A DNA stretch of 64,000 bases from Nitrospirota bacterium (GCA_963721805.1 CAVRJY010000005.1:33309-97308), one strand, 5' to 3'. Positions 1-64,000 are shown, numbered from the stretch's first letter. Notes: a model not told the origin generated them from the sequence alone. Numbers and translations: made by a program.

Positions 1-1303
1 GAAGCTCGCGGACAAGATCGAGGAGAAGCGCGCTACGTTCGTAGAGGCCGCTGTCGGCCACGGGGTCAAGGAGGCCAAGGCAGTAAAACTCTATGGCCTG
101 ATGGCGAAATTCGCGGAGTATGGCTTCAACAAGTCGCACGCGGCCGCGTACGCGCTCGTGATCTACCAGACCGCGTACCTCAAGGCCAACTACCCCGTGC
201 ACTTCATGGCCGCCTCGCTCTCGGCGGATTTGGACAACACGGAGAAGCTCGTAAAGTCGATAAAGGAATGCCGCAAGATGGGCATCAGCATCCTGCCGCC
301 GGACATCAACCTCTGCGGCGCGGAGTTCCGCGTGAGCGGGCAGAGCATCCGCTTCGGCCTGGGCGCGGTCAAAGGCGTCGGGGTCGCCGCGCTGGAGTCC
401 ATCATCGAGACCCGGCGCGGAAGCGGGCATTTCAAGTCCACGGAGGACTTCCTCAGGCGCATAGATTCGCGCCGCGTGAACAAGAAGGTCATCGAGGCCC
501 TGATAAAGGCCGGCGCGATGGATGGCTTCTGCGAAGCCGCGGCTGGCACGCTCGGCGTGGCCGCGTGCAGGCACAAGGCCTTAAAGACCGCGGCCGAGGC
601 CGGTGGCGGCGCGATACCCTCGATGGACCTCTTCGGCGGAACCCCTGAGGAGCAGGCAGCCGAGGACACGTGGGACGAGGCCGAACTGCTCAGAAACGAG
701 AAGGAGGCGCTGGGATTCTATATAACCGGCAGCCCGCTCGATAAGTACAGAAAAGTCCTGACCGCGATGGGCATACCGGACATCACGGAGCTCGAAGAGA
801 GCGCCGACCGCTCTACGGTCGAGACCGCGGGGATCGTGACCGCGATCCGCCGCCTGCGCACTAAGAAGGACAAGGAGCGCATCATGGCCGCCCTCACGCT
901 CGACGACGGCGAGGGCAGCATCGAGGTGATGGTGTGGCCGGACCTCTACGACGCCCAGCACGGCGGGATCAAGAAGGACGCGGCGTACCTCGTCAAGGGG
1001 ACGTTCGAAAAGAGCGACCGGGGCTCGAAGATACTGGCCGATTCTTTGCGCGAGCTTGAAGGGATACTGCACAGCAAGGGCAACGGCCGCAAAGTGATCG
1101 TGAATGTCCAGAGCGGCAGCGCGGACATGCGCGCCCTGCGCGAGCTGCTGCCTTCGGCGCAAAACGGGATGCCTCTTTATATACGGGTGCGCATGGCCGA
1201 CGCGGAGGTCTTGATACAGACCAGCCTTGAGGTCATGCCGGATGAGCCGCTGATCGCGCGCGTCGAGACCGCGCTGGGGGCCGGGGCGCTGGAGATTTTG
1301 TAA
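1..1303 (+). CDS. dnaE: DNA polymerase III alpha subunit, C-terminal part (5' end outside window)
   Basis: FAEYGFNKSHAAAY, YLKANYP, IRFGLGAVKGVG and EKEALGFYITG motifs; OB-fold region; frame open from base 2. Confidence 0.95.
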   Translation, partial: KLADKIEEKRATFVEAAVGHGVKEAKAVKLYGLMAKFAEYGFNKSHAAAYALVIYQTAYLKANYPVHFMAASLSADLDNTEKLVKSIKECRKMGISILPPDINLCGAEFRVSGQSIRFGLGAVKGVGVAALESIIETRRGSGHFKSTEDFLRRIDSRRVNKKVIEALIKAGAMDGFCEAAAGTLGVAACRHKALKTAAEAGGGAIPSMDLFGGTPEEQAAEDTWDEAELLRNEKEALGFYITGSPLDKYRKVLTAMGIPDITELEESADRSTVETAGIVTAIRRLRTKKDKERIMAALTLDDGEGSIEVMVWPDLYDAQHGGIKKDAAYLVKGTFEKSDRGSKILADSLRELEGILHSKGNGRKVIVNVQSGSADMRALRELLPSAQNGMPLYIRVRMADAEVLIQTSLEVMPDEPLIARVETALGAGALEIL

Positions 1304-1363
1304 GCTCGGTGAAAACGCGCTTTCCAAGATGGGCGAAAGCCGCTGGCCGCTGCCGCGGTCCGA

Positions 1364-1392
1364 TTGACAGTTGAAGCATTAGGGCCTAAGCT
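1364..1392 (+). promoter_or_regulatory. sigma70-type promoter
   Basis: TTGACA-17 nt-TAAGCT, 9 nt before the ATG at 1402. Confidence 0.6.
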
Positions 1393-1401
1393 TATGGTGT
1401 C

Positions 1402-1548
1402 ATGGACAACGAAAATAACGAGCCCGCCCAGGTCATCTGCGGCAACTGCCTTGAGGAGGTCCCGCATGAGCTTTTCTGTGAAAACTGCGGGGTTATACTG
1501 AAGCCTTACAGCAAACAATCATCTTCAAATCCCAGGGTATCTAGCTGA
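1402..1548 (+). CDS. 48-aa zinc-ribbon-like protein
   Basis: Manual translation MDNENNEPAQVICGNCLEEVPHELFCENCGVILKPYSKQSSSNPRVSS; two CxxC motifs; promoter directly upstream. Confidence 0.6.
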   Translation: MDNENNEPAQVICGNCLEEVPHELFCENCGVILKPYSKQSSSNPRVSS

Positions 1549-1629
1549 CCCGTTAACCGCGATTGGAACCTACAGGGGGACCCTCAGGCCCCCCTTCCTT
1601 TTTAGGAATCTTACACCGCTCCCGCTACC

Positions 1630-1810
1630 TTCTTGAAAGCGATCCAAAGTTCCGGGATACTGCGTCACGTCTCGGAAATCCGTCCTCGATGTACGTCTCA
1701 GTACACCGTCGGACGTTTTCCTCGCCGTTTCCTTGTCTGCCGAAATTTGGCCCGCTTTATGGGGTTAAACGCGGCCCAGCCGCTGGACCCCATACCCCGT
1801 GGTCAACGGC
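1630..1810 (+). repeat. repeat A copy 1
   Basis: AAAGCGATCCAAA...GTACGTCTCAGTAC...TTTGGCCCGCTTT plus tail ending GGTCAACGGC. Confidence 0.9.
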
Positions 1811-1992
1811 GTTAAATTAGGGACACCCATACTGCTACCGGCTACTTTGACATAGTATGTCTCAGTGTGATAAATAATAAGTGGAGGTGCAGATATGACA
1901 TAGGATAAAATGGCTATATTTTTTGAAATGGTTTCACCAAGTATAAGACGCCCTTTGGGCCGAAAATGATTGCGTTGTAAAAGGAAAAGAAA

Positions 1993-2175
1993 ATGGAAAT
2001 TCAGCCGTCAAAGAAGAGCCAAGCGCTCCCACGTTGTCAGACCAAGATAAGCGGGTCAGGGTATAACTGCACTACCAATGATCCTGGGGTTCAGCAATAC
2101 ATAGGCAAGGGCATCTTAATTCTATTGATCTGTGTTGGAGTTGCCGTTATATTAAAGGCGATGCCCCGCAACTGA
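1993..2175 (+). CDS. small protein with C-terminal hydrophobic helix (cargo islet 1)
   Basis: AAGGA RBS; 60 aa ending ILILLICVGVAVILK; followed by a strong hairpin. Confidence 0.45.
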   Translation: MEIQPSKKSQALPRCQTKISGSGYNCTTNDPGVQQYIGKGILILLICVGVAVILKAMPRN

Positions 2176-2202
2176 TCGTTCTGTGCATAAGTAAATAGAG
2201 GC

Positions 2203-2246
2203 TATAGACACCACGGCCCCTCGTTCGAGGGGCCGTGGTGTCTATA
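2203..2246. terminator. perfect 21-bp inverted repeat (probable terminator)
   Basis: TATAGACACCACGGCCCCTCG-TT-CGAGGGGCCGTGGTGTCTATA. Confidence 0.6.
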
Positions 2247-2353
2247 TGTTTAACATGGGATCGATGATCTTGCAATCGTGAATAAAATTAATCGCTAATC
2301 AAGAACCTTCATTGGCGCGGGGGCAGCGGGAGCAAACCAGCCACTATTATAAT

Positions 2354-2519
2354 GCCGTTGACCGCTCGCACGATTATGCAGGGGAAGGTTAAAGTGCGAG
2401 AAATCGTGTCAGACAAGGAACGGCGAGGAAAACCGTCCGCAGTCGTACTGGGATGTACTTCGAGGACGGATTTCCGAAGCCGTGACGACGTATCACGCGC
2501 ATTTCGCGCGCTTTGAGAA
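2354..2519 (-). repeat. repeat A copy 2 (inverted relative to copy 1)
   Basis: GCCGTTGACC...GTACTGGGATGTAC...TTTCGCGCGCTTT. Confidence 0.9.
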
Positions 2520-2520
2520 C

Positions 2521-2919
2521 CTAGACTATCAGCCGCAGCTTTTTTATCTCTTGAAGCAATAAACCCTTGTCTATGGGCTTGACTATGTAGGAGAGCGCCT
2601 CACCTTTATAGAACGCGACCGATACGTTCTTCGGGTCGTCGAGCGACGTGATCATGATGACCTTCATCGCCTCGTGCGCCCCGATGCCGCGCTCGCGCTC
2701 CATCGCGCGGACGTGTTCGAGGGCCTCCTGCCCGCTGAGGTGCGGCATGATGATGTCCATCAGTATCAGGTCGTAGGGCGCGCCCTCGTCAAGCGCGATG
2801 CGGCAGGCCTGCACCGCCTCCAGCCCGTTTACGGCGACCTCGATGCTGCCGTACTCGCTCAGGATCGAGGTCAGGATCTGCCTGTTGACGAAGTCGTCCT
2901 CAGCGATCAGTATCTTCAT
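2521..2919 (-). CDS. single-domain response regulator (CheY-like receiver)
   Basis: MKILIAEDD, DLILMDIIMP, VIMITS and YIVKP motifs. Confidence 0.9.
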   Translation of the reverse strand: MKILIAEDDFVNRQILTSILSEYGSIEVAVNGLEAVQACRIALDEGAPYDLILMDIIMPHLSGQEALEHVRAMERERGIGAHEAMKVIMITSLDDPKNVSVAFYKGEALSYIVKPIDKGLLLQEIKKLRLIV

Positions 2920-3049
2920 CGCGGTATCTTTCACGTTGATATTTTACAATATTTCTGGCTATTGCGCTTGATATTTCTGGTAATATATAGCAATAAGGGC
3001 TCGGAGCGGCATTTGTTATCAGGGCCGGGCGCGGAGGGGACAAGGACTC

Positions 3050-3877
3050 ATGGCCGAGGCCAGGGAAGTCAGCGAGTACATCAGGGGCATCAGGGAGGGC
3101 TCGACCCTCCCGGAGATGCTCGGCAAGATCATCGCGCTCGTGCAGGACGAGAACTCCTCGAGCGCGGACCTGTGCCGCCTGATCTCGTTCGACCAGGGCC
3201 TGGCCGAGAGCATCCTGCGCGTCGCCAACTCCTCGATGTTCGGCCACTCGGGCCGTATACGCGACATAGACCAGGCCGTGATGTTCCTGGGCTACCGCCA
3301 GATAAAGGCCATCGCGCTTGGGATGAGCGTGATGAAGGTCTTCCCGCCCGGCGGCTCGTTCAGCCTGCGGGCGCTCTGGGCGCACGGCTACGAGGTGGCG
3401 TGCATCGCAAACGCGCTGGCCGAGGCCGTGCCTTCGGCCACTGCGAGGGAGTGTTTTCTGGCCGGGCTGCTGCACGACATAGGCCGCGTGATATTCTGCC
3501 GCCTGGACGCGGAGCGGTTCCTGAAGATCGGCACCGGCGACGACATGCTGCAGCGCGAGCGCGAGCTCTACGGCTGCACGCACGAGGACGCCGGGCGGTG
3601 GTTTTTGGAGGACACGAAGCTCCCCGATGACATCATCATGCCGGTGGCCTTCCACCACCAGCCGGACAAGGCCACGTCGTACGCCGACTCTGTCGCGATA
3701 GTGTCGTTCGCCGAGGCGCTCTCGCGCGTGCTCAACCCCGAGCGGGAGAACGACGGCATATGGCTTGCGGCCCATGACGAGATCAACCGTAGATTCGCGC
3801 TCTCTCAGGACCAGATCATGCAGATCGGCACGAGGCTTGCGCTGATGAAACGGGATATAGGAGTGTTTTTCAGATAA
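3050..3877 (+). CDS. HDOD domain protein
   Basis: DQGLAESILRVANSS, AVMFLG, AGLLHDIG, HHQP. Confidence 0.9.
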   Translation: MAEAREVSEYIRGIREGSTLPEMLGKIIALVQDENSSSADLCRLISFDQGLAESILRVANSSMFGHSGRIRDIDQAVMFLGYRQIKAIALGMSVMKVFPPGGSFSLRALWAHGYEVACIANALAEAVPSATARECFLAGLLHDIGRVIFCRLDAERFLKIGTGDDMLQRERELYGCTHEDAGRWFLEDTKLPDDIIMPVAFHHQPDKATSYADSVAIVSFAEALSRVLNPERENDGIWLAAHDEINRRFALSQDQIMQIGTRLALMKRDIGVFFR

Positions 3878-3898
3878 CGGCGTCAATTTGGGAGGTGG

Positions 3899-4756
3899 AT
3901 GTTGTCCGATAACAGGGAGAAGATTTTAAAGACGCTGGACTTGCCGTCGGTGCCGATGGTCGCGCTAAAGATACTCCGGCTGATGGACAACCCCAACGCC
4001 GGGGTCGATGACCTTCAAAACGCGATCATGGCCGACCAGGGCCTGGCGGCGCGCGTCATCCGCATGGCGAACTCGTCGTTCTACTCGATGAGCCGCGAGA
4101 TCGACACAGTGAGCTCGGCGATCTTCGTGATGGGCTTCGGGACGATCAAGAACCTCGCGCTTGCGGTCGCGACGCGCGACATCTACAAGAAGTTCGGCCT
4201 GCTGGAGCAGAAGCTCTGGGAGCACAGCATCGGGGTCTCGGTCGCGGCGGGCATCATTGCGCGGCAGGTGAAGTTCTTCAAGCCCGAGGAGGCGGTCATG
4301 GCCGGGCTCCTGCACGACATCGGCAAGGTCGTCCTGAACAACAACCTCCCGGAGCAGTTTCTGGTGCTCACGCAGCGCGTGTACGAGGAAAACGTCATGT
4401 ACTCGGAGATCGAAAACGACATATTCGGGTTCGGCCACGCCGAGGTCGGCGGCCTCTTCGCCGAGAAGTGGAGGTTCCCCGAGGCGCTCGTGAGCGTCAT
4501 CCAGCACCACCACGACTGCGAGCAGTTCGCCTCGACGCTCCCGGCCGACGCCTCGGAGGCCAAGCTCTGCCGCATCATCGCGCTGGCGGACGCCATCTGC
4601 CTCCGCCTCGGCATAGGCTACAGCGGCCCGATGACCGACCTCAAGATCGACGAGGACGCGATGCTCGCGAAGCTCGACATACCCAAGGCGAAGTACCCGG
4701 AGCTGAAGGAAGACATAAAGCAGCAGTACATGAAGGAGAAGCTCTCGTTCCACTGA
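3899..4756 (+). CDS. HDOD domain protein
   Basis: LPSVP, DQGLAARVIRMANSS, LWEHS, AGLLHDIGK, GFGHAEVG. Confidence 0.92.
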   Translation: MLSDNREKILKTLDLPSVPMVALKILRLMDNPNAGVDDLQNAIMADQGLAARVIRMANSSFYSMSREIDTVSSAIFVMGFGTIKNLALAVATRDIYKKFGLLEQKLWEHSIGVSVAAGIIARQVKFFKPEEAVMAGLLHDIGKVVLNNNLPEQFLVLTQRVYEENVMYSEIENDIFGFGHAEVGGLFAEKWRFPEALVSVIQHHHDCEQFASTLPADASEAKLCRIIALADAICLRLGIGYSGPMTDLKIDEDAMLAKLDIPKAKYPELKEDIKQQYMKEKLSFH

Positions 4757-4774
4757 GAAAGAGCTGAGGGGGCC

Positions 4775-5020
4775 GTGGAGATACCCGAGATAAAAGGCGC
4801 GTTAGAGGGCGCACCCTACGCCAGGCCAAAGGTGCGCAAGCCGGGCGAAAAGGACGTCGAGCCCACCGAGCGCATCGCGTTTACCGAGATAATCTCCGAA
4901 GACCAGCGCGAGGGGCACCACCCGCCCACCGAGGACCTCCATCCCGAGGCGAGGGGCGGCCACAAGAAAGAGGAGAAGGCCCCGCCGCCTCCGCCGGGCC
5001 ACGTGGACATAAAAGTTTAG
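4775..5020 (+). CDS. small hypothetical protein
   Basis: Fills the gap between co-oriented genes; GAGGGG upstream; ends GHVDIKV. Confidence 0.55.
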   Translation: MEIPEIKGALEGAPYARPKVRKPGEKDVEPTERIAFTEIISEDQREGHHPPTEDLHPEARGGHKKEEKAPPPPPGHVDIKV

Positions 5021-5053
5021 GGCCTGTCTCCAGCAGGCCCTGGGGGGGACGAG

Positions 5054-5896
5054 ATGAAAACAGCCGTTGTCCTGGCCGCCTCGATCTTCGCATTCGTCCT
5101 GGCCGCGGCCCTGCCGGCATTCGCCACCTGCACGCCGGGCACGGACTGGACCGTCTCCTGGACCGACCAGTATGGCGAGACGACTTATACACTCACCGCG
5201 CCGTGCAAGGTCTACATCGGCGTCCCGTTTAATATCAACGCTACGGCCTCAGACAGCTACTATCCAAACAGTTCGGTCGCGTACCCGTGGGCGATCTACG
5301 ACGCGTACGACCCGGGCACCGGGCTGGTCAACGATACCGTCGCGGGCGGCTCGTGGCTTACTCTCTCTGGCGGACACTGGCAGACGGTCGTCTCGCGCAC
5401 ATACAGCGGCACGCCATACGACCATACGATCGGTTTTTACGCCAACGACCTCGGCCACGGCACCGGGGCCCATAACTTCTCGCAGCAGATTGTCGGCAAC
5501 GTGACCGTGGACCCGTTTCTGGTCGATGCGGGGCCGGACCTCGTCATAACCGCCAGCCAGCAGGGATCGACCGTGATCCACGGCACTACGGCGGGGACCG
5601 GGCTGAGCTACCGCTGGCTGGAGGGGGCCACGGTTTTGCAGGGCTACCTGCCGGTGGACGGCTCGGGAGGCGCCCCGCTGGACCTCTCGACGCTCTCGCC
5701 GCTCTCCGATGGCGCACACACACTCACGCTTCAGATCACCGACGGCAACGCCACGAACGCCGACGCCATGGTGCTCACGATAGGCGCCCCCGCGGCCGCA
5801 TACGTGGGCTATGACCCCAAGTGGTTCGGCATAACCTTCCTTATACTTATGGCCGCCGGAGCGTATCTCTTGCGCGGGCGGACCGCGAGGAGTTAA
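5054..5896 (+). CDS. secreted surface protein with PKD/Ig-like region and C-terminal sorting-signal-like tail
   Basis: Signal peptide (...LPAFA); Thr/Gly-rich body; DAGPD..LSYRW..HTLTLQITDG; tail YVGYDPKW + TM helix + RGRTARS. Confidence 0.8.
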   Translation: MKTAVVLAASIFAFVLAAALPAFATCTPGTDWTVSWTDQYGETTYTLTAPCKVYIGVPFNINATASDSYYPNSSVAYPWAIYDAYDPGTGLVNDTVAGGSWLTLSGGHWQTVVSRTYSGTPYDHTIGFYANDLGHGTGAHNFSQQIVGNVTVDPFLVDAGPDLVITASQQGSTVIHGTTAGTGLSYRWLEGATVLQGYLPVDGSGGAPLDLSTLSPLSDGAHTLTLQITDGNATNADAMVLTIGAPAAAYVGYDPKWFGITFLILMAAGAYLLRGRTARS

Positions 5897-5904
5897 GCCC
5901 TCTG

Positions 5905-6453
5905 GTGAACAGTTACACAATGAGGGAAGGGGGCAGTCGCCCCCCATTCGGCCGCCCCCTGTGGCCCCTTGGCCTTGTTTTCGGCCTGACCGCGATAATC
6001 CTCAACGTGCTCGTGGCATACCTGATGGGCAACGGACATCTCGCATTCATACCCGACCTCACCGCTCGCGCGATAACCGCGCTGGTGCAGGCCTCGGGGC
6101 TGCACGCGGTGAGGGAGGGGCTCGTCATACACCTGACGAACAGCACCTGGGAGGTCGCGATCGAGTGCACCGCGGTCTTCATCATGCTCATATACGCCTC
6201 GTTCGTGCTCGTCTATCCGGCCTCCGTGAGGGCCAAGCTGGCCGCGCTGTTGGCCGGGATACCGTTTATCTTCTGCGCCAACATCCTGAGGCTGTACGCC
6301 ATGGCCTGGATCGATTACCTGATGCCCGGCTACAGCGCGGCCTTCCACAGCTACGTCTGGCAGGTGGCGTTCATACTTATGGTGGTCATGATGTGGCTTG
6401 GCTGGATCGCGCACCTCGGGGACGATGAGAGCAAGGCTCCTCTTTCTCGCTAA
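5905..6453 (+). CDS. exosortase/archaeosortase family protein (XrtH-like)
   Basis: Multi-TM protein with candidate catalytic Cys (AIECTA), Arg (NILRL) and His (FHSYVWQ); start at 5905 or 5920. Confidence 0.8.
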   Translation: MNSYTMREGGSRPPFGRPLWPLGLVFGLTAIILNVLVAYLMGNGHLAFIPDLTARAITALVQASGLHAVREGLVIHLTNSTWEVAIECTAVFIMLIYASFVLVYPASVRAKLAALLAGIPFIFCANILRLYAMAWIDYLMPGYSAAFHSYVWQVAFILMVVMMWLGWIAHLGDDESKAPLSR

Positions 6454-6907
6454 GTTTCTGGGCTGCTCGCTGCTGCTTGACGCGGCCTGGCCTGCGGTGT
6501 CCTCGGCTTATGTCGCCGCGCTCGGCGGCGCGCTCGATTGGCTGACCGGCGTGCCGGGCTTCTTCTCGCCCGGAGATGCCCCCGGCATAGCCGAGCTCAG
6601 CAGGCTCCTGATCCCCCTGTTTTCGCTCGTGCTCGTGACGCCCGGCGTGCGGCCCGCCAGGAGGGCGGCCCTGCTCGCGGCCGGGGCGGTCGCCTTCGGG
6701 GCCGACGACCTCGCGGGCTACTGGTCGTTTGCGCAGCTCGTGCGCACGCACAGGCTGGCTCTGGGCAGCCCGCTGTTTCTCGCGGCCTCCGCCGTGCCGC
6801 TCACCGTAAAGTGGCTGCTGCCCTTCCTGCTGGGCGCGCTGCCGAATTACGCCCGCCTGAAGGCCGTATTCGCTCCGCCCCCGGCCCCCGCAACAGTCCC
6901 GGAATAG
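6425..6907 (+). CDS. membrane protein, probable exosortase-associated accessory
   Basis: Overlaps the exosortase 3' end; hydrophobic; LVLVTP segment. Confidence 0.55.
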   Translation: MRARLLFLAKFLGCSLLLDAAWPAVSSAYVAALGGALDWLTGVPGFFSPGDAPGIAELSRLLIPLFSLVLVTPGVRPARRAALLAAGAVAFGADDLAGYWSFAQLVRTHRLALGSPLFLAASAVPLTVKWLLPFLLGALPNYARLKAVFAPPPAPATVPE

Positions 6908-7004
6908 GCCCGCCTGTGGGGCCTTGATCTGGCCCGCTGTGCGGGTTGTTGCGTCCCGCCGCATTGTGCCGTATAATCGAATTTAGATATATGTATCGGG
7001 CCGC

Positions 7005-7033
7005 TTGACTAATTGTTTAGAAGTTTCTAAACT
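7005..7033 (+). promoter_or_regulatory. sigma70 promoter with overlapping palindromic operator
   Basis: TTGACT-17-TAAACT; inverted repeat GTTTAGAA-GT-TTCTAAAC at 7015-7032. Confidence 0.65.
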
Positions 7034-7094
7034 ATAGATAAGGTCGCGCGCCTCTGCGTGCGACACCAAAGACCCAAGGAGGATAGAGAAAGCG

Positions 7095-7316
7095 ATGTCA
7101 ACCGAACTGAATTTCAAGGGCATGGCCTGCCCGATGCCGATCATGAAGACCGCGATAGCGTTCAAGAAGGCCGCCTCTGGCGACGAGTTCAAGATCGTAT
7201 GCGACGACCCCGGGTTCGAGCCTGACATCAAGGCGTGGGCCTCAGAGACCGGCAACCCCCTGGTGGGCATCGAGAAGTCCGGCAAGGACACCATCGCCAC
7301 CATCAAGAAGAAATAA
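7095..7316 (+). CDS. tusA: TusA-family sulfurtransferase
   Basis: GMACPMP and DDPG motifs; 73 aa. Confidence 0.9.
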   Translation: MSTELNFKGMACPMPIMKTAIAFKKAASGDEFKIVCDDPGFEPDIKAWASETGNPLVGIEKSGKDTIATIKKK

Positions 7317-7329
7317 GGAGGCTGGCGAA

Positions 7330-7860
7330 ATGTCGGTCGAAGAGAAGGTAAAAGAGCTGGAGGCCCGGCTCGAGAAGCTCGAGGCCAAGGGCGAGAACCT
7401 CACGATGGTCCTGATGAGCGGGGACTTCGACAAGGTGATGGGCGCGTTCATCATCGCAAACGGCGCGCTCGCGATGGGCAAGAACGTGACCGTGTTCGCG
7501 ACCTTCTGGGGCCTCGACGCGATCAAGAAAAGCTCGTTTGACACCTCCGGCCGCGGGTTCCTGGAGCGTATGGTCCTGATGATGCGCCCCAAGGGGCCGA
7601 TGAAGCTCCCGACCTCGAAGATGAACTTCGCTGGCATCGGGCCGATGCTTTTCAGGTACATGATGGGCAAGAAGAACGTCGAGGGCCTGGATTCCCTGAT
7701 CTCTATGTCCGTGGAGTTCGGGATAAAGATCATCGCCTGCCAGATGTCGATGGACGTCATGGGCATAAAGAAGTCGGATCTTCTGGACAGCGTGGAGGTG
7801 GGCGGCGTGGCCGCGTTCCTCCAAAGCTCGTATCAATCCAACACCACACTGTTTATATAA
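7330..7860 (+). CDS. DsrE/DsrF/DrsH-like (DsrE2-type) protein
   Basis: SGDFDK, FATFWGL, SKMNFAGIG, IACQMSMDVMGI. Confidence 0.88.
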   Translation: MSVEEKVKELEARLEKLEAKGENLTMVLMSGDFDKVMGAFIIANGALAMGKNVTVFATFWGLDAIKKSSFDTSGRGFLERMVLMMRPKGPMKLPTSKMNFAGIGPMLFRYMMGKKNVEGLDSLISMSVEFGIKIIACQMSMDVMGIKKSDLLDSVEVGGVAAFLQSSYQSNTTLFI

Positions 7861-7875
7861 GGAGCATTAAAACGC

Positions 7876-8244
7876 ATGGCAGAGAAGAAAGTCGTATACG
7901 TTGTCTCTAACGACCCGTACTCAAACACCGAGAACGTCTCGGCCGTCTTCGCCCAGGCCCTCACCGCGGTGAGCTTCGGCCACGAGTGCAGCATCTACCT
8001 GATGGACGAGGCCGTTAACATCGCTAGGAAGGGCGGCATCAAGGACGTGAAGTTCCCGCAGTTCGAGCCCCTTGCCATGATGGTCGAGAACTTCATGGAC
8101 ATGGAGGGCAAGATCTTCGTCTGCCACCCCTCGAGCGACGCCAGGGGCATACACGAGGCCGACTGCCTCGAGGGCGTGAAGTTCGTAAACGCCTCGGCGC
8201 TCGTCGCGGCCGGGATAGAGTCCGACGCGCTCTTCACGTTTTAA
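7876..8244 (+). CDS. DsrE-family protein
   Basis: IYLMDEAV and KIFVC motifs; size and operon context. Confidence 0.75.
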   Translation: MAEKKVVYVVSNDPYSNTENVSAVFAQALTAVSFGHECSIYLMDEAVNIARKGGIKDVKFPQFEPLAMMVENFMDMEGKIFVCHPSSDARGIHEADCLEGVKFVNASALVAAGIESDALFTF

Positions 8245-8263
8245 ATAACGCTTTTTCCCCTCG

Positions 8264-8307
8264 GGCCGGGCCTCCACTCCCCCCTAAGAGCGAGGCCCGG
8301 CCTTTTT
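8264..8307 (+). terminator. intrinsic terminator
   Basis: GGCCGGGCCTC...GAGGCCCGGCC followed by TTTTT. Confidence 0.65.
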
Positions 8308-8369
8308 CATTGAACCCTCATGGGTTCCCCGGATGCATAACGGGCCGCGTTCCTGATAAGCTAAATATA

Positions 8370-9173
8370 ATGGGTATCGCATCCAAAATCGACTCGCTCG
8401 CGTCCGCTGTGGCGGGGCTGCCAAGCGCGGTCATCGCGTTTTCGGGTGGCGCTGACAGCTCGCTCGTGCTTAAGGCCGCCTCGATGGCCGGGATGCGCCT
8501 GCTCGCGGTCACCGGCCGGAGCGAGACCACGCCGGTCTCTGACATCGAGAGCGCGATCAGGACCGCCCGCGCCCTGGGCGCGCCCCACCGCATTATCGAG
8601 ACCTCCGAGCTCGGGATCGAGGAGTTCGCCTCCAACCCCGTAGACCGCTGCTACCACTGCAAGCGCCACCTGTTTGGCCTGCTGAGCACGCTGGCGCATG
8701 ACGAGGGCTACGCATGCGTGCTGGAGGGCTCAAACGCGGACGACGCAGGAGACCACCGCCCCGGCATGAGGGCCGCGCGCGAGCTCGGCGTCAGAAGCCC
8801 GCTGCTCGCGGCCGGGCTCACGAAGGCGGACGTCCGCGAGATCTCGCGCTCGCTCGGCCTCGATTCCTGGGACCGCCCGTCCTCGCCCTGCCTCTCCTCC
8901 CGCATCCCCTATGGCATGCGGATAACCCCCGAGGCGCTCGGGATGATAGCTCGCGCCGAGGACGCGCTCCATGCCCTCGGCATTCGGGAGCTAAGGGTGC
9001 GCCACCACGGCGATAGCGCGCGCATCGAGGTCAGGCCCGAGGACATGGCGGCCGTCATAGAGCGGAGCGCTCAGATAACTTCGGAGCTGCGGACTATTGG
9101 ATACCGCTACGTCAGCCTCGACATCGAGGGCCTCCGAAGCGGTAGCCTCAATCCCCGCAGGGGGCTGGCATGA
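8370..9173 (+). CDS. larE: LarE-family ATP-dependent sulfur transferase (PP-loop)
   Basis: AFSGGADS, NPVDRCYHCK, DHRPG, PCLSSRIPYG, RVRHHG, RSGSLN. Confidence 0.9.
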   Translation: MGIASKIDSLASAVAGLPSAVIAFSGGADSSLVLKAASMAGMRLLAVTGRSETTPVSDIESAIRTARALGAPHRIIETSELGIEEFASNPVDRCYHCKRHLFGLLSTLAHDEGYACVLEGSNADDAGDHRPGMRAARELGVRSPLLAAGLTKADVREISRSLGLDSWDRPSSPCLSSRIPYGMRITPEALGMIARAEDALHALGIRELRVRHHGDSARIEVRPEDMAAVIERSAQITSELRTIGYRYVSLDIEGLRSGSLNPRRGLA

Positions 9174-10321
9174 TCGAGCCGCTGCTGCAGGACGTCGAGA
9201 AGTGCGTCAAGTGCGGGGGCTGCAAGGCGATCTGTCCGACCTTTGAAAGCGGGCTGAGCGAGGCGCTCTCGGCGCGCGGCCGGATGATGATTCTCAGAGA
9301 CCTTTACAAGGGCAACCTCAAGCCGGACCCCGCCTTGCGCGACCGCATCTGGAGCTGCCTGCTGTGCGGGCTTTGCGAGTCGGCATGCCCGGCCGGGGTT
9401 CAGGTGACCTCGGCGATCTACCGCGGCCGCAAGCGCATGGTCGGCCGCGACTTCAAGCGCCTGCCCCAGAGGCTGATCGCCCGCCACGTACTGAACTCGC
9501 ACGCGAGGATGGGCATGGCGCTGGGCGCGATGCGCCACCTCATGCCTTACCTCAGGCGCAAGGGGATCATCCCGTTTGACCTCGAGGTCGCGGACGCCCC
9601 GCTTCGAAGCGGGCCGCAGGTGATCAAGCCCAAAAAGAAAAAAGGCCGCGTCGCGATATTCACCGGCTGCGCGACTAACTTTCTGATGCCGCACCTCGGC
9701 GACTCCCTGATCCGCATACTGTATGGTTTGGGCTACGAGGTCGTGCTCCCGGCCGGGGAGGTCTGCTGCGGCGCGCCGCACCGCTCGCTCGGGATGGAGC
9801 GCTCGTTCCAGAAGCTCGCCAAGCGCAACGTCGCGGTCTTCTCTCGGCTGAAGGCCGACGCGGTCGTGAGCCTCTGCCCGACCTGCACGCTCATGATAAA
9901 AAAGCACTACTCCGAGGCGTTCGAGCAGGGCATCCCAAACGCGATGGACGCGCTTGCCTTCCTCTCGGACAAGATCAAGCTCCCGGACGAGACGCCGGAG
10001 GGCGGCTCGGTGATGTACCATCCGCCGTGCCACCTCGCATACGGCCTCGGCGTCAAGCGCGAGCCCGTAAATCTCCTGACCTCGCTTAACTATACCGTGG
10101 CTGAGCCCTCGGAGCCCGGCTGCTGCGGGTTCGGGCTGAGCATGACGCACGCGAAGCTCTCGGAGGGCATCCTCAACATGCGCGAGGAGCAGTACCGGAA
10201 GGCGGATACCCTAGTCACGGCATGCCCCGGATGCATGCTGCAACTCGAACGCATACGCGGCAATGTACGCCACGTGATCGAGCTGATCGATGAATCGTTA
10301 GGCGGGGCGAGGCTCTTTTAG
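9170..10321 (+). CDS. (Fe-S)-binding oxidoreductase subunit, GlcF/CCG-domain family
   Basis: Two CxxCxxCxxxCP motifs, two CCG motifs, CPGC. Confidence 0.85.
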   Translation: MIEPLLQDVEKCVKCGGCKAICPTFESGLSEALSARGRMMILRDLYKGNLKPDPALRDRIWSCLLCGLCESACPAGVQVTSAIYRGRKRMVGRDFKRLPQRLIARHVLNSHARMGMALGAMRHLMPYLRRKGIIPFDLEVADAPLRSGPQVIKPKKKKGRVAIFTGCATNFLMPHLGDSLIRILYGLGYEVVLPAGEVCCGAPHRSLGMERSFQKLAKRNVAVFSRLKADAVVSLCPTCTLMIKKHYSEAFEQGIPNAMDALAFLSDKIKLPDETPEGGSVMYHPPCHLAYGLGVKREPVNLLTSLNYTVAEPSEPGCCGFGLSMTHAKLSEGILNMREEQYRKADTLVTACPGCMLQLERIRGNVRHVIELIDESLGGARLF

Positions 10322-10336
10322 GCTGCTATTCTCACC

Positions 10337-10464
10337 TTCTTCAAAGCGCTCCAAATCGCGTGATACGTCGTCAGTTCTCGAAAACTCGCCCTCGGAGTAC
10401 ATCACAGTACACCTCCGGGCGGTCTTCTTGCCCTGCCTTGTCTGAAGACGATTTGGCGCGCTTT
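10337..10464 (+). repeat. repeat A copy 3 (core only)
   Basis: AAAGCGCTCCAAATCG...GTACATCACAGTAC...CGATTTGGCGCGCTTT. Confidence 0.9.
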
Positions 10465-10498
10465 CCTAAGAGTACCGGCTGGCTGTATAATAATCTCC

Positions 10499-13400
10499 AT
10501 GGGTATGCTGCATTTGTATAGGACACCTGCGCTCACTCAGGGCCAGGCTGCGTCACTCATCGAGTCTCTCGCCAATGCGGGCCACGAGGTCAGCGCCATA
10601 ACCGCCGAATACTGCTTCAATTGCTGGTGCACCGGCACCCTGGATGCCGCCGAGCAGGAGCGGCTTACATGGCTGCTGAGCGAGACCTTCGAGCCGGAGA
10701 ATTTCTCGGCCAACTCGTTCCTCTCGGGCGATGTTATCGAGGTAGGCCCGAGGCTGAATTTCCAGACCACGTGGAGCGCCAATGCGGTCTCGATCGCCCG
10801 CGCGACCGGGGTCACGCATGTCACGCGCATCGAGCGCTCGCGGAGGTATCTGCTCGAGGGCGCGGATGCGGCAGGCCGCGCCGCGTTTACCGCGATGGTG
10901 CACGACCGCATGACCGAGACCCCGTATCCCGCCCCGCTTCAGAGCTTCGAAAGCGGGATCGTGCCGGAGCCGGTCACGGTAGTGCCGGTGATCGAGCAGG
11001 GCCCGGAGGCGCTTCGCGAACTCAACCGCCGGATGGGCCTCGGGCTCGATGACTGGGACATAGAGTATTACCACAACCTCTTCGTGAACGTGATGAAGCG
11101 CAACCCGACCACGGTCGAGTGCTTCGACCTGGGGCAGTCCAACAGCGAGCACTCTAGGCACTGGTTCTTCAAGGGCGATCTCGTTATAGATGGCGAGCGG
11201 ATGCCGGAAAACCTGATGCAGATAGTCGGCGGCCCGATCCGCACGCAGGGAACTACGAACAGCGTGATCGCGTTTAGCGACAACTCAAGCGCGATACGCG
11301 GGTTTAAGATAAACACCCTCCTGCCCGAAACTCCGGGTACGCCCGGCGCGATGGTCGAGGCTCAGAGGGAGTACCACCCCACGTTCACGGCCGAGACGCA
11401 CAACTTCCCGACCGGGGTCGCGCCGTTTCCGGGCGCGGAGACCGGCACGGGGGGCCGCATCCGCGACGTACAGGCGGTCGGGCGCGGCGGGCTCGTCGTG
11501 GCGGGCACGGCCGGGTATTGCGTCGGCAACCTCCACCTGCCCGGATACGTGCAGCCCTGGGAGGACGCGACATTTTCATATCCGGGCAACCTCGCAAGCC
11601 CGCTTAAGATCGAGATCTCGGCCTCTAACGGGGCTTCGGACTACGGCAACAAGTTCGGCGAGCCGCTGATACAGGGCTTTACCCGCGCGTTCGGCATGCG
11701 CCTTCCCAATGGCGAGCGCCGCGAGTGGATCAAGCCGATCATGTTCACCGGCGGAGTCGGACAGATGGACTCGGCCCACGTCGCGAAGGGCCAGCCGGAG
11801 CGGGGGATGCTCGTAGTCAAGGTCGGAGGCCCGGCGTTTCGGATCGGGATGGGCGGCGGCGCGGCATCGAGCATGCTCCAGGGCGAGAACTTAGAGGAAC
11901 TAGACTTCAATGCGGTGCAGCGCGGCGACGCCGAGATGGAGCAGAAGCTCAACCGCGCGATACGCGCGTGCATAGAGCTTGGCGATAAAAACCCGATAGT
12001 CAGCATCCACGATCAGGGCGCGGGCGGCAACTGTAACGTGCTGAAGGAACTCGTCGCCCCGGCCGGAGGGCGGATAGACATACGCAAGATCGAACTCGGG
12101 GACGCAACGCTCTCGGTGCTGGAGATATGGGGCGCGGAGTATCAGGAGCAGGACGCGCTGCTGCTGCGGCCCCAGGACGGCCCGCTGTTTGAGGCGATAT
12201 GCCGGCGCGAGAAGGTCCCGGTCGCGTTCGTGGGCGAGATCACCGGAGACGGCCGCGTCGTCGTCTGGGACAGCAAGGATAACTCTACTCCGGTGAGCCT
12301 CGATCTCAGGCACGTGCTTGCGGAGATGCCGTCGAAGACATTTACGATAACGAGGCAGAAGCCGTTATTGAAAGCCCCGGAGCTTCCGGCCTCGCTCACT
12401 CTAAAGGACGCGCTCGGCCGCGTGCTCAGGCTCGTAAGCGTCGGCTCTAAGCGGTTCCTCACGAACAAGGTGGACCGAAGCGTAACTGGATTAATAGCCC
12501 GGCAGCAGTGCGCCGGGCCTCTGGGGCTCACGGTCGCGGACGTGGCGGTCATTGCCCAGAGCCATTTCGGCACCACCGGGGCCGCGATCTCGATAGGCGA
12601 GCAGCCGATTAAAGGCCTAATCAATCCCTCAGCCATGGCCCGCATGAGCGTGGCCGAAGCGCTGACGAATATCGTTTGGGCTCCGATTACCAGGATCGAG
12701 GATATAAAGGCCTCGGGCAACTGGATGTGGGCCGCGAAGCTACCCGGCGAGGGCGCGCTGATATACGACGCGGCGGTCGCGCTCAGAGACGTGATGATCG
12801 AGTTGGGCATCGCGATAGACGGCGGCAAAGACAGTTTATCCATGGCCGCGCGCGATAACGCGACCGGCGAGATGGTCAAGTCGCCCGGAACTCTCGTCAT
12901 TTCGGCATACGCCCCCGCGACCGACATCACGAAGGTTGTGACGCCGGACATAAAACATCCGGGCGGAAGCGTGCTGCTGCATGTCGATCTGGCAAAGGGC
13001 CAACGCCGCATCGGCGGCTCGGCGCTCCTGCAGTGCTTTAACCAGTTTGGCGATGAAAGCCCTGACATAGAAGATGCTGGCATCCTCCGCCGCGCGTTCG
13101 GGGCAGTGCAGGCGATGATTAAAGAAGGCGTCGTGCTCGCGGGCCACGACATCAGCGACGGCGGGCTGATAGTGGCCGCGCTGGAGATGGCGTTTTCAGG
13201 AAACTGCGGGCTTGCGCTTAATATGGCCCTCATGGACGACGATCCCATACAGGCGCTGTTCAGCGAGGAGGCCGGGCTGCTGATCGAGGCCGATGCGCAG
13301 GACGCCGAGCAGATTATCAACGCGCTCGGAGACGAGGGCGTTCAGTGCAACCTCATAGGCCGCACCGTGGCCGACGACAACGTGACGGTCATAGTGGAAG

Positions 13401-14386
13401 GCCGCACGCTTTTGTGCGAGCCGATGACCGCCCTGCGCGCGGACTGGGAGGAGACGGGCTACCGCTTAGAGCGGCTCCAGTGCGACCCCTCATGCGCTGA
13501 CGAGGAATCGCGCAACATAATGCAGAGGCAGGGCCCGCGGTTCTCGGTGGGCTTCAAGCCCGCATTGACCGAGCCTCCGGCAGTGCGGCCCAAGGTCGCG
13601 ATCATCCGCGAGGAGGGCAGCAACTCCGACCGCGAGATGTCATCGGCGTTCTACATGGCCGGGTTCGAGCCCTGGGACATCACGATCACGGACCTGATGG
13701 ACGGGCGCGCCACGCTCGACGCCATGCGCGGGGTCGCGTTCGTAGGCGGCTTCAGCTACGCCGACGTGCTCGACTCGGCGAAGGGCTGGGCCGGGACTAT
13801 ACGTTTTAACGCGCGCACGCGTGAGGAGTTCGACCGCTTCTACGCGAGGCCGGACACCTTCAGCCTCGGCGTCTGCAACGGCTGCCAGCTTATGGCGCTG
13901 CTTGGGTGGGTTCCATGGCGCGGGATAGCGGACGCGGCTCAGCCCCGGTTTATTCACAACCGCTCGGGCCGGTTCGAGAGCCGCTTCAGCACGGTAAAGA
14001 TATTTAACAGCCCCGCGATGATGCTTCGGGGGATGGAGGGCTCGGTGCTCGGCATATGGGTCGCGCACGGCGAGGGGATGCTGCATTTTCCGGACCGCGA
14101 GATATACAATAAAGCTATGGCTATGGACCTTGCGCCGGTGCGGTTCGTGGACGACGCAGGGGAGCCGACCGAGGCGTATCCCTTCAACCCTAACGGCTCG
14201 CCGCTTGGGATCACCGCACTGTGCTCCCCGGACGGCCGGCACCTCGCTCTGATGCCGCATCCGGAGAGATCGTTCCTCGCGTGGCAGTGGGCCTGGATGC
14301 CGGAGCAATGGAGGCGAGAGATGAAGGTATCGCCGTGGCTGAAGTTATTCCAGAATGCGAGGCAGTGGTGCTTGAGCCAATCATGA
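10499..14386 (+). CDS. purL: phosphoribosylformylglycinamidine synthase, large single-chain type
   Basis: SNSEHSRH, ETHNFPT, HDQGAGG, DGGKDSLSM, glutaminase GVCNGCQ and MPHPER; 1295 aa. Confidence 0.97.
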   Translation: MGMLHLYRTPALTQGQAASLIESLANAGHEVSAITAEYCFNCWCTGTLDAAEQERLTWLLSETFEPENFSANSFLSGDVIEVGPRLNFQTTWSANAVSIARATGVTHVTRIERSRRYLLEGADAAGRAAFTAMVHDRMTETPYPAPLQSFESGIVPEPVTVVPVIEQGPEALRELNRRMGLGLDDWDIEYYHNLFVNVMKRNPTTVECFDLGQSNSEHSRHWFFKGDLVIDGERMPENLMQIVGGPIRTQGTTNSVIAFSDNSSAIRGFKINTLLPETPGTPGAMVEAQREYHPTFTAETHNFPTGVAPFPGAETGTGGRIRDVQAVGRGGLVVAGTAGYCVGNLHLPGYVQPWEDATFSYPGNLASPLKIEISASNGASDYGNKFGEPLIQGFTRAFGMRLPNGERREWIKPIMFTGGVGQMDSAHVAKGQPERGMLVVKVGGPAFRIGMGGGAASSMLQGENLEELDFNAVQRGDAEMEQKLNRAIRACIELGDKNPIVSIHDQGAGGNCNVLKELVAPAGGRIDIRKIELGDATLSVLEIWGAEYQEQDALLLRPQDGPLFEAICRREKVPVAFVGEITGDGRVVVWDSKDNSTPVSLDLRHVLAEMPSKTFTITRQKPLLKAPELPASLTLKDALGRVLRLVSVGSKRFLTNKVDRSVTGLIARQQCAGPLGLTVADVAVIAQSHFGTTGAAISIGEQPIKGLINPSAMARMSVAEALTNIVWAPITRIEDIKASGNWMWAAKLPGEGALIYDAAVALRDVMIELGIAIDGGKDSLSMAARDNATGEMVKSPGTLVISAYAPATDITKVVTPDIKHPGGSVLLHVDLAKGQRRIGGSALLQCFNQFGDESPDIEDAGILRRAFGAVQAMIKEGVVLAGHDISDGGLIVAALEMAFSGNCGLALNMALMDDDPIQALFSEEAGLLIEADAQDAEQIINALGDEGVQCNLIGRTVADDNVTVIVEGRTLLCEPMTALRADWEETGYRLERLQCDPSCADEESRNIMQRQGPRFSVGFKPALTEPPAVRPKVAIIREEGSNSDREMSSAFYMAGFEPWDITITDLMDGRATLDAMRGVAFVGGFSYADVLDSAKGWAGTIRFNARTREEFDRFYARPDTFSLGVCNGCQLMALLGWVPWRGIADAAQPRFIHNRSGRFESRFSTVKIFNSPAMMLRGMEGSVLGIWVAHGEGMLHFPDREIYNKAMAMDLAPVRFVDDAGEPTEAYPFNPNGSPLGITALCSPDGRHLALMPHPERSFLAWQWAWMPEQWRREMKVSPWLKLFQNARQWCLSQS

Positions 14387-14709
14387 GATCGCTTCTGGCA
14401 TTCATACTCTTGCTCATCCTACTGACTGCCGGTACCGCGCTTGCGGTGGCGCCCGAGAAGTCGGTCGACTACGACGGCGGGATTCTCGGGATGGTCACGT
14501 TTTCGGGCAGGACGCACGCGGATGCGGGCCTTAGGTGCGACGACTGCCACACGCGCATATTCCCGAGGCTCAGCGGGGCCGGACATATGACCAGCCGCGA
14601 CCATATCAAGGAACTGCTCTGCGGAGTCTGCCACAACGGCAAGAGGGCGTTTAGCGTTAATGAAGAGTCGGCCTGCGACAAGTGCCATCAGCGCAATCCG
14701 GGGCCGTAA
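14383..14709 (+). CDS. periplasmic triheme cytochrome c (c7-like)
   Basis: Signal peptide; three CxxCH (CDDCH, CGVCH, CDKCH); ATGA overlap with purL. Confidence 0.85.
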   Translation: MRSLLAFILLLILLTAGTALAVAPEKSVDYDGGILGMVTFSGRTHADAGLRCDDCHTRIFPRLSGAGHMTSRDHIKELLCGVCHNGKRAFSVNEESACDKCHQRNPGP

Positions 14710-14737
14710 TTCACCACATCATTCCTGTCCGATAGAT

Positions 14738-14930
14738 CTTCTAAAGTCGCGCTAAATACGCGTGATACGTCGTCACCGTTCGAAAAACGATCCTCGAAGT
14801 ATGTCCATATACGACTGCGGGGGTCACAGACCCCTCCTGTAAAGAAAAAGGTGCCCATGGCACCCCTAGTCTGACGCGATTTATCGCGCTTTAAAGTGGT
14901 CATTGCATAATCGTGCGAGCGGTCAACGGC
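14738..14930 (+). repeat. repeat A copy 4 (with internal hairpin modules)
   Basis: AAAGTCGCGCTAAAT...ATTTATCGCGCTTT; tail TCGTGCGAGCGGTCAACGGC. Confidence 0.85.
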
Positions 14931-14973
14931 ATTGATTAGAGCATTTCGATTGCTGATTTGATATAATCGGGAT

Positions 14974-15201
14974 ATGAGGAAGATCAAGATAACCGCCGAG
15001 CTGTTGCCTGCCGAGGAAGGCGGCTTCGTGGTGTATTGCCCCGAACTCGACATAACCACCGAGGGCGAGACCGCCGAGGAGGCAATCGCGATGCTCAAGG
15101 ATGCCGCGCTTGGGTATGTCGAGGTCACGGGCATCGAGAACATCCCCCATTTTTCCGCTAATACCGTCCGGGAAGAGCTTGAACTCGTGGTGAATGGCTA
15201 A
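14974..15201 (+). CDS. hicB: HicB-family antitoxin
   Basis: EEGGFVVYCPEL..TEGETAEEA motif. Confidence 0.85.
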   Translation: MRKIKITAELLPAEEGGFVVYCPELDITTEGETAEEAIAMLKDAALGYVEVTGIENIPHFSANTVREELELVVNG

Positions 15202-15442
15202 AGCGCCTTCCGTCAGCGGCAAGGAGCTGTCCGCTGTGCTTGAGAGGGAGGGCTTCAAGCTCGTAAGGCAGACCGGAAGCCACAGGATATATCAGAAGCA
15301 GACCGAAGAAGGCACAATTACAATCCCCGTCCCGGTGCATTCGAACAAGCCGCTTAAGAAAGGCACCCTCCACGCGATCATCAAGAAAGCCGGAATCACG
15401 ATGGAGAGACTTTCGTTCCTGCTCGCGATCCTGTTCGGCTAG
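15194..15442 (+). CDS. hicA: HicA-family toxin
   Basis: GF...RQTGSH, VPVH, LKKGTL..I motifs. Confidence 0.88.
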   Translation: MAKAPSVSGKELSAVLEREGFKLVRQTGSHRIYQKQTEEGTITIPVPVHSNKPLKKGTLHAIIKKAGITMERLSFLLAILFG

Positions 15443-15452
15443 GGGGCAGCGC

Positions 15453-15519
15453 CCCTTGGCTGCCGAAATTTATCGCGCTTTGATGTAGCTTATGCCTAAC
15501 CGTGCGAGCGGTCAACGGC
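15453..15519 (+). repeat. repeat A copy 5 (3' fragment plus tail)
   Basis: ATTTATCGCGCTTT...CGTGCGAGCGGTCAACGGC. Confidence 0.8.
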
Positions 15520-15533
15520 ATGTTGAGGCTACC

Positions 15534-16358
15534 TCATTCAGCGGTTGACCAAGCAGCGTAATACGTGTCGTTCAAGTAATTTGCAAGCTTGTTGGTCCCA
15601 TCAACAAACTGCTTCCATACCTGTCGAGTTTCAACAAGCAGAAAATCCAACTCAAAATCAGGAGGTTGTTGTCCAGGGATTGCCAATAATTTGCCTTTTT
15701 CTTGCTGTATTGGTGCTATCTGAGTCTCCTTAGGCCAATCCACATATGGTGTCTCATTGTGGACAAATTCATGTCGATATGTTTTCATCAGCTTTCTTGT
15801 TTCTTCTGAATCGAAACATTCATAAAGCAGACTGCACAATTCAGGGTTCTTCTTATTGGCTTTCTTGCAATATATTGAGAAAGACATTTTCTGTTTATTT
15901 GTTTCTGTATTGATAAAACATAATTTAGCATGCGAGTTCAGTAACCATGCGAGCTTTTCACGATAAGAATGTAGCCTGAATATCGCATTATCCAAGTAAT
16001 ATTTCGAATAAAACCAAGCTTCGCCACAGAACGATTTCGAATCCACAAAATCAAGGAATTCAGCACACTGACTTTTTGTCTTTTGCTCATTAAGGTATCT
16101 TGACCAAGCTAAGGCCCAACTGAGACTAACAGCTATAGAGCTTCCACAGTTGTAGACTTGTCTCCACCATTTTGGAATATTATTTACATCACAGTAAAAC
16201 TCAATAGAATCGAGAGCGGGACGCTTCAGAATATTACCTAGAGAAATCCTGCCTTTTGGCAGTGGCAAACTGTCCCAGTCAGTATTTTCAATTTTTAAGG
16301 ATGTTGCGTATTCGGCAACTATACGGAGTCTATCAAGGTAGGCTTCTTTTTCATCCAT
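15534..16358 (-). CDS. HEPN-domain protein (Cthe_2314-like), putative defence RNase
   Basis: AT-rich; DNAIFRLHSYREKLAWLLN helix; RxxxxH motif RHEFVH. Confidence 0.65.
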   Translation of the reverse strand: MDEKEAYLDRLRIVAEYATSLKIENTDWDSLPLPKGRISLGNILKRPALDSIEFYCDVNNIPKWWRQVYNCGSSIAVSLSWALAWSRYLNEQKTKSQCAEFLDFVDSKSFCGEAWFYSKYYLDNAIFRLHSYREKLAWLLNSHAKLCFINTETNKQKMSFSIYCKKANKKNPELCSLLYECFDSEETRKLMKTYRHEFVHNETPYVDWPKETQIAPIQQEKGKLLAIPGQQPPDFELDFLLVETRQVWKQFVDGTNKLANYLNDTYYAAWSTAE

Positions 16359-16388
16359 CTTTCTTCCCTCTCGGCCACCAGCAAAACC

Positions 16389-16610
16389 TTACGTCAGCAG
16401 GCTCGCCACAGAGATGTCCTCGTCGATCTCTTCCCAGTGTATGCCGATTCCCCGGCCTATGAGGCGCCATCCGGCGCGCTGGGCCTCGGACGCGTCACGG
16501 AGCCTAGGGAACCACTCGAACGGGACACTTATCTGCCGGCCGTCTAGGAGGCGCACATGCAACATATCGTTATCGAACCATACGGCGTTTGCTATATGAG
16601 CAGTAGACAT
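16389..16610 (-). CDS. DUF2442-family protein
   Basis: L.DGR.ISVP..WFPRL..A...QR..W......GIHWEEIDEDIS. Confidence 0.85.
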   Translation of the reverse strand: MSTAHIANAVWFDNDMLHVRLLDGRQISVPFEWFPRLRDASEAQRAGWRLIGRGIGIHWEEIDEDISVASLLT

Positions 16611-16675
16611 GAGTTGATTATACCACTTCGATTATTGCCGGCCGATTGTCCCCACTCACCGCTGAGCTGTGCCCC

Positions 16676-17036
16676 CTTCATTAACAATAGTTAATCGAAA
16701 GTTAATAGAAAACGCACAGGGCTCAATTTTTCCTATAACCTTCTGTTTATATATAAACCAAAGTTTGGCATTCTTTAGTGTATAGTGGTGACATGAGCAT
16801 GATAGAATCATATTTGATGGGCTGGACAGGCGAGGATGCAGGGTTCCGCACTTGTTCGGATAAATCGCTAAATACCGCTCTTTTTATCCGAACATCCGAA
16901 CAAGACGGACTCAGTGAAGCTATATATTCCGCAGGGTTAGCCTCGTTTTTGTCTCCAACATCCGAACAAAAAAGGCAAAAACGCGCGCGCACGCGCGCGG
17001 AATGCGTAACTATACCTAAGCGCGAACGTCCGAACA
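16676..17036 (+). repeat. repeat B copy 1 (iteron-like TCCGAACA array)
   Basis: Collinear with 33679-34040 and with the reverse complement of 54009-54363. Confidence 0.9.
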
Positions 17037-17037
17037 C

Positions 17038-17209
17038 GCCTTTGACCTCGTGGGGCGCGGGGGGCCTCCGTAATGTTCTCCCCCCGAAAGCGCGCCCAAA
17101 TCGGCTTCAGACAAGGCAGGGCGAGAAGACCGCCCGATGGTGTACTGTGACGTACATAGAGGGCGAGTCCTCGCAGCCCAACGCAGTATCAAGCGATTTG
17201 GCGCGCTTT
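17038..17209 (-). repeat. repeat A copy 6
   Basis: GCCTTTGACC...AAAGCGCGCCCAAATCG...GTACTGTGACGTAC...CGATTTGGCGCGCTTT. Confidence 0.9.
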
Positions 17210-17251
17210 GCACCTATTGCCAATAACGATTATTTTGAGTACCATATACCC

Positions 17252-18346
17252 ATGGTAATCGGCGTGCCGAAAGAGATCAAGCCCCAGGAGCACAGAGTGG
17301 CCCTCACGCCCGAGGGCGCGCGCGAACTGGTGCGCGAGGGCCACACAGTGCTGTGCGAGGCCTCGCTCGGCGAGGGCAGCGGATTTCGGGACATGGACTA
17401 TATCGCGGCGGGCGCGTCGATCGTGCCCAAGGAGGCGGTGTTCGCGGACGCCGCGCTCGTCATCAAGGTCAAGGAGCCGATACCCGAGGAGTTCCCGTTC
17501 CTGCGGCCCGGGCTTGCGCTCTTCACCTTCCTGCACCTCGCGGCCAACACCGCTCTGACGGACACGCTGATGCGGGGCCGCATCACAGCCCTTGCGTACG
17601 AGACGCTCACGCGCGGCGGCCGTTTCCCGCTCCTGATGCCGATGAGCGAGATAGCCGGGCGGATGGCCCCGATCATGGGGGCGCACTACATCCAGCGCAC
17701 CTATGGCGGAAGCGGCCTGCTGCCCTCTGGAGTGCCGGGCGTGGCCCCGGCGGGCATGCTCGTATTGGGCTCGGGCGTCGTAGGCTCAAACGCCGCGCGC
17801 GTCGCGGTTGGCCTCGGCATGGACGTGACCGTGCTCGGGCAGGACATCGCCCAGCTTCGCGAGATAGACCGCGAGCACTGTTTCAGGGTCAAGACGCGCG
17901 TGTTCTCGGACGAGGCGCTGGAGGAATGCCTCGCGCTGGCGGACGTCGTGGTAGGCGCGGTGCTCGTAAACGGGGAGCGCGCCCCGGTGCTCGTACGGCG
18001 CTCGATGCTCACTCTCATGAGGCGCGGCGCGGTCGTCGTGGACGTCTCGATAGACCAGGGCGGCTGCTTCGAGTCCTCGCACCCGACCACTCACGCCGAC
18101 CCCGTGTTCGTGGACTCGGGCGTGGTGCACTACTGTGTGGCGAACATGCCGGGCGCGTATCCTCACACCTCGACGCTCGCTCTGACGCATGCAACGCTGC
18201 CGTACATCAGGGCGCTCGCTTCAAAGGGCATAGAGGTCGCGATGAAGAAGGACGCGGAGCTCAGAAGCGCGCTTAACGCCTATGACGGGATGATTGCCCA
18301 CAGGGGGCTTGCGGAGTCGACCGGGCTGCCGTTTACGGAGTTTTAG
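17252..18346 (+). CDS. ald: alanine dehydrogenase
   Basis: IGVPKEIK..EHRVALTP, KVKEP, PMSEIAGR, IDQGGCFE, HYCVANMPGA. Confidence 0.95.
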   Translation: MVIGVPKEIKPQEHRVALTPEGARELVREGHTVLCEASLGEGSGFRDMDYIAAGASIVPKEAVFADAALVIKVKEPIPEEFPFLRPGLALFTFLHLAANTALTDTLMRGRITALAYETLTRGGRFPLLMPMSEIAGRMAPIMGAHYIQRTYGGSGLLPSGVPGVAPAGMLVLGSGVVGSNAARVAVGLGMDVTVLGQDIAQLREIDREHCFRVKTRVFSDEALEECLALADVVVGAVLVNGERAPVLVRRSMLTLMRRGAVVVDVSIDQGGCFESSHPTTHADPVFVDSGVVHYCVANMPGAYPHTSTLALTHATLPYIRALASKGIEVAMKKDAELRSALNAYDGMIAHRGLAESTGLPFTEF

Positions 18347-18719
18347 CCGGGTGCTTGCGCTGTAGTTCGGCCAGGGCCTGCAGCCTGCGCACATGCGGGT
18401 TTACGGCCAGCACCAGGAGGTTCAGCCCGGAGGATAGCGCGAAGAACAGGCCGGTCAGAAAGAGAGCGAGAGCGGAGCCTGCCATCACCGCGAAGACGAT
18501 CCACTTCGAGGCCCATACGAGCGCCCCGCCCTGGATCTTGAACTTGTAGAGGTAGTAGAGGTCGGGCTTGCCTGTCCACAGCACGTAGGCGAGCGAGGTC
18601 GAGAGTATCGCCGAGACGAGCATCGCCGCGGCGTCGCGGGCGAATATCCATACGTAGATCCCGCCGAGGCTGTGCCCGGCGGCCGCCTGCTTGAGCCTGC
18701 GCTTTATGCGGTCTTTCAT
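18333..18719 (-). CDS. hypothetical membrane protein
   Basis: Starts 5 nt after the nadE stop; hydrophobic segments. Confidence 0.55.
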   Translation of the reverse strand: MKDRIKRRLKQAAAGHSLGGIYVWIFARDAAAMLVSAILSTSLAYVLWTGKPDLYYLYKFKIQGGALVWASKWIVFAVMAGSALALFLTGLFFALSSGLNLLVLAVNPHVRRLQALAELQRKHPAKTP

Positions 18720-18723
18720 CTGG

Positions 18724-20454
18724 TTACGAGCCCTCTCCCCGGTATCCGTTCGTGATCGGCATGCGCCGGTCTTTGCCGAACGCGCGCTGCGTGATCTTGA
18801 TCCCCGGCGGCGACTGCCTTCGCTTGTACTCCGAGCGGTCGACCATCCGCACCACGCGCCTTATTATATCCTGAGGCGCGCCGGTCTGGCCAGCTATCTC
18901 GTCCATGCCGCGCTCCTGCTCGACGTAGGCGCGCAGGATCGGGTCCAGCACGTCATAGGGCGGGAGGCTGTCGGTGTCGAGCTGGCCGGGGCGGAGCTCC
19001 GCGGTCGGCTCGCGCGTGAGGACGCGCTGGGGTATCACGTCCGACTGGGCGTTGCGCCAGCGCGCGAGGCGGTATACCATCGTCTTGGGGACGTCCTTGA
19101 TCACCGCGAACCCGCCTGCCATGTCGCCGTAGAGCGTGGCGTACCCCACGCTCATCTCGGATTTGTTGCCGGTCGTGAGCACGAGCGAGCCGGTCTTGTT
19201 CGAGACGGCCATCAGGAGGTTGCCCCTGATGCGGGCTTGGAGGTTCTCCTCGGCCGTGTCGGGCTTCATGCCCCTGAAGGCGTCCGCGAGCGCCGCGTCG
19301 TATGAGCGGAAGACCGGGTCTATCGGGATCGTCAGGAGTTTAAGCTTGAGCGACCGGCAGAGCGCGACGCTGTCGTCGCGGCTCATCTTCGAGGTATAGC
19401 GCGAGGGCATGAAGATGCATGTGATGTTCTCCGGCCCGAGCGCGTCGGCGGCTATCGCAGCGACGAGGGCGGAGTCCACCCCGCCGCTTAACCCTATGAG
19501 CGCGCCCTTGAAGCGGTTTTTGCGGACGTAGTCGCGCAGCCCGAGCACGAGCGCGGCATAGACCTCCTCGTCGTCCGGCATCGGCTCCGGCATAGGCGCG
19601 GGCTTTGAGGCGGGCTTGCGCTTTCTGGGCTTGAAGTCTACGTCCACGGGCTCAGCGCTCGGGGCGGCCTCGGCCTGCTTGCGGCGGCGGGGGTCCATGA
19701 GGCGGCGCATGAAGACTCCGTCGAGATCGAGGTCAGCGACGAGCAGGCCTTCCCTGAACTGTGGCCCGCGGCTGATGACCTCGCCCTGCTCGTTTAAGAT
19801 CATGCTCGCGCCGTCGAAGACGAGCTCGTCCTGGCCGCCAACCATGTTTAGGTATGCGACCACGACCGAGCTGTCGGTCGCGCGCGTGCGGAGCATCGCC
19901 TCGCGCTCGGCAAGCTTGCCGATTGAGTACGGCGATGCGTTTATGTTGATGATGAGCTCCGCGCCCGCGACGGCCTGCATGCGGTGCGGCCCCTCGGGAT
20001 ACCAGATGTCCTCGCAGATCGTTATGCCGACCAGGACCTCGCCGATGCGGAAGACCGTCGGCGCGCATCCGGGCTTGAAGTACCTGAACTCGTCGAAGAC
20101 CCCGTAGTTGGGCAGGTGGGCCTTGCGGTATGTGCCGGCTAGGTGGCCGCCCGTGAGCACAGCGGCCGAGTTATAGATGTCCACGTCGCGCTCGACGAAC
20201 CCGACGACCGTGACGATCCCCTTGGGCACGGCCTTGCGCACCGCATCGAGCGCGAGGAGGTTGTCCTCGATGAAGCCCTGCTTCAGGAGCAGGTCCTCGG
20301 GCGGATAGCCGGTAATCGCGAGTTCGGGGAACGCGACCACGTCCGCGCCGAGGCCATGGGCCTCCTTTATCAAGGCAACTATCTGCCGAGCATTCCCCGC
20401 GAGGTCGCCTACCGTGGGGTTCGTCTGCGCGAGCGCGAGCCTTAGCGTCTTCAT
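18724..20454 (-). CDS. nadE: glutamine-dependent NAD+ synthetase
   Basis: Nitrilase domain (FPEL, LPNYGVFDE, ICEDIW) plus SGGVDS, TTGNKSE and TAELRPGQ. Confidence 0.95.
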   Translation of the reverse strand: MKTLRLALAQTNPTVGDLAGNARQIVALIKEAHGLGADVVAFPELAITGYPPEDLLLKQGFIEDNLLALDAVRKAVPKGIVTVVGFVERDVDIYNSAAVLTGGHLAGTYRKAHLPNYGVFDEFRYFKPGCAPTVFRIGEVLVGITICEDIWYPEGPHRMQAVAGAELIININASPYSIGKLAEREAMLRTRATDSSVVVAYLNMVGGQDELVFDGASMILNEQGEVISRGPQFREGLLVADLDLDGVFMRRLMDPRRRKQAEAAPSAEPVDVDFKPRKRKPASKPAPMPEPMPDDEEVYAALVLGLRDYVRKNRFKGALIGLSGGVDSALVAAIAADALGPENITCIFMPSRYTSKMSRDDSVALCRSLKLKLLTIPIDPVFRSYDAALADAFRGMKPDTAEENLQARIRGNLLMAVSNKTGSLVLTTGNKSEMSVGYATLYGDMAGGFAVIKDVPKTMVYRLARWRNAQSDVIPQRVLTREPTAELRPGQLDTDSLPPYDVLDPILRAYVEQERGMDEIAGQTGAPQDIIRRVVRMVDRSEYKRRQSPPGIKITQRAFGKDRRMPITNGYRGEGS

Positions 20455-20515
20455 TGGGTTATAATATCCGACGCCCGGCGCTTTGTAAAGCCGCAGGCGG
20501 CAAGGAGGGCGCGGC

Positions 20516-21400
20516 GTGGAGCTGCTCGACGTGGTGTTTTCGGTCTCGGGCGTCAAGACCAACATACTCCTGCCGCCGCTGGTCGCGATGGCGATATCGT
20601 TTTTCACCTCGATGGGCGGCGTGTCGGGCGCGTTTCTGCTCCTGCCGTTTCAGATGAGCGTGCTTGGGTACACGAGCCCCTCGGTGAGTTCCACTAACTT
20701 CGTCTATAACATCGTCGCGATCCCAAGCGGGGTCTACCGTTTTATACGCGAGGGCAGGATGTTCTGGCCGCTTACGATGGTGATAATCCTCGGCACCCTG
20801 CCCGGCGTATTCATCGGATATTACGTCCGCGTGCTGTGGCTCCCGGACCCCAGGCGGTTCATGGCGTTCGCGGGCTGGGTGCTCTTATACATCGGCGGCA
20901 GGCTCGCATACGGCCTTATCAGGGAGCGCGCGACTATGCCTGTCGCGATACCGCCCAGGGGCTCGGTCGTTACCCCGGTCTCGGTAAGGCTGCGGCGCGT
21001 GGAGTTCGATTTCCTCGGGGAGCGCCACGGCTTCAGCACGATAGGGATGTTCATGCTCGCGCTGGTGGTCGGAGTGATCGGCGGGACGTACGGCATCGGC
21101 GGGGGCGCGATCATCGCGCCGTTTTGCGTCGCGATATTCGGGCTCCCGGTATACGCGGTGGCAGGGGCGGCGCTCATGGGCACGCTTATCACCTCGGTCG
21201 CGGGGGTCGCATTCTATAGCATCATACCCTCGGCCCAGAACACCCAGCCTGACTGGGCATTAGGCGCTTTATTCGGCGCGGGCGGGTTCGTGGGGGTATA
21301 TCTCGGCGCAAGATGCCAGAGGTTTGTGCCCCAGCGCTACATCAAGATCATGCTCACCCTTGTCCTCCTCGGTCTCGCGGCGAAGTATTTGCTAAGGTAG
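20516..21400 (+). CDS. TauE/SafE sulfite-exporter family membrane protein
   Basis: GGVSGAFLLLP and GIGGGAII repeated motifs; multi-TM. Confidence 0.85.
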   Translation: MELLDVVFSVSGVKTNILLPPLVAMAISFFTSMGGVSGAFLLLPFQMSVLGYTSPSVSSTNFVYNIVAIPSGVYRFIREGRMFWPLTMVIILGTLPGVFIGYYVRVLWLPDPRRFMAFAGWVLLYIGGRLAYGLIRERATMPVAIPPRGSVVTPVSVRLRRVEFDFLGERHGFSTIGMFMLALVVGVIGGTYGIGGGAIIAPFCVAIFGLPVYAVAGAALMGTLITSVAGVAFYSIIPSAQNTQPDWALGALFGAGGFVGVYLGARCQRFVPQRYIKIMLTLVLLGLAAKYLLR

Positions 21401-21411
21401 GGTACTGACGC

Positions 21412-21576
21412 TTTTTGGAAAGTCGCACTAAATCGCGTGATACTGCGTCGCGAGTCAAAAATCGCCCTCGGAGTACATCCCAGTACACCATCGGGCGGTC
21501 TTCTCGCCGCTCCTAGTCTGACGCGATTTATCGCGCTTTGGTGTAGCCTCGCATAATCGCGCGAGCGGTCAACGGC
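21412..21576 (+). repeat. repeat A copy 7
   Basis: AAAGTCGCACTAAATCG...GTACATCCCAGTAC...GCGGTCAACGGC. Confidence 0.9.
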
Positions 21577-21734
21577 ATTTATTAGAGCATCCCAGCCGCT
21601 GCCCCTCGGACTGGCGATGAAATATTTCATGAGATAAAATCCGCTCGCGATGTTTTGAAAAATATTGTATTATTCATCATCCTTGCGAGTTGAGCAAATT
21701 TTGTATCTAAAGGGGTTTATTGGAGGTTAATCCG

Positions 21735-22319
21735 ATGGAACTAAAATTAAAAGATATGTATAGCTATCTGCTCTCACATACTTTCCCGGGGTTATTTTTT
21801 GGGATAGAGATAATGTTTATATTCAAATGGTTTATGAACGTCGATTTGATATCACCAATCATTATTGAATTTACAAAGCCTGACAATGCAGGCATCGTCA
21901 TTGCAGTGGTTGTTCTCTCATATGCTTTTTCCACACTATTGGGTTTCGTACTCGACGGTATCCATCATTTTGTATATGAAGATTTCATGCGAAAATTCGA
22001 TGGATATAAAGATGACGATATTTTTGCTGCTATAAATACAATTGAGCGGATGCAAATATACCAACATTTCGTTGAAGATGATTACTGGTACCCCTATGAA
22101 GCATATGCAAATATTAGCATTGCAATGTTGCCTGGCCTTTTTTTATTGACATACAAGCTAATTAATTTAGGGATTACGTGGTGGATCATCTGCTTATTTA
22201 CTATCGTATATATTTTAATCCTCTATATTATGTTTTATGAAGCAAAATGCACATATGAATGCTGCTGCGATAGAGAAGAACAAATAATTAAAAATTTTAG
22301 CAATGATAAGAAAGAATAA
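21735..22319 (+). CDS. AT-rich multi-TM hypothetical protein (cargo islet 3)
   Basis: GGAGG RBS; about four hydrophobic segments. Confidence 0.7.
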   Translation: MELKLKDMYSYLLSHTFPGLFFGIEIMFIFKWFMNVDLISPIIIEFTKPDNAGIVIAVVVLSYAFSTLLGFVLDGIHHFVYEDFMRKFDGYKDDDIFAAINTIERMQIYQHFVEDDYWYPYEAYANISIAMLPGLFLLTYKLINLGITWWIICLFTIVYILILYIMFYEAKCTYECCCDREEQIIKNFSNDKKE

Positions 22320-22343
22320 TGGCATTTTTACAGAGAACGATGA

Positions 22344-22859
22344 ATGGTTAAAATAGAAGTGGTCAAACAATTTGATGAGCAAACATTGAAAGATATCTTA
22401 TTTATCCTAAGAGATTCTTTCCCATTACAATGGCGGTATGATGATGATTATACCTATTACAAATCAATGTTAAACAATAAAATGAACATACATCTTTTTC
22501 TAATAGTTGATGGTAGGAGAGTTGGTTATTTACATGCAATCCCTCATGTTGATGCGGCAGATGAATTGAAAGAAGATGATCCAGAAATGCGACCCGACTC
22601 TTCAATGTATTATATTGAAGTCGTAGGAATACGTTCCGAATACCGAGGCAGAAAAGGTTTTACGCTCATGCTTGAAGCATTAAAGCATGAATGCAGATTA
22701 AGAGGCATAAGCAAAATATCGTTGCATGCAAGGGTTCACACTAATTTTAGCGAGATTATTCAACATAAACTAAATGTCGATACTATAAGAAGGGTTGAGA
22801 AATGGAAACATTACAATTTTGAAGAACCTACTGATTATATTGAGGCATCTTTCTATTAA
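22344..22859 (+). CDS. GNAT-family N-acetyltransferase (cargo islet 3)
   Basis: YYIEVVGIRSEYRGRKG motif A; KISLHA. Confidence 0.7.
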   Translation: MVKIEVVKQFDEQTLKDILFILRDSFPLQWRYDDDYTYYKSMLNNKMNIHLFLIVDGRRVGYLHAIPHVDAADELKEDDPEMRPDSSMYYIEVVGIRSEYRGRKGFTLMLEALKHECRLRGISKISLHARVHTNFSEIIQHKLNVDTIRRVEKWKHYNFEEPTDYIEASFY

Positions 22860-22924
22860 TTACACCAACCGATGAGTTCTTCGACACTTGAGTCCACCGG
22901 CACCCATGATAATCTCTAATTAAT

Positions 22925-23104
22925 GCCGTTGACCTTGGGGTGCGGGGTCCAGCGGCTGGATCGCATAACCCCGAAAGCGCGCCCAAATCGTCTTCAGACA
23001 AGGAAACGGCGAGGAAAACGTCCGATGGTGTACTGAGACGTACATCGAGGACGGATTTCCGAGACGTGACGCAGTATCAAGCGATTTGGAGCGCTTTGAA
23101 GAAG
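22925..23104 (-). repeat. repeat A copy 8
   Basis: GCCGTTGACC...GTACTGAGACGTAC...CGATTTGGAGCGCTTT. Confidence 0.9.
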
Positions 23105-23112
23105 GCACCAGA

Positions 23113-23400
23113 CTAGTTGAACTGCACTCCCACGCGGTAGAGGTTGGAGGTTAGGCGCGAGGTCCACATCACCTGCGCCGTACACGGACAGTGCATGATC
23201 TCGGCGCTCGTGATCTCGATCTCGGTGCCCGCCTGCAGCGGGACGGAAGTGAACAGGCCCGCGCCGTTACGGCTCAGGTTGGTCGTAACGGCCGAGCAGG
23301 TGTCATACTCCGTGCGGCCGTAAACGCTCTTAAGGTAAGCGTAGTCGATCGTAACGCTGTAGAAATCGCGCCTGTCAGTCCTCTTGTCAGATGCCGCCAT
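23113..23400 (-). CDS. PilZ domain protein
   Basis: RTDRR (RxxxR), NLSRNG (D/NxSxxG), GVQF. Confidence 0.8.
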   Translation of the reverse strand: MAASDKRTDRRDFYSVTIDYAYLKSVYGRTEYDTCSAVTTNLSRNGAGLFTSVPLQAGTEIEITSAEIMHCPCTAQVMWTSRLTSNLYRVGVQFN

Positions 23401-23543
23401 GCATCTCTCCCTCGCGCCTGCCCGTGAAACCCCCTAGGCCAGGCACCATTAAAATACACCTTTCATGCCGTATAGGCAAATTAAATATATTTATGAGAGC
23501 GATCCGCCGCGCCTATGGGCCGGGTGGCTTATAATAATGAACG

Positions 23544-24746
23544 ATGTTGGATGCCTTGAAGCTCATGGCCGTATTCGCGGCGGTGGTCGCGCTGCTGCGC
23601 TACAAGGTCCCCGTAGGGCTCTCGATGCTCGGCGGCGCGCTCCTGATGGCGCTGCTCTACGCGATGCCGCCGGGCGCGATCATGGACGCAGCGCGGGTCG
23701 CATTCATAGGCAGGACGACGTTTGAGTTCCTGGGGGCGCTGATGCTGATCCGCGTGCTGGAGCAGGTGATGAGGGAGCGCGAGCTGCTGGCGCGGATGAT
23801 GTCGGCCTCGCGCGCGTATCTCATAAGCCGGAGGGCCGGGATCGTCGCGATGCCCATCCTGATCGGGCTTCTGCCCTCTGTAGGCGGGGCGTATTTCTCG
23901 GCCCCGATGGTCGAGGAGTCGACGGCCGGCACGGGGATGACGGCCGAGGAGAAGGGGTTTATCAACTTCTGGTTCCGCCACATATGGGAGCCGACGCTGC
24001 CGCTCTATCCGGGCCTGCTGCTCGCGACCGCGGTCTCGGGGCTGCCGCTGCGCACGCTCGTCGCGGCCAACACCGGCGTGACCCTCGTGATCCTCATAAC
24101 CGGCTTCGTCTTCAGCATGCGCGACCTGCGGGGGCTCCGCGCCGAGGCCGCAACGCGCAACCCGCGCGAGCTCTGGAGCTTCCTGCCCCTGGTCGCGATA
24201 CTCGTTATGGTGATGGCGTTTAACGTGACGCTCTATATCGCGATGGCCGTGGCCATAGCGGGGCTTTACGCCGTATGCCGCATGAGCTGGCGCGAGATAG
24301 GCCGCTCGCTGCGCGCCGGGCTGTCGTGGGAGCTGGTGGCGCTGATCTGGGGCGTGATGTTCTTTAAGGCCGTGATGGAGGGCTCCGGGGCGGTGGGGGG
24401 CATGAGCGCGTCGTTCGCGGGGGCCGGGATACCGCTATGGGCCGCGCTCGCGGTGCTGCCGTTTCTGACAGGGCTGTTGACCGGCTTCACCATCGGATTC
24501 GTCGGCGCGACCTTCCCGCTCCTGCTGAGCCTGCCCGGCGGGGGCTCGGTTGCGGCCGTGAGCTTCGCCTTCGCGTGCGGGTACATAGGGGTGCTGCTCT
24601 CGCCCGTGCATATATGCTTCGTGCTCACGCGCGACTATTTCAAGGCGGACCTCGGCGGCAGCTACAGGATGATGCTCCTGCCTCTGGTGCTCGTCGCGGC
24701 ATACTCAGCCGCGCAGTACGCGGCGCTCTCGCTCTGGATGCGATAG
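23544..24746 (+). CDS. DUF401-family transporter-like membrane protein
   Basis: GLLPSVGGA.FSAP, NFWFRH.WE, LLSPVH.C. Confidence 0.8.
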   Translation: MLDALKLMAVFAAVVALLRYKVPVGLSMLGGALLMALLYAMPPGAIMDAARVAFIGRTTFEFLGALMLIRVLEQVMRERELLARMMSASRAYLISRRAGIVAMPILIGLLPSVGGAYFSAPMVEESTAGTGMTAEEKGFINFWFRHIWEPTLPLYPGLLLATAVSGLPLRTLVAANTGVTLVILITGFVFSMRDLRGLRAEAATRNPRELWSFLPLVAILVMVMAFNVTLYIAMAVAIAGLYAVCRMSWREIGRSLRAGLSWELVALIWGVMFFKAVMEGSGAVGGMSASFAGAGIPLWAALAVLPFLTGLLTGFTIGFVGATFPLLLSLPGGGSVAAVSFAFACGYIGVLLSPVHICFVLTRDYFKADLGGSYRMMLLPLVLVAAYSAAQYAALSLWMR

Positions 24747-24756
24747 CGCACGCATC

Positions 24757-24784
24757 TTGACACATCGACTGCGGTTACTATACT
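24757..24784 (+). promoter_or_regulatory. sigma70-type promoter of the MCP gene
   Basis: TTGACA-16-TATACT. Confidence 0.5.
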
Positions 24785-24824
24785 TTAGAAGTTTGGGGGA
24801 GAATGATTACGGAGGATTGCACTG

Positions 24825-26453
24825 ATGTTTATTAAGCTCAATATAGGCCAGAGGCTCGGGGCCGGCTTCACGCTGCTGGTCGCGCTGATGGTCCTGCTCG
24901 TGATAATAGGCCTGGTCGGGATGAAGAAGATCCGCACCGAACTCGACATCGTCGTCGGCGAGAACAACGTAAGGGCGGTCACGGCCAACGAGATGGTCGA
25001 GCAGGTCCGAAACGTCGCGATCACTATCCGCAACATCCTGCTGACCACGGACCAGGCATTCGTCGGGGCCGAGGTCGATAGCGTCAAGGAGCGCCGCGCG
25101 ATCTACAACAAGGACTTCGAGAAGCTCGTGCTCATGATCCCGAAGGAAGACTCCCAGGCATGGGCCCTGATACAGAAGGTCAAGGAGGCGCAGGCCATTG
25201 CCGGCCCGCTGACCAACAAGGTAATAGACCTCGGGCTCGACGGCAGGGACAAAGAGGCCGCCGAGATCATGATCAAGGAGACCGGCCCGGCGGTCGGCGA
25301 CCTCATCGACGCGCTCCAGACGCTGGCCGACTTCCAGCAGTACGAGACCGAACTCGCGTACCAGTCCGCGCAGGTCACGTACAAGAAGGCCCAGATCATA
25401 CTGCTTGCCATCGCGGCCGTCGCGATACTGATCGCGATCATCGCGGCTACGGTGCTCCGGCGCGGGATCATAAGACCCCTCAACGCGGGCGTCGACGCCG
25501 CGGGCATGATAGCGCGCGGGGACCTCACCCTGAAGATCGACGGCGGCGGCACCGACGAGATCGGCCTCCTGATGCGCTCGATGAAGGACATGGCCGACAA
25601 GCTCCGCGGGATCATCGGCCAGATCAAGGCCGTGTCGGTCTCGCTCAACGACGCCAGCACGCACCTGAGCGGGAAGTCCGAGCAGATATCCGAGACGACC
25701 TCCAGCCAGTCCTCGCGCTCCACGCAGATAGCGACCTCGGCCGAGGAGCTCACCCAGACCGTCATAGACGTCGCCAGAAACGCTTCCAGCATCGCCGACA
25801 GCGCCAAGAGCACGGTAGAGAAGGCCCAGGAGGGCGACCGCATCGTCGAGGCCTCGGTCAAGGAGATCCGCGAGATCGCGACCGCCGTAAGCGGCACCTC
25901 GAAGGTGCTGGAGTCCCTGCACGAGCGCTCGAAGCAGATCGGCGAGATCGTCAAGGTCATCAACGACATCGCGGACCAGACGAACCTGCTGGCCTTAAAC
26001 GCGGCCATCGAGGCAGCGCGCGCGGGGGAGCAGGGCCGCGGCTTCGCGGTCGTCGCGGACGAGGTAAGGAAGCTCGCCGAGCGCACCGCGCGCGCGACCT
26101 CGGAGATCGGCGGGATGATAACCTCGATCCAGCGCGAGGTCGACGAGTCGGTCGGCTCGATGAAGGGCGCTATCACGAAGGTCGACACCGGCGTGCAGCT
26201 CTCGACCCGCGCCGGACAGCAGCTCAAGGAGATAGTCTCCAGCATCAGCGACCTGCAGGGCCTCGTCCAGCAGATAGCGTCTGCCACCGAGGAGATGTCC
26301 GCCGTGGCCGAGGGCATAGGCTCGGACATATCGAGCATCGCTGAGTCGTCAAACGACCTGTCCTCGGGCACGATAGAGATCGCGCGCTCATCGTCCGAAC
26401 TGGCGCAGATAGCTTCGACGCTCAAGCACACGATGGACGGGTTTAAGATCTAG
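24825..26453 (+). CDS. methyl-accepting chemotaxis protein
   Basis: Two TM helices, four-helix sensor, HAMP (DEIG), IADQTNLLALNAAIEAARAGEQGRGFAVVADEVRKLA. Confidence 0.95.
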   Translation: MFIKLNIGQRLGAGFTLLVALMVLLVIIGLVGMKKIRTELDIVVGENNVRAVTANEMVEQVRNVAITIRNILLTTDQAFVGAEVDSVKERRAIYNKDFEKLVLMIPKEDSQAWALIQKVKEAQAIAGPLTNKVIDLGLDGRDKEAAEIMIKETGPAVGDLIDALQTLADFQQYETELAYQSAQVTYKKAQIILLAIAAVAILIAIIAATVLRRGIIRPLNAGVDAAGMIARGDLTLKIDGGGTDEIGLLMRSMKDMADKLRGIIGQIKAVSVSLNDASTHLSGKSEQISETTSSQSSRSTQIATSAEELTQTVIDVARNASSIADSAKSTVEKAQEGDRIVEASVKEIREIATAVSGTSKVLESLHERSKQIGEIVKVINDIADQTNLLALNAAIEAARAGEQGRGFAVVADEVRKLAERTARATSEIGGMITSIQREVDESVGSMKGAITKVDTGVQLSTRAGQQLKEIVSSISDLQGLVQQIASATEEMSAVAEGIGSDISSIAESSNDLSSGTIEIARSSSELAQIASTLKHTMDGFKI

Positions 26454-26647
26454 GGGGCGACTGCCCCCTCTTCCTGTTCGAGCCGCCAGAGGCGACTCTC
26501 ACTAATAAGGGGCCTGCCGGCCCCTTTTCGCTTTCTAACCCGATATATTCGAAATTCATTGATTCTTCACACGCCAGCGTTAAACTATAAAGTTAGAAAC
26601 ATCCTCTGCCCGCGCGGAGGGGAAAATCCATTAGGGAGGCGTATCGA

Positions 26648-26881
26648 ATGAGAAAAGTACTGTTAGTCTTGATGGGAGCCGTATTTGCCTTGAGCCTCAT
26701 GACTTCCGCGTATGCCATGACAAACTCCGCAACCGCCGGCAAAGGCGCTGGCACCGCGATTGCCGGGACTCAGACCGGGACGCATGCCGGCAAGACCGGA
26801 ACTCACAGGCATGCCGGCTACAAGGGCTCGCATAAGCATGCGGCCAACAAGACCGGCGTGGCAAACACGACAGCCAAGTAA
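26648..26881 (+). CDS. small secreted basic low-complexity protein
   Basis: GGGAGG RBS; signal peptide ending AYA; Thr/Gly/His/Lys-rich; hairpin downstream. Confidence 0.65.
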   Translation: MRKVLLVLMGAVFALSLMTSAYAMTNSATAGKGAGTAIAGTQTGTHAGKTGTHRHAGYKGSHKHAANKTGVANTTAK

Positions 26882-26942
26882 TAACTCTGAATATTACGAG
26901 CGAAGAGGGAAAGGGGGCCGGATGGCCCCTTCTCTTTTATGG

Positions 26943-27035
26943 GAGGGGTCCGTGACCCCCGCAGGTGTACTGGGATGTACTCCGAGGGAGCGGCTGCGAG
27001 CCGTGACGACGTATCACGCGATTTCGGCTCGCTTT
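26943..27035 (-). repeat. repeat A copy 9 (partial)
   Basis: GTACTGGGATGTAC...GTATCACGCGATTTCGGCTCGCTTT abutting the ccsA stop. Confidence 0.8.
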
Positions 27036-27773
27036 CTAGAAGGAGTGTGAGCTTTTCATTAATAGGCTAACTCCGAGGTAGGTGAATAGTACAACCCCGA
27101 ATCCCGCTGTGCCGACGATCGAAACCTTCCGCCCCTGCCAGCCGCGTACGAGCCGCGCGTGCAGGTAGAAGCCGTAGTAAATCCAGAGCACCGTGGTCCA
27201 GACCTCCTTCGGGGTCCATAGCCAGTACGTCCCCCACGCGAAATACGCCCATATCCCCCCGGCGATCATCGAGAGGCTGAACAGCCCGTAGCCTGTAAAT
27301 ATAGTGCGGTACTGCATCCGCTCTATCGCATCGTCGCGCTCGATCAGGTATATCGCACCGAGCACCGTGGCCACGGCGAAGACCGCGTATGAGAAGAACG
27401 AGAGCGCCACGTGGAGCTCGAACCAGTAGGTGCGCAGAATCGGGGGGAGGAACCCGGCATGAGGGGGCGTGGCGAGGGCGACCGCGGTGCACAGCGCGCA
27501 GATGAGCGCGAGCACTCGGAAGTAGGCCGGGCGCTGCGGGCCTGAGTGGTGCACCGCGAGGCCGAAGGCCGCGACCGAGGCCGCGAGGAAATTAAGCGTA
27601 TCGTGAACGCCGATCAGGGGCAGGCGGCCCATCACGAGCCCGCGCGAGGCGATATAGGCAGCCTGCGCGATGAGCCCGGCATACAGCAGCGGCCTCCAGG
27701 CCAGCGCGCCTATGTATAGACCGAGGGCGATAGCTGGCAGCGCGGCCAGGGAGAGGCCCTGTGGGTCGTTCAA
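27036..27773 (-). CDS. ccsA: cytochrome c biogenesis protein CcsA/ResC family
   Basis: GGIWAYFAWGTYWLWTPKE (WWD domain); conserved His residues. Confidence 0.85.
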   Translation of the reverse strand: MNDPQGLSLAALPAIALGLYIGALAWRPLLYAGLIAQAAYIASRGLVMGRLPLIGVHDTLNFLAASVAAFGLAVHHSGPQRPAYFRVLALICALCTAVALATPPHAGFLPPILRTYWFELHVALSFFSYAVFAVATVLGAIYLIERDDAIERMQYRTIFTGYGLFSLSMIAGGIWAYFAWGTYWLWTPKEVWTTVLWIYYGFYLHARLVRGWQGRKVSIVGTAGFGVVLFTYLGVSLLMKSSHSF

Positions 27774-29128
27774 CCGAAGATCTTTCCGGGGTTGAGGATG
27801 CCCTGCGGGTCGAAGACCGCCTTTATCCCACGCATCAGCGAAAGCTCGCGGGCCTTGATCTCCATGCCGATATAAGGGGCCTTCGTGAGCCCGACGCCGT
27901 GCTCGCCCGAGATCGTGCCTCCAAGTTCGATCACCTTCAGGAATATTTCGCGCACGAGGCCCTCGGCCCGGTGGCGCTCGTCCGGGTCGTCGCGCTCAAA
28001 CAGGATATTGACGTGGATGTTGCCGTCCCCGGCATGGCCGAAGTTTACGATCTTTATCTTGCTGCGCTCGCTGAGACCGCGCATGTGCCCGAGCATCTCG
28101 GCCATGCGGCTGCGGGGCACTACGATGTCCTCGCTGATCTTCGCGAGACCTAAATTAAACAGTGCGGGCGAGACCGAGCGGCGGCACTCCCAGAGCCGCT
28201 CGCGCGCCGTGGCGTCCGGGGCGACCTCGGCCTCCCCGCCCAGGCGGCGGACCTCGGCCACGACTCGCGCCGCCTCCTGCTCTATGGCGCGCGGGTGGCC
28301 GTCAAGCTCGATCAGCAGCAGGGCCTCGACGTCCTTCGGCAGGCCGGTCGGCTTGAAGGCCTCTACGGCGCGTATCGCCTCGCGGTCCATGAATTCGAGC
28401 GTGCGCGGGATTATGCGCGCCGCGGTGATAGCGGCCACGGCCTCCCCGGCCGCCTCGATGTCCGCGAAGTACGCAAGCAGCGTCGTGATCTCGAGCGGCT
28501 CGGGCAGCACGCGCAGCCGGATCTTCGAGAGCACCACGAGCGTGCCCTCCGATCCGGTGATCAGGCGCGTGAGGTCGTAGCCGACCACACCTTTGTGCGT
28601 GCGCACGCCGGTGTTTATTACCTCGCCGGAGGGCAGCACGCATTCGAGGCCCATCACGTAGTCGCGCGTGACGCCGTATTTTAGCGCCCTCGGGCCGCCC
28701 GCGTTTTCGGCCACGTTGCCGCCCAAGGTGCAGAAGTTCATGCTCGCGGGGTCGGGGGGATAGAACAGCCCGACTCCGGAGAGCGCGCGCTGGAGCCGCC
28801 CGTTTATCACTCCCGGCTCGACCACGCAGGTGAGGTTCTGCTCGTCGACGTCGAGGATGTGGTTCATGCGCTCGGTGCTCAGCACTATCGCGCCGGTGGA
28901 GGGCACCGAGCCCGCGGTCATCCCGGAGCCCGCGCCGCGCGGCACTATCGGGAGGTTACGCTCAGAGGCGTACCGCACCATCGCCGAGATGTCCTCGGTG
29001 CTGCGGGGCCATGCGACCATCGCGGGCTTCCCCTCGAGGCCGGAGGCGTCGAAGCCGTAGCATACCAGGTCTTCAGGGGAGGTCGAGACCGGCATGTCCG
29101 GGAGATTCGTAAACCCCGTCTTAGACAT
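27770..29128 (-). CDS. FAD-linked oxidase, GlcD/D-lactate dehydrogenase family
   Basis: PRGAGSG, PPDPAS, TLGGNVAENAGG, GHAGDGNIH, GEHGVG, LNPGK. Confidence 0.9.
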   Translation of the reverse strand: MSKTGFTNLPDMPVSTSPEDLVCYGFDASGLEGKPAMVAWPRSTEDISAMVRYASERNLPIVPRGAGSGMTAGSVPSTGAIVLSTERMNHILDVDEQNLTCVVEPGVINGRLQRALSGVGLFYPPDPASMNFCTLGGNVAENAGGPRALKYGVTRDYVMGLECVLPSGEVINTGVRTHKGVVGYDLTRLITGSEGTLVVLSKIRLRVLPEPLEITTLLAYFADIEAAGEAVAAITAARIIPRTLEFMDREAIRAVEAFKPTGLPKDVEALLLIELDGHPRAIEQEAARVVAEVRRLGGEAEVAPDATARERLWECRRSVSPALFNLGLAKISEDIVVPRSRMAEMLGHMRGLSERSKIKIVNFGHAGDGNIHVNILFERDDPDERHRAEGLVREIFLKVIELGGTISGEHGVGLTKAPYIGMEIKARELSLMRGIKAVFDPQGILNPGKIFG

Positions 29129-29132
29129 AGCG

Positions 29133-30005
29133 TTATGCCCTCGCTTTCGTTATCTTGCAGCCCTCGCTTGTTAATTTGCAGCATGCACACCTTGCGGCCG
29201 AGCACTCGCCGGAGATCCCCATGTGGCAGAGCGCAAAGTCATATTTTAACGGATCGGCGGGGTCGAGCGCGCGAAGAGAGGCCGTGATCTCAAGCGCGGT
29301 CTTCCAATCATTAGAGGCGCGCGACGTAAGAGACAGGCACCGCCCTATGCGGCCGATGTGCGTATCGAGCGGGATGACGAGCTTCGACGGGCTCACGGAG
29401 CGCCATAGCCCCATGTCTATGTCCGCGCGCCTGACCATCCACCTGAGATACAGGCACATGCGCTTCGAGGCCCCGCCCGTGGCCGGGGACGGCAGCATCT
29501 GCCTGAGACCGGGTGGCAGGCCCAAGGGCCTTCCCTTACCGCCATAGACCGCTGAGGTATCTACGCCCAGTGCCTCGTCGACGAACCCGGCGATCATAGC
29601 GCCGGTGTCCTCGTCATCAGGGCGCATGTGGCGCGTGAACGCGGCTTCTAGCGTGCCGCGGCGGCGGAGCATCTCGCCGGTGATGTATATGAGCGCGGCG
29701 ATATCATCGGCGCTCTGGAAGCGGTACTTCGCGCCGCCGAGTTTCTTCGCGTCGCGCCGGGGGTTGAATGAGGCGATGAACTCGTGCGGGTGCTCTCCCA
29801 TAGCTCTGAAGAGTCTTTCGAGCACCGCGCTAAATAGCGCGACGCGTCCGTATGCGAGGCAGGCCGAGATGAACCCGACCGCCTCGCGGTCCGGGGCGGC
29901 CTTATAGCTTAAGGGGAAGCGGATCGGGTCGTGCTTCACGCGCTCGGCGAAGGGATAGCTTATATAGAGCCGCTCTAGCATGGCCTTGAGGCTGGCGCGG
30001 TTCAT
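29133..30005 (-). CDS. TIGR02757-family protein
   Basis: DPIRF, LAYG, KR.CLYLRWMVR, IPLDTH, DPLKYDFAL. Confidence 0.85.
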   Translation of the reverse strand: MNRASLKAMLERLYISYPFAERVKHDPIRFPLSYKAAPDREAVGFISACLAYGRVALFSAVLERLFRAMGEHPHEFIASFNPRRDAKKLGGAKYRFQSADDIAALIYITGEMLRRRGTLEAAFTRHMRPDDEDTGAMIAGFVDEALGVDTSAVYGGKGRPLGLPPGLRQMLPSPATGGASKRMCLYLRWMVRRADIDMGLWRSVSPSKLVIPLDTHIGRIGRCLSLTSRASNDWKTALEITASLRALDPADPLKYDFALCHMGISGECSAARCACCKLTSEGCKITKARA

Positions 30006-30190
30006 CGCGCTTTCTCCGGTTTGGGCTTGAACCCGAAGCAGCCCTCGGCCCCGTAGCACCCCGCGCGCCTGAGCTTGCAGGTGACGTTGACGCAGATCGT
30101 CCGCTCGGCGGCCGACTCGGCGGCCTTCCGGTGCGTGGTGACATACGGGTCTATCGGTGCGGGGCTTGAGTACCTGTCTTTCTTCTTCAT
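30002..30190 (-). CDS. 62-aa Cys-rich hypothetical protein
   Basis: ATGA overlaps with both neighbours; C-x4-C-x6-C-x5-C. Confidence 0.6.
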   Translation of the reverse strand: MKKKDRYSSPAPIDPYVTTHRKAAESAAERTICVNVTCKLRRAGCYGAEGCFGFKPKPEKAR

Positions 30191-30798
30191 CTCGGCACCT
30201 TTATTATATGCCTCACCGCGCCGCCTGAGTGCGGGAGTTCGACGTCTATGACCTCGCACTCGACCCCGGCGATCTCCTCTTCGTAACGCGGCCCTTTATT
30301 CAGCACGAAAGCGCCGCCGGGGGCGACTATGTCCCCTGCCCCTTCAATAAATTCCCTCACACTAAATAGCGCGCGCGTCACCGCGATGTCCGCGCTGATG
30401 CCCGAGGCCTCCGAGACCTTGGCGTTGATAACCGTGATGCCCGTAAGATTGAGCCGCCGGATGATATGCCGAAGGAACGCGCACTTCTTCTTCGCGGGCT
30501 CGATCAGGTATACCGTGATATCCGGGCGCATTATCTTGATAGGCACGCCCGGAAACCCCGCGCCGGTGCCGATGTCCGCGAGGCTGTGCACCTCCGGGCC
30601 GATAGCGCGCAGGTATAGGCAGCTGTCCAGCATGTGCTTTACAGCGATCTCATTGGCGTCGCGCAGCGCGGTGAGGTTGTGCGTGCGGCCCCAGCGGCTG
30701 AGCTCGTCCATGTGAAGCACCATAGCCGAGACCTGCGCGGCGGTGGCCTCGATGCCGAGGCTGGCGAGGCCGTCTGAGATTATCTCATCAGGCCGCAC
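30187..30798 (-). CDS. rsmG: 16S rRNA m7G527 methyltransferase
   Basis: NLTA, H.LDS, DIGTGAGFPG, VTRA; follows mnmG. Confidence 0.93.
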   Translation of the reverse strand: MRPDEIISDGLASLGIEATAAQVSAMVLHMDELSRWGRTHNLTALRDANEIAVKHMLDSCLYLRAIGPEVHSLADIGTGAGFPGVPIKIMRPDITVYLIEPAKKKCAFLRHIIRRLNLTGITVINAKVSEASGISADIAVTRALFSVREFIEGAGDIVAPGGAFVLNKGPRYEEEIAGVECEVIDVELPHSGGAVRHIIKVPR

Positions 30799-32651
30799 TC
30801 CGGCGGTCCCTCTCTAACATTATGATCAGGAGTGAGAGAGCGACCGGCGTGACGCCGGGTATGCGGCTTGCCTGCCCGAGGCTCCGGGGCCTGACCTCCT
30901 CGAGCTTGTGGCGCACCTCGGTCGAGAGGCCGGTGATCGCGGCATAGTCGAACCCGGCCGGGATCGCCATCGACTCGGCGCGCCGCAGCTTCTCTGCCGC
31001 CTCGCGCTGGCGCAGGATGTAGCCCGAGTACTTCACCTCGGTCTGGATCAGCATCGCATCGTCGGCACTGAACTCGGCGGCGGGCGGCGATATGCGCGAG
31101 ATCGAGGGATAGTCCATCTCCGGCCGCTTAAGCAGCGTATCGAGCATCACACTCTCGGCAATCGGCGAGGTCCCGCGCTCGCTAAGTATTGGATTTGCGT
31201 CACGCGGCTTGCAGCGCGTCGTGCGGATGCGCTCGATCTCGGAAAGCACCAAGCGGCGCTTTTCGCTAAACGCACGGTGGGCATCATCAGAAATCAGCCC
31301 GGCCTCGTGGCCCTTGTCCGTCAGGCGCATCTGGGCGTTGTCGTGGCGCAGCAGCAGGCGGTATTCCGCGCGCGAGGTGAACATGCGGTACGGCTCGTTC
31401 GTGCCCTTTGTCACGAGATCGTCTATCAGGATGCCGATGTACGCCTCGTCGCGGCCAAGGATCAGCGGAGCGCGGCCCTGAAGCGAGAGCGCGGCGTTTA
31501 TCCCGGCCATTATCCCCTGTGATGCGGCCTCCTCGTACCCGGAGGTCCCGTTTATCTGCCCGGCGAGGTAGAGACCGCGTACCGCCTTGGTCTCTAATGA
31601 GTGCGTGATCTGCGTGGGGTATACGAAGTCGTACTCTATCGCGTATGCCGGGCGCATGATCTCGGCGGCCTCAAGCCCCGCGATAGAATGAACCAGCGCG
31701 ACCTGCACGTCATATGGCAGGCTCGTCGAGATCCCGTTTGCGTAGTATTCCTCGGTCTTCAGCCCTTCGGGCTCCAAAAATACCTGATGCCGCTCGCGCG
31801 CGGCAAAGCGCATCACCTTGTCCTCTATCGAGGGGCAGTATCTGGGGCCTATGCCTGTTATCTGTCCACTATACAATGGTGAGCGGTCCAGAGATCCACG
31901 GATGATCTCGTGCGTGGTCGCGTTCGTATATGTCATGTAGCACGGGAGCTGTTGGTTCGTGATCTCGCGGGTCGAGTGCGAAAACGGGGGCGGCGGGACG
32001 TCGCCATAGTGAGCGGTCGTCTTTGAGAAGTCTATCGAGCGGGCGTCTATACGGGGCGGTGTGCCGGTCTTGAGGCGGCCCAATCTCAGGCCCATCGCAG
32101 GCGAGAGATTCGGATATGCCTAACGCGGGGAACTCACCGGCGCGTCCTGCGCTGATCTGGCTCAGGCCTATGTGCATCAGTCCGTTCAGAAACGTACCGG
32201 TCGTGACGATCACCGAGCGCCCAGCGATGAACACGCCGATGTTATCGATAACGCCTGTGACTCGTCCGCCCTCATGCGTTATGTCCACGATATTGGCCTG
32301 CCGGATCGTGAGGCCCGCCTGCGCCTCGATCGACTGGCGCATATTGGTGCGGTACAGGGCGCGGTCGGCCTGCGCGCGGAGCGACCAGACGGCGGGGCCC
32401 TTAGAGAGGTTGAGCATCTTGAAGTGGATGCCCGAGCGGTCGGTGACGCGCGCCATCTCGCCGCCCAGCGCGTCGATCTCGCGGACTAGGTGGCCCTTCG
32501 CGAGCCCGCCGATGGCCGGGTTGCAGGACATCTGGCCTATCGTATCGAGGTTCATCGTGCAGAGGCACGTACGCATACCCATCCTAGCCGCAGCCAGAGC
32601 GGCCTCGCAACCGGCGTGGCCGGCACCGATAACTATTACGTCGAATGACAT
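30788..32651 (-). CDS. mnmG: tRNA modification enzyme MnmG (GidA), split by a single-base frameshift near 32099
   Basis: GAGHAGCEAA and MSCNPAIGG in one frame; RLKTGTPPR, GPRYCPSIEDK and GQINGTSGYEEAA in the next. Confidence 0.93.
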
Positions 32652-32684
32652 CCCTTATAATAACATCCGCGCTATTTCAGTCGC

Positions 32685-32851
32685 CTTCTTCAAAGTCGCG
32701 CGAAATACGCGTGATACTGCGTCAGGGCTTCAGAAATCCGTCCTCAACGTACGTCACAGTACGCCTCGGACGTTTTCATTGCCCTTCCTTGTCTGACACA
32801 ATTTCTCGCGCTTTAGCAATGAGCTGCCTGCGCGTGCGAGCGGTCAACGGC
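32685..32851 (+). repeat. repeat A copy 10
   Basis: AAAGTCGCGCGAAAT...GTACGTCACAGTAC...GCGGTCAACGGC. Confidence 0.9.
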
Positions 32852-32912
32852 TTTGATAAGAGGGGGCACTCGGCCCGGCCGCTGCTCCGGAGCTCCCGAG
32901 GAAGGCTATTAA

Positions 32913-33482
32913 TTAAGCAGAAGATGTTTTATTGAAAGCTCTCCCTGAGTGAATCCATGAAGCAATTACAGCTATCAATAAAACCAAATCAAATAAAATA
33001 AGGCATTTTTCCCAGCGTGTAATATTTTGAAGAGAGTCATAATTAGATATCAAAAAAATCAATAAAGGACCAAGCGGCATAAGAACCAGTAAAAAATTAC
33101 GCCCCAAGGCTACAAGCCATAGCTGTCCGCTAGTACTTTGGTGAAAGGTTTCCCATTCAAATGCATCATTGTAAGTTAATAATCTAATTCTTGGATATAA
33201 AATGCTTGAAAAATACCTTCCGATTCTGTAAACCATAAGCTGATTATCGTAATACAGCAAAACAAGAGGTGCCGTTATAATTGGAGCAACGAGCATAATT
33301 GATGCAAATGATTCTTCTCCATGGAGTTTAACATAAGCCGCAAGTGCACCAGCTAAAATCACTATCAGAACATTAAGTATTGTTGAGTTAATTGTAAGTC
33401 TAGTCTTTTGTTCATCGCGCAAGGCTCGGTATTCTGTGAGATAAACTTCAATATCTTTCTTGTCCTGTATTTCTTCTGACAT
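32913..33482 (-). CDS. AT-rich multi-TM hypothetical protein (cargo islet 4)
   Basis: EY..LR.E N-terminus, four hydrophobic segments, IGRY..WE. Confidence 0.7.
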   Translation of the reverse strand: MSEEIQDKKDIEVYLTEYRALRDEQKTRLTINSTILNVLIVILAGALAAYVKLHGEESFASIMLVAPIITAPLVLLYYDNQLMVYRIGRYFSSILYPRIRLLTYNDAFEWETFHQSTSGQLWLVALGRNFLLVLMPLGPLLIFLISNYDSLQNITRWEKCLILFDLVLLIAVIASWIHSGRAFNKTSSA

Positions 33483-33678
33483 TAACAAACACCTTTACCT
33501 ATCAACCTTGTCCCAGCTTTCGTTGAAGCCCTAAGGGCTCGCCTTGCCATTATCATAAACTGCCTACATTTATCTGTCAATAATATTTTGCAGCAAGACA
33601 ACCGTGAGGCTTAATCATATCGCCATATTCGCATACGTTCGGAACTGGTTTATGGGAAAGAGTTCCCATGGCATCTCT

Positions 33679-34040
33679 CTTCATTAACCATAGTTAATCG
33701 AAAGTTAATAGAAAACGAATGGCCCCTAATTTTTCCTATTATCTTCGGTTTATATATGAACCAAAGTTTGGCATTCTTTAGTGTATAGTGGAGGCTATGA
33801 GTATGATAGAGTCCTATTTGATGGTCGCGGCAAGTGTTATGGATGTCCGCGCCGCGTGTTCGGATAATGGGCCAAAAACATCGCTTTTTATCCGAACATT
33901 CGAACAGGGGAACTTTTCAAAAGCTAGTAAATCCGGTGGGTTAGCTCCGATTTTGCCCCCAACATCCGAACAAAATCGGCAAAAACGCGCGCGTGCGCGC
34001 GCGGTATGCATATATATGCCTAAGCGGGGATATCCGAACA
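33679..34040 (+). repeat. repeat B copy 2
   Basis: TTAATCGAAAGTTAA, AACCAAAGTTTGGCATTCTTTAGTGTATAGT, TCCGAACA boxes, CGCGCG tract. Confidence 0.9.
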
Positions 34041-34041
34041 T

Positions 34042-34207
34042 GCCGTTGACCGCTCGCACGCGCAGGCGGGAGAAACTTAAAGCGCGAGAAATCAGCGTCA
34101 GACTAGGAGCGGCGAGGGAAACGTCCGAGGGTGTACTGAGACGTACATCGAGGACGGATTTCCGAAGCCGCGACAACGTATCACGCGATTTGGCGCGCTT
34201 TGGAGAA
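34042..34207 (-). repeat. repeat A copy 11
   Basis: GCCGTTGACC...GTACTGAGACGTAC...CGATTTGGCGCGCTTT. Confidence 0.9.
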
Positions 34208-34228
34208 AACTACAAACGCAGCTTTCTC

Positions 34229-34696
34229 TTACTCGGCCTCTACGATCTTGTAGTTTACGTTGTGTTCCAGATCCTTGCGCAGCGAATGATACACCGAGCA
34301 ATACTTGTCCTTGGAGAGCGCAATCGCCCTGTCCATCTTCTTCGGGTCAATATGCTTGCCCGTGATCGTTATCATCAGGTCGATGCGCTTGAAGTACTGC
34401 GGAGGCGTCGGGTTGCGCCATCCCATCGTCTCGATCTTGAAGTCCTGGATATCTACGCGCATCTTCTGAAGGAAGCTCACCATGTCTATGGCCATGCACG
34501 CGGTTACGGAGGCCAGCAGGCTCTCCGTCGGCATGCAGCCCCACTCGACCTTCGCGTCGTAGTCGATGACGTAGCCGGTCGATGTGCGCGCGGCGAATAT
34601 GAGGTCCTTGTCGTAGGTGAGGGTGAGCTTCATCTCGGGGTTAATCTTGCCCTTGTAGCCCTCGAGCTGCTCTTCAAGCTGCGGTTCTTCTGCCAT
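34229..34696 (-). CDS. OsmC-family protein
   Basis: PTESLLASVTACMAID and LSKDKYCSV. Confidence 0.85.
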   Translation of the reverse strand: MAEEPQLEEQLEGYKGKINPEMKLTLTYDKDLIFAARTSTGYVIDYDAKVEWGCMPTESLLASVTACMAIDMVSFLQKMRVDIQDFKIETMGWRNPTPPQYFKRIDLMITITGKHIDPKKMDRAIALSKDKYCSVYHSLRKDLEHNVNYKIVEAE

Positions 34697-34732
34697 GGTT
34701 CGGGTCTCCTTGTATTGGGGCGGGCGCGGCTG

Positions 34733-36136
34733 CTAGAGGATGAGTTCGAGCTGCTGCAGGTGCTCGCCCGGGAAATTGATGGGGTATGCGTTGTCGAAGC
34801 ACGCGGCGCAAAAGTTCTCGGGCTGCGGCACGATCTCGCGGAGCCCTTCGAGGCTGATGTACGCAAGCGAATCGGCGGTAGTGTAGCGCCTGATCTCCTC
34901 GACCGAGTGGGACGAGGCGATCAGCTCCTGCCGCGTCGGGGTGTCGATGCCGTAGAAGCACGGCCCGACGGTCGGCGGGGAGGAGATGCGCAGGTGGACC
35001 TCCTTGGCGTGGCCCTGCTCGCGGATCATCTTGACGATCTTCTTGCTCGTCGTGCCGCGCACGATCGAGTCGTCGACTACGACGACGCGCTTGCCCTCAA
35101 GCAGGCTGCGCACCGGATTGAGCTTGATCTTGACGCCGAAGTGGCGGATGTTCTGCTTGGGCTCGATGAAGGTGCGGCCGATGTAGTGGTTCCTGACGAG
35201 GCCGAAGTCGAAGGGGATGCCGCTTTGCTCGGCGTATCCGAGCGCGGCGGGCACGCCGCTGTCAGGCACCGGGATGACTATGTCGGCCTCGACGCCGGAC
35301 TCTATCGCGAGCCGCCTGCCGAACTGCTTGCGGATCTCGTTGACGTTCGTGCCGCCGTAGATGTAGCTGTCCGGGCGGGCGAAGTAGATGAACTCGAATA
35401 TGCACGATGCGCGGCGGATGCTCGGCACCGCGCGGATCGACTGGATGCCCTTGTCGTTGATTATGATCATCTCGCCGGGGGCGACGTCGCGCAGGTATGT
35501 CGCGCCGACGAGGTCGAACGCGCAGGTCTCGGAGGCCACGACGTATGCGCCGTTTGAGATCTGACCGAGGCACAGGGGGCGCACTCCGTGCGGGTCGCGC
35601 ACCGCGATGAGCTCGTTTTCGCGAAGTATCAGGAGGCTGTATGCCCCGGCGACCTCGTGCATCGTCTCTATGACGCGGTGGCTGAAGTCGTCGCTGCGGG
35701 AGCGCGCTATCAGGTGGATGAAGACCTCGCTGTCGGAGGTGGTCTGGAAGATCGCGCCCTCCTCCTCGAGCTTCTGGCGGAGTTCGGCCGCGTTTACGAG
35801 GTTTCCGTTGTGGGCCAGGGCGAGCGTGCCTAGGGCGAACTTCGCCGAGATCGGCTGGACGTTCTTGAGCCCGCCGCCGCCCGCGGTGGAGTAGCGGTTA
35901 TGGCCAATGGCGATATGTCCGGGGAGTTTCTTGAGGCGCTTCTCGCTGAAGATGTCGGCCACGAGCCCGATGGCCTTCTCGGTGTTCATGACCTTGCCGT
36001 CGGAGGAGGTTATGCCCGCGCCCTCCTGCCCCCTGTGCTGAAGGGCGTACAGGCCGAGGTATACGAGGTTGGAGGCCTCGGGATGGCCGAATATGCCGCA
36101 TACGCCGCACTCCTCGTGCATCTTGTCCAGGATCAT
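34733..36136 (-). CDS. purF: amidophosphoribosyltransferase
   Basis: [41 protein letters not shown]. Confidence 0.97.
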
Positions 36137-36304
36137 GGCACCCCGCTCGTTAGTGTCCAGTGTTTAGAGCCCCAATGCGTTGCGAAAGCAGGTGCGACTT
36201 AATATAATAACACACCGGCGAGGGCCGGCGCACCCGCGCCGGAGGGGCACGCACCTCAAAATTTGGCAACACCCCGGAACATTTTTGTGATATTCTATTC
36301 ATAT

Positions 36305-36697
36305 ATGTGTTCATCGGTGCCGAGGGCCAAGATAATGATCGTGGAGGACGAGCGGCTGCTGGCCCTCAACCTCAGGCTGTCGCTGGAGGGTATGGGCTAC
36401 ACCGTCACCGGCATCGCGGATTCGGGCGAGTCTGCCGTGAGCGAGGCCGGGGCCTCGAGGCCGGACATCATCCTGATGGACATAAAGCTCAAGCCCGGCT
36501 CGATGGACGGCATAGAGGCCGCCACGCGCATCAGGGACCTCTACCACATCGGGTATATTTACGTCACCGGCAACTCCGACGAGAGCACCTACCAGCGGGC
36601 GATGAAGAGCATGCCGCTGGGGTACTTCAACAAGCCGCTCAACGAGGATACCTTAGACCAGGCCATACAGGAAGCCATCACCCGCGACTCCAACTAG
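36305..36697 (+). CDS. single-domain response regulator
   Basis: IVEDE, PDIILMDI, DGI, YFNKP; start uncertain. Confidence 0.85.
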   Translation: MCSSVPRAKIMIVEDERLLALNLRLSLEGMGYTVTGIADSGESAVSEAGASRPDIILMDIKLKPGSMDGIEAATRIRDLYHIGYIYVTGNSDESTYQRAMKSMPLGYFNKPLNEDTLDQAIQEAITRDSN

Positions 36698-36705
36698 TCC
36701 GCAGT

Positions 36706-36888
36706 CTTTTTCAAAGCGCTCCAAATCGCTTGATACGTCGTCATCAGTCGAAAATAGTCCTCGGAGTATGTCCATATACACCTGCGTCCTATTTTCGCCT
36801 TCTTCCTAGTCTGAAGACGATTTGGCCGCGCTTTCGGGGGTTGGTCGCGGCCCAGCCGCTGGACCCCCGCACCCCCAAGGTCAACGGC
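36706..36888 (+). repeat. repeat A copy 12
   Basis: AAAGCGCTCCAAATCG...CGATTTGGCCGCGCTTT...AAGGTCAACGGC. Confidence 0.9.
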
Positions 36889-36900
36889 TTAGATTAGATA

Positions 36901-37224
36901 TTATCTGACAATCGAACGGACGACTTTTAGGATGAGGCGCTGTTTATCTTCACCAGCTTCCTTGACTAGGCTGCTGATTTCCTTTGCCAGTTCCTGTGAA
37001 GATTTTTTATGATGTGAGAACTCGAAGAAATCCTTCATATCCATTTTCAAAGACTTGGCTATTGCCGCCAGTGTATCCATCGAGGGGAACCCCCTCCCTA
37101 CTTCAATCCGGCTAAGGTGCTTCGGGTCTATATCTATCATCTCGGCAAGCTTTTCCTGAGACAAGCCCCTCAGCTTTCGCAGTTCTTTTATCCTTGCCCC
37201 AAGTAATCCTTTTGGTGTCTCCAT
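36901..37224 (-). CDS. XRE-family HTH transcriptional regulator (cargo islet 5)
   Basis: LGARIKELRK..GLSQEKLAE...LSRIEVG..PS. Confidence 0.9.
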   Translation of the reverse strand: METPKGLLGARIKELRKLRGLSQEKLAEMIDIDPKHLSRIEVGRGFPSMDTLAAIAKSLKMDMKDFFEFSHHKKSSQELAKEISSLVKEAGEDKQRLILKVVRSIVR

Positions 37225-37418
37225 AATCTTCCTCCATCAATAATCGCTTTTCAGGAGGGTTTTTATAACTATCTTAAATGGCGATAAGTAATTGCCTTAT
37301 CTACATTTGATATAGTAAACTCTACATTGCAGATAGATATTAGAGGCAAGTCCGGCTTAATATGCTGAATCATGATGCCGTAAGGGGCACGATATGACGG
37401 AAGACAACGAACTCTAAA

Positions 37419-37814
37419 ATGACACACCTGCACAACAGCCAGCCTGTCGGCATCCACTTCCTTGTCGAGTTTTTCGGCTGCTCGGAGGAGCAGTTGGATT
37501 CGCTCCGCTTCTGGAAGAAGCTGCTTGCGGATGCGGTCAAGGGCAGTGATATAAAGATGCTGAATAAGCACTTCTATCATTTCAAGCCCCATGGCATAAC
37601 CGGATATCTCCTGCTTTCCACGTCCCATATATCGGTGCATACATGGCCCGAGTATGCCTATGTCGCCTGCGATGTCTTTAGCTGCGGCGGGAAAGCCGAG
37701 ACTAAAAGCATTGTAAAGCACATTACGGACAATCTTAATCATGACACGGTGAAGATAAAGAAAATGAAACGGGGATTTAGGATTTTTTCTGACAAAGGAG
37801 GTCATCTTAGCTAA
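37419..37814 (+). CDS. speD: S-adenosylmethionine decarboxylase-family proenzyme
   Basis: F.PHGITG, LLSTSHISVHTWPE, DVFSCG. Confidence 0.8.
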   Translation: MTHLHNSQPVGIHFLVEFFGCSEEQLDSLRFWKKLLADAVKGSDIKMLNKHFYHFKPHGITGYLLLSTSHISVHTWPEYAYVACDVFSCGGKAETKSIVKHITDNLNHDTVKIKKMKRGFRIFSDKGGHLS

Positions 37815-37815
37815 T

Positions 37816-38340
37816 ATGGTTGGGAAAATCGGTTTTCAAACTGAGATAATTCAAGGATATAGAGAAGAATATTTCAAATCAATTTTAAAGCTCGAACCAT
37901 TATTCCCGATTTCCATCCAAGACTCAAAAGATAAAACAATTGAACATTTGAAAACACCTTCAAACATTAATATTTTTCTCAGGAAAGATGAAAGCATAAT
38001 CGGCTGGATCTTGGGGACGCCACAAAATACTATCTATGAAGAACTAAAAACCGATGATATTGAGATCAAGCCCGATGACGAAATGTATTATATTGATAAA
38101 GTTGTTGTAGTACCTGAACACCGCGAAGGTCTAACCTTTCTCAGGTTGGGAGACGCGCTAATCAATGAGGCAAAAAAACGAGGTTGTCATAAAATATCTG
38201 CACATATCGTATCTGACAACGGACTCCATAAAATAATTATAAGGAAATTTGGCAAATTTATCATAACAAGGAGAAAAGTGTCTTTAGCAATACATGATTT
38301 TATTCCATTTGAGTATATTGAAATATGCTTACCTAAATGA
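37816..38340 (+). CDS. GNAT-family N-acetyltransferase (cargo islet 5)
   Basis: YYIDKVVVVPEHR; KISAH; similar to 22344-22859. Confidence 0.7.
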   Translation: MVGKIGFQTEIIQGYREEYFKSILKLEPLFPISIQDSKDKTIEHLKTPSNINIFLRKDESIIGWILGTPQNTIYEELKTDDIEIKPDDEMYYIDKVVVVPEHREGLTFLRLGDALINEAKKRGCHKISAHIVSDNGLHKIIIRKFGKFIITRRKVSLAIHDFIPFEYIEICLPK

Positions 38341-38347
38341 CTTACCG

Positions 38348-38890
38348 ATGAAAGGCGAGGGCACCAAGGAGAACAGCACAGAAAAGCTGTTGTCTTATGG
38401 CGGCAGGATTGCTGAGCTATCCATCGGAATTACCGCAAGTCAATTTTTAGTGTTCGTTTTCGATTATCTTCTTTATCCGTTTATCGTTTATCAATTCGGG
38501 CTTCTCATGGGCGGGATTGTAATGACTATTTTTTCATTGATTGCTTGTTTACTTGTAATGAAAGTTTATGATTGGTCTAAACGGGATTGGTTAGGCATTG
38601 AGTCAATAAAACGGTTAAAGGAATACACAGGAGGTAGAAAAACAGGAAAGATACTGTCATGGATATTAAGACAGAGTAATCCAGTGGTCATGCTATTTCT
38701 CTCAATCAAGTTTGACCCATTTATCGCAACTATATACATGAGACATGGAAGCCACCAATATAACGGCATGAGCAAGAGGGATTGGAAGATATTCTTTACA
38801 AGTCTTGTACTCAGTAATATCTATTGGACACTCGCAGCCTTCACAGGGGTTACGGTCATAGAGTACGCATGGAGGCACTTATTCAAATAA
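38348..38890 (+). CDS. membrane protein (cargo islet 5)
   Basis: Hydrophobic segments; FDYLLYP, YDWSKRDWLGIE, FDPFI; stop codon abuts repeat A. Confidence 0.7.
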   Translation: MKGEGTKENSTEKLLSYGGRIAELSIGITASQFLVFVFDYLLYPFIVYQFGLLMGGIVMTIFSLIACLLVMKVYDWSKRDWLGIESIKRLKEYTGGRKTGKILSWILRQSNPVVMLFLSIKFDPFIATIYMRHGSHQYNGMSKRDWKIFFTSLVLSNIYWTLAAFTGVTVIEYAWRHLFK

Positions 38891-39066
38891 GCCGTTGACA
38901 TTGGGGGCGCGGGGGGCGTCCGTTGCAGTGCCCCCCGAAAGCGCGCCCAAATCGTCTTCAGACAAGGCAGGGCGAGAAGACCGCCCGATGGTGTACTTGG
39001 GCGTACATAGAGGGCGAGTCTTCGATGCCCAACGACGTATCAAGCAATTTGGCGCGCTTTAAAGAA
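38891..39066 (-). repeat. repeat A copy 13
   Basis: GCCGTTGACA...GTACTTGGGCGTAC...AATTTGGCGCGCTTT. Confidence 0.9.
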
Positions 39067-39072
39067 AGCGAG

Positions 39073-40191
39073 CTAGTAGAAAAGTTCGAACCGTCTGGTT
39101 CGAACGTTGATTAACAAGGCGGCGGCTATGTAGTTGCCGGCCAGCGCCGTCCCCCCATAGCTCATGAACGGCAGCGGTATGCCCACGACCGGCATCAGCC
39201 CCAGCGTCATCGAGACGTTGATCACGGTATAGAGGAAGAACATGAAGGTGATGCCCGTTGCGAGCATGCGGCCGAAGTCGTCCTTGGCCTTCCCTGCAGT
39301 ATCGAGGCCCCGGTGCAGGAGCGTGAAGTACAGCCCCAGCAGCGCCAGCGAGCCTACCAGCCCCCACTCCTCGGCGAAGATCGAGAAGATGAAGTCCGTG
39401 TGCTTCTCTGGCAGGAACCTAAACGGCCCCTGCGTGCCCTTGAGGTAGCCCTTGCCGAACAGCCCGCCCGAGCCCACCGCGACCTTCGACTGGTTGATGT
39501 GGTAGCTCAGGCCGTCGGGGTCGCTGTCGGGGTCCACGAAGGACAGTATGCGGTTTTTCTGGTAGTCCTTAAGGTGGTCCCAGGCCACGGTGCCCGCGAC
39601 CGGCAGCACGACCAGCGAGACCAGCACGCTCACGATCAGGAGCTTCTTGCCGACGCCCTTGGCGAGCACCATCAGCACGAACATCCCAAGCAGTATCACC
39701 GCGGTGCCGAGGTCCGGCTGCTTGATGATCATCAGCACCGGTACGAGCGTGAAGGACAGAAACGCGGTTATCACCTGCCGGGCCGTAAGCGCCCCCTCTA
39801 TGCCCGAGAGGTAGCGCGAGAGCATCATCAGGTATGCGAGCTTGAAGACCTCGCTCGGCTGGAACTGCACCCCGCCGACGGATATCCACCGCTTGGCCCC
39901 CATGCCGGTATGACCGAGCACGAAGACCAGCGCGAGCAGCACGATGCCCAGGGCGTAGAGGTATGGCGCGGCGCGGTGAAACCAGGTGTAGTCCACGCTC
40001 AGGATCAGCGACATCATCCCCAGCCCGATCAGCAGCCAGTAGGTCTGTCGCACGTAGAACGTGGGCCAGCTGGTATCGAAGAGCGGCCGCGTGGCGCTGA
40101 AGATCGTCATGATCCCGAGCGCGGTGATCGAGAGCACGATGCCGAGCGTCGGCCAGTCCATGTTCGCCAGCAGCCGTCTGTCAATGCGCAC
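39073..40191 (-). CDS. rodA: rod shape-determining protein RodA
   Basis: GAKRWI, QPSE, QPDLGT, PEKHTDFIF, GIPLPFMSYGG. Confidence 0.95.
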   Translation of the reverse strand: MRIDRRLLANMDWPTLGIVLSITALGIMTIFSATRPLFDTSWPTFYVRQTYWLLIGLGMMSLILSVDYTWFHRAAPYLYALGIVLLALVFVLGHTGMGAKRWISVGGVQFQPSEVFKLAYLMMLSRYLSGIEGALTARQVITAFLSFTLVPVLMIIKQPDLGTAVILLGMFVLMVLAKGVGKKLLIVSVLVSLVVLPVAGTVAWDHLKDYQKNRILSFVDPDSDPDGLSYHINQSKVAVGSGGLFGKGYLKGTQGPFRFLPEKHTDFIFSIFAEEWGLVGSLALLGLYFTLLHRGLDTAGKAKDDFGRMLATGITFMFFLYTVINVSMTLGLMPVVGIPLPFMSYGGTALAGNYIAAALLINVRTRRFELFY

Positions 40192-40216
40192 TGTTGGCTC
40201 CGGGAACGTTTAATAA

Positions 40217-40398
40217 GCCGTTGACCTTGGGGTATGGGGTCCAGCGGCGGAGCCGCGACCAACCCCATAAGGTGCGATAAATCGTCTTCAGGCAAGGAAG
40301 GGCGAGGAAAACGTCCGCAAGTGTACTGTGATGTACTCTGGAGGACGGATTTCCGAAGCCCTGACGCAGTATCAAGTGATTTAGCGCGCCTTCAAAAG
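40217..40398 (-). repeat. repeat A copy 14, between mrdA and rodA, flanked by a 16-bp direct repeat
   Basis: AATGCGCACTGTTGGC at 40183-40198 and 40415-40430. Confidence 0.9.
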
Positions 40399-40412
40399 GT
40401 GTGCAAACAGCT

Positions 40413-42191
40413 CTAATGCGCACTGTTGGCCTCCAGGTTGGCGAGGTATGTTTCTATTGCCTTCTTCGCTATGGGCGCGGCGGCCGAGCCGCCGTGGCCT
40501 CCGTGCTCGACGAGCACCGCGCATGCGATCTCCGGGTGCGAGGCCGGGGCATAGGCCACGAACCAGGCGTGGTCCTTAAGCGCGTCCGGCGTTGCGCTCG
40601 CGAGGCGTTTCTTGTTCGCGTTTGAGTATACCTGCGCGGTGCCGGTCTTGCCCGCGATCACGAAATCGTCGGAGTGCGCGGCGTGGGCCGTGCCGCGCGG
40701 GTCGTTGACCACGCCTATGAGCGCGCGCTTTACGAGCTCTATGTTCTCGGGGCTGAGGTCATAGGAGTCCGCCGCGGCGCGCTTTGCCTCATACGGGGCT
40801 ATGCGCTTGAGCGTCGGCTCGTAGAGCCTGCCGTCGGCCGCGACGGTCGCGATCATCCGCGCGAGCTGAAACGGCGTGACCGCGACGTAGCCCTGCCCGA
40901 TTGCGGCGTTGTACGTCTCGCCGAGGTACCAGCTCTCGCCCTTTGTCTTGAGCTTCCACTCCTCGTCCGGTATGAGCCCCGGCCGCTCCATCGCGAGCCC
41001 CAGCGTGCTCGTCGCACCGAGGCCGAGGCGGCGGGCCATCTTCGCTATCGAATCGATCCCGGTCAGCGCGCCGACGGTATAGAAGTACACGTCGCACGAC
41101 TGTATCAGCCCGGCCTCGAACGCGAGCGCGCCGTGGCCGCGCTTCTGCCAGCAGCCGAACCGCCACTTGCCGTACTGCAGGCCGCCGTTGCAGACGACGA
41201 CGCGGCCCGGCGTGACCTTGCCGGACTCCAGCGCTGCCAGCCCTGTGACTATCTTGAAGGTCGAACCCGGCGGGTACTGGCTTTGGAGCGCGCGGTTGAG
41301 CATCGGCTTTTCCGGGTCGTTTATCAGGCGGCCCCAGTCGCCGCTCTTTATCCCGAAGCTGAAGAGGTTCGGGTCGTAAGAGGGCTTGCTCACCATCCCC
41401 AGGATCTCGCCGGTTGAGGGGCGGATTGCGACGAACGCGCCCTTGCGGTCCCCGAAGGACTCCTCGACGGCCTTCATCATCTCGATGTCTATGCTCAGGT
41501 GCAGGCCCTCGCCCTTCCGGGGCGGGGTCTGAGCGATCACGCGTATCTGCTTGCCGAGGGCGTTGACCTCTATCGCGCGCTCCCCGGGCACGCCGCGCAG
41601 GGTCTTGTCATAGAGCTTCTCGACCCCGAACTGCCCGATGAAGGCCTGCATCGGGACGTCGGCGAATTCGGGCAGCTCGGCCTGCTCCGGGGTGATGCGG
41701 CCGAGGTATCCCAGCAGGTGCGCCCCGACCTCGCCGTAGAGGTACTTCCGCGACTTGTCGACCATCACGTTCAGGGCCGGGAAGTCCGAGAGCCGGGCCT
41801 CGACCTTCGAGACCTCCTCGAGGTTCAGGCCCTCGCGGACGATGATCGGGTCAAGCGTATTTCTTGCGCGGTCGGCGCGTTTCTGGAGCCACTGGGGGTC
41901 GAGGCCGAGGAAATCCGCGGCGCGGCCGAGGTCCGTTATGTCGATGAGCTCTGGGTTTAAGGTGATCGAGAACGCGGCCGAGCTCTGGACGAGCGCCTTG
42001 CCCCAGCGGTCGTAGATGATGCCGCGCGGGGCCGGGACCTTCTCGAGCCTCAGGCGGTTTTCAAACGCCATGCGGCTGTATTCGGCGCCCCTGAGTATCT
42101 GCAGGTGCCAGAGCCGTATCGCCAGGATCGAGAAGAATATCCCGATGAAGAAGATGATCGCGAATGAGTTTATGTTGCGTTCAGCTCTCAT
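40413..42191 (-). CDS. mrdA: penicillin-binding protein 2
   Basis: PAPRGIIYDR, PGSTFK (SxxK), SCD, KTGTAQ. Confidence 0.95.
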   Translation of the reverse strand: MRAERNINSFAIIFFIGIFFSILAIRLWHLQILRGAEYSRMAFENRLRLEKVPAPRGIIYDRWGKALVQSSAAFSITLNPELIDITDLGRAADFLGLDPQWLQKRADRARNTLDPIIVREGLNLEEVSKVEARLSDFPALNVMVDKSRKYLYGEVGAHLLGYLGRITPEQAELPEFADVPMQAFIGQFGVEKLYDKTLRGVPGERAIEVNALGKQIRVIAQTPPRKGEGLHLSIDIEMMKAVEESFGDRKGAFVAIRPSTGEILGMVSKPSYDPNLFSFGIKSGDWGRLINDPEKPMLNRALQSQYPPGSTFKIVTGLAALESGKVTPGRVVVCNGGLQYGKWRFGCWQKRGHGALAFEAGLIQSCDVYFYTVGALTGIDSIAKMARRLGLGATSTLGLAMERPGLIPDEEWKLKTKGESWYLGETYNAAIGQGYVAVTPFQLARMIATVAADGRLYEPTLKRIAPYEAKRAAADSYDLSPENIELVKRALIGVVNDPRGTAHAAHSDDFVIAGKTGTAQVYSNANKKRLASATPDALKDHAWFVAYAPASHPEIACAVLVEHGGHGGSAAAPIAKKAIETYLANLEANSAH

Positions 42192-42636
42192 CTGTGGGCT
42201 TTATGAAGTATCCGGCCACGCCGTTTATGGCGGCCTGCGCCGAGATCGAGACTATTGCGTACGTTGCGTCAGGCGCCTTGTTCGTGAAGGCCCAGAGAGC
42301 GCCGTACGAGATGAAGCCGTCAAGCATCGTCACGGCCGATGCCGCGAAGAACCCGAATACCGGGGCCCAGGTGAACAGCCCCCTGTTGACGAACGAGGCG
42401 ACATACCCCGCCGCCGCCTTCCCCGCGATGCTGGGGCCGATAAAGTCCATGGAAAGCCCGTCGACAGCAAGGCCCATCCCGGCGCCGTAAAGCATGCCGG
42501 GGTAGTGGCCGAAGCGCATCCCGACCGTATAGGCCGCGAGCGCGGTCAGGTTCAGCCCGATGCCGAGCGGCCTGTAGCGGGTCTCTATAAACAGCGCGGC
42601 GAAGGTCATGAGGATGAGGCCGGGGGCGCGTTTCAT
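42181..42636 (-). CDS. mreD: rod shape-determining protein MreD
   Basis: Hydrophobic; lies between mreC and mrdA. Confidence 0.75.
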   Translation of the reverse strand: MKRAPGLILMTFAALFIETRYRPLGIGLNLTALAAYTVGMRFGHYPGMLYGAGMGLAVDGLSMDFIGPSIAGKAAAGYVASFVNRGLFTWAPVFGFFAASAVTMLDGFISYGALWAFTNKAPDATYAIVSISAQAAINGVAGYFIKPTDES

Positions 42637-43418
42637 CGTCTGACTACTATGACCTCATCGACCGAGCGGGGGTTGACGTAGGGCTTAAGCTCGACGTACT
42701 GGAAGAATTCGTCCTGCCCTGATGCGGCCACCCCCGAGACCTCCCCAACGGGGATCCCGAACGGAAACAGGGCGTCGAGCCCTGAGGTCACGACTACCTC
42801 GCCGTTTGAGGTCGCGGTGTCGATATCCGCGTACTTAAGCACGCAGCGGCCGCGGCCGTTTCCGGAGAGCACCGCCTCGATGCGCGTGCTCTGGAGCCGC
42901 ACCGCAGCGCCGAAGCGCGGGTCATCGAGCAGCAGCACCACGGATGAGTCGCGTCCGGTCTCCTGGATCTTCCCCAGGAGCCCGCGCGGGGTGATGACGG
43001 CCATGCCCTTCGCCACGCCCTCGGCGGCGCCCTTGTCTATTACGAAGGTGTTGGCCCAGCGGTCGGTGCCGCGCGCCGTAACGCGGGCGGACGCGACGTA
43101 GTTAAACGTGTTGTCCTTGAGTTCGAGCAGGTCGCGGAGGCGCACGTTTTCGGCCTTTATCTCGTTGCCGCGCAGGAGTTCGGCCCGCAGTCGGTCGGCC
43201 TCCGAGCGCGCGGCCTCAAGCTCGCTCTCGCGGCCGAATATGCGCTTGAAGACTCCGCCCACGTAGTCGCCCGCGCCGGTGACCGCCTCGTTGATGGCGG
43301 CAACAGGGGACGAGAGGGCGCTGATCGGTCCGAGCGAGCCCTGCCTGGCCTGGTAGAGCACGGCCGCGGCCGCCGCTACCAGCAGCAGGGCGAAGAGGCG
43401 GGCGTGCTTCGTGCGCAT
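42633..43418 (-). CDS. mreC: rod shape-determining protein MreC
   Basis: EN.RLR.LL, IDKG, VVTSG...FP.GIPVG. Confidence 0.92.
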   Translation of the reverse strand: MRTKHARLFALLLVAAAAAVLYQARQGSLGPISALSSPVAAINEAVTGAGDYVGGVFKRIFGRESELEAARSEADRLRAELLRGNEIKAENVRLRDLLELKDNTFNYVASARVTARGTDRWANTFVIDKGAAEGVAKGMAVITPRGLLGKIQETGRDSSVVLLLDDPRFGAAVRLQSTRIEAVLSGNGRGRCVLKYADIDTATSNGEVVVTSGLDALFPFGIPVGEVSGVAASGQDEFFQYVELKPYVNPRSVDEVIVVRR

Positions 43419-43424
43419 CGCGCC

Positions 43425-44935
<1,511 letters not shown>

Positions 44936-45028
44936 GCCCGTCTCACCCCCCGCAAGCGCGCGCGGGCAGGGGCCATATTATTGTTATACTTAGCGGATGT
45001 CCGATACACGAGGCATAGAGGGGCTCAT

Positions 45029-45766
45029 ATGAGCCGCCGGAGGGGCCGCAAGGGACGGCTCGGGCTGCGCATCGCGCTCTGGCTCGTCGTGCTCATCGCG
45101 CTTGGGGCGGGCGCGCTCATGGTTTACCCGCCTGTCGGGAGGCTCGCCAGGGAGAACCCCGGCAAGACCGCCTTCATGCGCGAGGCCGAGGCAGAGGCCG
45201 CCGCCAAGGGCCGCAAGCTCACGATCTCGCAGCAGTGGGTCACGCTCGGCCGCATATCGCCGTACCTCGTGCGCGCGGTGCTGATAGGCGAGGACGACAA
45301 GTTCTACATGCACGAGGGCTTCGACTTCGAGGCGATGCAGAAGGCCCTTGAGAAGGACGTGCAAGCCGGCAGGCTCAAGGCCGGCGGCAGCACGATCAGC
45401 CAGCAGCTGGCCAAGAACCTATACCTCTCGCGCTCGAAAAACCCTCTCAGGAAATTGCTGGAGGCGGTCATCACGTGGAGGATGGAGCGTTCTTTGACGA
45501 AGCGCCGCATACTGGAGATATACCTAAACGTGATCCAGTGGGGCGACGGGATCTACGGGGCCGAGGCGGCCAGCCGCCACTACTACGGCAAGCACGCCTC
45601 GGAGCTCACGGCGATTGAGGCCGCGCGGCTCGCGGCGGTCATACCCAACCCCATCCGGTTCAACCCGATTGGGCAGTCCAGGTACGTCGAGAACCGCAGC
45701 CGCATCATATACGGCGTGATGCAGCAGCGCGGCATAGTCGACGAGGAGTACGAGGGCGGCGAATAG
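45029..45766 (+). CDS. mtgA: monofunctional peptidoglycan transglycosylase
   Basis: EDDKFY.H.G, GGSTISQQLAKNL, RK..E, LEIYLN. Confidence 0.9.
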   Translation: MSRRRGRKGRLGLRIALWLVVLIALGAGALMVYPPVGRLARENPGKTAFMREAEAEAAAKGRKLTISQQWVTLGRISPYLVRAVLIGEDDKFYMHEGFDFEAMQKALEKDVQAGRLKAGGSTISQQLAKNLYLSRSKNPLRKLLEAVITWRMERSLTKRRILEIYLNVIQWGDGIYGAEAASRHYYGKHASELTAIEAARLAAVIPNPIRFNPIGQSRYVENRSRIIYGVMQQRGIVDEEYEGGE

Positions 45767-45791
45767 CAAATATTTGTTATAATAAACAGTT

Positions 45792-46902
45792 ATGACTAAA
45801 GAGGAAATAAAGCTGCAGGCAGGCCTTCTTAGGGAGCGCACCGATTCCCTAAGAGGGTATCTTTGATCTCCCCACCCTCACGCACAAGCTCGAAGAGATA
45901 GACAAGGCACTCGGGGCCGAGGACACATGGGCCTCGCACGAGCGCGCCACCGAGCTCAACCGCCAGAAGACCCGCATCCAGTCCACGCTCGCGCCGTTTG
46001 AGGCCGCCGACCGGAAGATGACATACATCGAGAGCTCAATCGGGATGCTCGACGAGGAGGGCGGCGAGATGTTCGCCCCCGAGCTCGCGGCAGCGCTTAA
46101 CGAGCTCATCCCTGAACTTGACGGCCTCGAGCTTCGGTGCCTGATGTCCGGCGAGCGCGACATCTCAAACGCGATAGTCACGATACATCCCGGCGCGGGC
46201 GGCACCGAGAGCCAGGACTGGGCCCAGATGCTGATGCGCATGTACCTCAGGTGGGCCGAGACGCACGGCCTCGCAACCGAAATCCTCGACCTCCAGCCGG
46301 GCGACGAGGCCGGGATCAAGAGCGTCACGTTCGAGGTCACCGGGCCGTACGCATACGGCAACCTCAAGACCGAGGCCGGGGTGCACAGGCTCGTGCGCAT
46401 CTCGCCGTTTGACGCGGCGAAGCGCCGCCACACCTCGTTTTCCGCGGTGCTCGTATACCCCGAGGTCGAGGGCGACGTCGAGGTCGAGCTCAGGGACGAG
46501 GACATCAAGATGGACACGTTCCGCGCCTCGGGCGCAGGCGGGCAGCACGTCAACAAGACCTCCTCCGCGGTGCGGCTGACGCACATCCCCTCGGGCGTGA
46601 TCGTGAGCTGCCAGAACGAGCGCTCCCAGCACAGAAACCGCGAAAGCTGCATGAAGATACTGAAGGCCAAGCTCTACGACCTCGGGCTCAAGGAGCGGGA
46701 AAACGAGATGGAGGGCATCGTCGGGGAGAAGAAGAATATCGCCTGGGGCAGCCAGATACGCTCGTACGTCCTGCAGCCCTATCGCATGGCGAAGGACCAT
46801 CGCACGGGAGTCGAGATCGGCAACGTGGACGCGGTACTCGACGGGGCACTCGACCTGTTCATAAAAGCTGCACTGAAAAATAAACTGGGGCGGACGTCTT
46901 AA
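45792..46902 (+). CDS. prfB: peptide chain release factor 2 with programmed +1 frameshift at 45861-45867
   Basis: 24-codon first frame ending AGAGGG TAT CTT TGA T; second frame has SPF and GGQ motifs. Confidence 0.95.
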
Positions 46903-46903
46903 T

Positions 46904-47065
46904 AAAGTCGCGCCAAATCGCTTGATACTGCGTCACGGCTTCAAAGACACGCCCTCTATGTACATCCCAGTACACCATCGGGCGGTCTTCTCGCCCTTCC
47001 TTGTCTGAAGACGATTTCTCGCGCATTAAGTTTATTCTTGCGTAATCGTGCGAGCGGTCAACGGC
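46904..47065 (+). repeat. repeat A copy 15
   Basis: AAAGTCGCGCCAAATCG...GTACATCCCAGTAC...GCGGTCAACGGC. Confidence 0.9.
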
Positions 47066-47142
47066 ATGATTTGAGCGGCCCATCCGCTGCCCCAAAGTAT
47101 GATTAGATTGGATATGTGCCATCACTTGACACTACAAAGTTG

Positions 47143-47921
47143 CTAAATTTTTTGGCCTGTATTAAGCCGGCGCTCTAGAGCCTCAAGGAACTTTATTGAA
47201 GATGCGACATGTGTATAGATTAGTAGACTCTCTTCGTAATTGAGGAAGCTATTGTCATGGGCAAGGCTTTGGTCATTACGTACTTTATTAAAGGCCTCAA
47301 GTGTTGAAATGCTTGATTTTAGGATGCGCTCGGTCATTTCTGACTCCAAATGCCCATGCACCTTTAATGTTTTAACGTACTCGCCAACCAAACTATGCAA
47401 TGGCTTATCTTTGTCTGTGGATATTCCGTGATTTTGGCAAAGTACTCGAAGATACTTAATAGTAAAGGTGTGCAGTCTGTCCAAACCGACCTCTGGCTCG
47501 TGTTTTTCAATGGATTCCCGGACAGCCCTTGCCAACACAGCAAACTCTCGTTCAGGACTATTAGGGGTTAATGTCACAACTTCTGGGATTCCTGCTGCCT
47601 CAGAAAGCCTTGCTAAGGCCCTGCGACAATCATCATACGCTTTTAACATTTCCGCGTTAGCGAACTCTACGGAAACGCACTGCATTAGGTCTGTGAGCAG
47701 TTTGGCAACTACATCGTTTGACTCCCGTGTCCAAAATGCTCTAAGCCGGTTTGCTTTTTGAAACCACTTCCGAAGTTGTACTTCTCGTCTAAGATGCTTA
47801 ACCCAGTACTATCAAAGACAAACTCATCGAATAAGCGAGTTGTAAAATCCAAAACGTAGCCACTTCCCATGCCGAAGAGTGCCTCAAAGTTCCGTTTTTC
47901 AATTTTCGTTAGGTCAGACAT
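47143..47921 (-). CDS. abortive-infection family protein (Abi_C/HEPN-like), frameshifted near 47755-47763
   Basis: N-terminal MGSGYVLDF; SKANRLRAFW restored on removing two homopolymer bases; C-terminal RNDQSLAH. Confidence 0.7.
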
Positions 47922-47975
47922 AGATTCCTGCGCACAAAAATAATTAATAAGTCTGCATCTACCTTAACCTTTTTA

Positions 47976-48030
47976 TATAGCGCGAGATTTCCGAGGCCGT
48001 GACGCAGTATCCAGGAAATCTCGCGCTATA
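47976..48030. repeat. collapsed repeat A derivative forming a perfect 17-bp hairpin (copy 16)
   Basis: TATAGCGCGAGATTTCC-21 nt-GGAAATCTCGCGCTATA; loop contains GTGACGCAGTATC from repeat A. Confidence 0.7.
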
Positions 48031-48037
48031 ATGATTT

Positions 48038-48244
48038 TTACTGCCCTACGGCTGTGAGGTCGAGTTTAAAGAGCGTATTGATCGGGAATTTCTTGCTTGC
48101 TTCGAGGATTTCGATACCCACGAGGTCGTTTTGGGCCGTAGTGTGCAGGGCTACTCCTTCCGCGATCTCGATCGCGCCGTCAGGCTTCTTGGGTGAAAGC
48201 TGTATATATGCCGCATCGGCCTCTTTATCGTACTTAATTTTCAT
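48038..48244 (-). CDS. DUF2283-family protein (putative antitoxin)
   Basis: MKIKYDKEADAAYI...VGIEILEAS. Confidence 0.85.
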   Translation of the reverse strand: MKIKYDKEADAAYIQLSPKKPDGAIEIAEGVALHTTAQNDLVGIEILEASKKFPINTLFKLDLTAVGQ

Positions 48245-48485
48245 TTGCGCCTCCCCAAGCCTTACGCTTAAGCGGATATGCTGTTATTACAAATGTCTCG
48301 CCGCCTGAAAGCTCAAAAACCACCTTCAGCGGGTATCCAGAAAAGCGCTTTCCAAAGCGCTTGATCGCGACTTGTTTGCCCGTTTGAGACTCAAGGAGTT
48401 CAGGCGTGCCTATTGCCTCCGAAACATCATCAGCGGTGATCCCGTATAGTTTCATGTTGCTCCGGGCATGGCGCGACAGTCTCAT
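48234..48485 (-). CDS. DUF4258-family protein (putative RelE-like toxin)
   Basis: SRHA...M...I; LKVV...VITAYP; overlaps the DUF2283 gene. Confidence 0.8.
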   Translation of the reverse strand: MRLSRHARSNMKLYGITADDVSEAIGTPELLESQTGKQVAIKRFGKRFSGYPLKVVFELSGGETFVITAYPLKRKAWGGANEN

Positions 48486-48533
48486 AAATTATTGTACCAG
48501 AATGTGAAAGTGATAAATAGTATATATAACTAA

Positions 48534-48717
48534 GACGTTGACCTTGGGGGCGCGGGGGTCCAGCGGCTGGGCCGCGTCTAACCCCCGAAAGCGCGCCCAA
48601 ATCGGCTTCAGACAAGGCAGGGCGAGAAGACCGCCCGATGGTGTACTGGGATGTACATAGAGGGCGAGTCTTTGAAGCCCAACGCAGTATCAAGCAATTT
48701 GGAGCGCTTTGAAGAAG
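48534..48717 (-). repeat. repeat A copy 17
   Basis: GACGTTGACC...GTACTGGGATGTAC...AATTTGGAGCGCTTT. Confidence 0.9.
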
Positions 48718-48836
48718 GCGAACGCGTGAAGGGGGCAATCGGCCCCCTTCACAATCTATTCATATGTCTCCTGATAGGATATAATTGAAAAATTATGGGA
48801 TATAACATTATTGACTTAATAGGAGGACTCAGGAGA

Positions 48837-50342
48837 ATGAGCAGAAAAAAGGCATTGAGCATCGCGGCCGTCTTCACGGTCGTGGGCTTGATCGTGGGGC
48901 TTGTGCTTTCATCGGACTTCGGGTTTCAGAGCAAGGCCTTCACCGACAGCAACAAAGAGACCGTGAATATGGCCGCGCCGCCGCGTATGTCGCAGGCTGC
49001 AACGGACACGCTTATGAAGTACAGCGACGCGATGGTCGAGCTCGTCGAGGCGGTCAAGCCCTCGGTCGTGAGCGTCATGACCTCGCATAAGGTCGTCACC
49101 GGCGTGGGTATGGAAGGCAACCCGTTTTTGGAGGACCCGTTTTTCCGCCGGTTCTTCGGCGATGATTTCGTGCACCCGGGCGGGGGCCCGCATGAGCGCA
49201 AGGAATCCGCGCTCGGCTCGGGCGTGATCGTCGAGAAGGACGGCTATATCATCACCAACTACCACGTGGTCAAGGACGCCGAGGAGATCAAGGTCACGCT
49301 GGGCGACAAGCGCGAGTTCAAGGGCAAGGTCATCGGCACCGACCCCAAGACGGACGTGGCGGTCGTGAAGATCGAAGCGCGTGACCTGCCCGCTATCAGG
49401 TGGGGCGACTCCGACAAGCTCCGCGTGGGCGAGACGGTGCTCGCGGTCGGGAGCCCCTACGGGCTTTCGCAGACCGTCACGAGCGGCATCGTGAGCGCCA
49501 AGGGCCGCGCCAACGTGAGGATAGCGGACTATGAGGACTTCATCCAGACCGACGCCGCGATCAACCCCGGCAACTCCGGCGGCCCGCTCGTCAACGCCAG
49601 GGGCGAACTCGTCGGGATCAACACCGCGATATTCAGCACCAGCGGCGGGTATCAGGGCATAGGGTTCTCGATCCCGAGCAACATGGTGCGCGTGGTGATG
49701 GACAGCCTCATCAAGGAGGGCAAGGTCACGCGCGGGTGGCTCGGCGTGACGATCCAGCCGCTGTCGAAGGACATGGCCGCGCAGTTCGGGCTAAAGGACC
49801 AGAAGGGCTCGATCGTTAGCGACGTGACCGAGGGCGGCCCGGCCGAGAAGGCGGGGCTCAAGCCCGGCGACATCATCACCGCGTTTGACGGAAAGCCGGT
49901 CGACGACCCCTCGGTGCTGCGCAACATAGTGGCCTCGACCCATCCGGGCGCGAAGCTCAAGATGGAAATCATCCGCAACGGCAAGCCCAAGACGCTCACG
50001 GTCGAGATCGAGGAGCTCAAGGAACCGAAGGCCCCCTCCAGGGTCCAGCAGCAGGGCAAGATCGACAACGTCATGAAGGGCGTCACGGTCCAGAACCTTA
50101 CCCCGGAGCTCAGGGACAAGATGGGCCTCTCCGAGCGGATCCAGGGCGTCGTGATCACGCAGGTCACGGACGAGGTCTCGGATTACCTCAGGCCGGGCGA
50201 CGTCATACTGGAGGTCAACAAGACTGCGGTCACGAACGTGAAGGAATACATGGACGTCGTCACGAGGATCAAGGCAGGCCAGAACATCCTCCTGCGGCTC
50301 GCGCGCGACGGCGGCATAGTCTTCCTCATCATCCCCGGCTAG
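48837..50342 (+). CDS. degP: DegP/HtrA serine protease with two PDZ domains
   Basis: GSGVI, TNYHVV, DVAV, INPGNSGG, RGWLGV. Confidence 0.93.
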   Translation: MSRKKALSIAAVFTVVGLIVGLVLSSDFGFQSKAFTDSNKETVNMAAPPRMSQAATDTLMKYSDAMVELVEAVKPSVVSVMTSHKVVTGVGMEGNPFLEDPFFRRFFGDDFVHPGGGPHERKESALGSGVIVEKDGYIITNYHVVKDAEEIKVTLGDKREFKGKVIGTDPKTDVAVVKIEARDLPAIRWGDSDKLRVGETVLAVGSPYGLSQTVTSGIVSAKGRANVRIADYEDFIQTDAAINPGNSGGPLVNARGELVGINTAIFSTSGGYQGIGFSIPSNMVRVVMDSLIKEGKVTRGWLGVTIQPLSKDMAAQFGLKDQKGSIVSDVTEGGPAEKAGLKPGDIITAFDGKPVDDPSVLRNIVASTHPGAKLKMEIIRNGKPKTLTVEIEELKEPKAPSRVQQQGKIDNVMKGVTVQNLTPELRDKMGLSERIQGVVITQVTDEVSDYLRPGDVILEVNKTAVTNVKEYMDVVTRIKAGQNILLRLARDGGIVFLIIPG

Positions 50343-50552
50343 GGGTGCCACGGGCCCTTTCCTTATAAGGGCAGGACAGCGACAAGACACTCAGGGGGAG
50401 CCCGGCTCCCCCTGGGTTTTGGTGGCAGCGCCCCCAGTCTCCTTGGCTACATGCCATAGGGGACAGGGTGCTAGGGGCGAAGCCCTGAGAAGGGGGCCGT
50501 TCCGCCCCGGAGACGGTTGCCATAGCAAGGGGGTTTTGTGTATAGTCTAATT

Positions 50553-51425
50553 ATGGACAGGCATACGTTTAGAAGGGCGATTGTGGTGGTGGCGGGACTG
50601 CTCTGCGTGGTGCTCGGCCCTTCGCTCGGCTGGGCCTTTTCGGAGAGCGGCGGGGGCTGCGAGAGCGACTGCCGCAAGTGCCACAGCCTCTCAACTACCG
50701 AGGCCACCGATCTCGTGCACCAGATAAACCCTGAGGTCGAGGTGCTGGGCATCAGCAACAGCCCGGTGGGCGGCCTGTGGGAGCTCACCGTGAGCGTGAA
50801 GGGCCGCAAGGGCCTGGCTTACATAGACTTCGCCAAAAAGCATATCATGACCGGCTCGATCCTCGACGTCAAGAGCAAGCAGAACGTCACCGACCGCAGG
50901 CTCTATGACATCACGAAGATAGACCAGGCCTCGATACCGCTTAAGGACGCCATAGCCATCGGCAACCCGGCCGCGAAGATGCGCGTGATAGTCTTCAGCG
51001 ACCCCGAATGCCCCTATTGCAGGAAGCTGCACAAGGAGATAAAGCAGGTCGTGGCCGAGCACGACGACGTCGTGTTCTTCGTCAAGATGCTCCCGCTTAA
51101 GATCCACCCCCAGGCATACAAGAAGGCGCAGGCGATACTCTGCGACAAGTCGGTCAAGACGCTGGACCGCGCGTTTGACGGCCTCGGTCTGGGCGAGCCG
51201 ACGTGCGAGAGCACCGAGCTTGACGCGACTATCGCGCTGGCCGAGAAGCTCGGCATCAGCGGCACGCCGACCCTGATCCTCCCGGACGGCGGGATGCTGG
51301 GCGGCTTCAAGCCCGCCGATGAGCTCTACAAGCTGATCCAGGCATCGGCAGCCGCAGCGGCCACCAAGGACGGCAAGCCCGCGCCTCAGCCGGCAGCAAA
51401 GGAAGTCCCCTCTACCAAGCCGTAA
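50553..51425 (+). CDS. dsbC: DsbC-family thiol:disulfide isomerase with N-terminal CxxCH
   Basis: FSDPECPYC, GTPT; N-terminal CESDCRKCH. Confidence 0.85.
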   Translation: MDRHTFRRAIVVVAGLLCVVLGPSLGWAFSESGGGCESDCRKCHSLSTTEATDLVHQINPEVEVLGISNSPVGGLWELTVSVKGRKGLAYIDFAKKHIMTGSILDVKSKQNVTDRRLYDITKIDQASIPLKDAIAIGNPAAKMRVIVFSDPECPYCRKLHKEIKQVVAEHDDVVFFVKMLPLKIHPQAYKKAQAILCDKSVKTLDRAFDGLGLGEPTCESTELDATIALAEKLGISGTPTLILPDGGMLGGFKPADELYKLIQASAAAAATKDGKPAPQPAAKEVPSTKP

Positions 51426-51482
51426 TCGGGAGGGCCAATCGCCCCCCCTCAAAGAAGCCGTAAATTGTCGCATCCCGTTAAA

Positions 51483-52979
51483 CTAATCCAGCCTGAAGTG
51501 CGCCCCGACGCTCTCGCGCCTCGCTATCGCGGCCTCTGTTATCAATATCGCTACCTGCAGCATGTTTTTTAGCTCAAGCTCGCGGCGTGTCATGAAGGTC
51601 TTGTCCAGGATGTACTTCCACTCCCCGATCCGCATGCGGGCCTCCATCAGCGAGTCCGCCGAGCGGATGATACCGACGCGCTCCCACATCAGGCGCCTGA
51701 GCGCACCCCTGATCTCGTCGTGCTCCGGGATCGTGTTGATCGCGTATGGCGCGGCGTGCGCGGCGTGCGGCTGGCTGAGCGGAGATTCCGCGCACCTGGC
51801 GGTCGCCGCGACCCCGGCCCTCGCTCCGTAGACCAGCCCCTCAAGCAGGCTGTTGCTCGCAAGGCGGTTGGCCCCGTGCACGCCGGTGCACGCGGTCTCT
51901 CCTGCGGCATACAGGCACTGCACCGTGGTGCGCGCCTCCAGGTCCGTACTCACCCCGCCCATGATGTAGTGCGCGGCCGGACATACCGGGACCTGCTTGG
52001 CCGTGATGTCGAGCCCGTACTGCAGGCAGGTGGAGTATATCTTCGGGAAGCGGCCCTTTACGAATGCCGCGTCCATGTGCGTGAGATCCAGATAGACATG
52101 CCGCGCCCCGGTGCGCGCCATCTCGAGCACGATCGATCTCGATACTATATCACGCGGGGCGAGTTCTGCCTCGGGGTGGTAGCGGCTCATGAACAGCTCC
52201 CCGGCGGCGTTTCTGAGCCTCGCGCCCTCGCCTCGCATCGCCTCGCTTAAGAGGAAGTGCGGCGCGGCGGGCATGTACAGGCTCGTCGGGTGGAACTGGA
52301 CGAACTCCATGTCCTTGATCGCGGCCCCGGCGCGCGCCCCAAGCGCGATGCCGTCGGCCGTAGCGACCTGCGGGTTGGTGGTGACCGCGTATATCTGGCC
52401 CCCGCCACCTGTAGCGAGCACCGTAGCTCGCGCATATACCGCCTGAAGCTCGCGGGCCTCAAGCACGTATGCGCCTATGCAGCGGCCCTCCGCATCCCGG
52501 ATCAGGTCCACGACCATTGTGTTCGCCGCGCGCTGCACCGAGGGGAAGGTCCTGACCTTGTTAATCAGGACGCGGACGAGCTCGCGGCCTGTGGCGTCGC
52601 CGTGGGCATGCAGGATGCGCTTGCGCGAATGCGCGGCCTCGAGCGTGAACGAGAGCTTCGCCCCCTGCTTGTCGAACTCCGCGCCCCAGTCTATCAGCTC
52701 CTGGATCCGGGGCGGGCCCTCCTCGACCAGCACGCGCACCGCGGCCTCGTTGCAGAGGCCGTCGCCTGCCTTGATCGTGTCTTCGTAATGAATCCCGACC
52801 TCGTCCTCGTCCGAGAGCGCCACGGCGATGCCGCCCTGCGCGTACTCTGTAGAGCTCTCGGTCGGCATGTCCTTGGTCACGACGAGCACGCGGCCGTGCG
52901 GGGCGAGCTCTATCGCGGCGCGCAGGCCCGCGACCCCGCCTCCGATCACGAGGAAGTCTACCTCGCGCGTGCGCATCAT
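51483..52979 (-). CDS. nadB: L-aspartate oxidase
   Basis: AQGGIA, EAAHSRKRILH, QFHPT, ELAPRD, HGANRLASNSLLEG. Confidence 0.93.
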   Translation of the reverse strand: MMRTREVDFLVIGGGVAGLRAAIELAPHGRVLVVTKDMPTESSTEYAQGGIAVALSDEDEVGIHYEDTIKAGDGLCNEAAVRVLVEEGPPRIQELIDWGAEFDKQGAKLSFTLEAAHSRKRILHAHGDATGRELVRVLINKVRTFPSVQRAANTMVVDLIRDAEGRCIGAYVLEARELQAVYARATVLATGGGGQIYAVTTNPQVATADGIALGARAGAAIKDMEFVQFHPTSLYMPAAPHFLLSEAMRGEGARLRNAAGELFMSRYHPEAELAPRDIVSRSIVLEMARTGARHVYLDLTHMDAAFVKGRFPKIYSTCLQYGLDITAKQVPVCPAAHYIMGGVSTDLEARTTVQCLYAAGETACTGVHGANRLASNSLLEGLVYGARAGVAATARCAESPLSQPHAAHAAPYAINTIPEHDEIRGALRRLMWERVGIIRSADSLMEARMRIGEWKYILDKTFMTRRELELKNMLQVAILITEAAIARRESVGAHFRLD

Positions 52980-52982
52980 AGC

Positions 52983-53639
52983 CTATACCATGAGGTCATT
53001 GAAGTCCGTGATAGATATGAAATCCTGCGAGCGCTTGACGGCCTCGCGCGAGCTGGAGCGGCCCTTGAAGACCGGGTACTTTATACCGAAGCGGTGTGCC
53101 GAGTGCAGCACGGCCTCCGTGTCGTCGACGAATACCGTGCGCTGCCGGTCAAACCCGATCAGGGCATGCGCCTTCTCCCAGTAGCCCTGGTCTTCCTTGG
53201 GGAAGCCGAGCTCGTTGGAGGTCAGGACGCTCTGGAAGTATCCGCCAATCCCGGTCTTTTTAAACTTGATCTTGATGGATTTATGGTGCGCGTTCGTCAC
53301 GAGGTGTATCTGCTTGCCCATCGAGCGCATCTGGCGGAGGAAGTCCTCGACGTGCGGGTGGACGTCGATCAGGTGCAGGAGCTGTTCCTTCAGCGCAGGG
53401 ATGTCCAGATCCAGCTCACGGCTCCAGAAATCGAGGTCGGTCCAGTTGAGCGTGCCCTCCTGGCTTTTGTAGGTCGCGAAGAGGTGCTCCTTGGCCTTAT
53501 CAACCGAGAGCCCGTGGAGGGCGGCGTAACGCTCCGGCACGAGGTGGAGCCAGAAGTGGTCGTCGAAGTATTTGTCGAGCAGCGTACCGTCGAGGTCCAG
53601 CAGGACGAAGTCTATATCGCTAATCGGTAGGATAGCCAT
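52983..53639 (-). CDS. HAD-superfamily hydrolase (YrfG-like nucleotidase)
   Basis: LDLDGTLLD.YFD..FW, VTNAH, PKE, FVDD. Confidence 0.88.
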   Translation of the reverse strand: MAILPISDIDFVLLDLDGTLLDKYFDDHFWLHLVPERYAALHGLSVDKAKEHLFATYKSQEGTLNWTDLDFWSRELDLDIPALKEQLLHLIDVHPHVEDFLRQMRSMGKQIHLVTNAHHKSIKIKFKKTGIGGYFQSVLTSNELGFPKEDQGYWEKAHALIGFDRQRTVFVDDTEAVLHSAHRFGIKYPVFKGRSSSREAVKRSQDFISITDFNDLMV

Positions 53640-53685
53640 ATCTTAATAATCACACGCACGGCATGATCTGGTCAAGCACTGTAGC

Positions 53686-53760
53686 CTTTCTTCAAAGCGT
53701 GTCAAATCGCTTGATACTGCGTTGGGCATCGAAGACTCGCCCTCCATGTACGTCACATCA
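53686..53760 (+). repeat. repeat A copy 18 (5' half)
   Basis: AAAGCGTGTCAAATCGCTTGATACTGCG...GTACGTCAC. Confidence 0.85.
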
Positions 53761-53784
53761 GTCCGCTTGGTCAAGCGCAGGCCC

Positions 53785-53992
53785 CTTTCTTCAAAGCGCT
53801 CCAAATCGCTTGATACTGCGTTGGGCTTCAAAGACTCGCCCTCTATGTACGTCACAGTACACCATCGGGGTGCCACGGGCACCTCTTTCCAAGGAGAGGG
53901 GCCAACTGGCCCCCCTTGTCTGAAGACGATTTGGGCGCGCTTTCGGGGGGCACGGAAAAAGGTCGCCCCCCGCGCCCCACGAGGTCAACGGC
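53785..53992 (+). repeat. repeat A copy 19 (with internal hairpin modules)
   Basis: AAAGCGCTCCAAATCG...GTACGTCACAGTAC...GAGGTCAACGGC. Confidence 0.9.
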
Positions 53993-54008
53993 ATAATTGG
54001 AAAAAGCC

Positions 54009-54363
54009 TGTTCGGATGCACTCGCTTAGGTATATATACGCATTCCGCGCGCGTGCGCGCGCGTTTTTGCCTTTTTTGTTCGGATGCTGGGGACAACAAC
54101 GGGGCTAACAGCTTAATAATCTTCATTTGTTTGATAGCCCCCTGTTCGGATGTTCGGATAAAAAGGGCGGTATTTAACGATTTATCCGAACTAACGGCGC
54201 AACCTCCCGCCGCCTCTGTGACGCCGCTCAGATATGACCTTATCATGCTCATCGCACCACTATACACTAAAGAATGCCAAACTTTGGTTTATATATAAAC
54301 CAAAGGCTATAGGAAAAATTAAGTCGCGTGCGTTTTCTACTAACTTTCGATTAACTGTGGTTA
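54009..54363 (-). repeat. repeat B copy 3
   Basis: TGTTCGGA boxes, GCGCGCGTGCGCGCG, GGTTTATATATAAACC palindrome. Confidence 0.9.
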
Positions 54364-54417
54364 GTCAGGGAGCACAGGGGGCGCGGCATTGTGTGAAAAA
54401 CAATGGCAACCCTGCCA

Positions 54418-54508
54418 TAGCGCCGAAATCGCTTGATACTGAGTCAGGGCTTCGAAAATCCGTCCTCAATGTACATCACAGTACACCATCGGGGGCCACG
54501 GGCACCTT
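54418..54508 (+). repeat. repeat A copy 20 (5' half)
   Basis: AAATCGCTTGATACTG...GTACATCACAGTACACCATC. Confidence 0.8.
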
Positions 54509-54624
54509 AATATACTCTCTCGCAAGGATAAGCTTTAATCCCTCGTTTTACAACATTTGCTTGCCTTTTATTTCGGTCTGATCCATACTACGCGCAGAAT
54601 CTAATTCCGCATGTCAGGAGACCT

Positions 54625-56040
54625 ATGTCTAAAAACAGGATCATCCGGTTGTCATGTCTTACGTTATCTTTGATGCTTTCCTTGTTCATCGCGGGCTGCA
54701 CCGGCAGCAGCAGCGACAGCGGCGGCTCGTCGGGATCGTCCGGAAAATCATGGACCAACCCCTCATCGCTGACGGACAATATCAGCCCCGACGGCCAGAA
54801 TGCCTGGAGTCCGCAGGTGGCGATGGACAACAGCGGAGACGCGATCGTCGTATGGTATCAGTCCGACGGATCAAACAACCAGATATTCAAGGCTGAGTAC
54901 CGGGGCGGAGTCTGGAGCCTCCCGTCCTCGCTGACGGACAACATCAGCCCAGACACGAGAGACGCCGTGGTGCCGCAGGTGGCGATGGACAACAACGGAA
55001 ACGCGATCATCACATGGATGCAGCGCGACGCCTCGAACTTCTACCAGATATTCAAGAGCACATACAGCGGCGGAGTCTGGACCAACCCCTCCTCGCTCTC
55101 GGACAACATCAGCCCCGACGGAACGCATGCGGAAAACCCGATGGTCGCGATGGACGATAACGGACAAGCCATTATCGTCTGGCTTCAGTACGACGGCTCG
55201 GATGAGCGGGTCTACAAGAGCACCTTCGACGGCACATGGCACAACCCGACAGACCTTACGGACAGCATCAGCCCTGCCACTAAGGATGCGTCCTACGCCG
55301 GGGTCGCGATGAGCAATGACGGGACCGCGACCATCGTCTGGCAGGAGAGTGACGGCTCAGACTACCAGATATTCAGGAGCATATATGACGGCAGCACATG
55401 GACCGATCCGTCCTCTTTGACGGACAACATCAGCCCAGACGGGGAGAGTGCCGAGGAGCCACAGGTTGCAATGGATAACAATGGAAACGCGATCATCACA
55501 TGGATGCAGTACGACGGCTCAGACTGGCGGATATTCAAGAGCGAGTATAGAAGCGGCGCATGGACCGATCCGTCCATTTCGGACGGCATAAGCTTTAGCG
55601 GGAGTGATGCCGAGTACCCCGAGGTCGCGATGGATAACAACGGAAACGCGATCATCACATGGCTGCAGTCCGACGGCACAAACCAGCAGGTTTTCAAGAG
55701 CGAGTACAGGGGCGGCGTATGGACCAGCTGGCCGTCATCACTTACCGACAACATCAGCCCGGACGGGCAGGATGCCGAGTACCCCGAGGTGGCGATGGAC
55801 AACAACGGAAACGCGATCATCACATGGATGCAGTCCGACGGCACAAACCAGCAGGTGTTCAAGAGCGAGTACAGAAGCGGGGCATGGACCAATCCCGCCT
55901 CGCTTACGGACAACATCAGCCCGGACGGGCAGGATGTCTCGCTACCGCAGGTGGCGATGAGCAACAAGGGTACCGCTGTCATCACATGGCAGCAGTCCGA
56001 CGCCACGACCCTGCAGACGTTCATGAGCATCTACAAATAG
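54625..56040 (+). CDS. lipoprotein with eight ~54-aa repeats (probable beta-propeller)
   Basis: Lipobox IAGC, Ser/Gly linker, 8x WT.P..L.DNISPDG...P.VAMD..G.AII.W.Q. Confidence 0.85.
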   Translation: MSKNRIIRLSCLTLSLMLSLFIAGCTGSSSDSGGSSGSSGKSWTNPSSLTDNISPDGQNAWSPQVAMDNSGDAIVVWYQSDGSNNQIFKAEYRGGVWSLPSSLTDNISPDTRDAVVPQVAMDNNGNAIITWMQRDASNFYQIFKSTYSGGVWTNPSSLSDNISPDGTHAENPMVAMDDNGQAIIVWLQYDGSDERVYKSTFDGTWHNPTDLTDSISPATKDASYAGVAMSNDGTATIVWQESDGSDYQIFRSIYDGSTWTDPSSLTDNISPDGESAEEPQVAMDNNGNAIITWMQYDGSDWRIFKSEYRSGAWTDPSISDGISFSGSDAEYPEVAMDNNGNAIITWLQSDGTNQQVFKSEYRGGVWTSWPSSLTDNISPDGQDAEYPEVAMDNNGNAIITWMQSDGTNQQVFKSEYRSGAWTNPASLTDNISPDGQDVSLPQVAMSNKGTAVITWQQSDATTLQTFMSIYK

Positions 56041-56053
56041 CCTAAAAAGCAAC

Positions 56054-56097
56054 CTCATCCCCCCCGGCCATAGAGATATGGCCGGGGGGGGGATGAG
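56054..56097. terminator. GC-rich hairpin after the first lipoprotein gene
   Basis: CTCATCCCCCCCGGCCATA-GAGA-TATGGCCGGGGGGGGATGAG. Confidence 0.6.
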
Positions 56098-56228
56098 GGC
56101 ATCTTTTACCTGTAACTCACCACTAAAGCCCTACGTTCCGCTCCAGCCTTACATCCCTATTTGCTTGCCTTTTATTCCGGTCTGATCCATACTACGCGCA
56201 GAATCAAATAACAACTGATGGGAGAATT

Positions 56229-57941
56229 ATGTCCGACAACAGGATTACCCGGTTATCATGGCTTGCGTTATCTCTTATGTTTTCCTTATTCATCGCTGGC
56301 TGCACAGGCGGCTCCAGCAGTAGCAGCGACAGCGGCGGCTCGTCCTACACCGTCAGCGGGACGGTCAGCGGCCTGGGCGGCCTTGTCGCTCATGCGGGGC
56401 CCTCCAAAAACAAAAGGATCAAGGCAGGCGTGGTGGAGACTTACGGCACGGTAGTGCTTCAAGACAACGGTGCCGACGACTACACGGTATCGGCCGATGG
56501 CACCTTCGTCTTTAACACGCCGGTTGCCGACAGCGCTATTTATAATGTTACAGTCAGCGATCAGCCCGAGATAGGGCAGTGCAAGGTCATTGGTGGCTCG
56601 GGCATAATCAACGGCGCTAATGTGACAGGCGTAACAGTGGTCTGCTCCCCATGGGTCAACCCCACCTCGCTTTCGGACAACCTCAGCCCCGACGGCGGCG
56701 ATACGCCCCAGGTGGCTATGGACAGCACAGGGGATGCGATCATCGTATGGAGGCAGTGGGGCGACACGACCTATCAGATATACCAAAGCACGTACAATGG
56801 CGTGGCATGGACCGATCCGTCCTCCGTGTCGGGCGAGATCAGCAACGACGGGCCGGATTTCGATTACGCCAAGGTGGCGATGGACTCTAGCGGAAACGCG
56901 ATCATCATATGGGAGCAGTTCGACGGCGCGAACTGGCAGGTATACAAAAGCGAGTACCGGGGCGGGGTCTGGACCGGCCCGTCCGACCTGAACGACCACG
57001 TCAGCGTGGCCGGGCAGGATAGCGATTATGCCTCGCTGGCGATGGACGACGATGGAAACGCGATCATCGCATGGACGCAGATCGGGCAGATATACAAGAG
57101 CACGTACAACGGGACCGCATGGACCAACCCTGCCGATATCAATGACCATATCGACCCCGGCGGGGGCGGAGCCCAAATGGCATCAGTGGCGATGAGCGAT
57201 AACGGCACCGCGATCATCGCATGGCCCCAGAACGACGGCACAAAGTATCAGATCTTCAAGAGCATGTACAACGGCGTGGCATGGACCAACCCCGCCGATA
57301 TCGATGACCATCTCGGCCACGATGAGCAGGATGCCGATAATGCCTCAGTGGCGATGGACTCAAGCGGAAACGCGGTCATCGCCTGGCCAGGGTACCAGTA
57401 CCCCGGCCCAATCGTCCAGATATACAAGAGCACGTACAACGGGGTCGCATGGACCGATCCCGCCTCGATTGATGACCATATCAGCCCCAGCGGCGGGAAT
57501 GCCTATGATCCCACTGTTGTGATGGACCACAGCGGAAACGCGATTATCATATGGCGCCAGGAAGATGGCCCAAACAACCAGATATACAAGAGCACATACA
57601 ACGGGGTCTCATGGACCAACCCTGCCGATATCAATGACCATATCAGCCTCGACGGGCAGGATGCCTATAGGCACTCAGTGGCGATGGATAATAACGGAAA
57701 CGCGATCATCGCCTGGCAGGCAGACAACGGCTCCGGCCTGGACGGCAGGATATACAAGAGCGAGTACAGGTACGGCGCATGGACCAACCCGTCCTCCACG
57801 GCTGACGGCATCAGCCCTGACGGTGGTTATGCCGATTATCCTCCATCGGTGGCGATGAGCGACAACGGGACCGCGATCATCACATGGGCTGAGTATGACA
57901 GCTCAAACGAATGGATATTCAAGAGCTACTACCAACAATAG
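56229..57941 (+). CDS. paralogous lipoprotein: Ig-like domain plus eight repeats
   Basis: Same signal peptide and lipobox; YTVSGTVSGL..VLQDNG..QP..C Ig-like unit; 8 repeats. Confidence 0.85.
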   Translation: MSDNRITRLSWLALSLMFSLFIAGCTGGSSSSSDSGGSSYTVSGTVSGLGGLVAHAGPSKNKRIKAGVVETYGTVVLQDNGADDYTVSADGTFVFNTPVADSAIYNVTVSDQPEIGQCKVIGGSGIINGANVTGVTVVCSPWVNPTSLSDNLSPDGGDTPQVAMDSTGDAIIVWRQWGDTTYQIYQSTYNGVAWTDPSSVSGEISNDGPDFDYAKVAMDSSGNAIIIWEQFDGANWQVYKSEYRGGVWTGPSDLNDHVSVAGQDSDYASLAMDDDGNAIIAWTQIGQIYKSTYNGTAWTNPADINDHIDPGGGGAQMASVAMSDNGTAIIAWPQNDGTKYQIFKSMYNGVAWTNPADIDDHLGHDEQDADNASVAMDSSGNAVIAWPGYQYPGPIVQIYKSTYNGVAWTDPASIDDHISPSGGNAYDPTVVMDHSGNAIIIWRQEDGPNNQIYKSTYNGVSWTNPADINDHISLDGQDAYRHSVAMDNNGNAIIAWQADNGSGLDGRIYKSEYRYGAWTNPSSTADGISPDGGYADYPPSVAMSDNGTAIITWAEYDSSNEWIFKSYYQQ

Positions 57942-58128
57942 CCCAATAGCCGGTCGGCCCCCCCGGCCATAGCGCCGGGGGTGCCACGGGCACCTTTCTT
58001 TTAATACCTTATACGCCTTGTCACTCGATTCAGCGTTTCGCCTCATCCCACAATGGTGTTAAGTGAGCGGGGCACCGCGAATAGGTGAGCGAAGCGAATA
58101 GTTGCCGGGGGGCGCTGCCCTCCAATTC

Positions 58129-58158
58129 TTGACAGGCGCTGACAATATTGTTTATTAT
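58129..58158 (+). promoter_or_regulatory. sigma70-type promoter of the rnf operon
   Basis: TTGACA-18-TATTAT with palindrome ACAATATTGT in the spacer. Confidence 0.5.
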
Positions 58159-58199
58159 GATTCTCGTTTTCCGCTAAGAAACCTTGGAGGGGAGATCCA

Positions 58200-59510
58200 A
58201 TGAGTCTTGCGACGTTTTCGCGCGGCATACATCCGCCTGACAAGAAGGAGCTCTCAAAGGGCGCGGCGCTCGAACGCGCAAAAGCCCCGAAGACCGTTGT
58301 CATTCCTATGGGCCAGCACATCGGCGCGCCCTGCAAGCCCCTGGTCGCGATAGGCGACGAGGTCAAGACCGGGCAGGTGATCGGGGAGCCGCAGGGCTTC
58401 GTCTCGGCCCCGGTGCACGCAACGGTGTCCGGCAAGGTCGTCGCTATATCGGAGTTCCCGAACGCGATGGGCCGCATGGTCAACTGTGTGGTCGTCCAGA
58501 GCGACGGCAAGGACGAGTGGGTCCCGCTTGAGGAGACACCGGATTACCTGAACGCCGACCCTGCCGCGTTGAAGGATAAAATAAAAGCCGCAGGCGTCGT
58601 AGGCATGGGCGGCGCGACGTTCCCGACCAACGTAAAGCTTTCCCCGCCCAAGGAAAAGACTATCGAATACGTCATCATCAACGGCGCGGAGTGCGAGCCA
58701 TACCTTACCGCCGACTACCGCCTGCTGATCGAGCGGCCCAAGGACGTCGTAGAGGGCCTGCGCATCCTGATGCGCGTGCTCGGCGTGGCGAAGGGCTACA
58801 TAGGGATCGAGAACAACAAGCCAGACGCGGTAGAGATTATGAAGAAGGCGGCCGAGGGCACGCCTGTGGAGATCATAACCTGCGCGGTCAAGTACCCGCA
58901 GGGCGCCGAGAAGATGCTGATAAAGTCCGTCACCGGTCGCGAGGTGCCCAACAAGGGCGGCCTCCCGATGGACGTCGGCGCGGTGGTGCAGAACGTTGGC
59001 ACCGCGGTCGCGATATTTGAAGCAGTCAGATTTGGCAAGCCGCTTATCGAGCGCGTAGTCAGCGTCACGGGCGAGGGCATCAACCATCCGCGCAACCTTA
59101 TAGTCCGCATCGGGACGCTGGTCTCGGAGCTGATCGAGCAGTGCGGCGGGTTCAAGGGCACTCCGGGCAAGGTGATCTCCGGCGGCCCGATGATGGGATT
59201 TGCGATGTTCACGCTCGACATGCCCGTCATTAAAGGCACTTCCGGTGTGCTAGTCATGTCCGAGGAGTCCGTCACCCATACCGACAAATACGGCGCGTGC
59301 ATCAGGTGCGGCCGGTGCATACAGGCCTGCCCGATGGGGCTGATGCCGCAGATGCTGAGCATATACTCCGAGGCCGGGTTTTACGAGGAGGCCAAGCAAT
59401 ACGGGCTATGGGACTGCTTCGAGTGCGGCTCCTGCTCCTATGTCTGCCCGGCCAAGAGGCCGGTAGTGCAGTTCGTGCGGCTCGCGAAGTCGCAGACCAA
59501 GCCCGGATAG
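58200..59510 (+). CDS. rnfC: Rnf complex subunit C
   Basis: GGATFPT, NGAECEPYLTAD, KYPQGAEK, GGPMMG, two 4Fe-4S motifs. Confidence 0.95.
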   Translation: MSLATFSRGIHPPDKKELSKGAALERAKAPKTVVIPMGQHIGAPCKPLVAIGDEVKTGQVIGEPQGFVSAPVHATVSGKVVAISEFPNAMGRMVNCVVVQSDGKDEWVPLEETPDYLNADPAALKDKIKAAGVVGMGGATFPTNVKLSPPKEKTIEYVIINGAECEPYLTADYRLLIERPKDVVEGLRILMRVLGVAKGYIGIENNKPDAVEIMKKAAEGTPVEIITCAVKYPQGAEKMLIKSVTGREVPNKGGLPMDVGAVVQNVGTAVAIFEAVRFGKPLIERVVSVTGEGINHPRNLIVRIGTLVSELIEQCGGFKGTPGKVISGGPMMGFAMFTLDMPVIKGTSGVLVMSEESVTHTDKYGACIRCGRCIQACPMGLMPQMLSIYSEAGFYEEAKQYGLWDCFECGSCSYVCPAKRPVVQFVRLAKSQTKPG

Positions 59511-59522
59511 GATAATGGAAAA

Positions 59523-60551
59523 ATGGACACCAAGAGCCAGGAATACATAGTATCCGTATCGCCCCATATAAGGGACGAGGAGACCGTCCGCCGCATCATG
59601 TGGACCGTCTCGATAGCGCTCCTGCCTGCGCTTCGCGATGGCCGTATACTACTTCGGCCCGCGCGCGCTCTGGTGACGGCCATAACGATAGCGGCCTCGG
59701 TCGCATCGGAGTGGATAGTGGCGAAGATGGCCGGCCGCACGGATGGACTACTCACGGACGGAAGCGCGGTGCTCACCGGCCTGCTTCTGGCGCTGAACCT
59801 CCCGGCCTCCGCGCCGATATATATCCCGATCGTAAGCGCGTTCGTCGCGGTCGGCATCACGAAGCAGCTATTCGGCGGCTTCGGGTTTAACATCTTCAAC
59901 CCCGCGCTCGTAGGCCGCGCCTTCGCGCTGATCACCTGGCCGCGCGCGATGACCTCCTGGATCGCGCCCACCGCCGCCTTCGTCGGCATGGACGCAAAGA
60001 CTACGGCCACGCCGCTTGGCATCCTCAAAGAAGACGGGATGAACAAGCTTATTGAAGTATTCCACGACAAGGGCTCGCTCTATTGGGACCTGTTCCTGGG
60101 CCACCGCGCCGGATCGCTCGGCGAGACCTCGGTTATAGCGATCCTGATCGGCGCTGCATTCCTGCTTTATAAGAGATACATCACCTGGCACACTCCGTTT
60201 TCCTTCCTCGCGACCGTGGCTATCGTGGCCTGGATCGCGGGCGGCAAGGACGCCTCGGGCCACCTGCTGCTGTTTAGCGGCGACCCGGTGATACACGTCC
60301 TTAGCGGCGGCCTGATGCTCGGCGCGTTCTTCATGGCCACGGACTACGTCACGGCCCCCAGCATCCGATCCGGGCAGGTCGTGTTCGGCATCGGCTGCGG
60401 ACTTATAACTATGCTGATACGGCTCGCGGGCGGGTTCCCTGAGGGCGTTATGTTCGCGATACTCCTGATGAACTGCTTTACGCCGCTAATAGACCGCAAG
60501 ATGCGCACCGTGACGTTCGGGTTCAGAAAGCCCGTGGAGAAGAAGGCATGA
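59523..60551 (+). CDS. rnfD: Rnf complex subunit D
   Basis: DGSAVLTG, NIFNPAL.GR, TATPL, GSLGETS, FMATD. Confidence 0.95.
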   Translation: MDTKSQEYIVSVSPHIRDEETVRRIMWTVSIALLPALRDGRILLRPARALVTAITIAASVASEWIVAKMAGRTDGLLTDGSAVLTGLLLALNLPASAPIYIPIVSAFVAVGITKQLFGGFGFNIFNPALVGRAFALITWPRAMTSWIAPTAAFVGMDAKTTATPLGILKEDGMNKLIEVFHDKGSLYWDLFLGHRAGSLGETSVIAILIGAAFLLYKRYITWHTPFSFLATVAIVAWIAGGKDASGHLLLFSGDPVIHVLSGGLMLGAFFMATDYVTAPSIRSGQVVFGIGCGLITMLIRLAGGFPEGVMFAILLMNCFTPLIDRKMRTVTFGFRKPVEKKA

Positions 60552-61330
60552 GCGAGCAAGGCATGAGCGGAAAAGACATCATAAAGATCGCGCTTAACCT
60601 GATGGTGATATACGTAGTGGGCGGGTTTCTGCTGGCGTGGGTATATGCCACGACCTCTCCGATAGTCTACAAAAAGACCCAGGAGGAGAAGCAGGCCGCG
60701 CTCAAAGAGATGATGCCCGGCGTCCAGCAGATCGACAAAGAGGGCGACTGGACCACCCCGGAGGGCCAGCACGCCGGGTACTACCAGGGCAAGAACGGCA
60801 AGGAGTCGCAGGGCTACGTCGTCGAGACCTACGGCAAGGGCTACTCCAGCTACATCAACCTGATGGTCTCGGCCGACAAGGATTTCAAGATAAAGAAGGT
60901 CAAGGTCCTGCACCACGCCGAGACGCCCGGATTGGGCGACGAGGTCGAGGCCCCGTGGTTTACGAAGCAGTTCGAGGGCAAGTCTCTCGAGCAGATGAAG
61001 GTCGAGAAGATCGAGGGCACGCCGAACATACAGGCGATCTCTGGAGCTACGATATCCTCTAAGGGCGCTACACGTGGCGTGCAGTTCGCCCTCGAGCTCC
61101 TCAAGCAGAAGTACGGCGCTACGGGCGGCGGCATGGCGAACTGTCCCGAGGGCATGACGAACTGCCCCGAGCACAATACCGGCATGGAGAGCTGCCCCGA
61201 GGGCATTGAGAACTGCTCCGAGCATGAGAAGGCCCCCGCGGGCCACGACATGAAGATGCCGGTGCCGGGCAGCGCCCCTGTGATGAGCCCCGTGCCGGGC
61301 AGCGCCCCGGCGCACGAGATGCCGCGATGA
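60548..61330 (+). CDS. rnfG: Rnf complex subunit G with C-terminal repeat extension
   Basis: GY, ETPGLG, ISGATISS flavinylation motif. Confidence 0.9.
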   Translation: MSEQGMSGKDIIKIALNLMVIYVVGGFLLAWVYATTSPIVYKKTQEEKQAALKEMMPGVQQIDKEGDWTTPEGQHAGYYQGKNGKESQGYVVETYGKGYSSYINLMVSADKDFKIKKVKVLHHAETPGLGDEVEAPWFTKQFEGKSLEQMKVEKIEGTPNIQAISGATISSKGATRGVQFALELLKQKYGATGGGMANCPEGMTNCPEHNTGMESCPEGIENCSEHEKAPAGHDMKMPVPGSAPVMSPVPGSAPAHEMPR

Positions 61331-61345
61331 AGGAGGGCAAATAAC

Positions 61346-61966
61346 ATGGCATACGATACACGCAACCCGCTGCAGCTCATACGCGACGGCATAATCAGCG
61401 ACAACACGATCTTCAAGCTCGCGATCAGCCTGTGCCCGGCCATCGCCGTGACGAGCAAGCTCAAAAACGGCTTCCTGATGGGGTTGGCCGTCATGTTCGT
61501 CCAGACGATGGTCAACCTGACGATCTCGCTCATGCGGCCGGTCCTGCACCCCCGCATCCGCATCCCTATCTTCATGCTCGTCATCTCGGGCTGGGTCACG
61601 ATCACCGACATGCTGATGTCAGCATACGCCCGCGACGTCTACCGCGAGATGGGCCTCTACATCCAGCTCATCGTCGCGTTCGCCTCGATCCTGGCGCACG
61701 CCGAGACGTTCGCCTCCAAGAACAAGCCGATCCCTTCCGTGTTTGACGGCATCGGCATGGGCGCCGGATTCATGTTCGCGCTCGTATCGATCAGCTTCTT
61801 TCGCGAGCTGCTCGGCAAGGGCACGCTCTGGGGCATCGACGTGATCGGGTTTAAGCCGATGCTCATAATGATACTTCCGGCTGGCGGCTTCCTCACGGTC
61901 GGGCTGCTGATGGGTTTTTTCAACTGGATCGAGCTGCGCTACGGCAAGAAGGCCGGCGGACACTAA
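61346..61966 (+). CDS. rnfE: Rnf complex subunit E
   Basis: LCPAIAVT, RIP, RELLG.G, LPAGGF. Confidence 0.9.
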   Translation: MAYDTRNPLQLIRDGIISDNTIFKLAISLCPAIAVTSKLKNGFLMGLAVMFVQTMVNLTISLMRPVLHPRIRIPIFMLVISGWVTITDMLMSAYARDVYREMGLYIQLIVAFASILAHAETFASKNKPIPSVFDGIGMGAGFMFALVSISFFRELLGKGTLWGIDVIGFKPMLIMILPAGGFLTVGLLMGFFNWIELRYGKKAGGH

Positions 61967-61982
61967 TGGCGAGGGGGATATA

Positions 61983-62579
61983 ATGGACCACGGATTCATA
62001 AAGCTGCTGGAACTCTTCATATCGGCCTCGCTGATAAACAACTTCGTCTTCACGCGCTTCCTGGGGCTCTGCATATTCTTCGGCGTCTCCAAGAAGATGG
62101 AGACCGCGATAGGGATGAGCATCACGTTTACGGCCGTCATGGTCGTAAGCTCCGCGCTGGCGTGGCTGGTCTACAACCTCGTGATGGTCCCGCTGGAGCT
62201 CCAGTTTCTCAAGATCATCATCTTCATCGGCATCATCGCGGCCTTCGTGCAGGCCGCCGACACGATCATGCGCAAGACCTCGCCGGGCCTCTACTACAAG
62301 CTCGGCGTCTACCTCGCCCTGATCGCGACCAACTGCATCATCCTCGCCGTGCCGCTTATCGCGTCGGGCGAGGGCTACACGTTTATCGAGACTATAGTGT
62401 TTGGCCTCGGCTCGGCCATCGGCTTTGGGCTCGCGCTTACGATCATGGCGAGCATCCGCGAGCGGCTGGAGCTTGCGCGCGTGCCCAAGCCGTTTCAGGG
62501 CATGCCGATAGCGTTCGTTAACGCCGCGCTGATAGCGCTGGCATTCACCGGGTTTTCGGGCCTCATCTCAGCACATTAG
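61983..62579 (+). CDS. rnfA: Rnf complex subunit A
   Basis: NNFV..RFLGLC, LIATNC, IRERL, P.PFQG.PI. Confidence 0.93.
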   Translation: MDHGFIKLLELFISASLINNFVFTRFLGLCIFFGVSKKMETAIGMSITFTAVMVVSSALAWLVYNLVMVPLELQFLKIIIFIGIIAAFVQAADTIMRKTSPGLYYKLGVYLALIATNCIILAVPLIASGEGYTFIETIVFGLGSAIGFGLALTIMASIRERLELARVPKPFQGMPIAFVNAALIALAFTGFSGLISAH

Positions 62580-62593
62580 GAGATACTGATCAA

Positions 62594-63757
62594 GTGACCG
62601 AGATACTACACATAGCCGGGACGCTCGCGGACCTCTTCAGGGTCTTCGGGCATCACATCCTGCCGTTAGCCGGAGTCGGCGGCGGCGTAGAGGCCAAGGA
62701 GACCGTGGACTTCTGGCCGCTCGTAAAGTTCACGGTGATATTCGTCGCGTCCGTGGCCGCGCTCTTCGGCATAGGGCTCGCGTTCGCCGCGATGAAGTTC
62801 GCGGTGAAGGTCGACCCGCGCGTCGAGGCCGTCAAGGACGTACTGGCCCACGCGCACTGCGGCGCGTGCGGATACCCCGGATGCGAGCAGTACGCCGACG
62901 CGGTCGTAAACGACCCGGCCGTCTCTCCCGGCCTCTGCACTCCGGGCGGGGCGCGCACGCTCGAGGCAGTCTCTGCGATCACCGGCAAGACCGCCGGGGC
63001 TGTGGAGCCCAAGTTCGCGCGCGTCATGTGCCAGGGCGGCACGTCCGTCTCCCGCAAGAAATTCGACTACGAGGGCATACTCGACTGCCGCGCCGCTGTG
63101 CTCGCGGGCGGTGGCGACAAGGCCTGCATATACGGCTGCCTCGGATACGGCACCTGCACGCGCGTCTGCCCGTTTGACGCCCTGCACATGGGCGACGACG
63201 GCCTGCCGGTCGTGGACATCACCAAGTGCACCGCATGCCGCAAGTGCGAGGCCGCATGCCCCAAGAAGGTCATCGAGGTCCTGCCCGGCGGCAAGGCCGT
63301 GCTCGTCGCCTGCCACTCGCGCGACAAGGGCGGCGAAACGCGCAAGCACTGCGACTTCGGCTGCATAGCGTGCGGCAAGTGCGAGAAGATCTGCCCCTAC
63401 GACGCCGCTTCGGTCTCGGGCAACTGCTCCAAGATAGACCTCGACAAGTGCAGGGTCTGCGGGCTCTGCGTGACCGTATGCCCGACCAAGGCCATCGTGG
63501 ACATGATCCCCGAGCGCCCCAAGGCGTTTATAACCGAGAAATGCATAGGCTGCGACAAGTGCGCGAAGGTCTGCCCGGTCGACGCGGCCTCGGGCGAGAA
63601 GAAGCAGCGGTACAAGATAGACCAGGCCATCTGCATCGGCTGCGGGATATGCACCTCTAATTGCCCGGTGCAGGCCATCGAAGGCACCTTCAACACTTCC
63701 GAGGTTATGGCGGCAGCGGCGGCTAAAAAAGCAGCGAAGGAAACCGCCGCAGCTTAA
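62594..63757 (+). CDS. rnfB: Rnf complex subunit B (polyferredoxin type)
   Basis: CGACGYPGC plus six ferredoxin-type CxxCxxCxxxCP-like motifs. Confidence 0.93.
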   Translation: MTEILHIAGTLADLFRVFGHHILPLAGVGGGVEAKETVDFWPLVKFTVIFVASVAALFGIGLAFAAMKFAVKVDPRVEAVKDVLAHAHCGACGYPGCEQYADAVVNDPAVSPGLCTPGGARTLEAVSAITGKTAGAVEPKFARVMCQGGTSVSRKKFDYEGILDCRAAVLAGGGDKACIYGCLGYGTCTRVCPFDALHMGDDGLPVVDITKCTACRKCEAACPKKVIEVLPGGKAVLVACHSRDKGGETRKHCDFGCIACGKCEKICPYDAASVSGNCSKIDLDKCRVCGLCVTVCPTKAIVDMIPERPKAFITEKCIGCDKCAKVCPVDAASGEKKQRYKIDQAICIGCGICTSNCPVQAIEGTFNTSEVMAAAAAKKAAKETAAA

Positions 63758-63779
63758 GCAATCATTCAGTTAATCAACG

Positions 63780-63812
63780 AAGCCCGCGTCCTTCGCGGGC
63801 GCGGGCTTTTTT
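63780..63812 (+). terminator. intrinsic terminator of the rnf operon
   Basis: AAGCCCGCGTCC-TTCGC-GGGCGCGGGCTT followed by a T tract. Confidence 0.8.
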
Positions 63813-63830
63813 TGGTCATCGCTATCGCTG

Positions 63831-64000
63831 CCTTTTTGAAAGCGCTCCAAATCGCTTGATACTGCGTTGGGCTCAGAAGACTCGCCCTCTATGTACGTCT
63901 CAGTACACCATCGGGCGGTCTTCTTGCCCTGCCTAGTCTGAAGACGATTTGGGCGCGCTTTGCGGGGTTAAACGCGGCCCAGCCGCTGGACCCCGCACCC
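63831..64000 (+). repeat. repeat A copy 21 (runs off the window)
   Basis: AAAGCGCTCCAAATCG...GTACGTCTCAGTAC...CGATTTGGGCGCGCTTT plus tail. Confidence 0.9.

Follow-up and report, generated by a model that had tools for sequence, protein, structure and literature searches.

Integron gene cassettes are handled by the integrase IntI at attI and attC sites, the latter standing in arrays of direct orientation. In dif modules, the flanking pdif sites are in inverted orientation. REP elements are, to our knowledge, not known as regular brackets of foreign islets. In Acinetobacter plasmids, dif modules are accessory modules bounded by pdif (XerC/XerD) sites (PMC6449649, PMC13141974, PMC12907356). In MITE-flanked units and mobile insertion cassettes, inverted non-coding repeats bracket passengers that lack a transposase (e.g. 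PMC3913671). A ParE/RelE locus of Photorhabdus is described as a single palindrome when empty and, when occupied, as an operon with the palindrome on both sides (PMC13617665).

In the Nitrospirota genome described here (GCA_963721805.1), facing pairs of a hairpin-forming repeat, repeat A, mark slots for foreign defence and toxin-antitoxin genes in what looks like a scattered gene-docking system. The window is the whole 64,000-nt stretch of DNA analysed (CAVRJY010000005.1:33309-97308, contig C5), and positions are counted from its first nucleotide. Repeat A is approximately 190 nt long; a 130-nt hairpin is followed by a tail of approximately 50 nt, which closes with the 10-nt core GGTCAACGGC, and then by a looser linker of approximately 11 nt. 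In the profile search each core marks the 3' end of one copy. The hairpin is maintained through compensatory changes: 90.5% of cells are paired and both sides have changed in 20 of 41 pairs, a result matched by none of 500 shuffles. In the repeat A alignment the core columns are approximately 90-99% conserved, against 40-90% for the nine columns that follow, and the core-linker junction forms an imperfect dyad, as judged by eye. The linker belongs to A rather than to the cargo, since it also stands behind solo tails that lie next to host DNA or to arrays of hairpins. Of the 142 exact copies of the core in the genome, 126 stand at A tails; when a single mismatch is tolerated, the window contains 28 copies, compared with a mean of 5.3 and a maximum of 12 in 100 shuffles. 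Curated Rfam covariance models gave no match at gathering score across the whole window, and a search of 32600-34300 with E up to 1 returned a single chance match, inside cargo.

A second element, module B, is non-coding, approximately 360 nt long, and carries GTTCGGATG iterons and a terminator-like hairpin. It is joined to 47 tails, and of 48 islets 29 carry it at a single end and none carries it at both. In the window it is found at the right-hand end of islets 2 and 4 and behind one solo A tail. The original prediction had overlooked module B, as well as the partial A copy inside islet 2 (15450-15524) and the one-sided islets elsewhere in the genome.

All six tail-to-tail pairs that had been predicted for the window were recovered with both cores located, each left arm being on the plus strand and each right arm on the minus strand, where three of the six cores are one base off. 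Pair 1 consists of a full copy (1632..1819, +; nhmmer C5:34940-35127, model 2-188; core 1801-1810) and a right arm identified by profile match (2345..2517, -; core 2354-2363), and encloses islet 1 (1811..2353; 543 nt; GC 0.45 measured on 1820-2344), which has one small ORF and no module B. A copy reduced to the hairpin, without tail, lies at 10339..10470 (+; profile match, model 2-133). The left arm of pair 2 (14740..14940, +; core 14921-14930; profile match) contains an extra small hairpin insert, and its right arm (17031..17211, -) has its core at 17038-17047, with one mismatch. Islet 2 between them (14931..17037) is split into two parts by a 5'-truncated A copy (15450..15524, +; model 95-184) with its own core at 15510-15519 and an inverted core-like 10-mer behind it at 15541-15550. 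Part one, of 509 nt and GC 0.56, carries hicBA as assigned in the original prediction; in part two the family scan identified a HEPN gene and a DUF2442 gene, followed by module B (16649..17027, -; nhmmer C5:49957-50335), which is non-coding, is joined to the right-arm tail and has a terminator-like site at 16999-16982.

Pair 3 (21418..21586, +, core 21567-21576; 22915..23101, -, core 22925-22934) encloses islet 3 (21577..22924; GC 0.35), with a 199-aa ORF without family match, a GNAT acetyltransferase and no module B. Islet 4 (32852..34041; GC 0.41), bounded by pair 4 (32690..32861, +, core 32842-32851; 34033..34204, -, core 34042-34051), contains a 191-aa ORF without family match and a module B identified by profile match (33654..34030, -; inner end near 33681). 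Pair 5 (36709..36898, +, core 36879-36888; 38881..39064, -, core 38891-38900, one mismatch) brackets islet 5 (36889..38890; GC 0.41), which lacks B and holds an XRE-type HTH gene and ORFs of 178 and 198 aa without family match. A solo A unit at the mrdA/rodA junction (40201..40416, -) is flanked by a 16-nt direct duplication (40185-40200 / 40417-40432). Islet 6 (47066..48533; GC 0.45), between the arms of pair 6 (46902..47074, +, core 47056-47065; 48525..48714, -, core 48534-48543, one mismatch), comprises an Abi_C-domain gene and two small ORFs, without module B. Beyond the range of the original finding, profile matches place a solo A (53789-54002, core 53983-53992) joined to module B (54018-54394) at 53789..54394 (+). 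The enclosed DNA is, as predicted, more AT-rich than its surroundings: inner GC is 0.35-0.45, that of pair 2 being taken from the inner partial A copy onward (15525-17030), against 0.61-0.63 in the flanks. The conspicuously AT-rich genes of the window had been said to lie inside such pairs, and the sole other window bin below 0.50 (54001-54500) is the module B behind the solo A tail. Cargo stop codons do sit beside the tails; the ORF end at 38890 abuts the core, and the stop of the XRE gene is 12 nt from the core.

Genome-wide, the nhmmer profile gave 242 repeat A matches in 2.78 Mb, 182 of them with a tail and approximately 80 of these 182 solo; the repeat is expanded to approximately 240 copies in this lineage. 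The 50 tail-to-tail pairs are inverted, are scattered over five contigs and enclose 93.6 kb with a mean GC of 0.46, compared with 0.62 in the flanks. When adjacent tail-bearing copies 150-6000 nt apart were compared, low GC (<0.52) was found in 38 of 48 intervals bounded tail to tail, in 0 of 14 bounded head to head and in 1 of 27 between tandem copies (Fisher p=1e-14), which bears out the predicted enrichment. Tail-to-tail pairing around foreign DNA is thus far beyond chance. The tail of A is the sole end joined to non-host DNA, while the head abuts host genes; part of this polarity is geometric, because heads lie a median of 12 nt from host genes. Near-empty pairs also exist, with 12, approximately 43 and 50 nt between the arms. 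Another 49 low-GC segments are bordered by an A tail on just one side, and 87 lack such a tail altogether.

The joins support an invariant boundary at the 10-nt core. Cargo begins approximately 0-25 nt from the core, and both cores are kept, with at most one mismatch, in all six window pairs. What follows the two tail variants is B, an array of short hairpins, a remnant of A or unique DNA, and in places tandem cores or 5'-truncated A copies stand directly behind a core. The data likewise support free re-assortment of the sequences to the left and right of the core: partner arms are 0.789 identical, against 0.779 for random copies (n=41, p=0.45), and the distances between A arms do not track those between the B modules joined to them (Mantel test on 43 units: r=0.06, p about 0.10). 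Gene conversion among the 240 copies could likewise have erased arm relationships. Target duplications were sought at lengths of 5 nt upward: those of at least 9 nt were found at the outer heads of 0 of 50 pairs and at 3 of 79 solo copies, and 2 of 34 pairs had one of at least 5 nt, where controls gave 1.2 on average. Repeat A ends had been proposed as capture sites, and the join of the tail at an invariant core and the re-assortment agree with this; the movement that it implies was not seen, whether as a circle, an empty orthologous site or identical copies.

The cargo consists of defence, restriction-modification and toxin-antitoxin genes, without a recombinase of its own, as had been anticipated. 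A scan of 126 cargo ORFs found mobility genes only in secondary IS481-like, IS30-like and IS200 copies; other cargo includes MmeI, a methylase-Mrr fusion, HepT/MNT, ParE/Phd, Gp49/HTH, a KAP NTPase, PLD and Abi_C. The secondary elements have preferred positions. Each of the five IS30-like copies examined lies within an A copy and disrupts it: four of these insertions are at model position ~114, and the fifth is in a tail-less minus-strand copy; all ten IS481-like copies lie within a variant of module B, and two IS200 copies lie at its inner end.

The enzyme that had been expected to be encoded elsewhere was not found: the search of the 94%-complete assembly identified none tied to the repeat A site. 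Seven tyrosine recombinases (PF00589) are present, namely XerD (335.1 bits, cut-off 329.6), a XerC-like protein (332.6, slightly below the cut-off of 335.15) and five that are island-borne, together with one serine recombinase. None of the seven is an integron integrase, the best scores being 126.5 bits with TIGR02249 (cut-off 265) and 80 with NF011946 (cut-off 435). A ends do not flank any RAYT or HUH gene, and Y1 genes are confined to six identical IS200 copies, which have their own hairpin ends and are inserted in cargo or in module B. None of the ends of the IS30-like, IS481-like or IS200 elements resembles A. The families IS4/5, IS630, Tn3, IS256, IS110, TnpB and reverse transcriptase gave no match in the same assembly, and the IS91 (Y2) search was blank here but is uninformative, since the model missed all 14 of its control genomes. 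A scan with two dif consensus strings found a single dif-like site in the genome (C1:1448129), which is unlike the A tail.

One close parallel is with dif modules, which share small accessory modules including toxin-antitoxin genes, two inverted recombination-type sites, the lack of an own enzyme and an apparent shuffling of modules that would be served by host enzymes; the host of repeat A has XerD and the XerC-like protein. Unlike the 28-bp XerC-spacer-XerD sites of dif modules on Rep_3 plasmids, however, the site here is a structured repeat of 190 nt whose 10-nt core does not resemble dif, the slots are dispersed along the chromosome between housekeeping genes, and 29 of 48 islets are associated with a 360-nt module B. 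Integrons resemble the islets in having promoter-poor accessory cassettes at a short conserved core beside a folded imperfect palindrome, and defence and toxin-antitoxin cargo; part one of islet 2 ends in the partial A copy (15450-15524) as a cassette does in attC. The integron-like nature originally proposed was not supported: there is no integron integrase and no single platform, and the sites are inverted and dispersed, facing one another rather than forming direct attC-like arrays. Repeat A is also longer than attC. Of the R''/R' core sites of attC (RYYYAAC ... GTTRRRY), the core of A, read by eye, resembles RYYYAAC with one mismatch, but the partner does not lie at the base of the A hairpin. 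REP/BIME and REPIN-RAYT systems are similar as high-copy intergenic hairpin repeats that form small-repeat mosaics and favoured IS targets, whereas A is 5-8 times longer and polar, with no RAYT and with only ordinary IS200 as Y1 genes. The Photorhabdus locus shares a toxin-antitoxin operon between repeats without a mobility gene, but its 24-bp Tn3 res-like duplicated palindrome differs from the inverted 190-nt arms and their approximately 50 recurrences here (PMC13617665).

The reading that we favour, with a probability of roughly 40%, is that paired A copies facing each other by their tails act as a palindromic docking site, at whose core DNA is inserted or exchanged by a trans-acting enzyme. 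Two A copies lying tail to tail would form one large palindromic site, with the copies as its arms and core plus linker as its crossover region. The core would receive or exchange segments of 0.5-5 kb in a conservative reaction, and the trans-acting enzyme responsible may be the XerC/XerD pair or an unrecognised protein. Module B, with its iterated and putatively protein-binding motifs, might be the cassette-side partner site or a platform for accessory proteins, and selection could then retain cargo with defence, restriction-modification and toxin-antitoxin functions. We infer, rather than observe, that the joins arose through recombination at the core; the same is true of the direction of that recombination, of the part played by module B and of the enzyme.

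Structure-driven or unspecific capture followed by selection is a less likely explanation. Tail-to-tail pairs would here be fragile or favoured intergenic spots, either hairpin/cruciform breaks or targets of assorted mobile elements, which DNA enters during repair, through exchange between A copies that homology assists once DNA has been taken up, or by way of other elements, the survivors being only insertions that spare both arms. Consistent with this, each of three IS families that are not related to one another favours a single module (A or B), one-sided islets are common (49 segments) and arms assort at random, as homology exchange would yield; in addition, heads lie close against host genes, so that space is free on the tail side only. 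Cores that are intact or within one mismatch on both sides, with cargo approximately 0-25 nt away, would however be hard to obtain from resected breaks. With approximately 50 pads and empty-pad spacers of 12-50 nt, the total target is only about 1.5 kb, yet the pads hold 24-48 small genome islets, and the one-ended module B of 29 of 48 islets is left unexplained.

Distinctly less probable is that the islets are cargo transposons of the non-autonomous kind (mobile insertion cassettes), whose terminal inverted repeats would be very long: A would be the terminal repeat, A plus B a longer asymmetric end, solo A copies and empty pairs MITE forms, and the transposase that moves whole units would be absent from the 94%-complete assembly. 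The arms are indeed inverted around cargo, the ends are asymmetric with module B on one side only, and the solo A at the mrdA/rodA junction has its 16-nt duplication. A contig of run X2 fuses A tail, linker and remnant to the inner end of B (a weak match, depth 3.9, 85% likeness), and would represent a unit without cargo from a different population. Three other genera have diverged A-like elements that are uniform and MITE-like, with neither GC asymmetry nor module B, so the repeat family exists without cargo. The islets nevertheless differ from MITE-flanked units in that their outer heads lack target duplications, their arms are unrelated, no cognate transposase was found and approximately 50 different cargos occur in one genome. 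The head boundary fades gradually, with no sharp end; partner arms are unrelated, and left arms do not form a class distinct from right arms (p=0.08); A is not inherited together with B; each of the 48 cargos is different, and the same two arms never recur in a second unit; and the transposase and reverse transcriptase families listed above gave no match.

That A arrives second, foreign DNA inserting by other means and A copies later targeting islet ends with the tail inward, is very doubtful. In its favour, A is mobile by itself, as the solo insertion in mrdA/rodA shows, solo copies are numerous, and a linker-like motif recurs, inverted, at either end of the cargo. Solo tails, however, are likewise followed by the linker, which hence is part of A; near-empty pairs exist without cargo; and A copies look old because none reaches 0.98 identity (nearest-neighbour median 0.89, maximum 0.966), while cargo GC stays at 0.35-0.50.

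Scarcely credible is a chance or annotation artefact in which pairing merely mirrors copies behind convergent genes, the explanation against which the original prediction was to be judged: a host 3' end does face the head in 104 of 170 copies (104 of the 151 with a neighbouring gene), but a 5' end does so in 47 of 170 (47 of 151), 26 of those 47 being paired arms, and low GC is limited to the tail-to-tail intervals.

Tail-to-tail pairs of repeat A, a hairpin element of ~190 nt, bracket small islets of low-GC DNA across the host genome. The six pairs that the original prediction described in the window (C5:33309-97308) were all recovered at the predicted positions, and 58 adjacent pairs face each other in this way genome-wide, 47 of them less than 5 kb apart; among adjacent head-to-head pairs, only 10 of 56 lie within that distance. 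The DNA inside 50 tail-to-tail pairs (<6 kb) amounts to 93,588 nt with a mean GC of 0.456, against 0.616 in the flanks. In intervals of 150–6000 nt, a GC below 0.52 is found in 38 of 48 tail-to-tail cases, in 0 of 14 head-to-head cases and in 1 of 16 and 0 of 11 tandem cases (Fisher p=1e-14 for the tail-to-tail link with low GC). Copies following convergent gene ends, with no link to low GC, do not explain the pairing: according to crude ORF-based gene calls, the head is faced by the 3' end of a host gene in 104 of 170 copies, by a 5' end in 47 and by no gene within 400 nt in 19.

The suggestion that AT-rich DNA is confined to such pairs holds for small islets and does not extend to foreign DNA at large. 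The genome contains 169 low-GC segments totalling 242 kb; inward-facing A tails are present at both ends of 24 and at one end of 49, another A copy lies near 9, and 87 are without any A. Among this last group are the large islands of integrase type that contigs C2 and C4 carry. Two large low-GC islands, C2:1-37000 and C2:300000-343500, hold most of the non-Xer recombinases, and repeat A is not found at their bounds. The median distance between an A head and the host gene beside it is 12 nt, so part of the polarity of A is geometric. Even so, the pairs, or pads, are strong hot spots: in near-empty pairs the arms are spaced by 12 nt (the pair at C5:25038-25393), ~43 nt and 50 nt, and with spacers of just 12–50 nt some 50 pads form a target of roughly 1.5 kb, into which 24–48 of the small islets fall.

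Each copy of A comprises a head adjoining host genes, an imperfect hairpin of ~130 nt and a tail of ~50 nt that ends in the 10-nt core GGTCAACGGC, followed by a looser linker of ~11 nt whose commonest form is ATTGATTAGAG. The head boundary fades gradually across ~12 nt and has no sharp end. A profile with 14 window copies as input, searched against the host genome (2.78 Mb in nine contigs, ~0.60 GC, 94% complete), gave 242 matches, of which 182 bear a tail and 170 are full-length; 126 of the 142 exact occurrences of the core are located at A tails. The hairpin is genuine, as judged by pairing and two-sided changes in 39 copies: 90.5% of cells are paired and 20 of 41 pairs are changed on both sides, while 0 of 500 shuffles equal the pairing and slid controls reach 34–45%. 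The structure used was mapped from one copy, an automatic consensus having yielded 7 pairs. Its internal-loop motifs TGATAC and GTCTGA are almost invariant, and no family in Rfam matches the repeat. The reverse-strand fold has the lower energy in 128 of 170 copies, which disfavours an RNA read from head to tail; RNA and single-stranded DNA are both compatible with the structure. In some copies (window 14740-14940 and 53789-54002) the 3' strand of the main stem carries an extra small hairpin of ~30–40 nt. Short arrays of small GC-rich hairpins with a GCGAATAG-type motif between them follow at least 13 solo (unpaired) A tails, for example at C1:350580-350700 and C1:382900-383100, and resemble a BIME-like mosaic.

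Some tails are fused to module B, a conserved non-coding element of ~360 nt with GTTCGGATG iterons and an AT-rich palindrome. Its inner end is sharply defined, and the module also contains a terminator-like hairpin that reads inward. The module has 63 profile matches and is fused to 47 tails, including three islets or tails in the window; of 48 islets, 29 have it at one end only and none has it at both. A coding role was rejected, as ORFs across B are of low complexity and the lengths of its indels are not multiples of three, and a role as a sigma-70 promoter was unsupported by a consensus scan, the inward-reading hairpin being the sole signal found. There are two main tail variants; in some arms core and linker are directly followed by a fragment of a second A copy that lacks its 5' part, and tandem cores also occur.

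The cargo survey covered 47 of 48 islets, one islet on C4 being left out, and comprised 126 ORFs with a length of at least 66 aa. It includes restriction-modification genes (an MmeI-type enzyme, a methylase-Mrr fusion), toxin-antitoxin genes (HepT/MNT, ParE/Phd, Gp49/HTH, MazE) and other defence-type or accessory genes (KAP NTPase, PLD, protein kinase, SRAP, Abi_C, HEPN, GNAT), and many ORFs belong to no family. Apart from secondary insertion sequences, no recombinase was found among the 126 ORFs.

The best fit to these data, to which we assign a probability of about 40%, is a docking site made from two facing A copies. The two copies would form one large palindromic site with core and linker at its centre, where DNA would be joined conservatively by an enzyme supplied in trans; module B could act as a cassette-side partner or as a protein platform.

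A bolder and somewhat less likely form of this reading is a dispersed, integron-like gene-capture system, in which ~fifty chromosomal sites, each made of two facing A copies, would take up and exchange small cassettes, some with B, by conservative recombination at the 10-nt core through a host-encoded or as yet unrecognised recombinase. In the window, the first part of the second islet closes with an incomplete A copy (15450-15524) that has a core of its own, as an integron cassette ends in attC. The genome encodes XerD, a XerC-like protein and five other tyrosine recombinases, four of these five within or close to the low-GC islands of C2 and C4, together with one small serine recombinase in a C2 island. 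None of them scores as an integron integrase, and a true integron was dropped on this ground. The Xer/dif system was likewise set aside: the genome has one dif-like site (G000:C1:1448129, - strand), which contains an exact match to the XerD arm and is unlike the A tail. A RAYT was dropped because the Y1 transposase copies proved to be six identical IS200 elements with end hairpins of their own. No match was found in the genome for the IS110, reverse transcriptase, TnpB, IS4/5, IS630, Tn3 or IS256 families, and IS110 bridge-RNA, TnpB and retroelement mechanisms were rejected accordingly; the IS91 model also matched nothing, which is uninformative as it matched none of its own control genomes.

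Capture driven by structure or assisted by homology is a more doubtful explanation. Long-TIR transposons carrying the cargo are unlikely. The arms face each other around cargo, and partner arms resemble each other no more than random copies do (identity 0.789 against 0.779, p=0.45); for only 3 of 41 arms does the partner rank among the five closest copies. Among A copies, no two reach 0.98 identity. Arms on the B side and the non-B side form no classes (p=0.08), and relationships among A arms do not mirror those among the attached B modules (r=0.06, p ~0.10). Of 34 pairs, 2 have duplications of at least 5 nt at the outer heads (control mean 1.2). Neither solo copies nor pairs are flanked by long duplications as a pattern, with 9 nt or more in only 3 of 79 solo copies. 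The longest of these three, and the sole clear case, is a 16-nt direct duplication at a solo A (window 40185-40432) in the overlap of the mrdA stop and rodA start, which restores the ends of both essential genes. That A arrives after the cargo is the least probable of these three rivals.

Beyond the host genome, a BLAST search of 30 relatives with one A copy as query gave no match. A covariance model built on the mapped structure was applied to ten other genomes of the family, with 150 candidates scored in each; three of them contain diverged hairpin elements resembling A, with 17, 19 and 5 matches respectively. On direct inspection these keep the fold and internal-loop motifs and have different tails without the core; no module B lies beside them, and the GC on their two sides is 0.597 vs 0.599, the tail side being lower in 12 of 25. 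The A family is therefore older than its link with cargo, and what characterises the host lineage is the tail with the core, together with B and the islets. In the three other genera (L197-L228, in G002, G003 and G006) the hairpins are near-uniform, which points to a structured element that is mobile or functional across the family. A loose pattern scan of genome contigs was discarded, its 75 loci being at chance level and its best profile E of 9.5e-4 covering a partial stretch. A stricter pattern gave no match in metagenome contigs, and neither A nor B was found in 984 kb at 80 metagenome PBP2 loci, which are at most 53% identical.

Among public sequencing runs, X1 yielded short contigs identical to the window, probably from the source itself or the same strain, and X2 contains relatives at ~88–90% likeness with A and B bins at high depth; a population ~88–90% like the host carries A and B too. 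Run contigs break at repeats, no circular or inversion joint was reliable at the depth available, and the near-lack of cover over the unique DNA of islets 4, 5 and 6 in runs X2–X4 does not count as absence. One low-depth X2 contig, in which an A tail, linker and remnant are joined straight to the inner end of B, offers a weak hint.

Integron cassettes, which end in attC, and REP/BIME hot spots are close analogues of the A-bracketed islets. To our knowledge, dif modules are still unexplained. If the docking reading is true, a free-living bacterium reserves ~fifty standard slots, which take up 93.6 kb of 2.78 Mb or ~3% of its genome, for defence and toxin-antitoxin genes, without integron, plasmid or cassette transposase; this would be a third way to organise accessory genes, beside integron arrays and dif modules. 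The literature searched contained no account of a structured repeat bracketing ~fifty islets in one chromosome, which is no proof of absence. Further close analogues are the dif modules of Acinetobacter, MITE-flanked cassettes and a Photorhabdus toxin-antitoxin operon between duplicated res-like palindromes (PMC13617665). Because the site is simple, consisting of a 10-nt core and a conserved fold, the mechanism is open to direct test, and under the rival readings too repeat A is a useful marker of recently acquired genes in the host lineage.

Three insertion sequences each parasitise one module of the A/B/cargo system; they are secondary insertions with ends unlike A. An IS30-family element with a 326-aa transposase is a site-specific parasite of repeat A: all five copies examined (C1:387100-388500, C1:649150-650560, C1:759480-760870, C2:396900-398300 and C2:367140-368200) are inserted within an A copy and disrupt it. 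Four share one insertion point (model ~114), and the fifth lies in a near-empty pair, in an A- copy without a tail. The genome has ten near-identical copies of an IS481-family element of ~1.18 kb, which encodes a 344-aa transposase and has TGT...ACA ends; all ten, including those at C1:669775-670809 and C2:405942-406976, occupy one spot of a B variant with four tandem 14-nt GGAAC...GTTCC palindromes. The six IS200 copies (C1:42301, C1:366622, C1:1252034, C1:1452182, C4:138543 and C4:146508), with a 143-aa Y1 transposase and GC-rich end hairpins, occupy sites within cargo or at the inner end of B, two of them directly after TTAAC at that end. Just beyond a solo A-B unit, at window 54700-58000, lies a long gene of 10–14 diverged tandem repeats with a period of ~162 nt.
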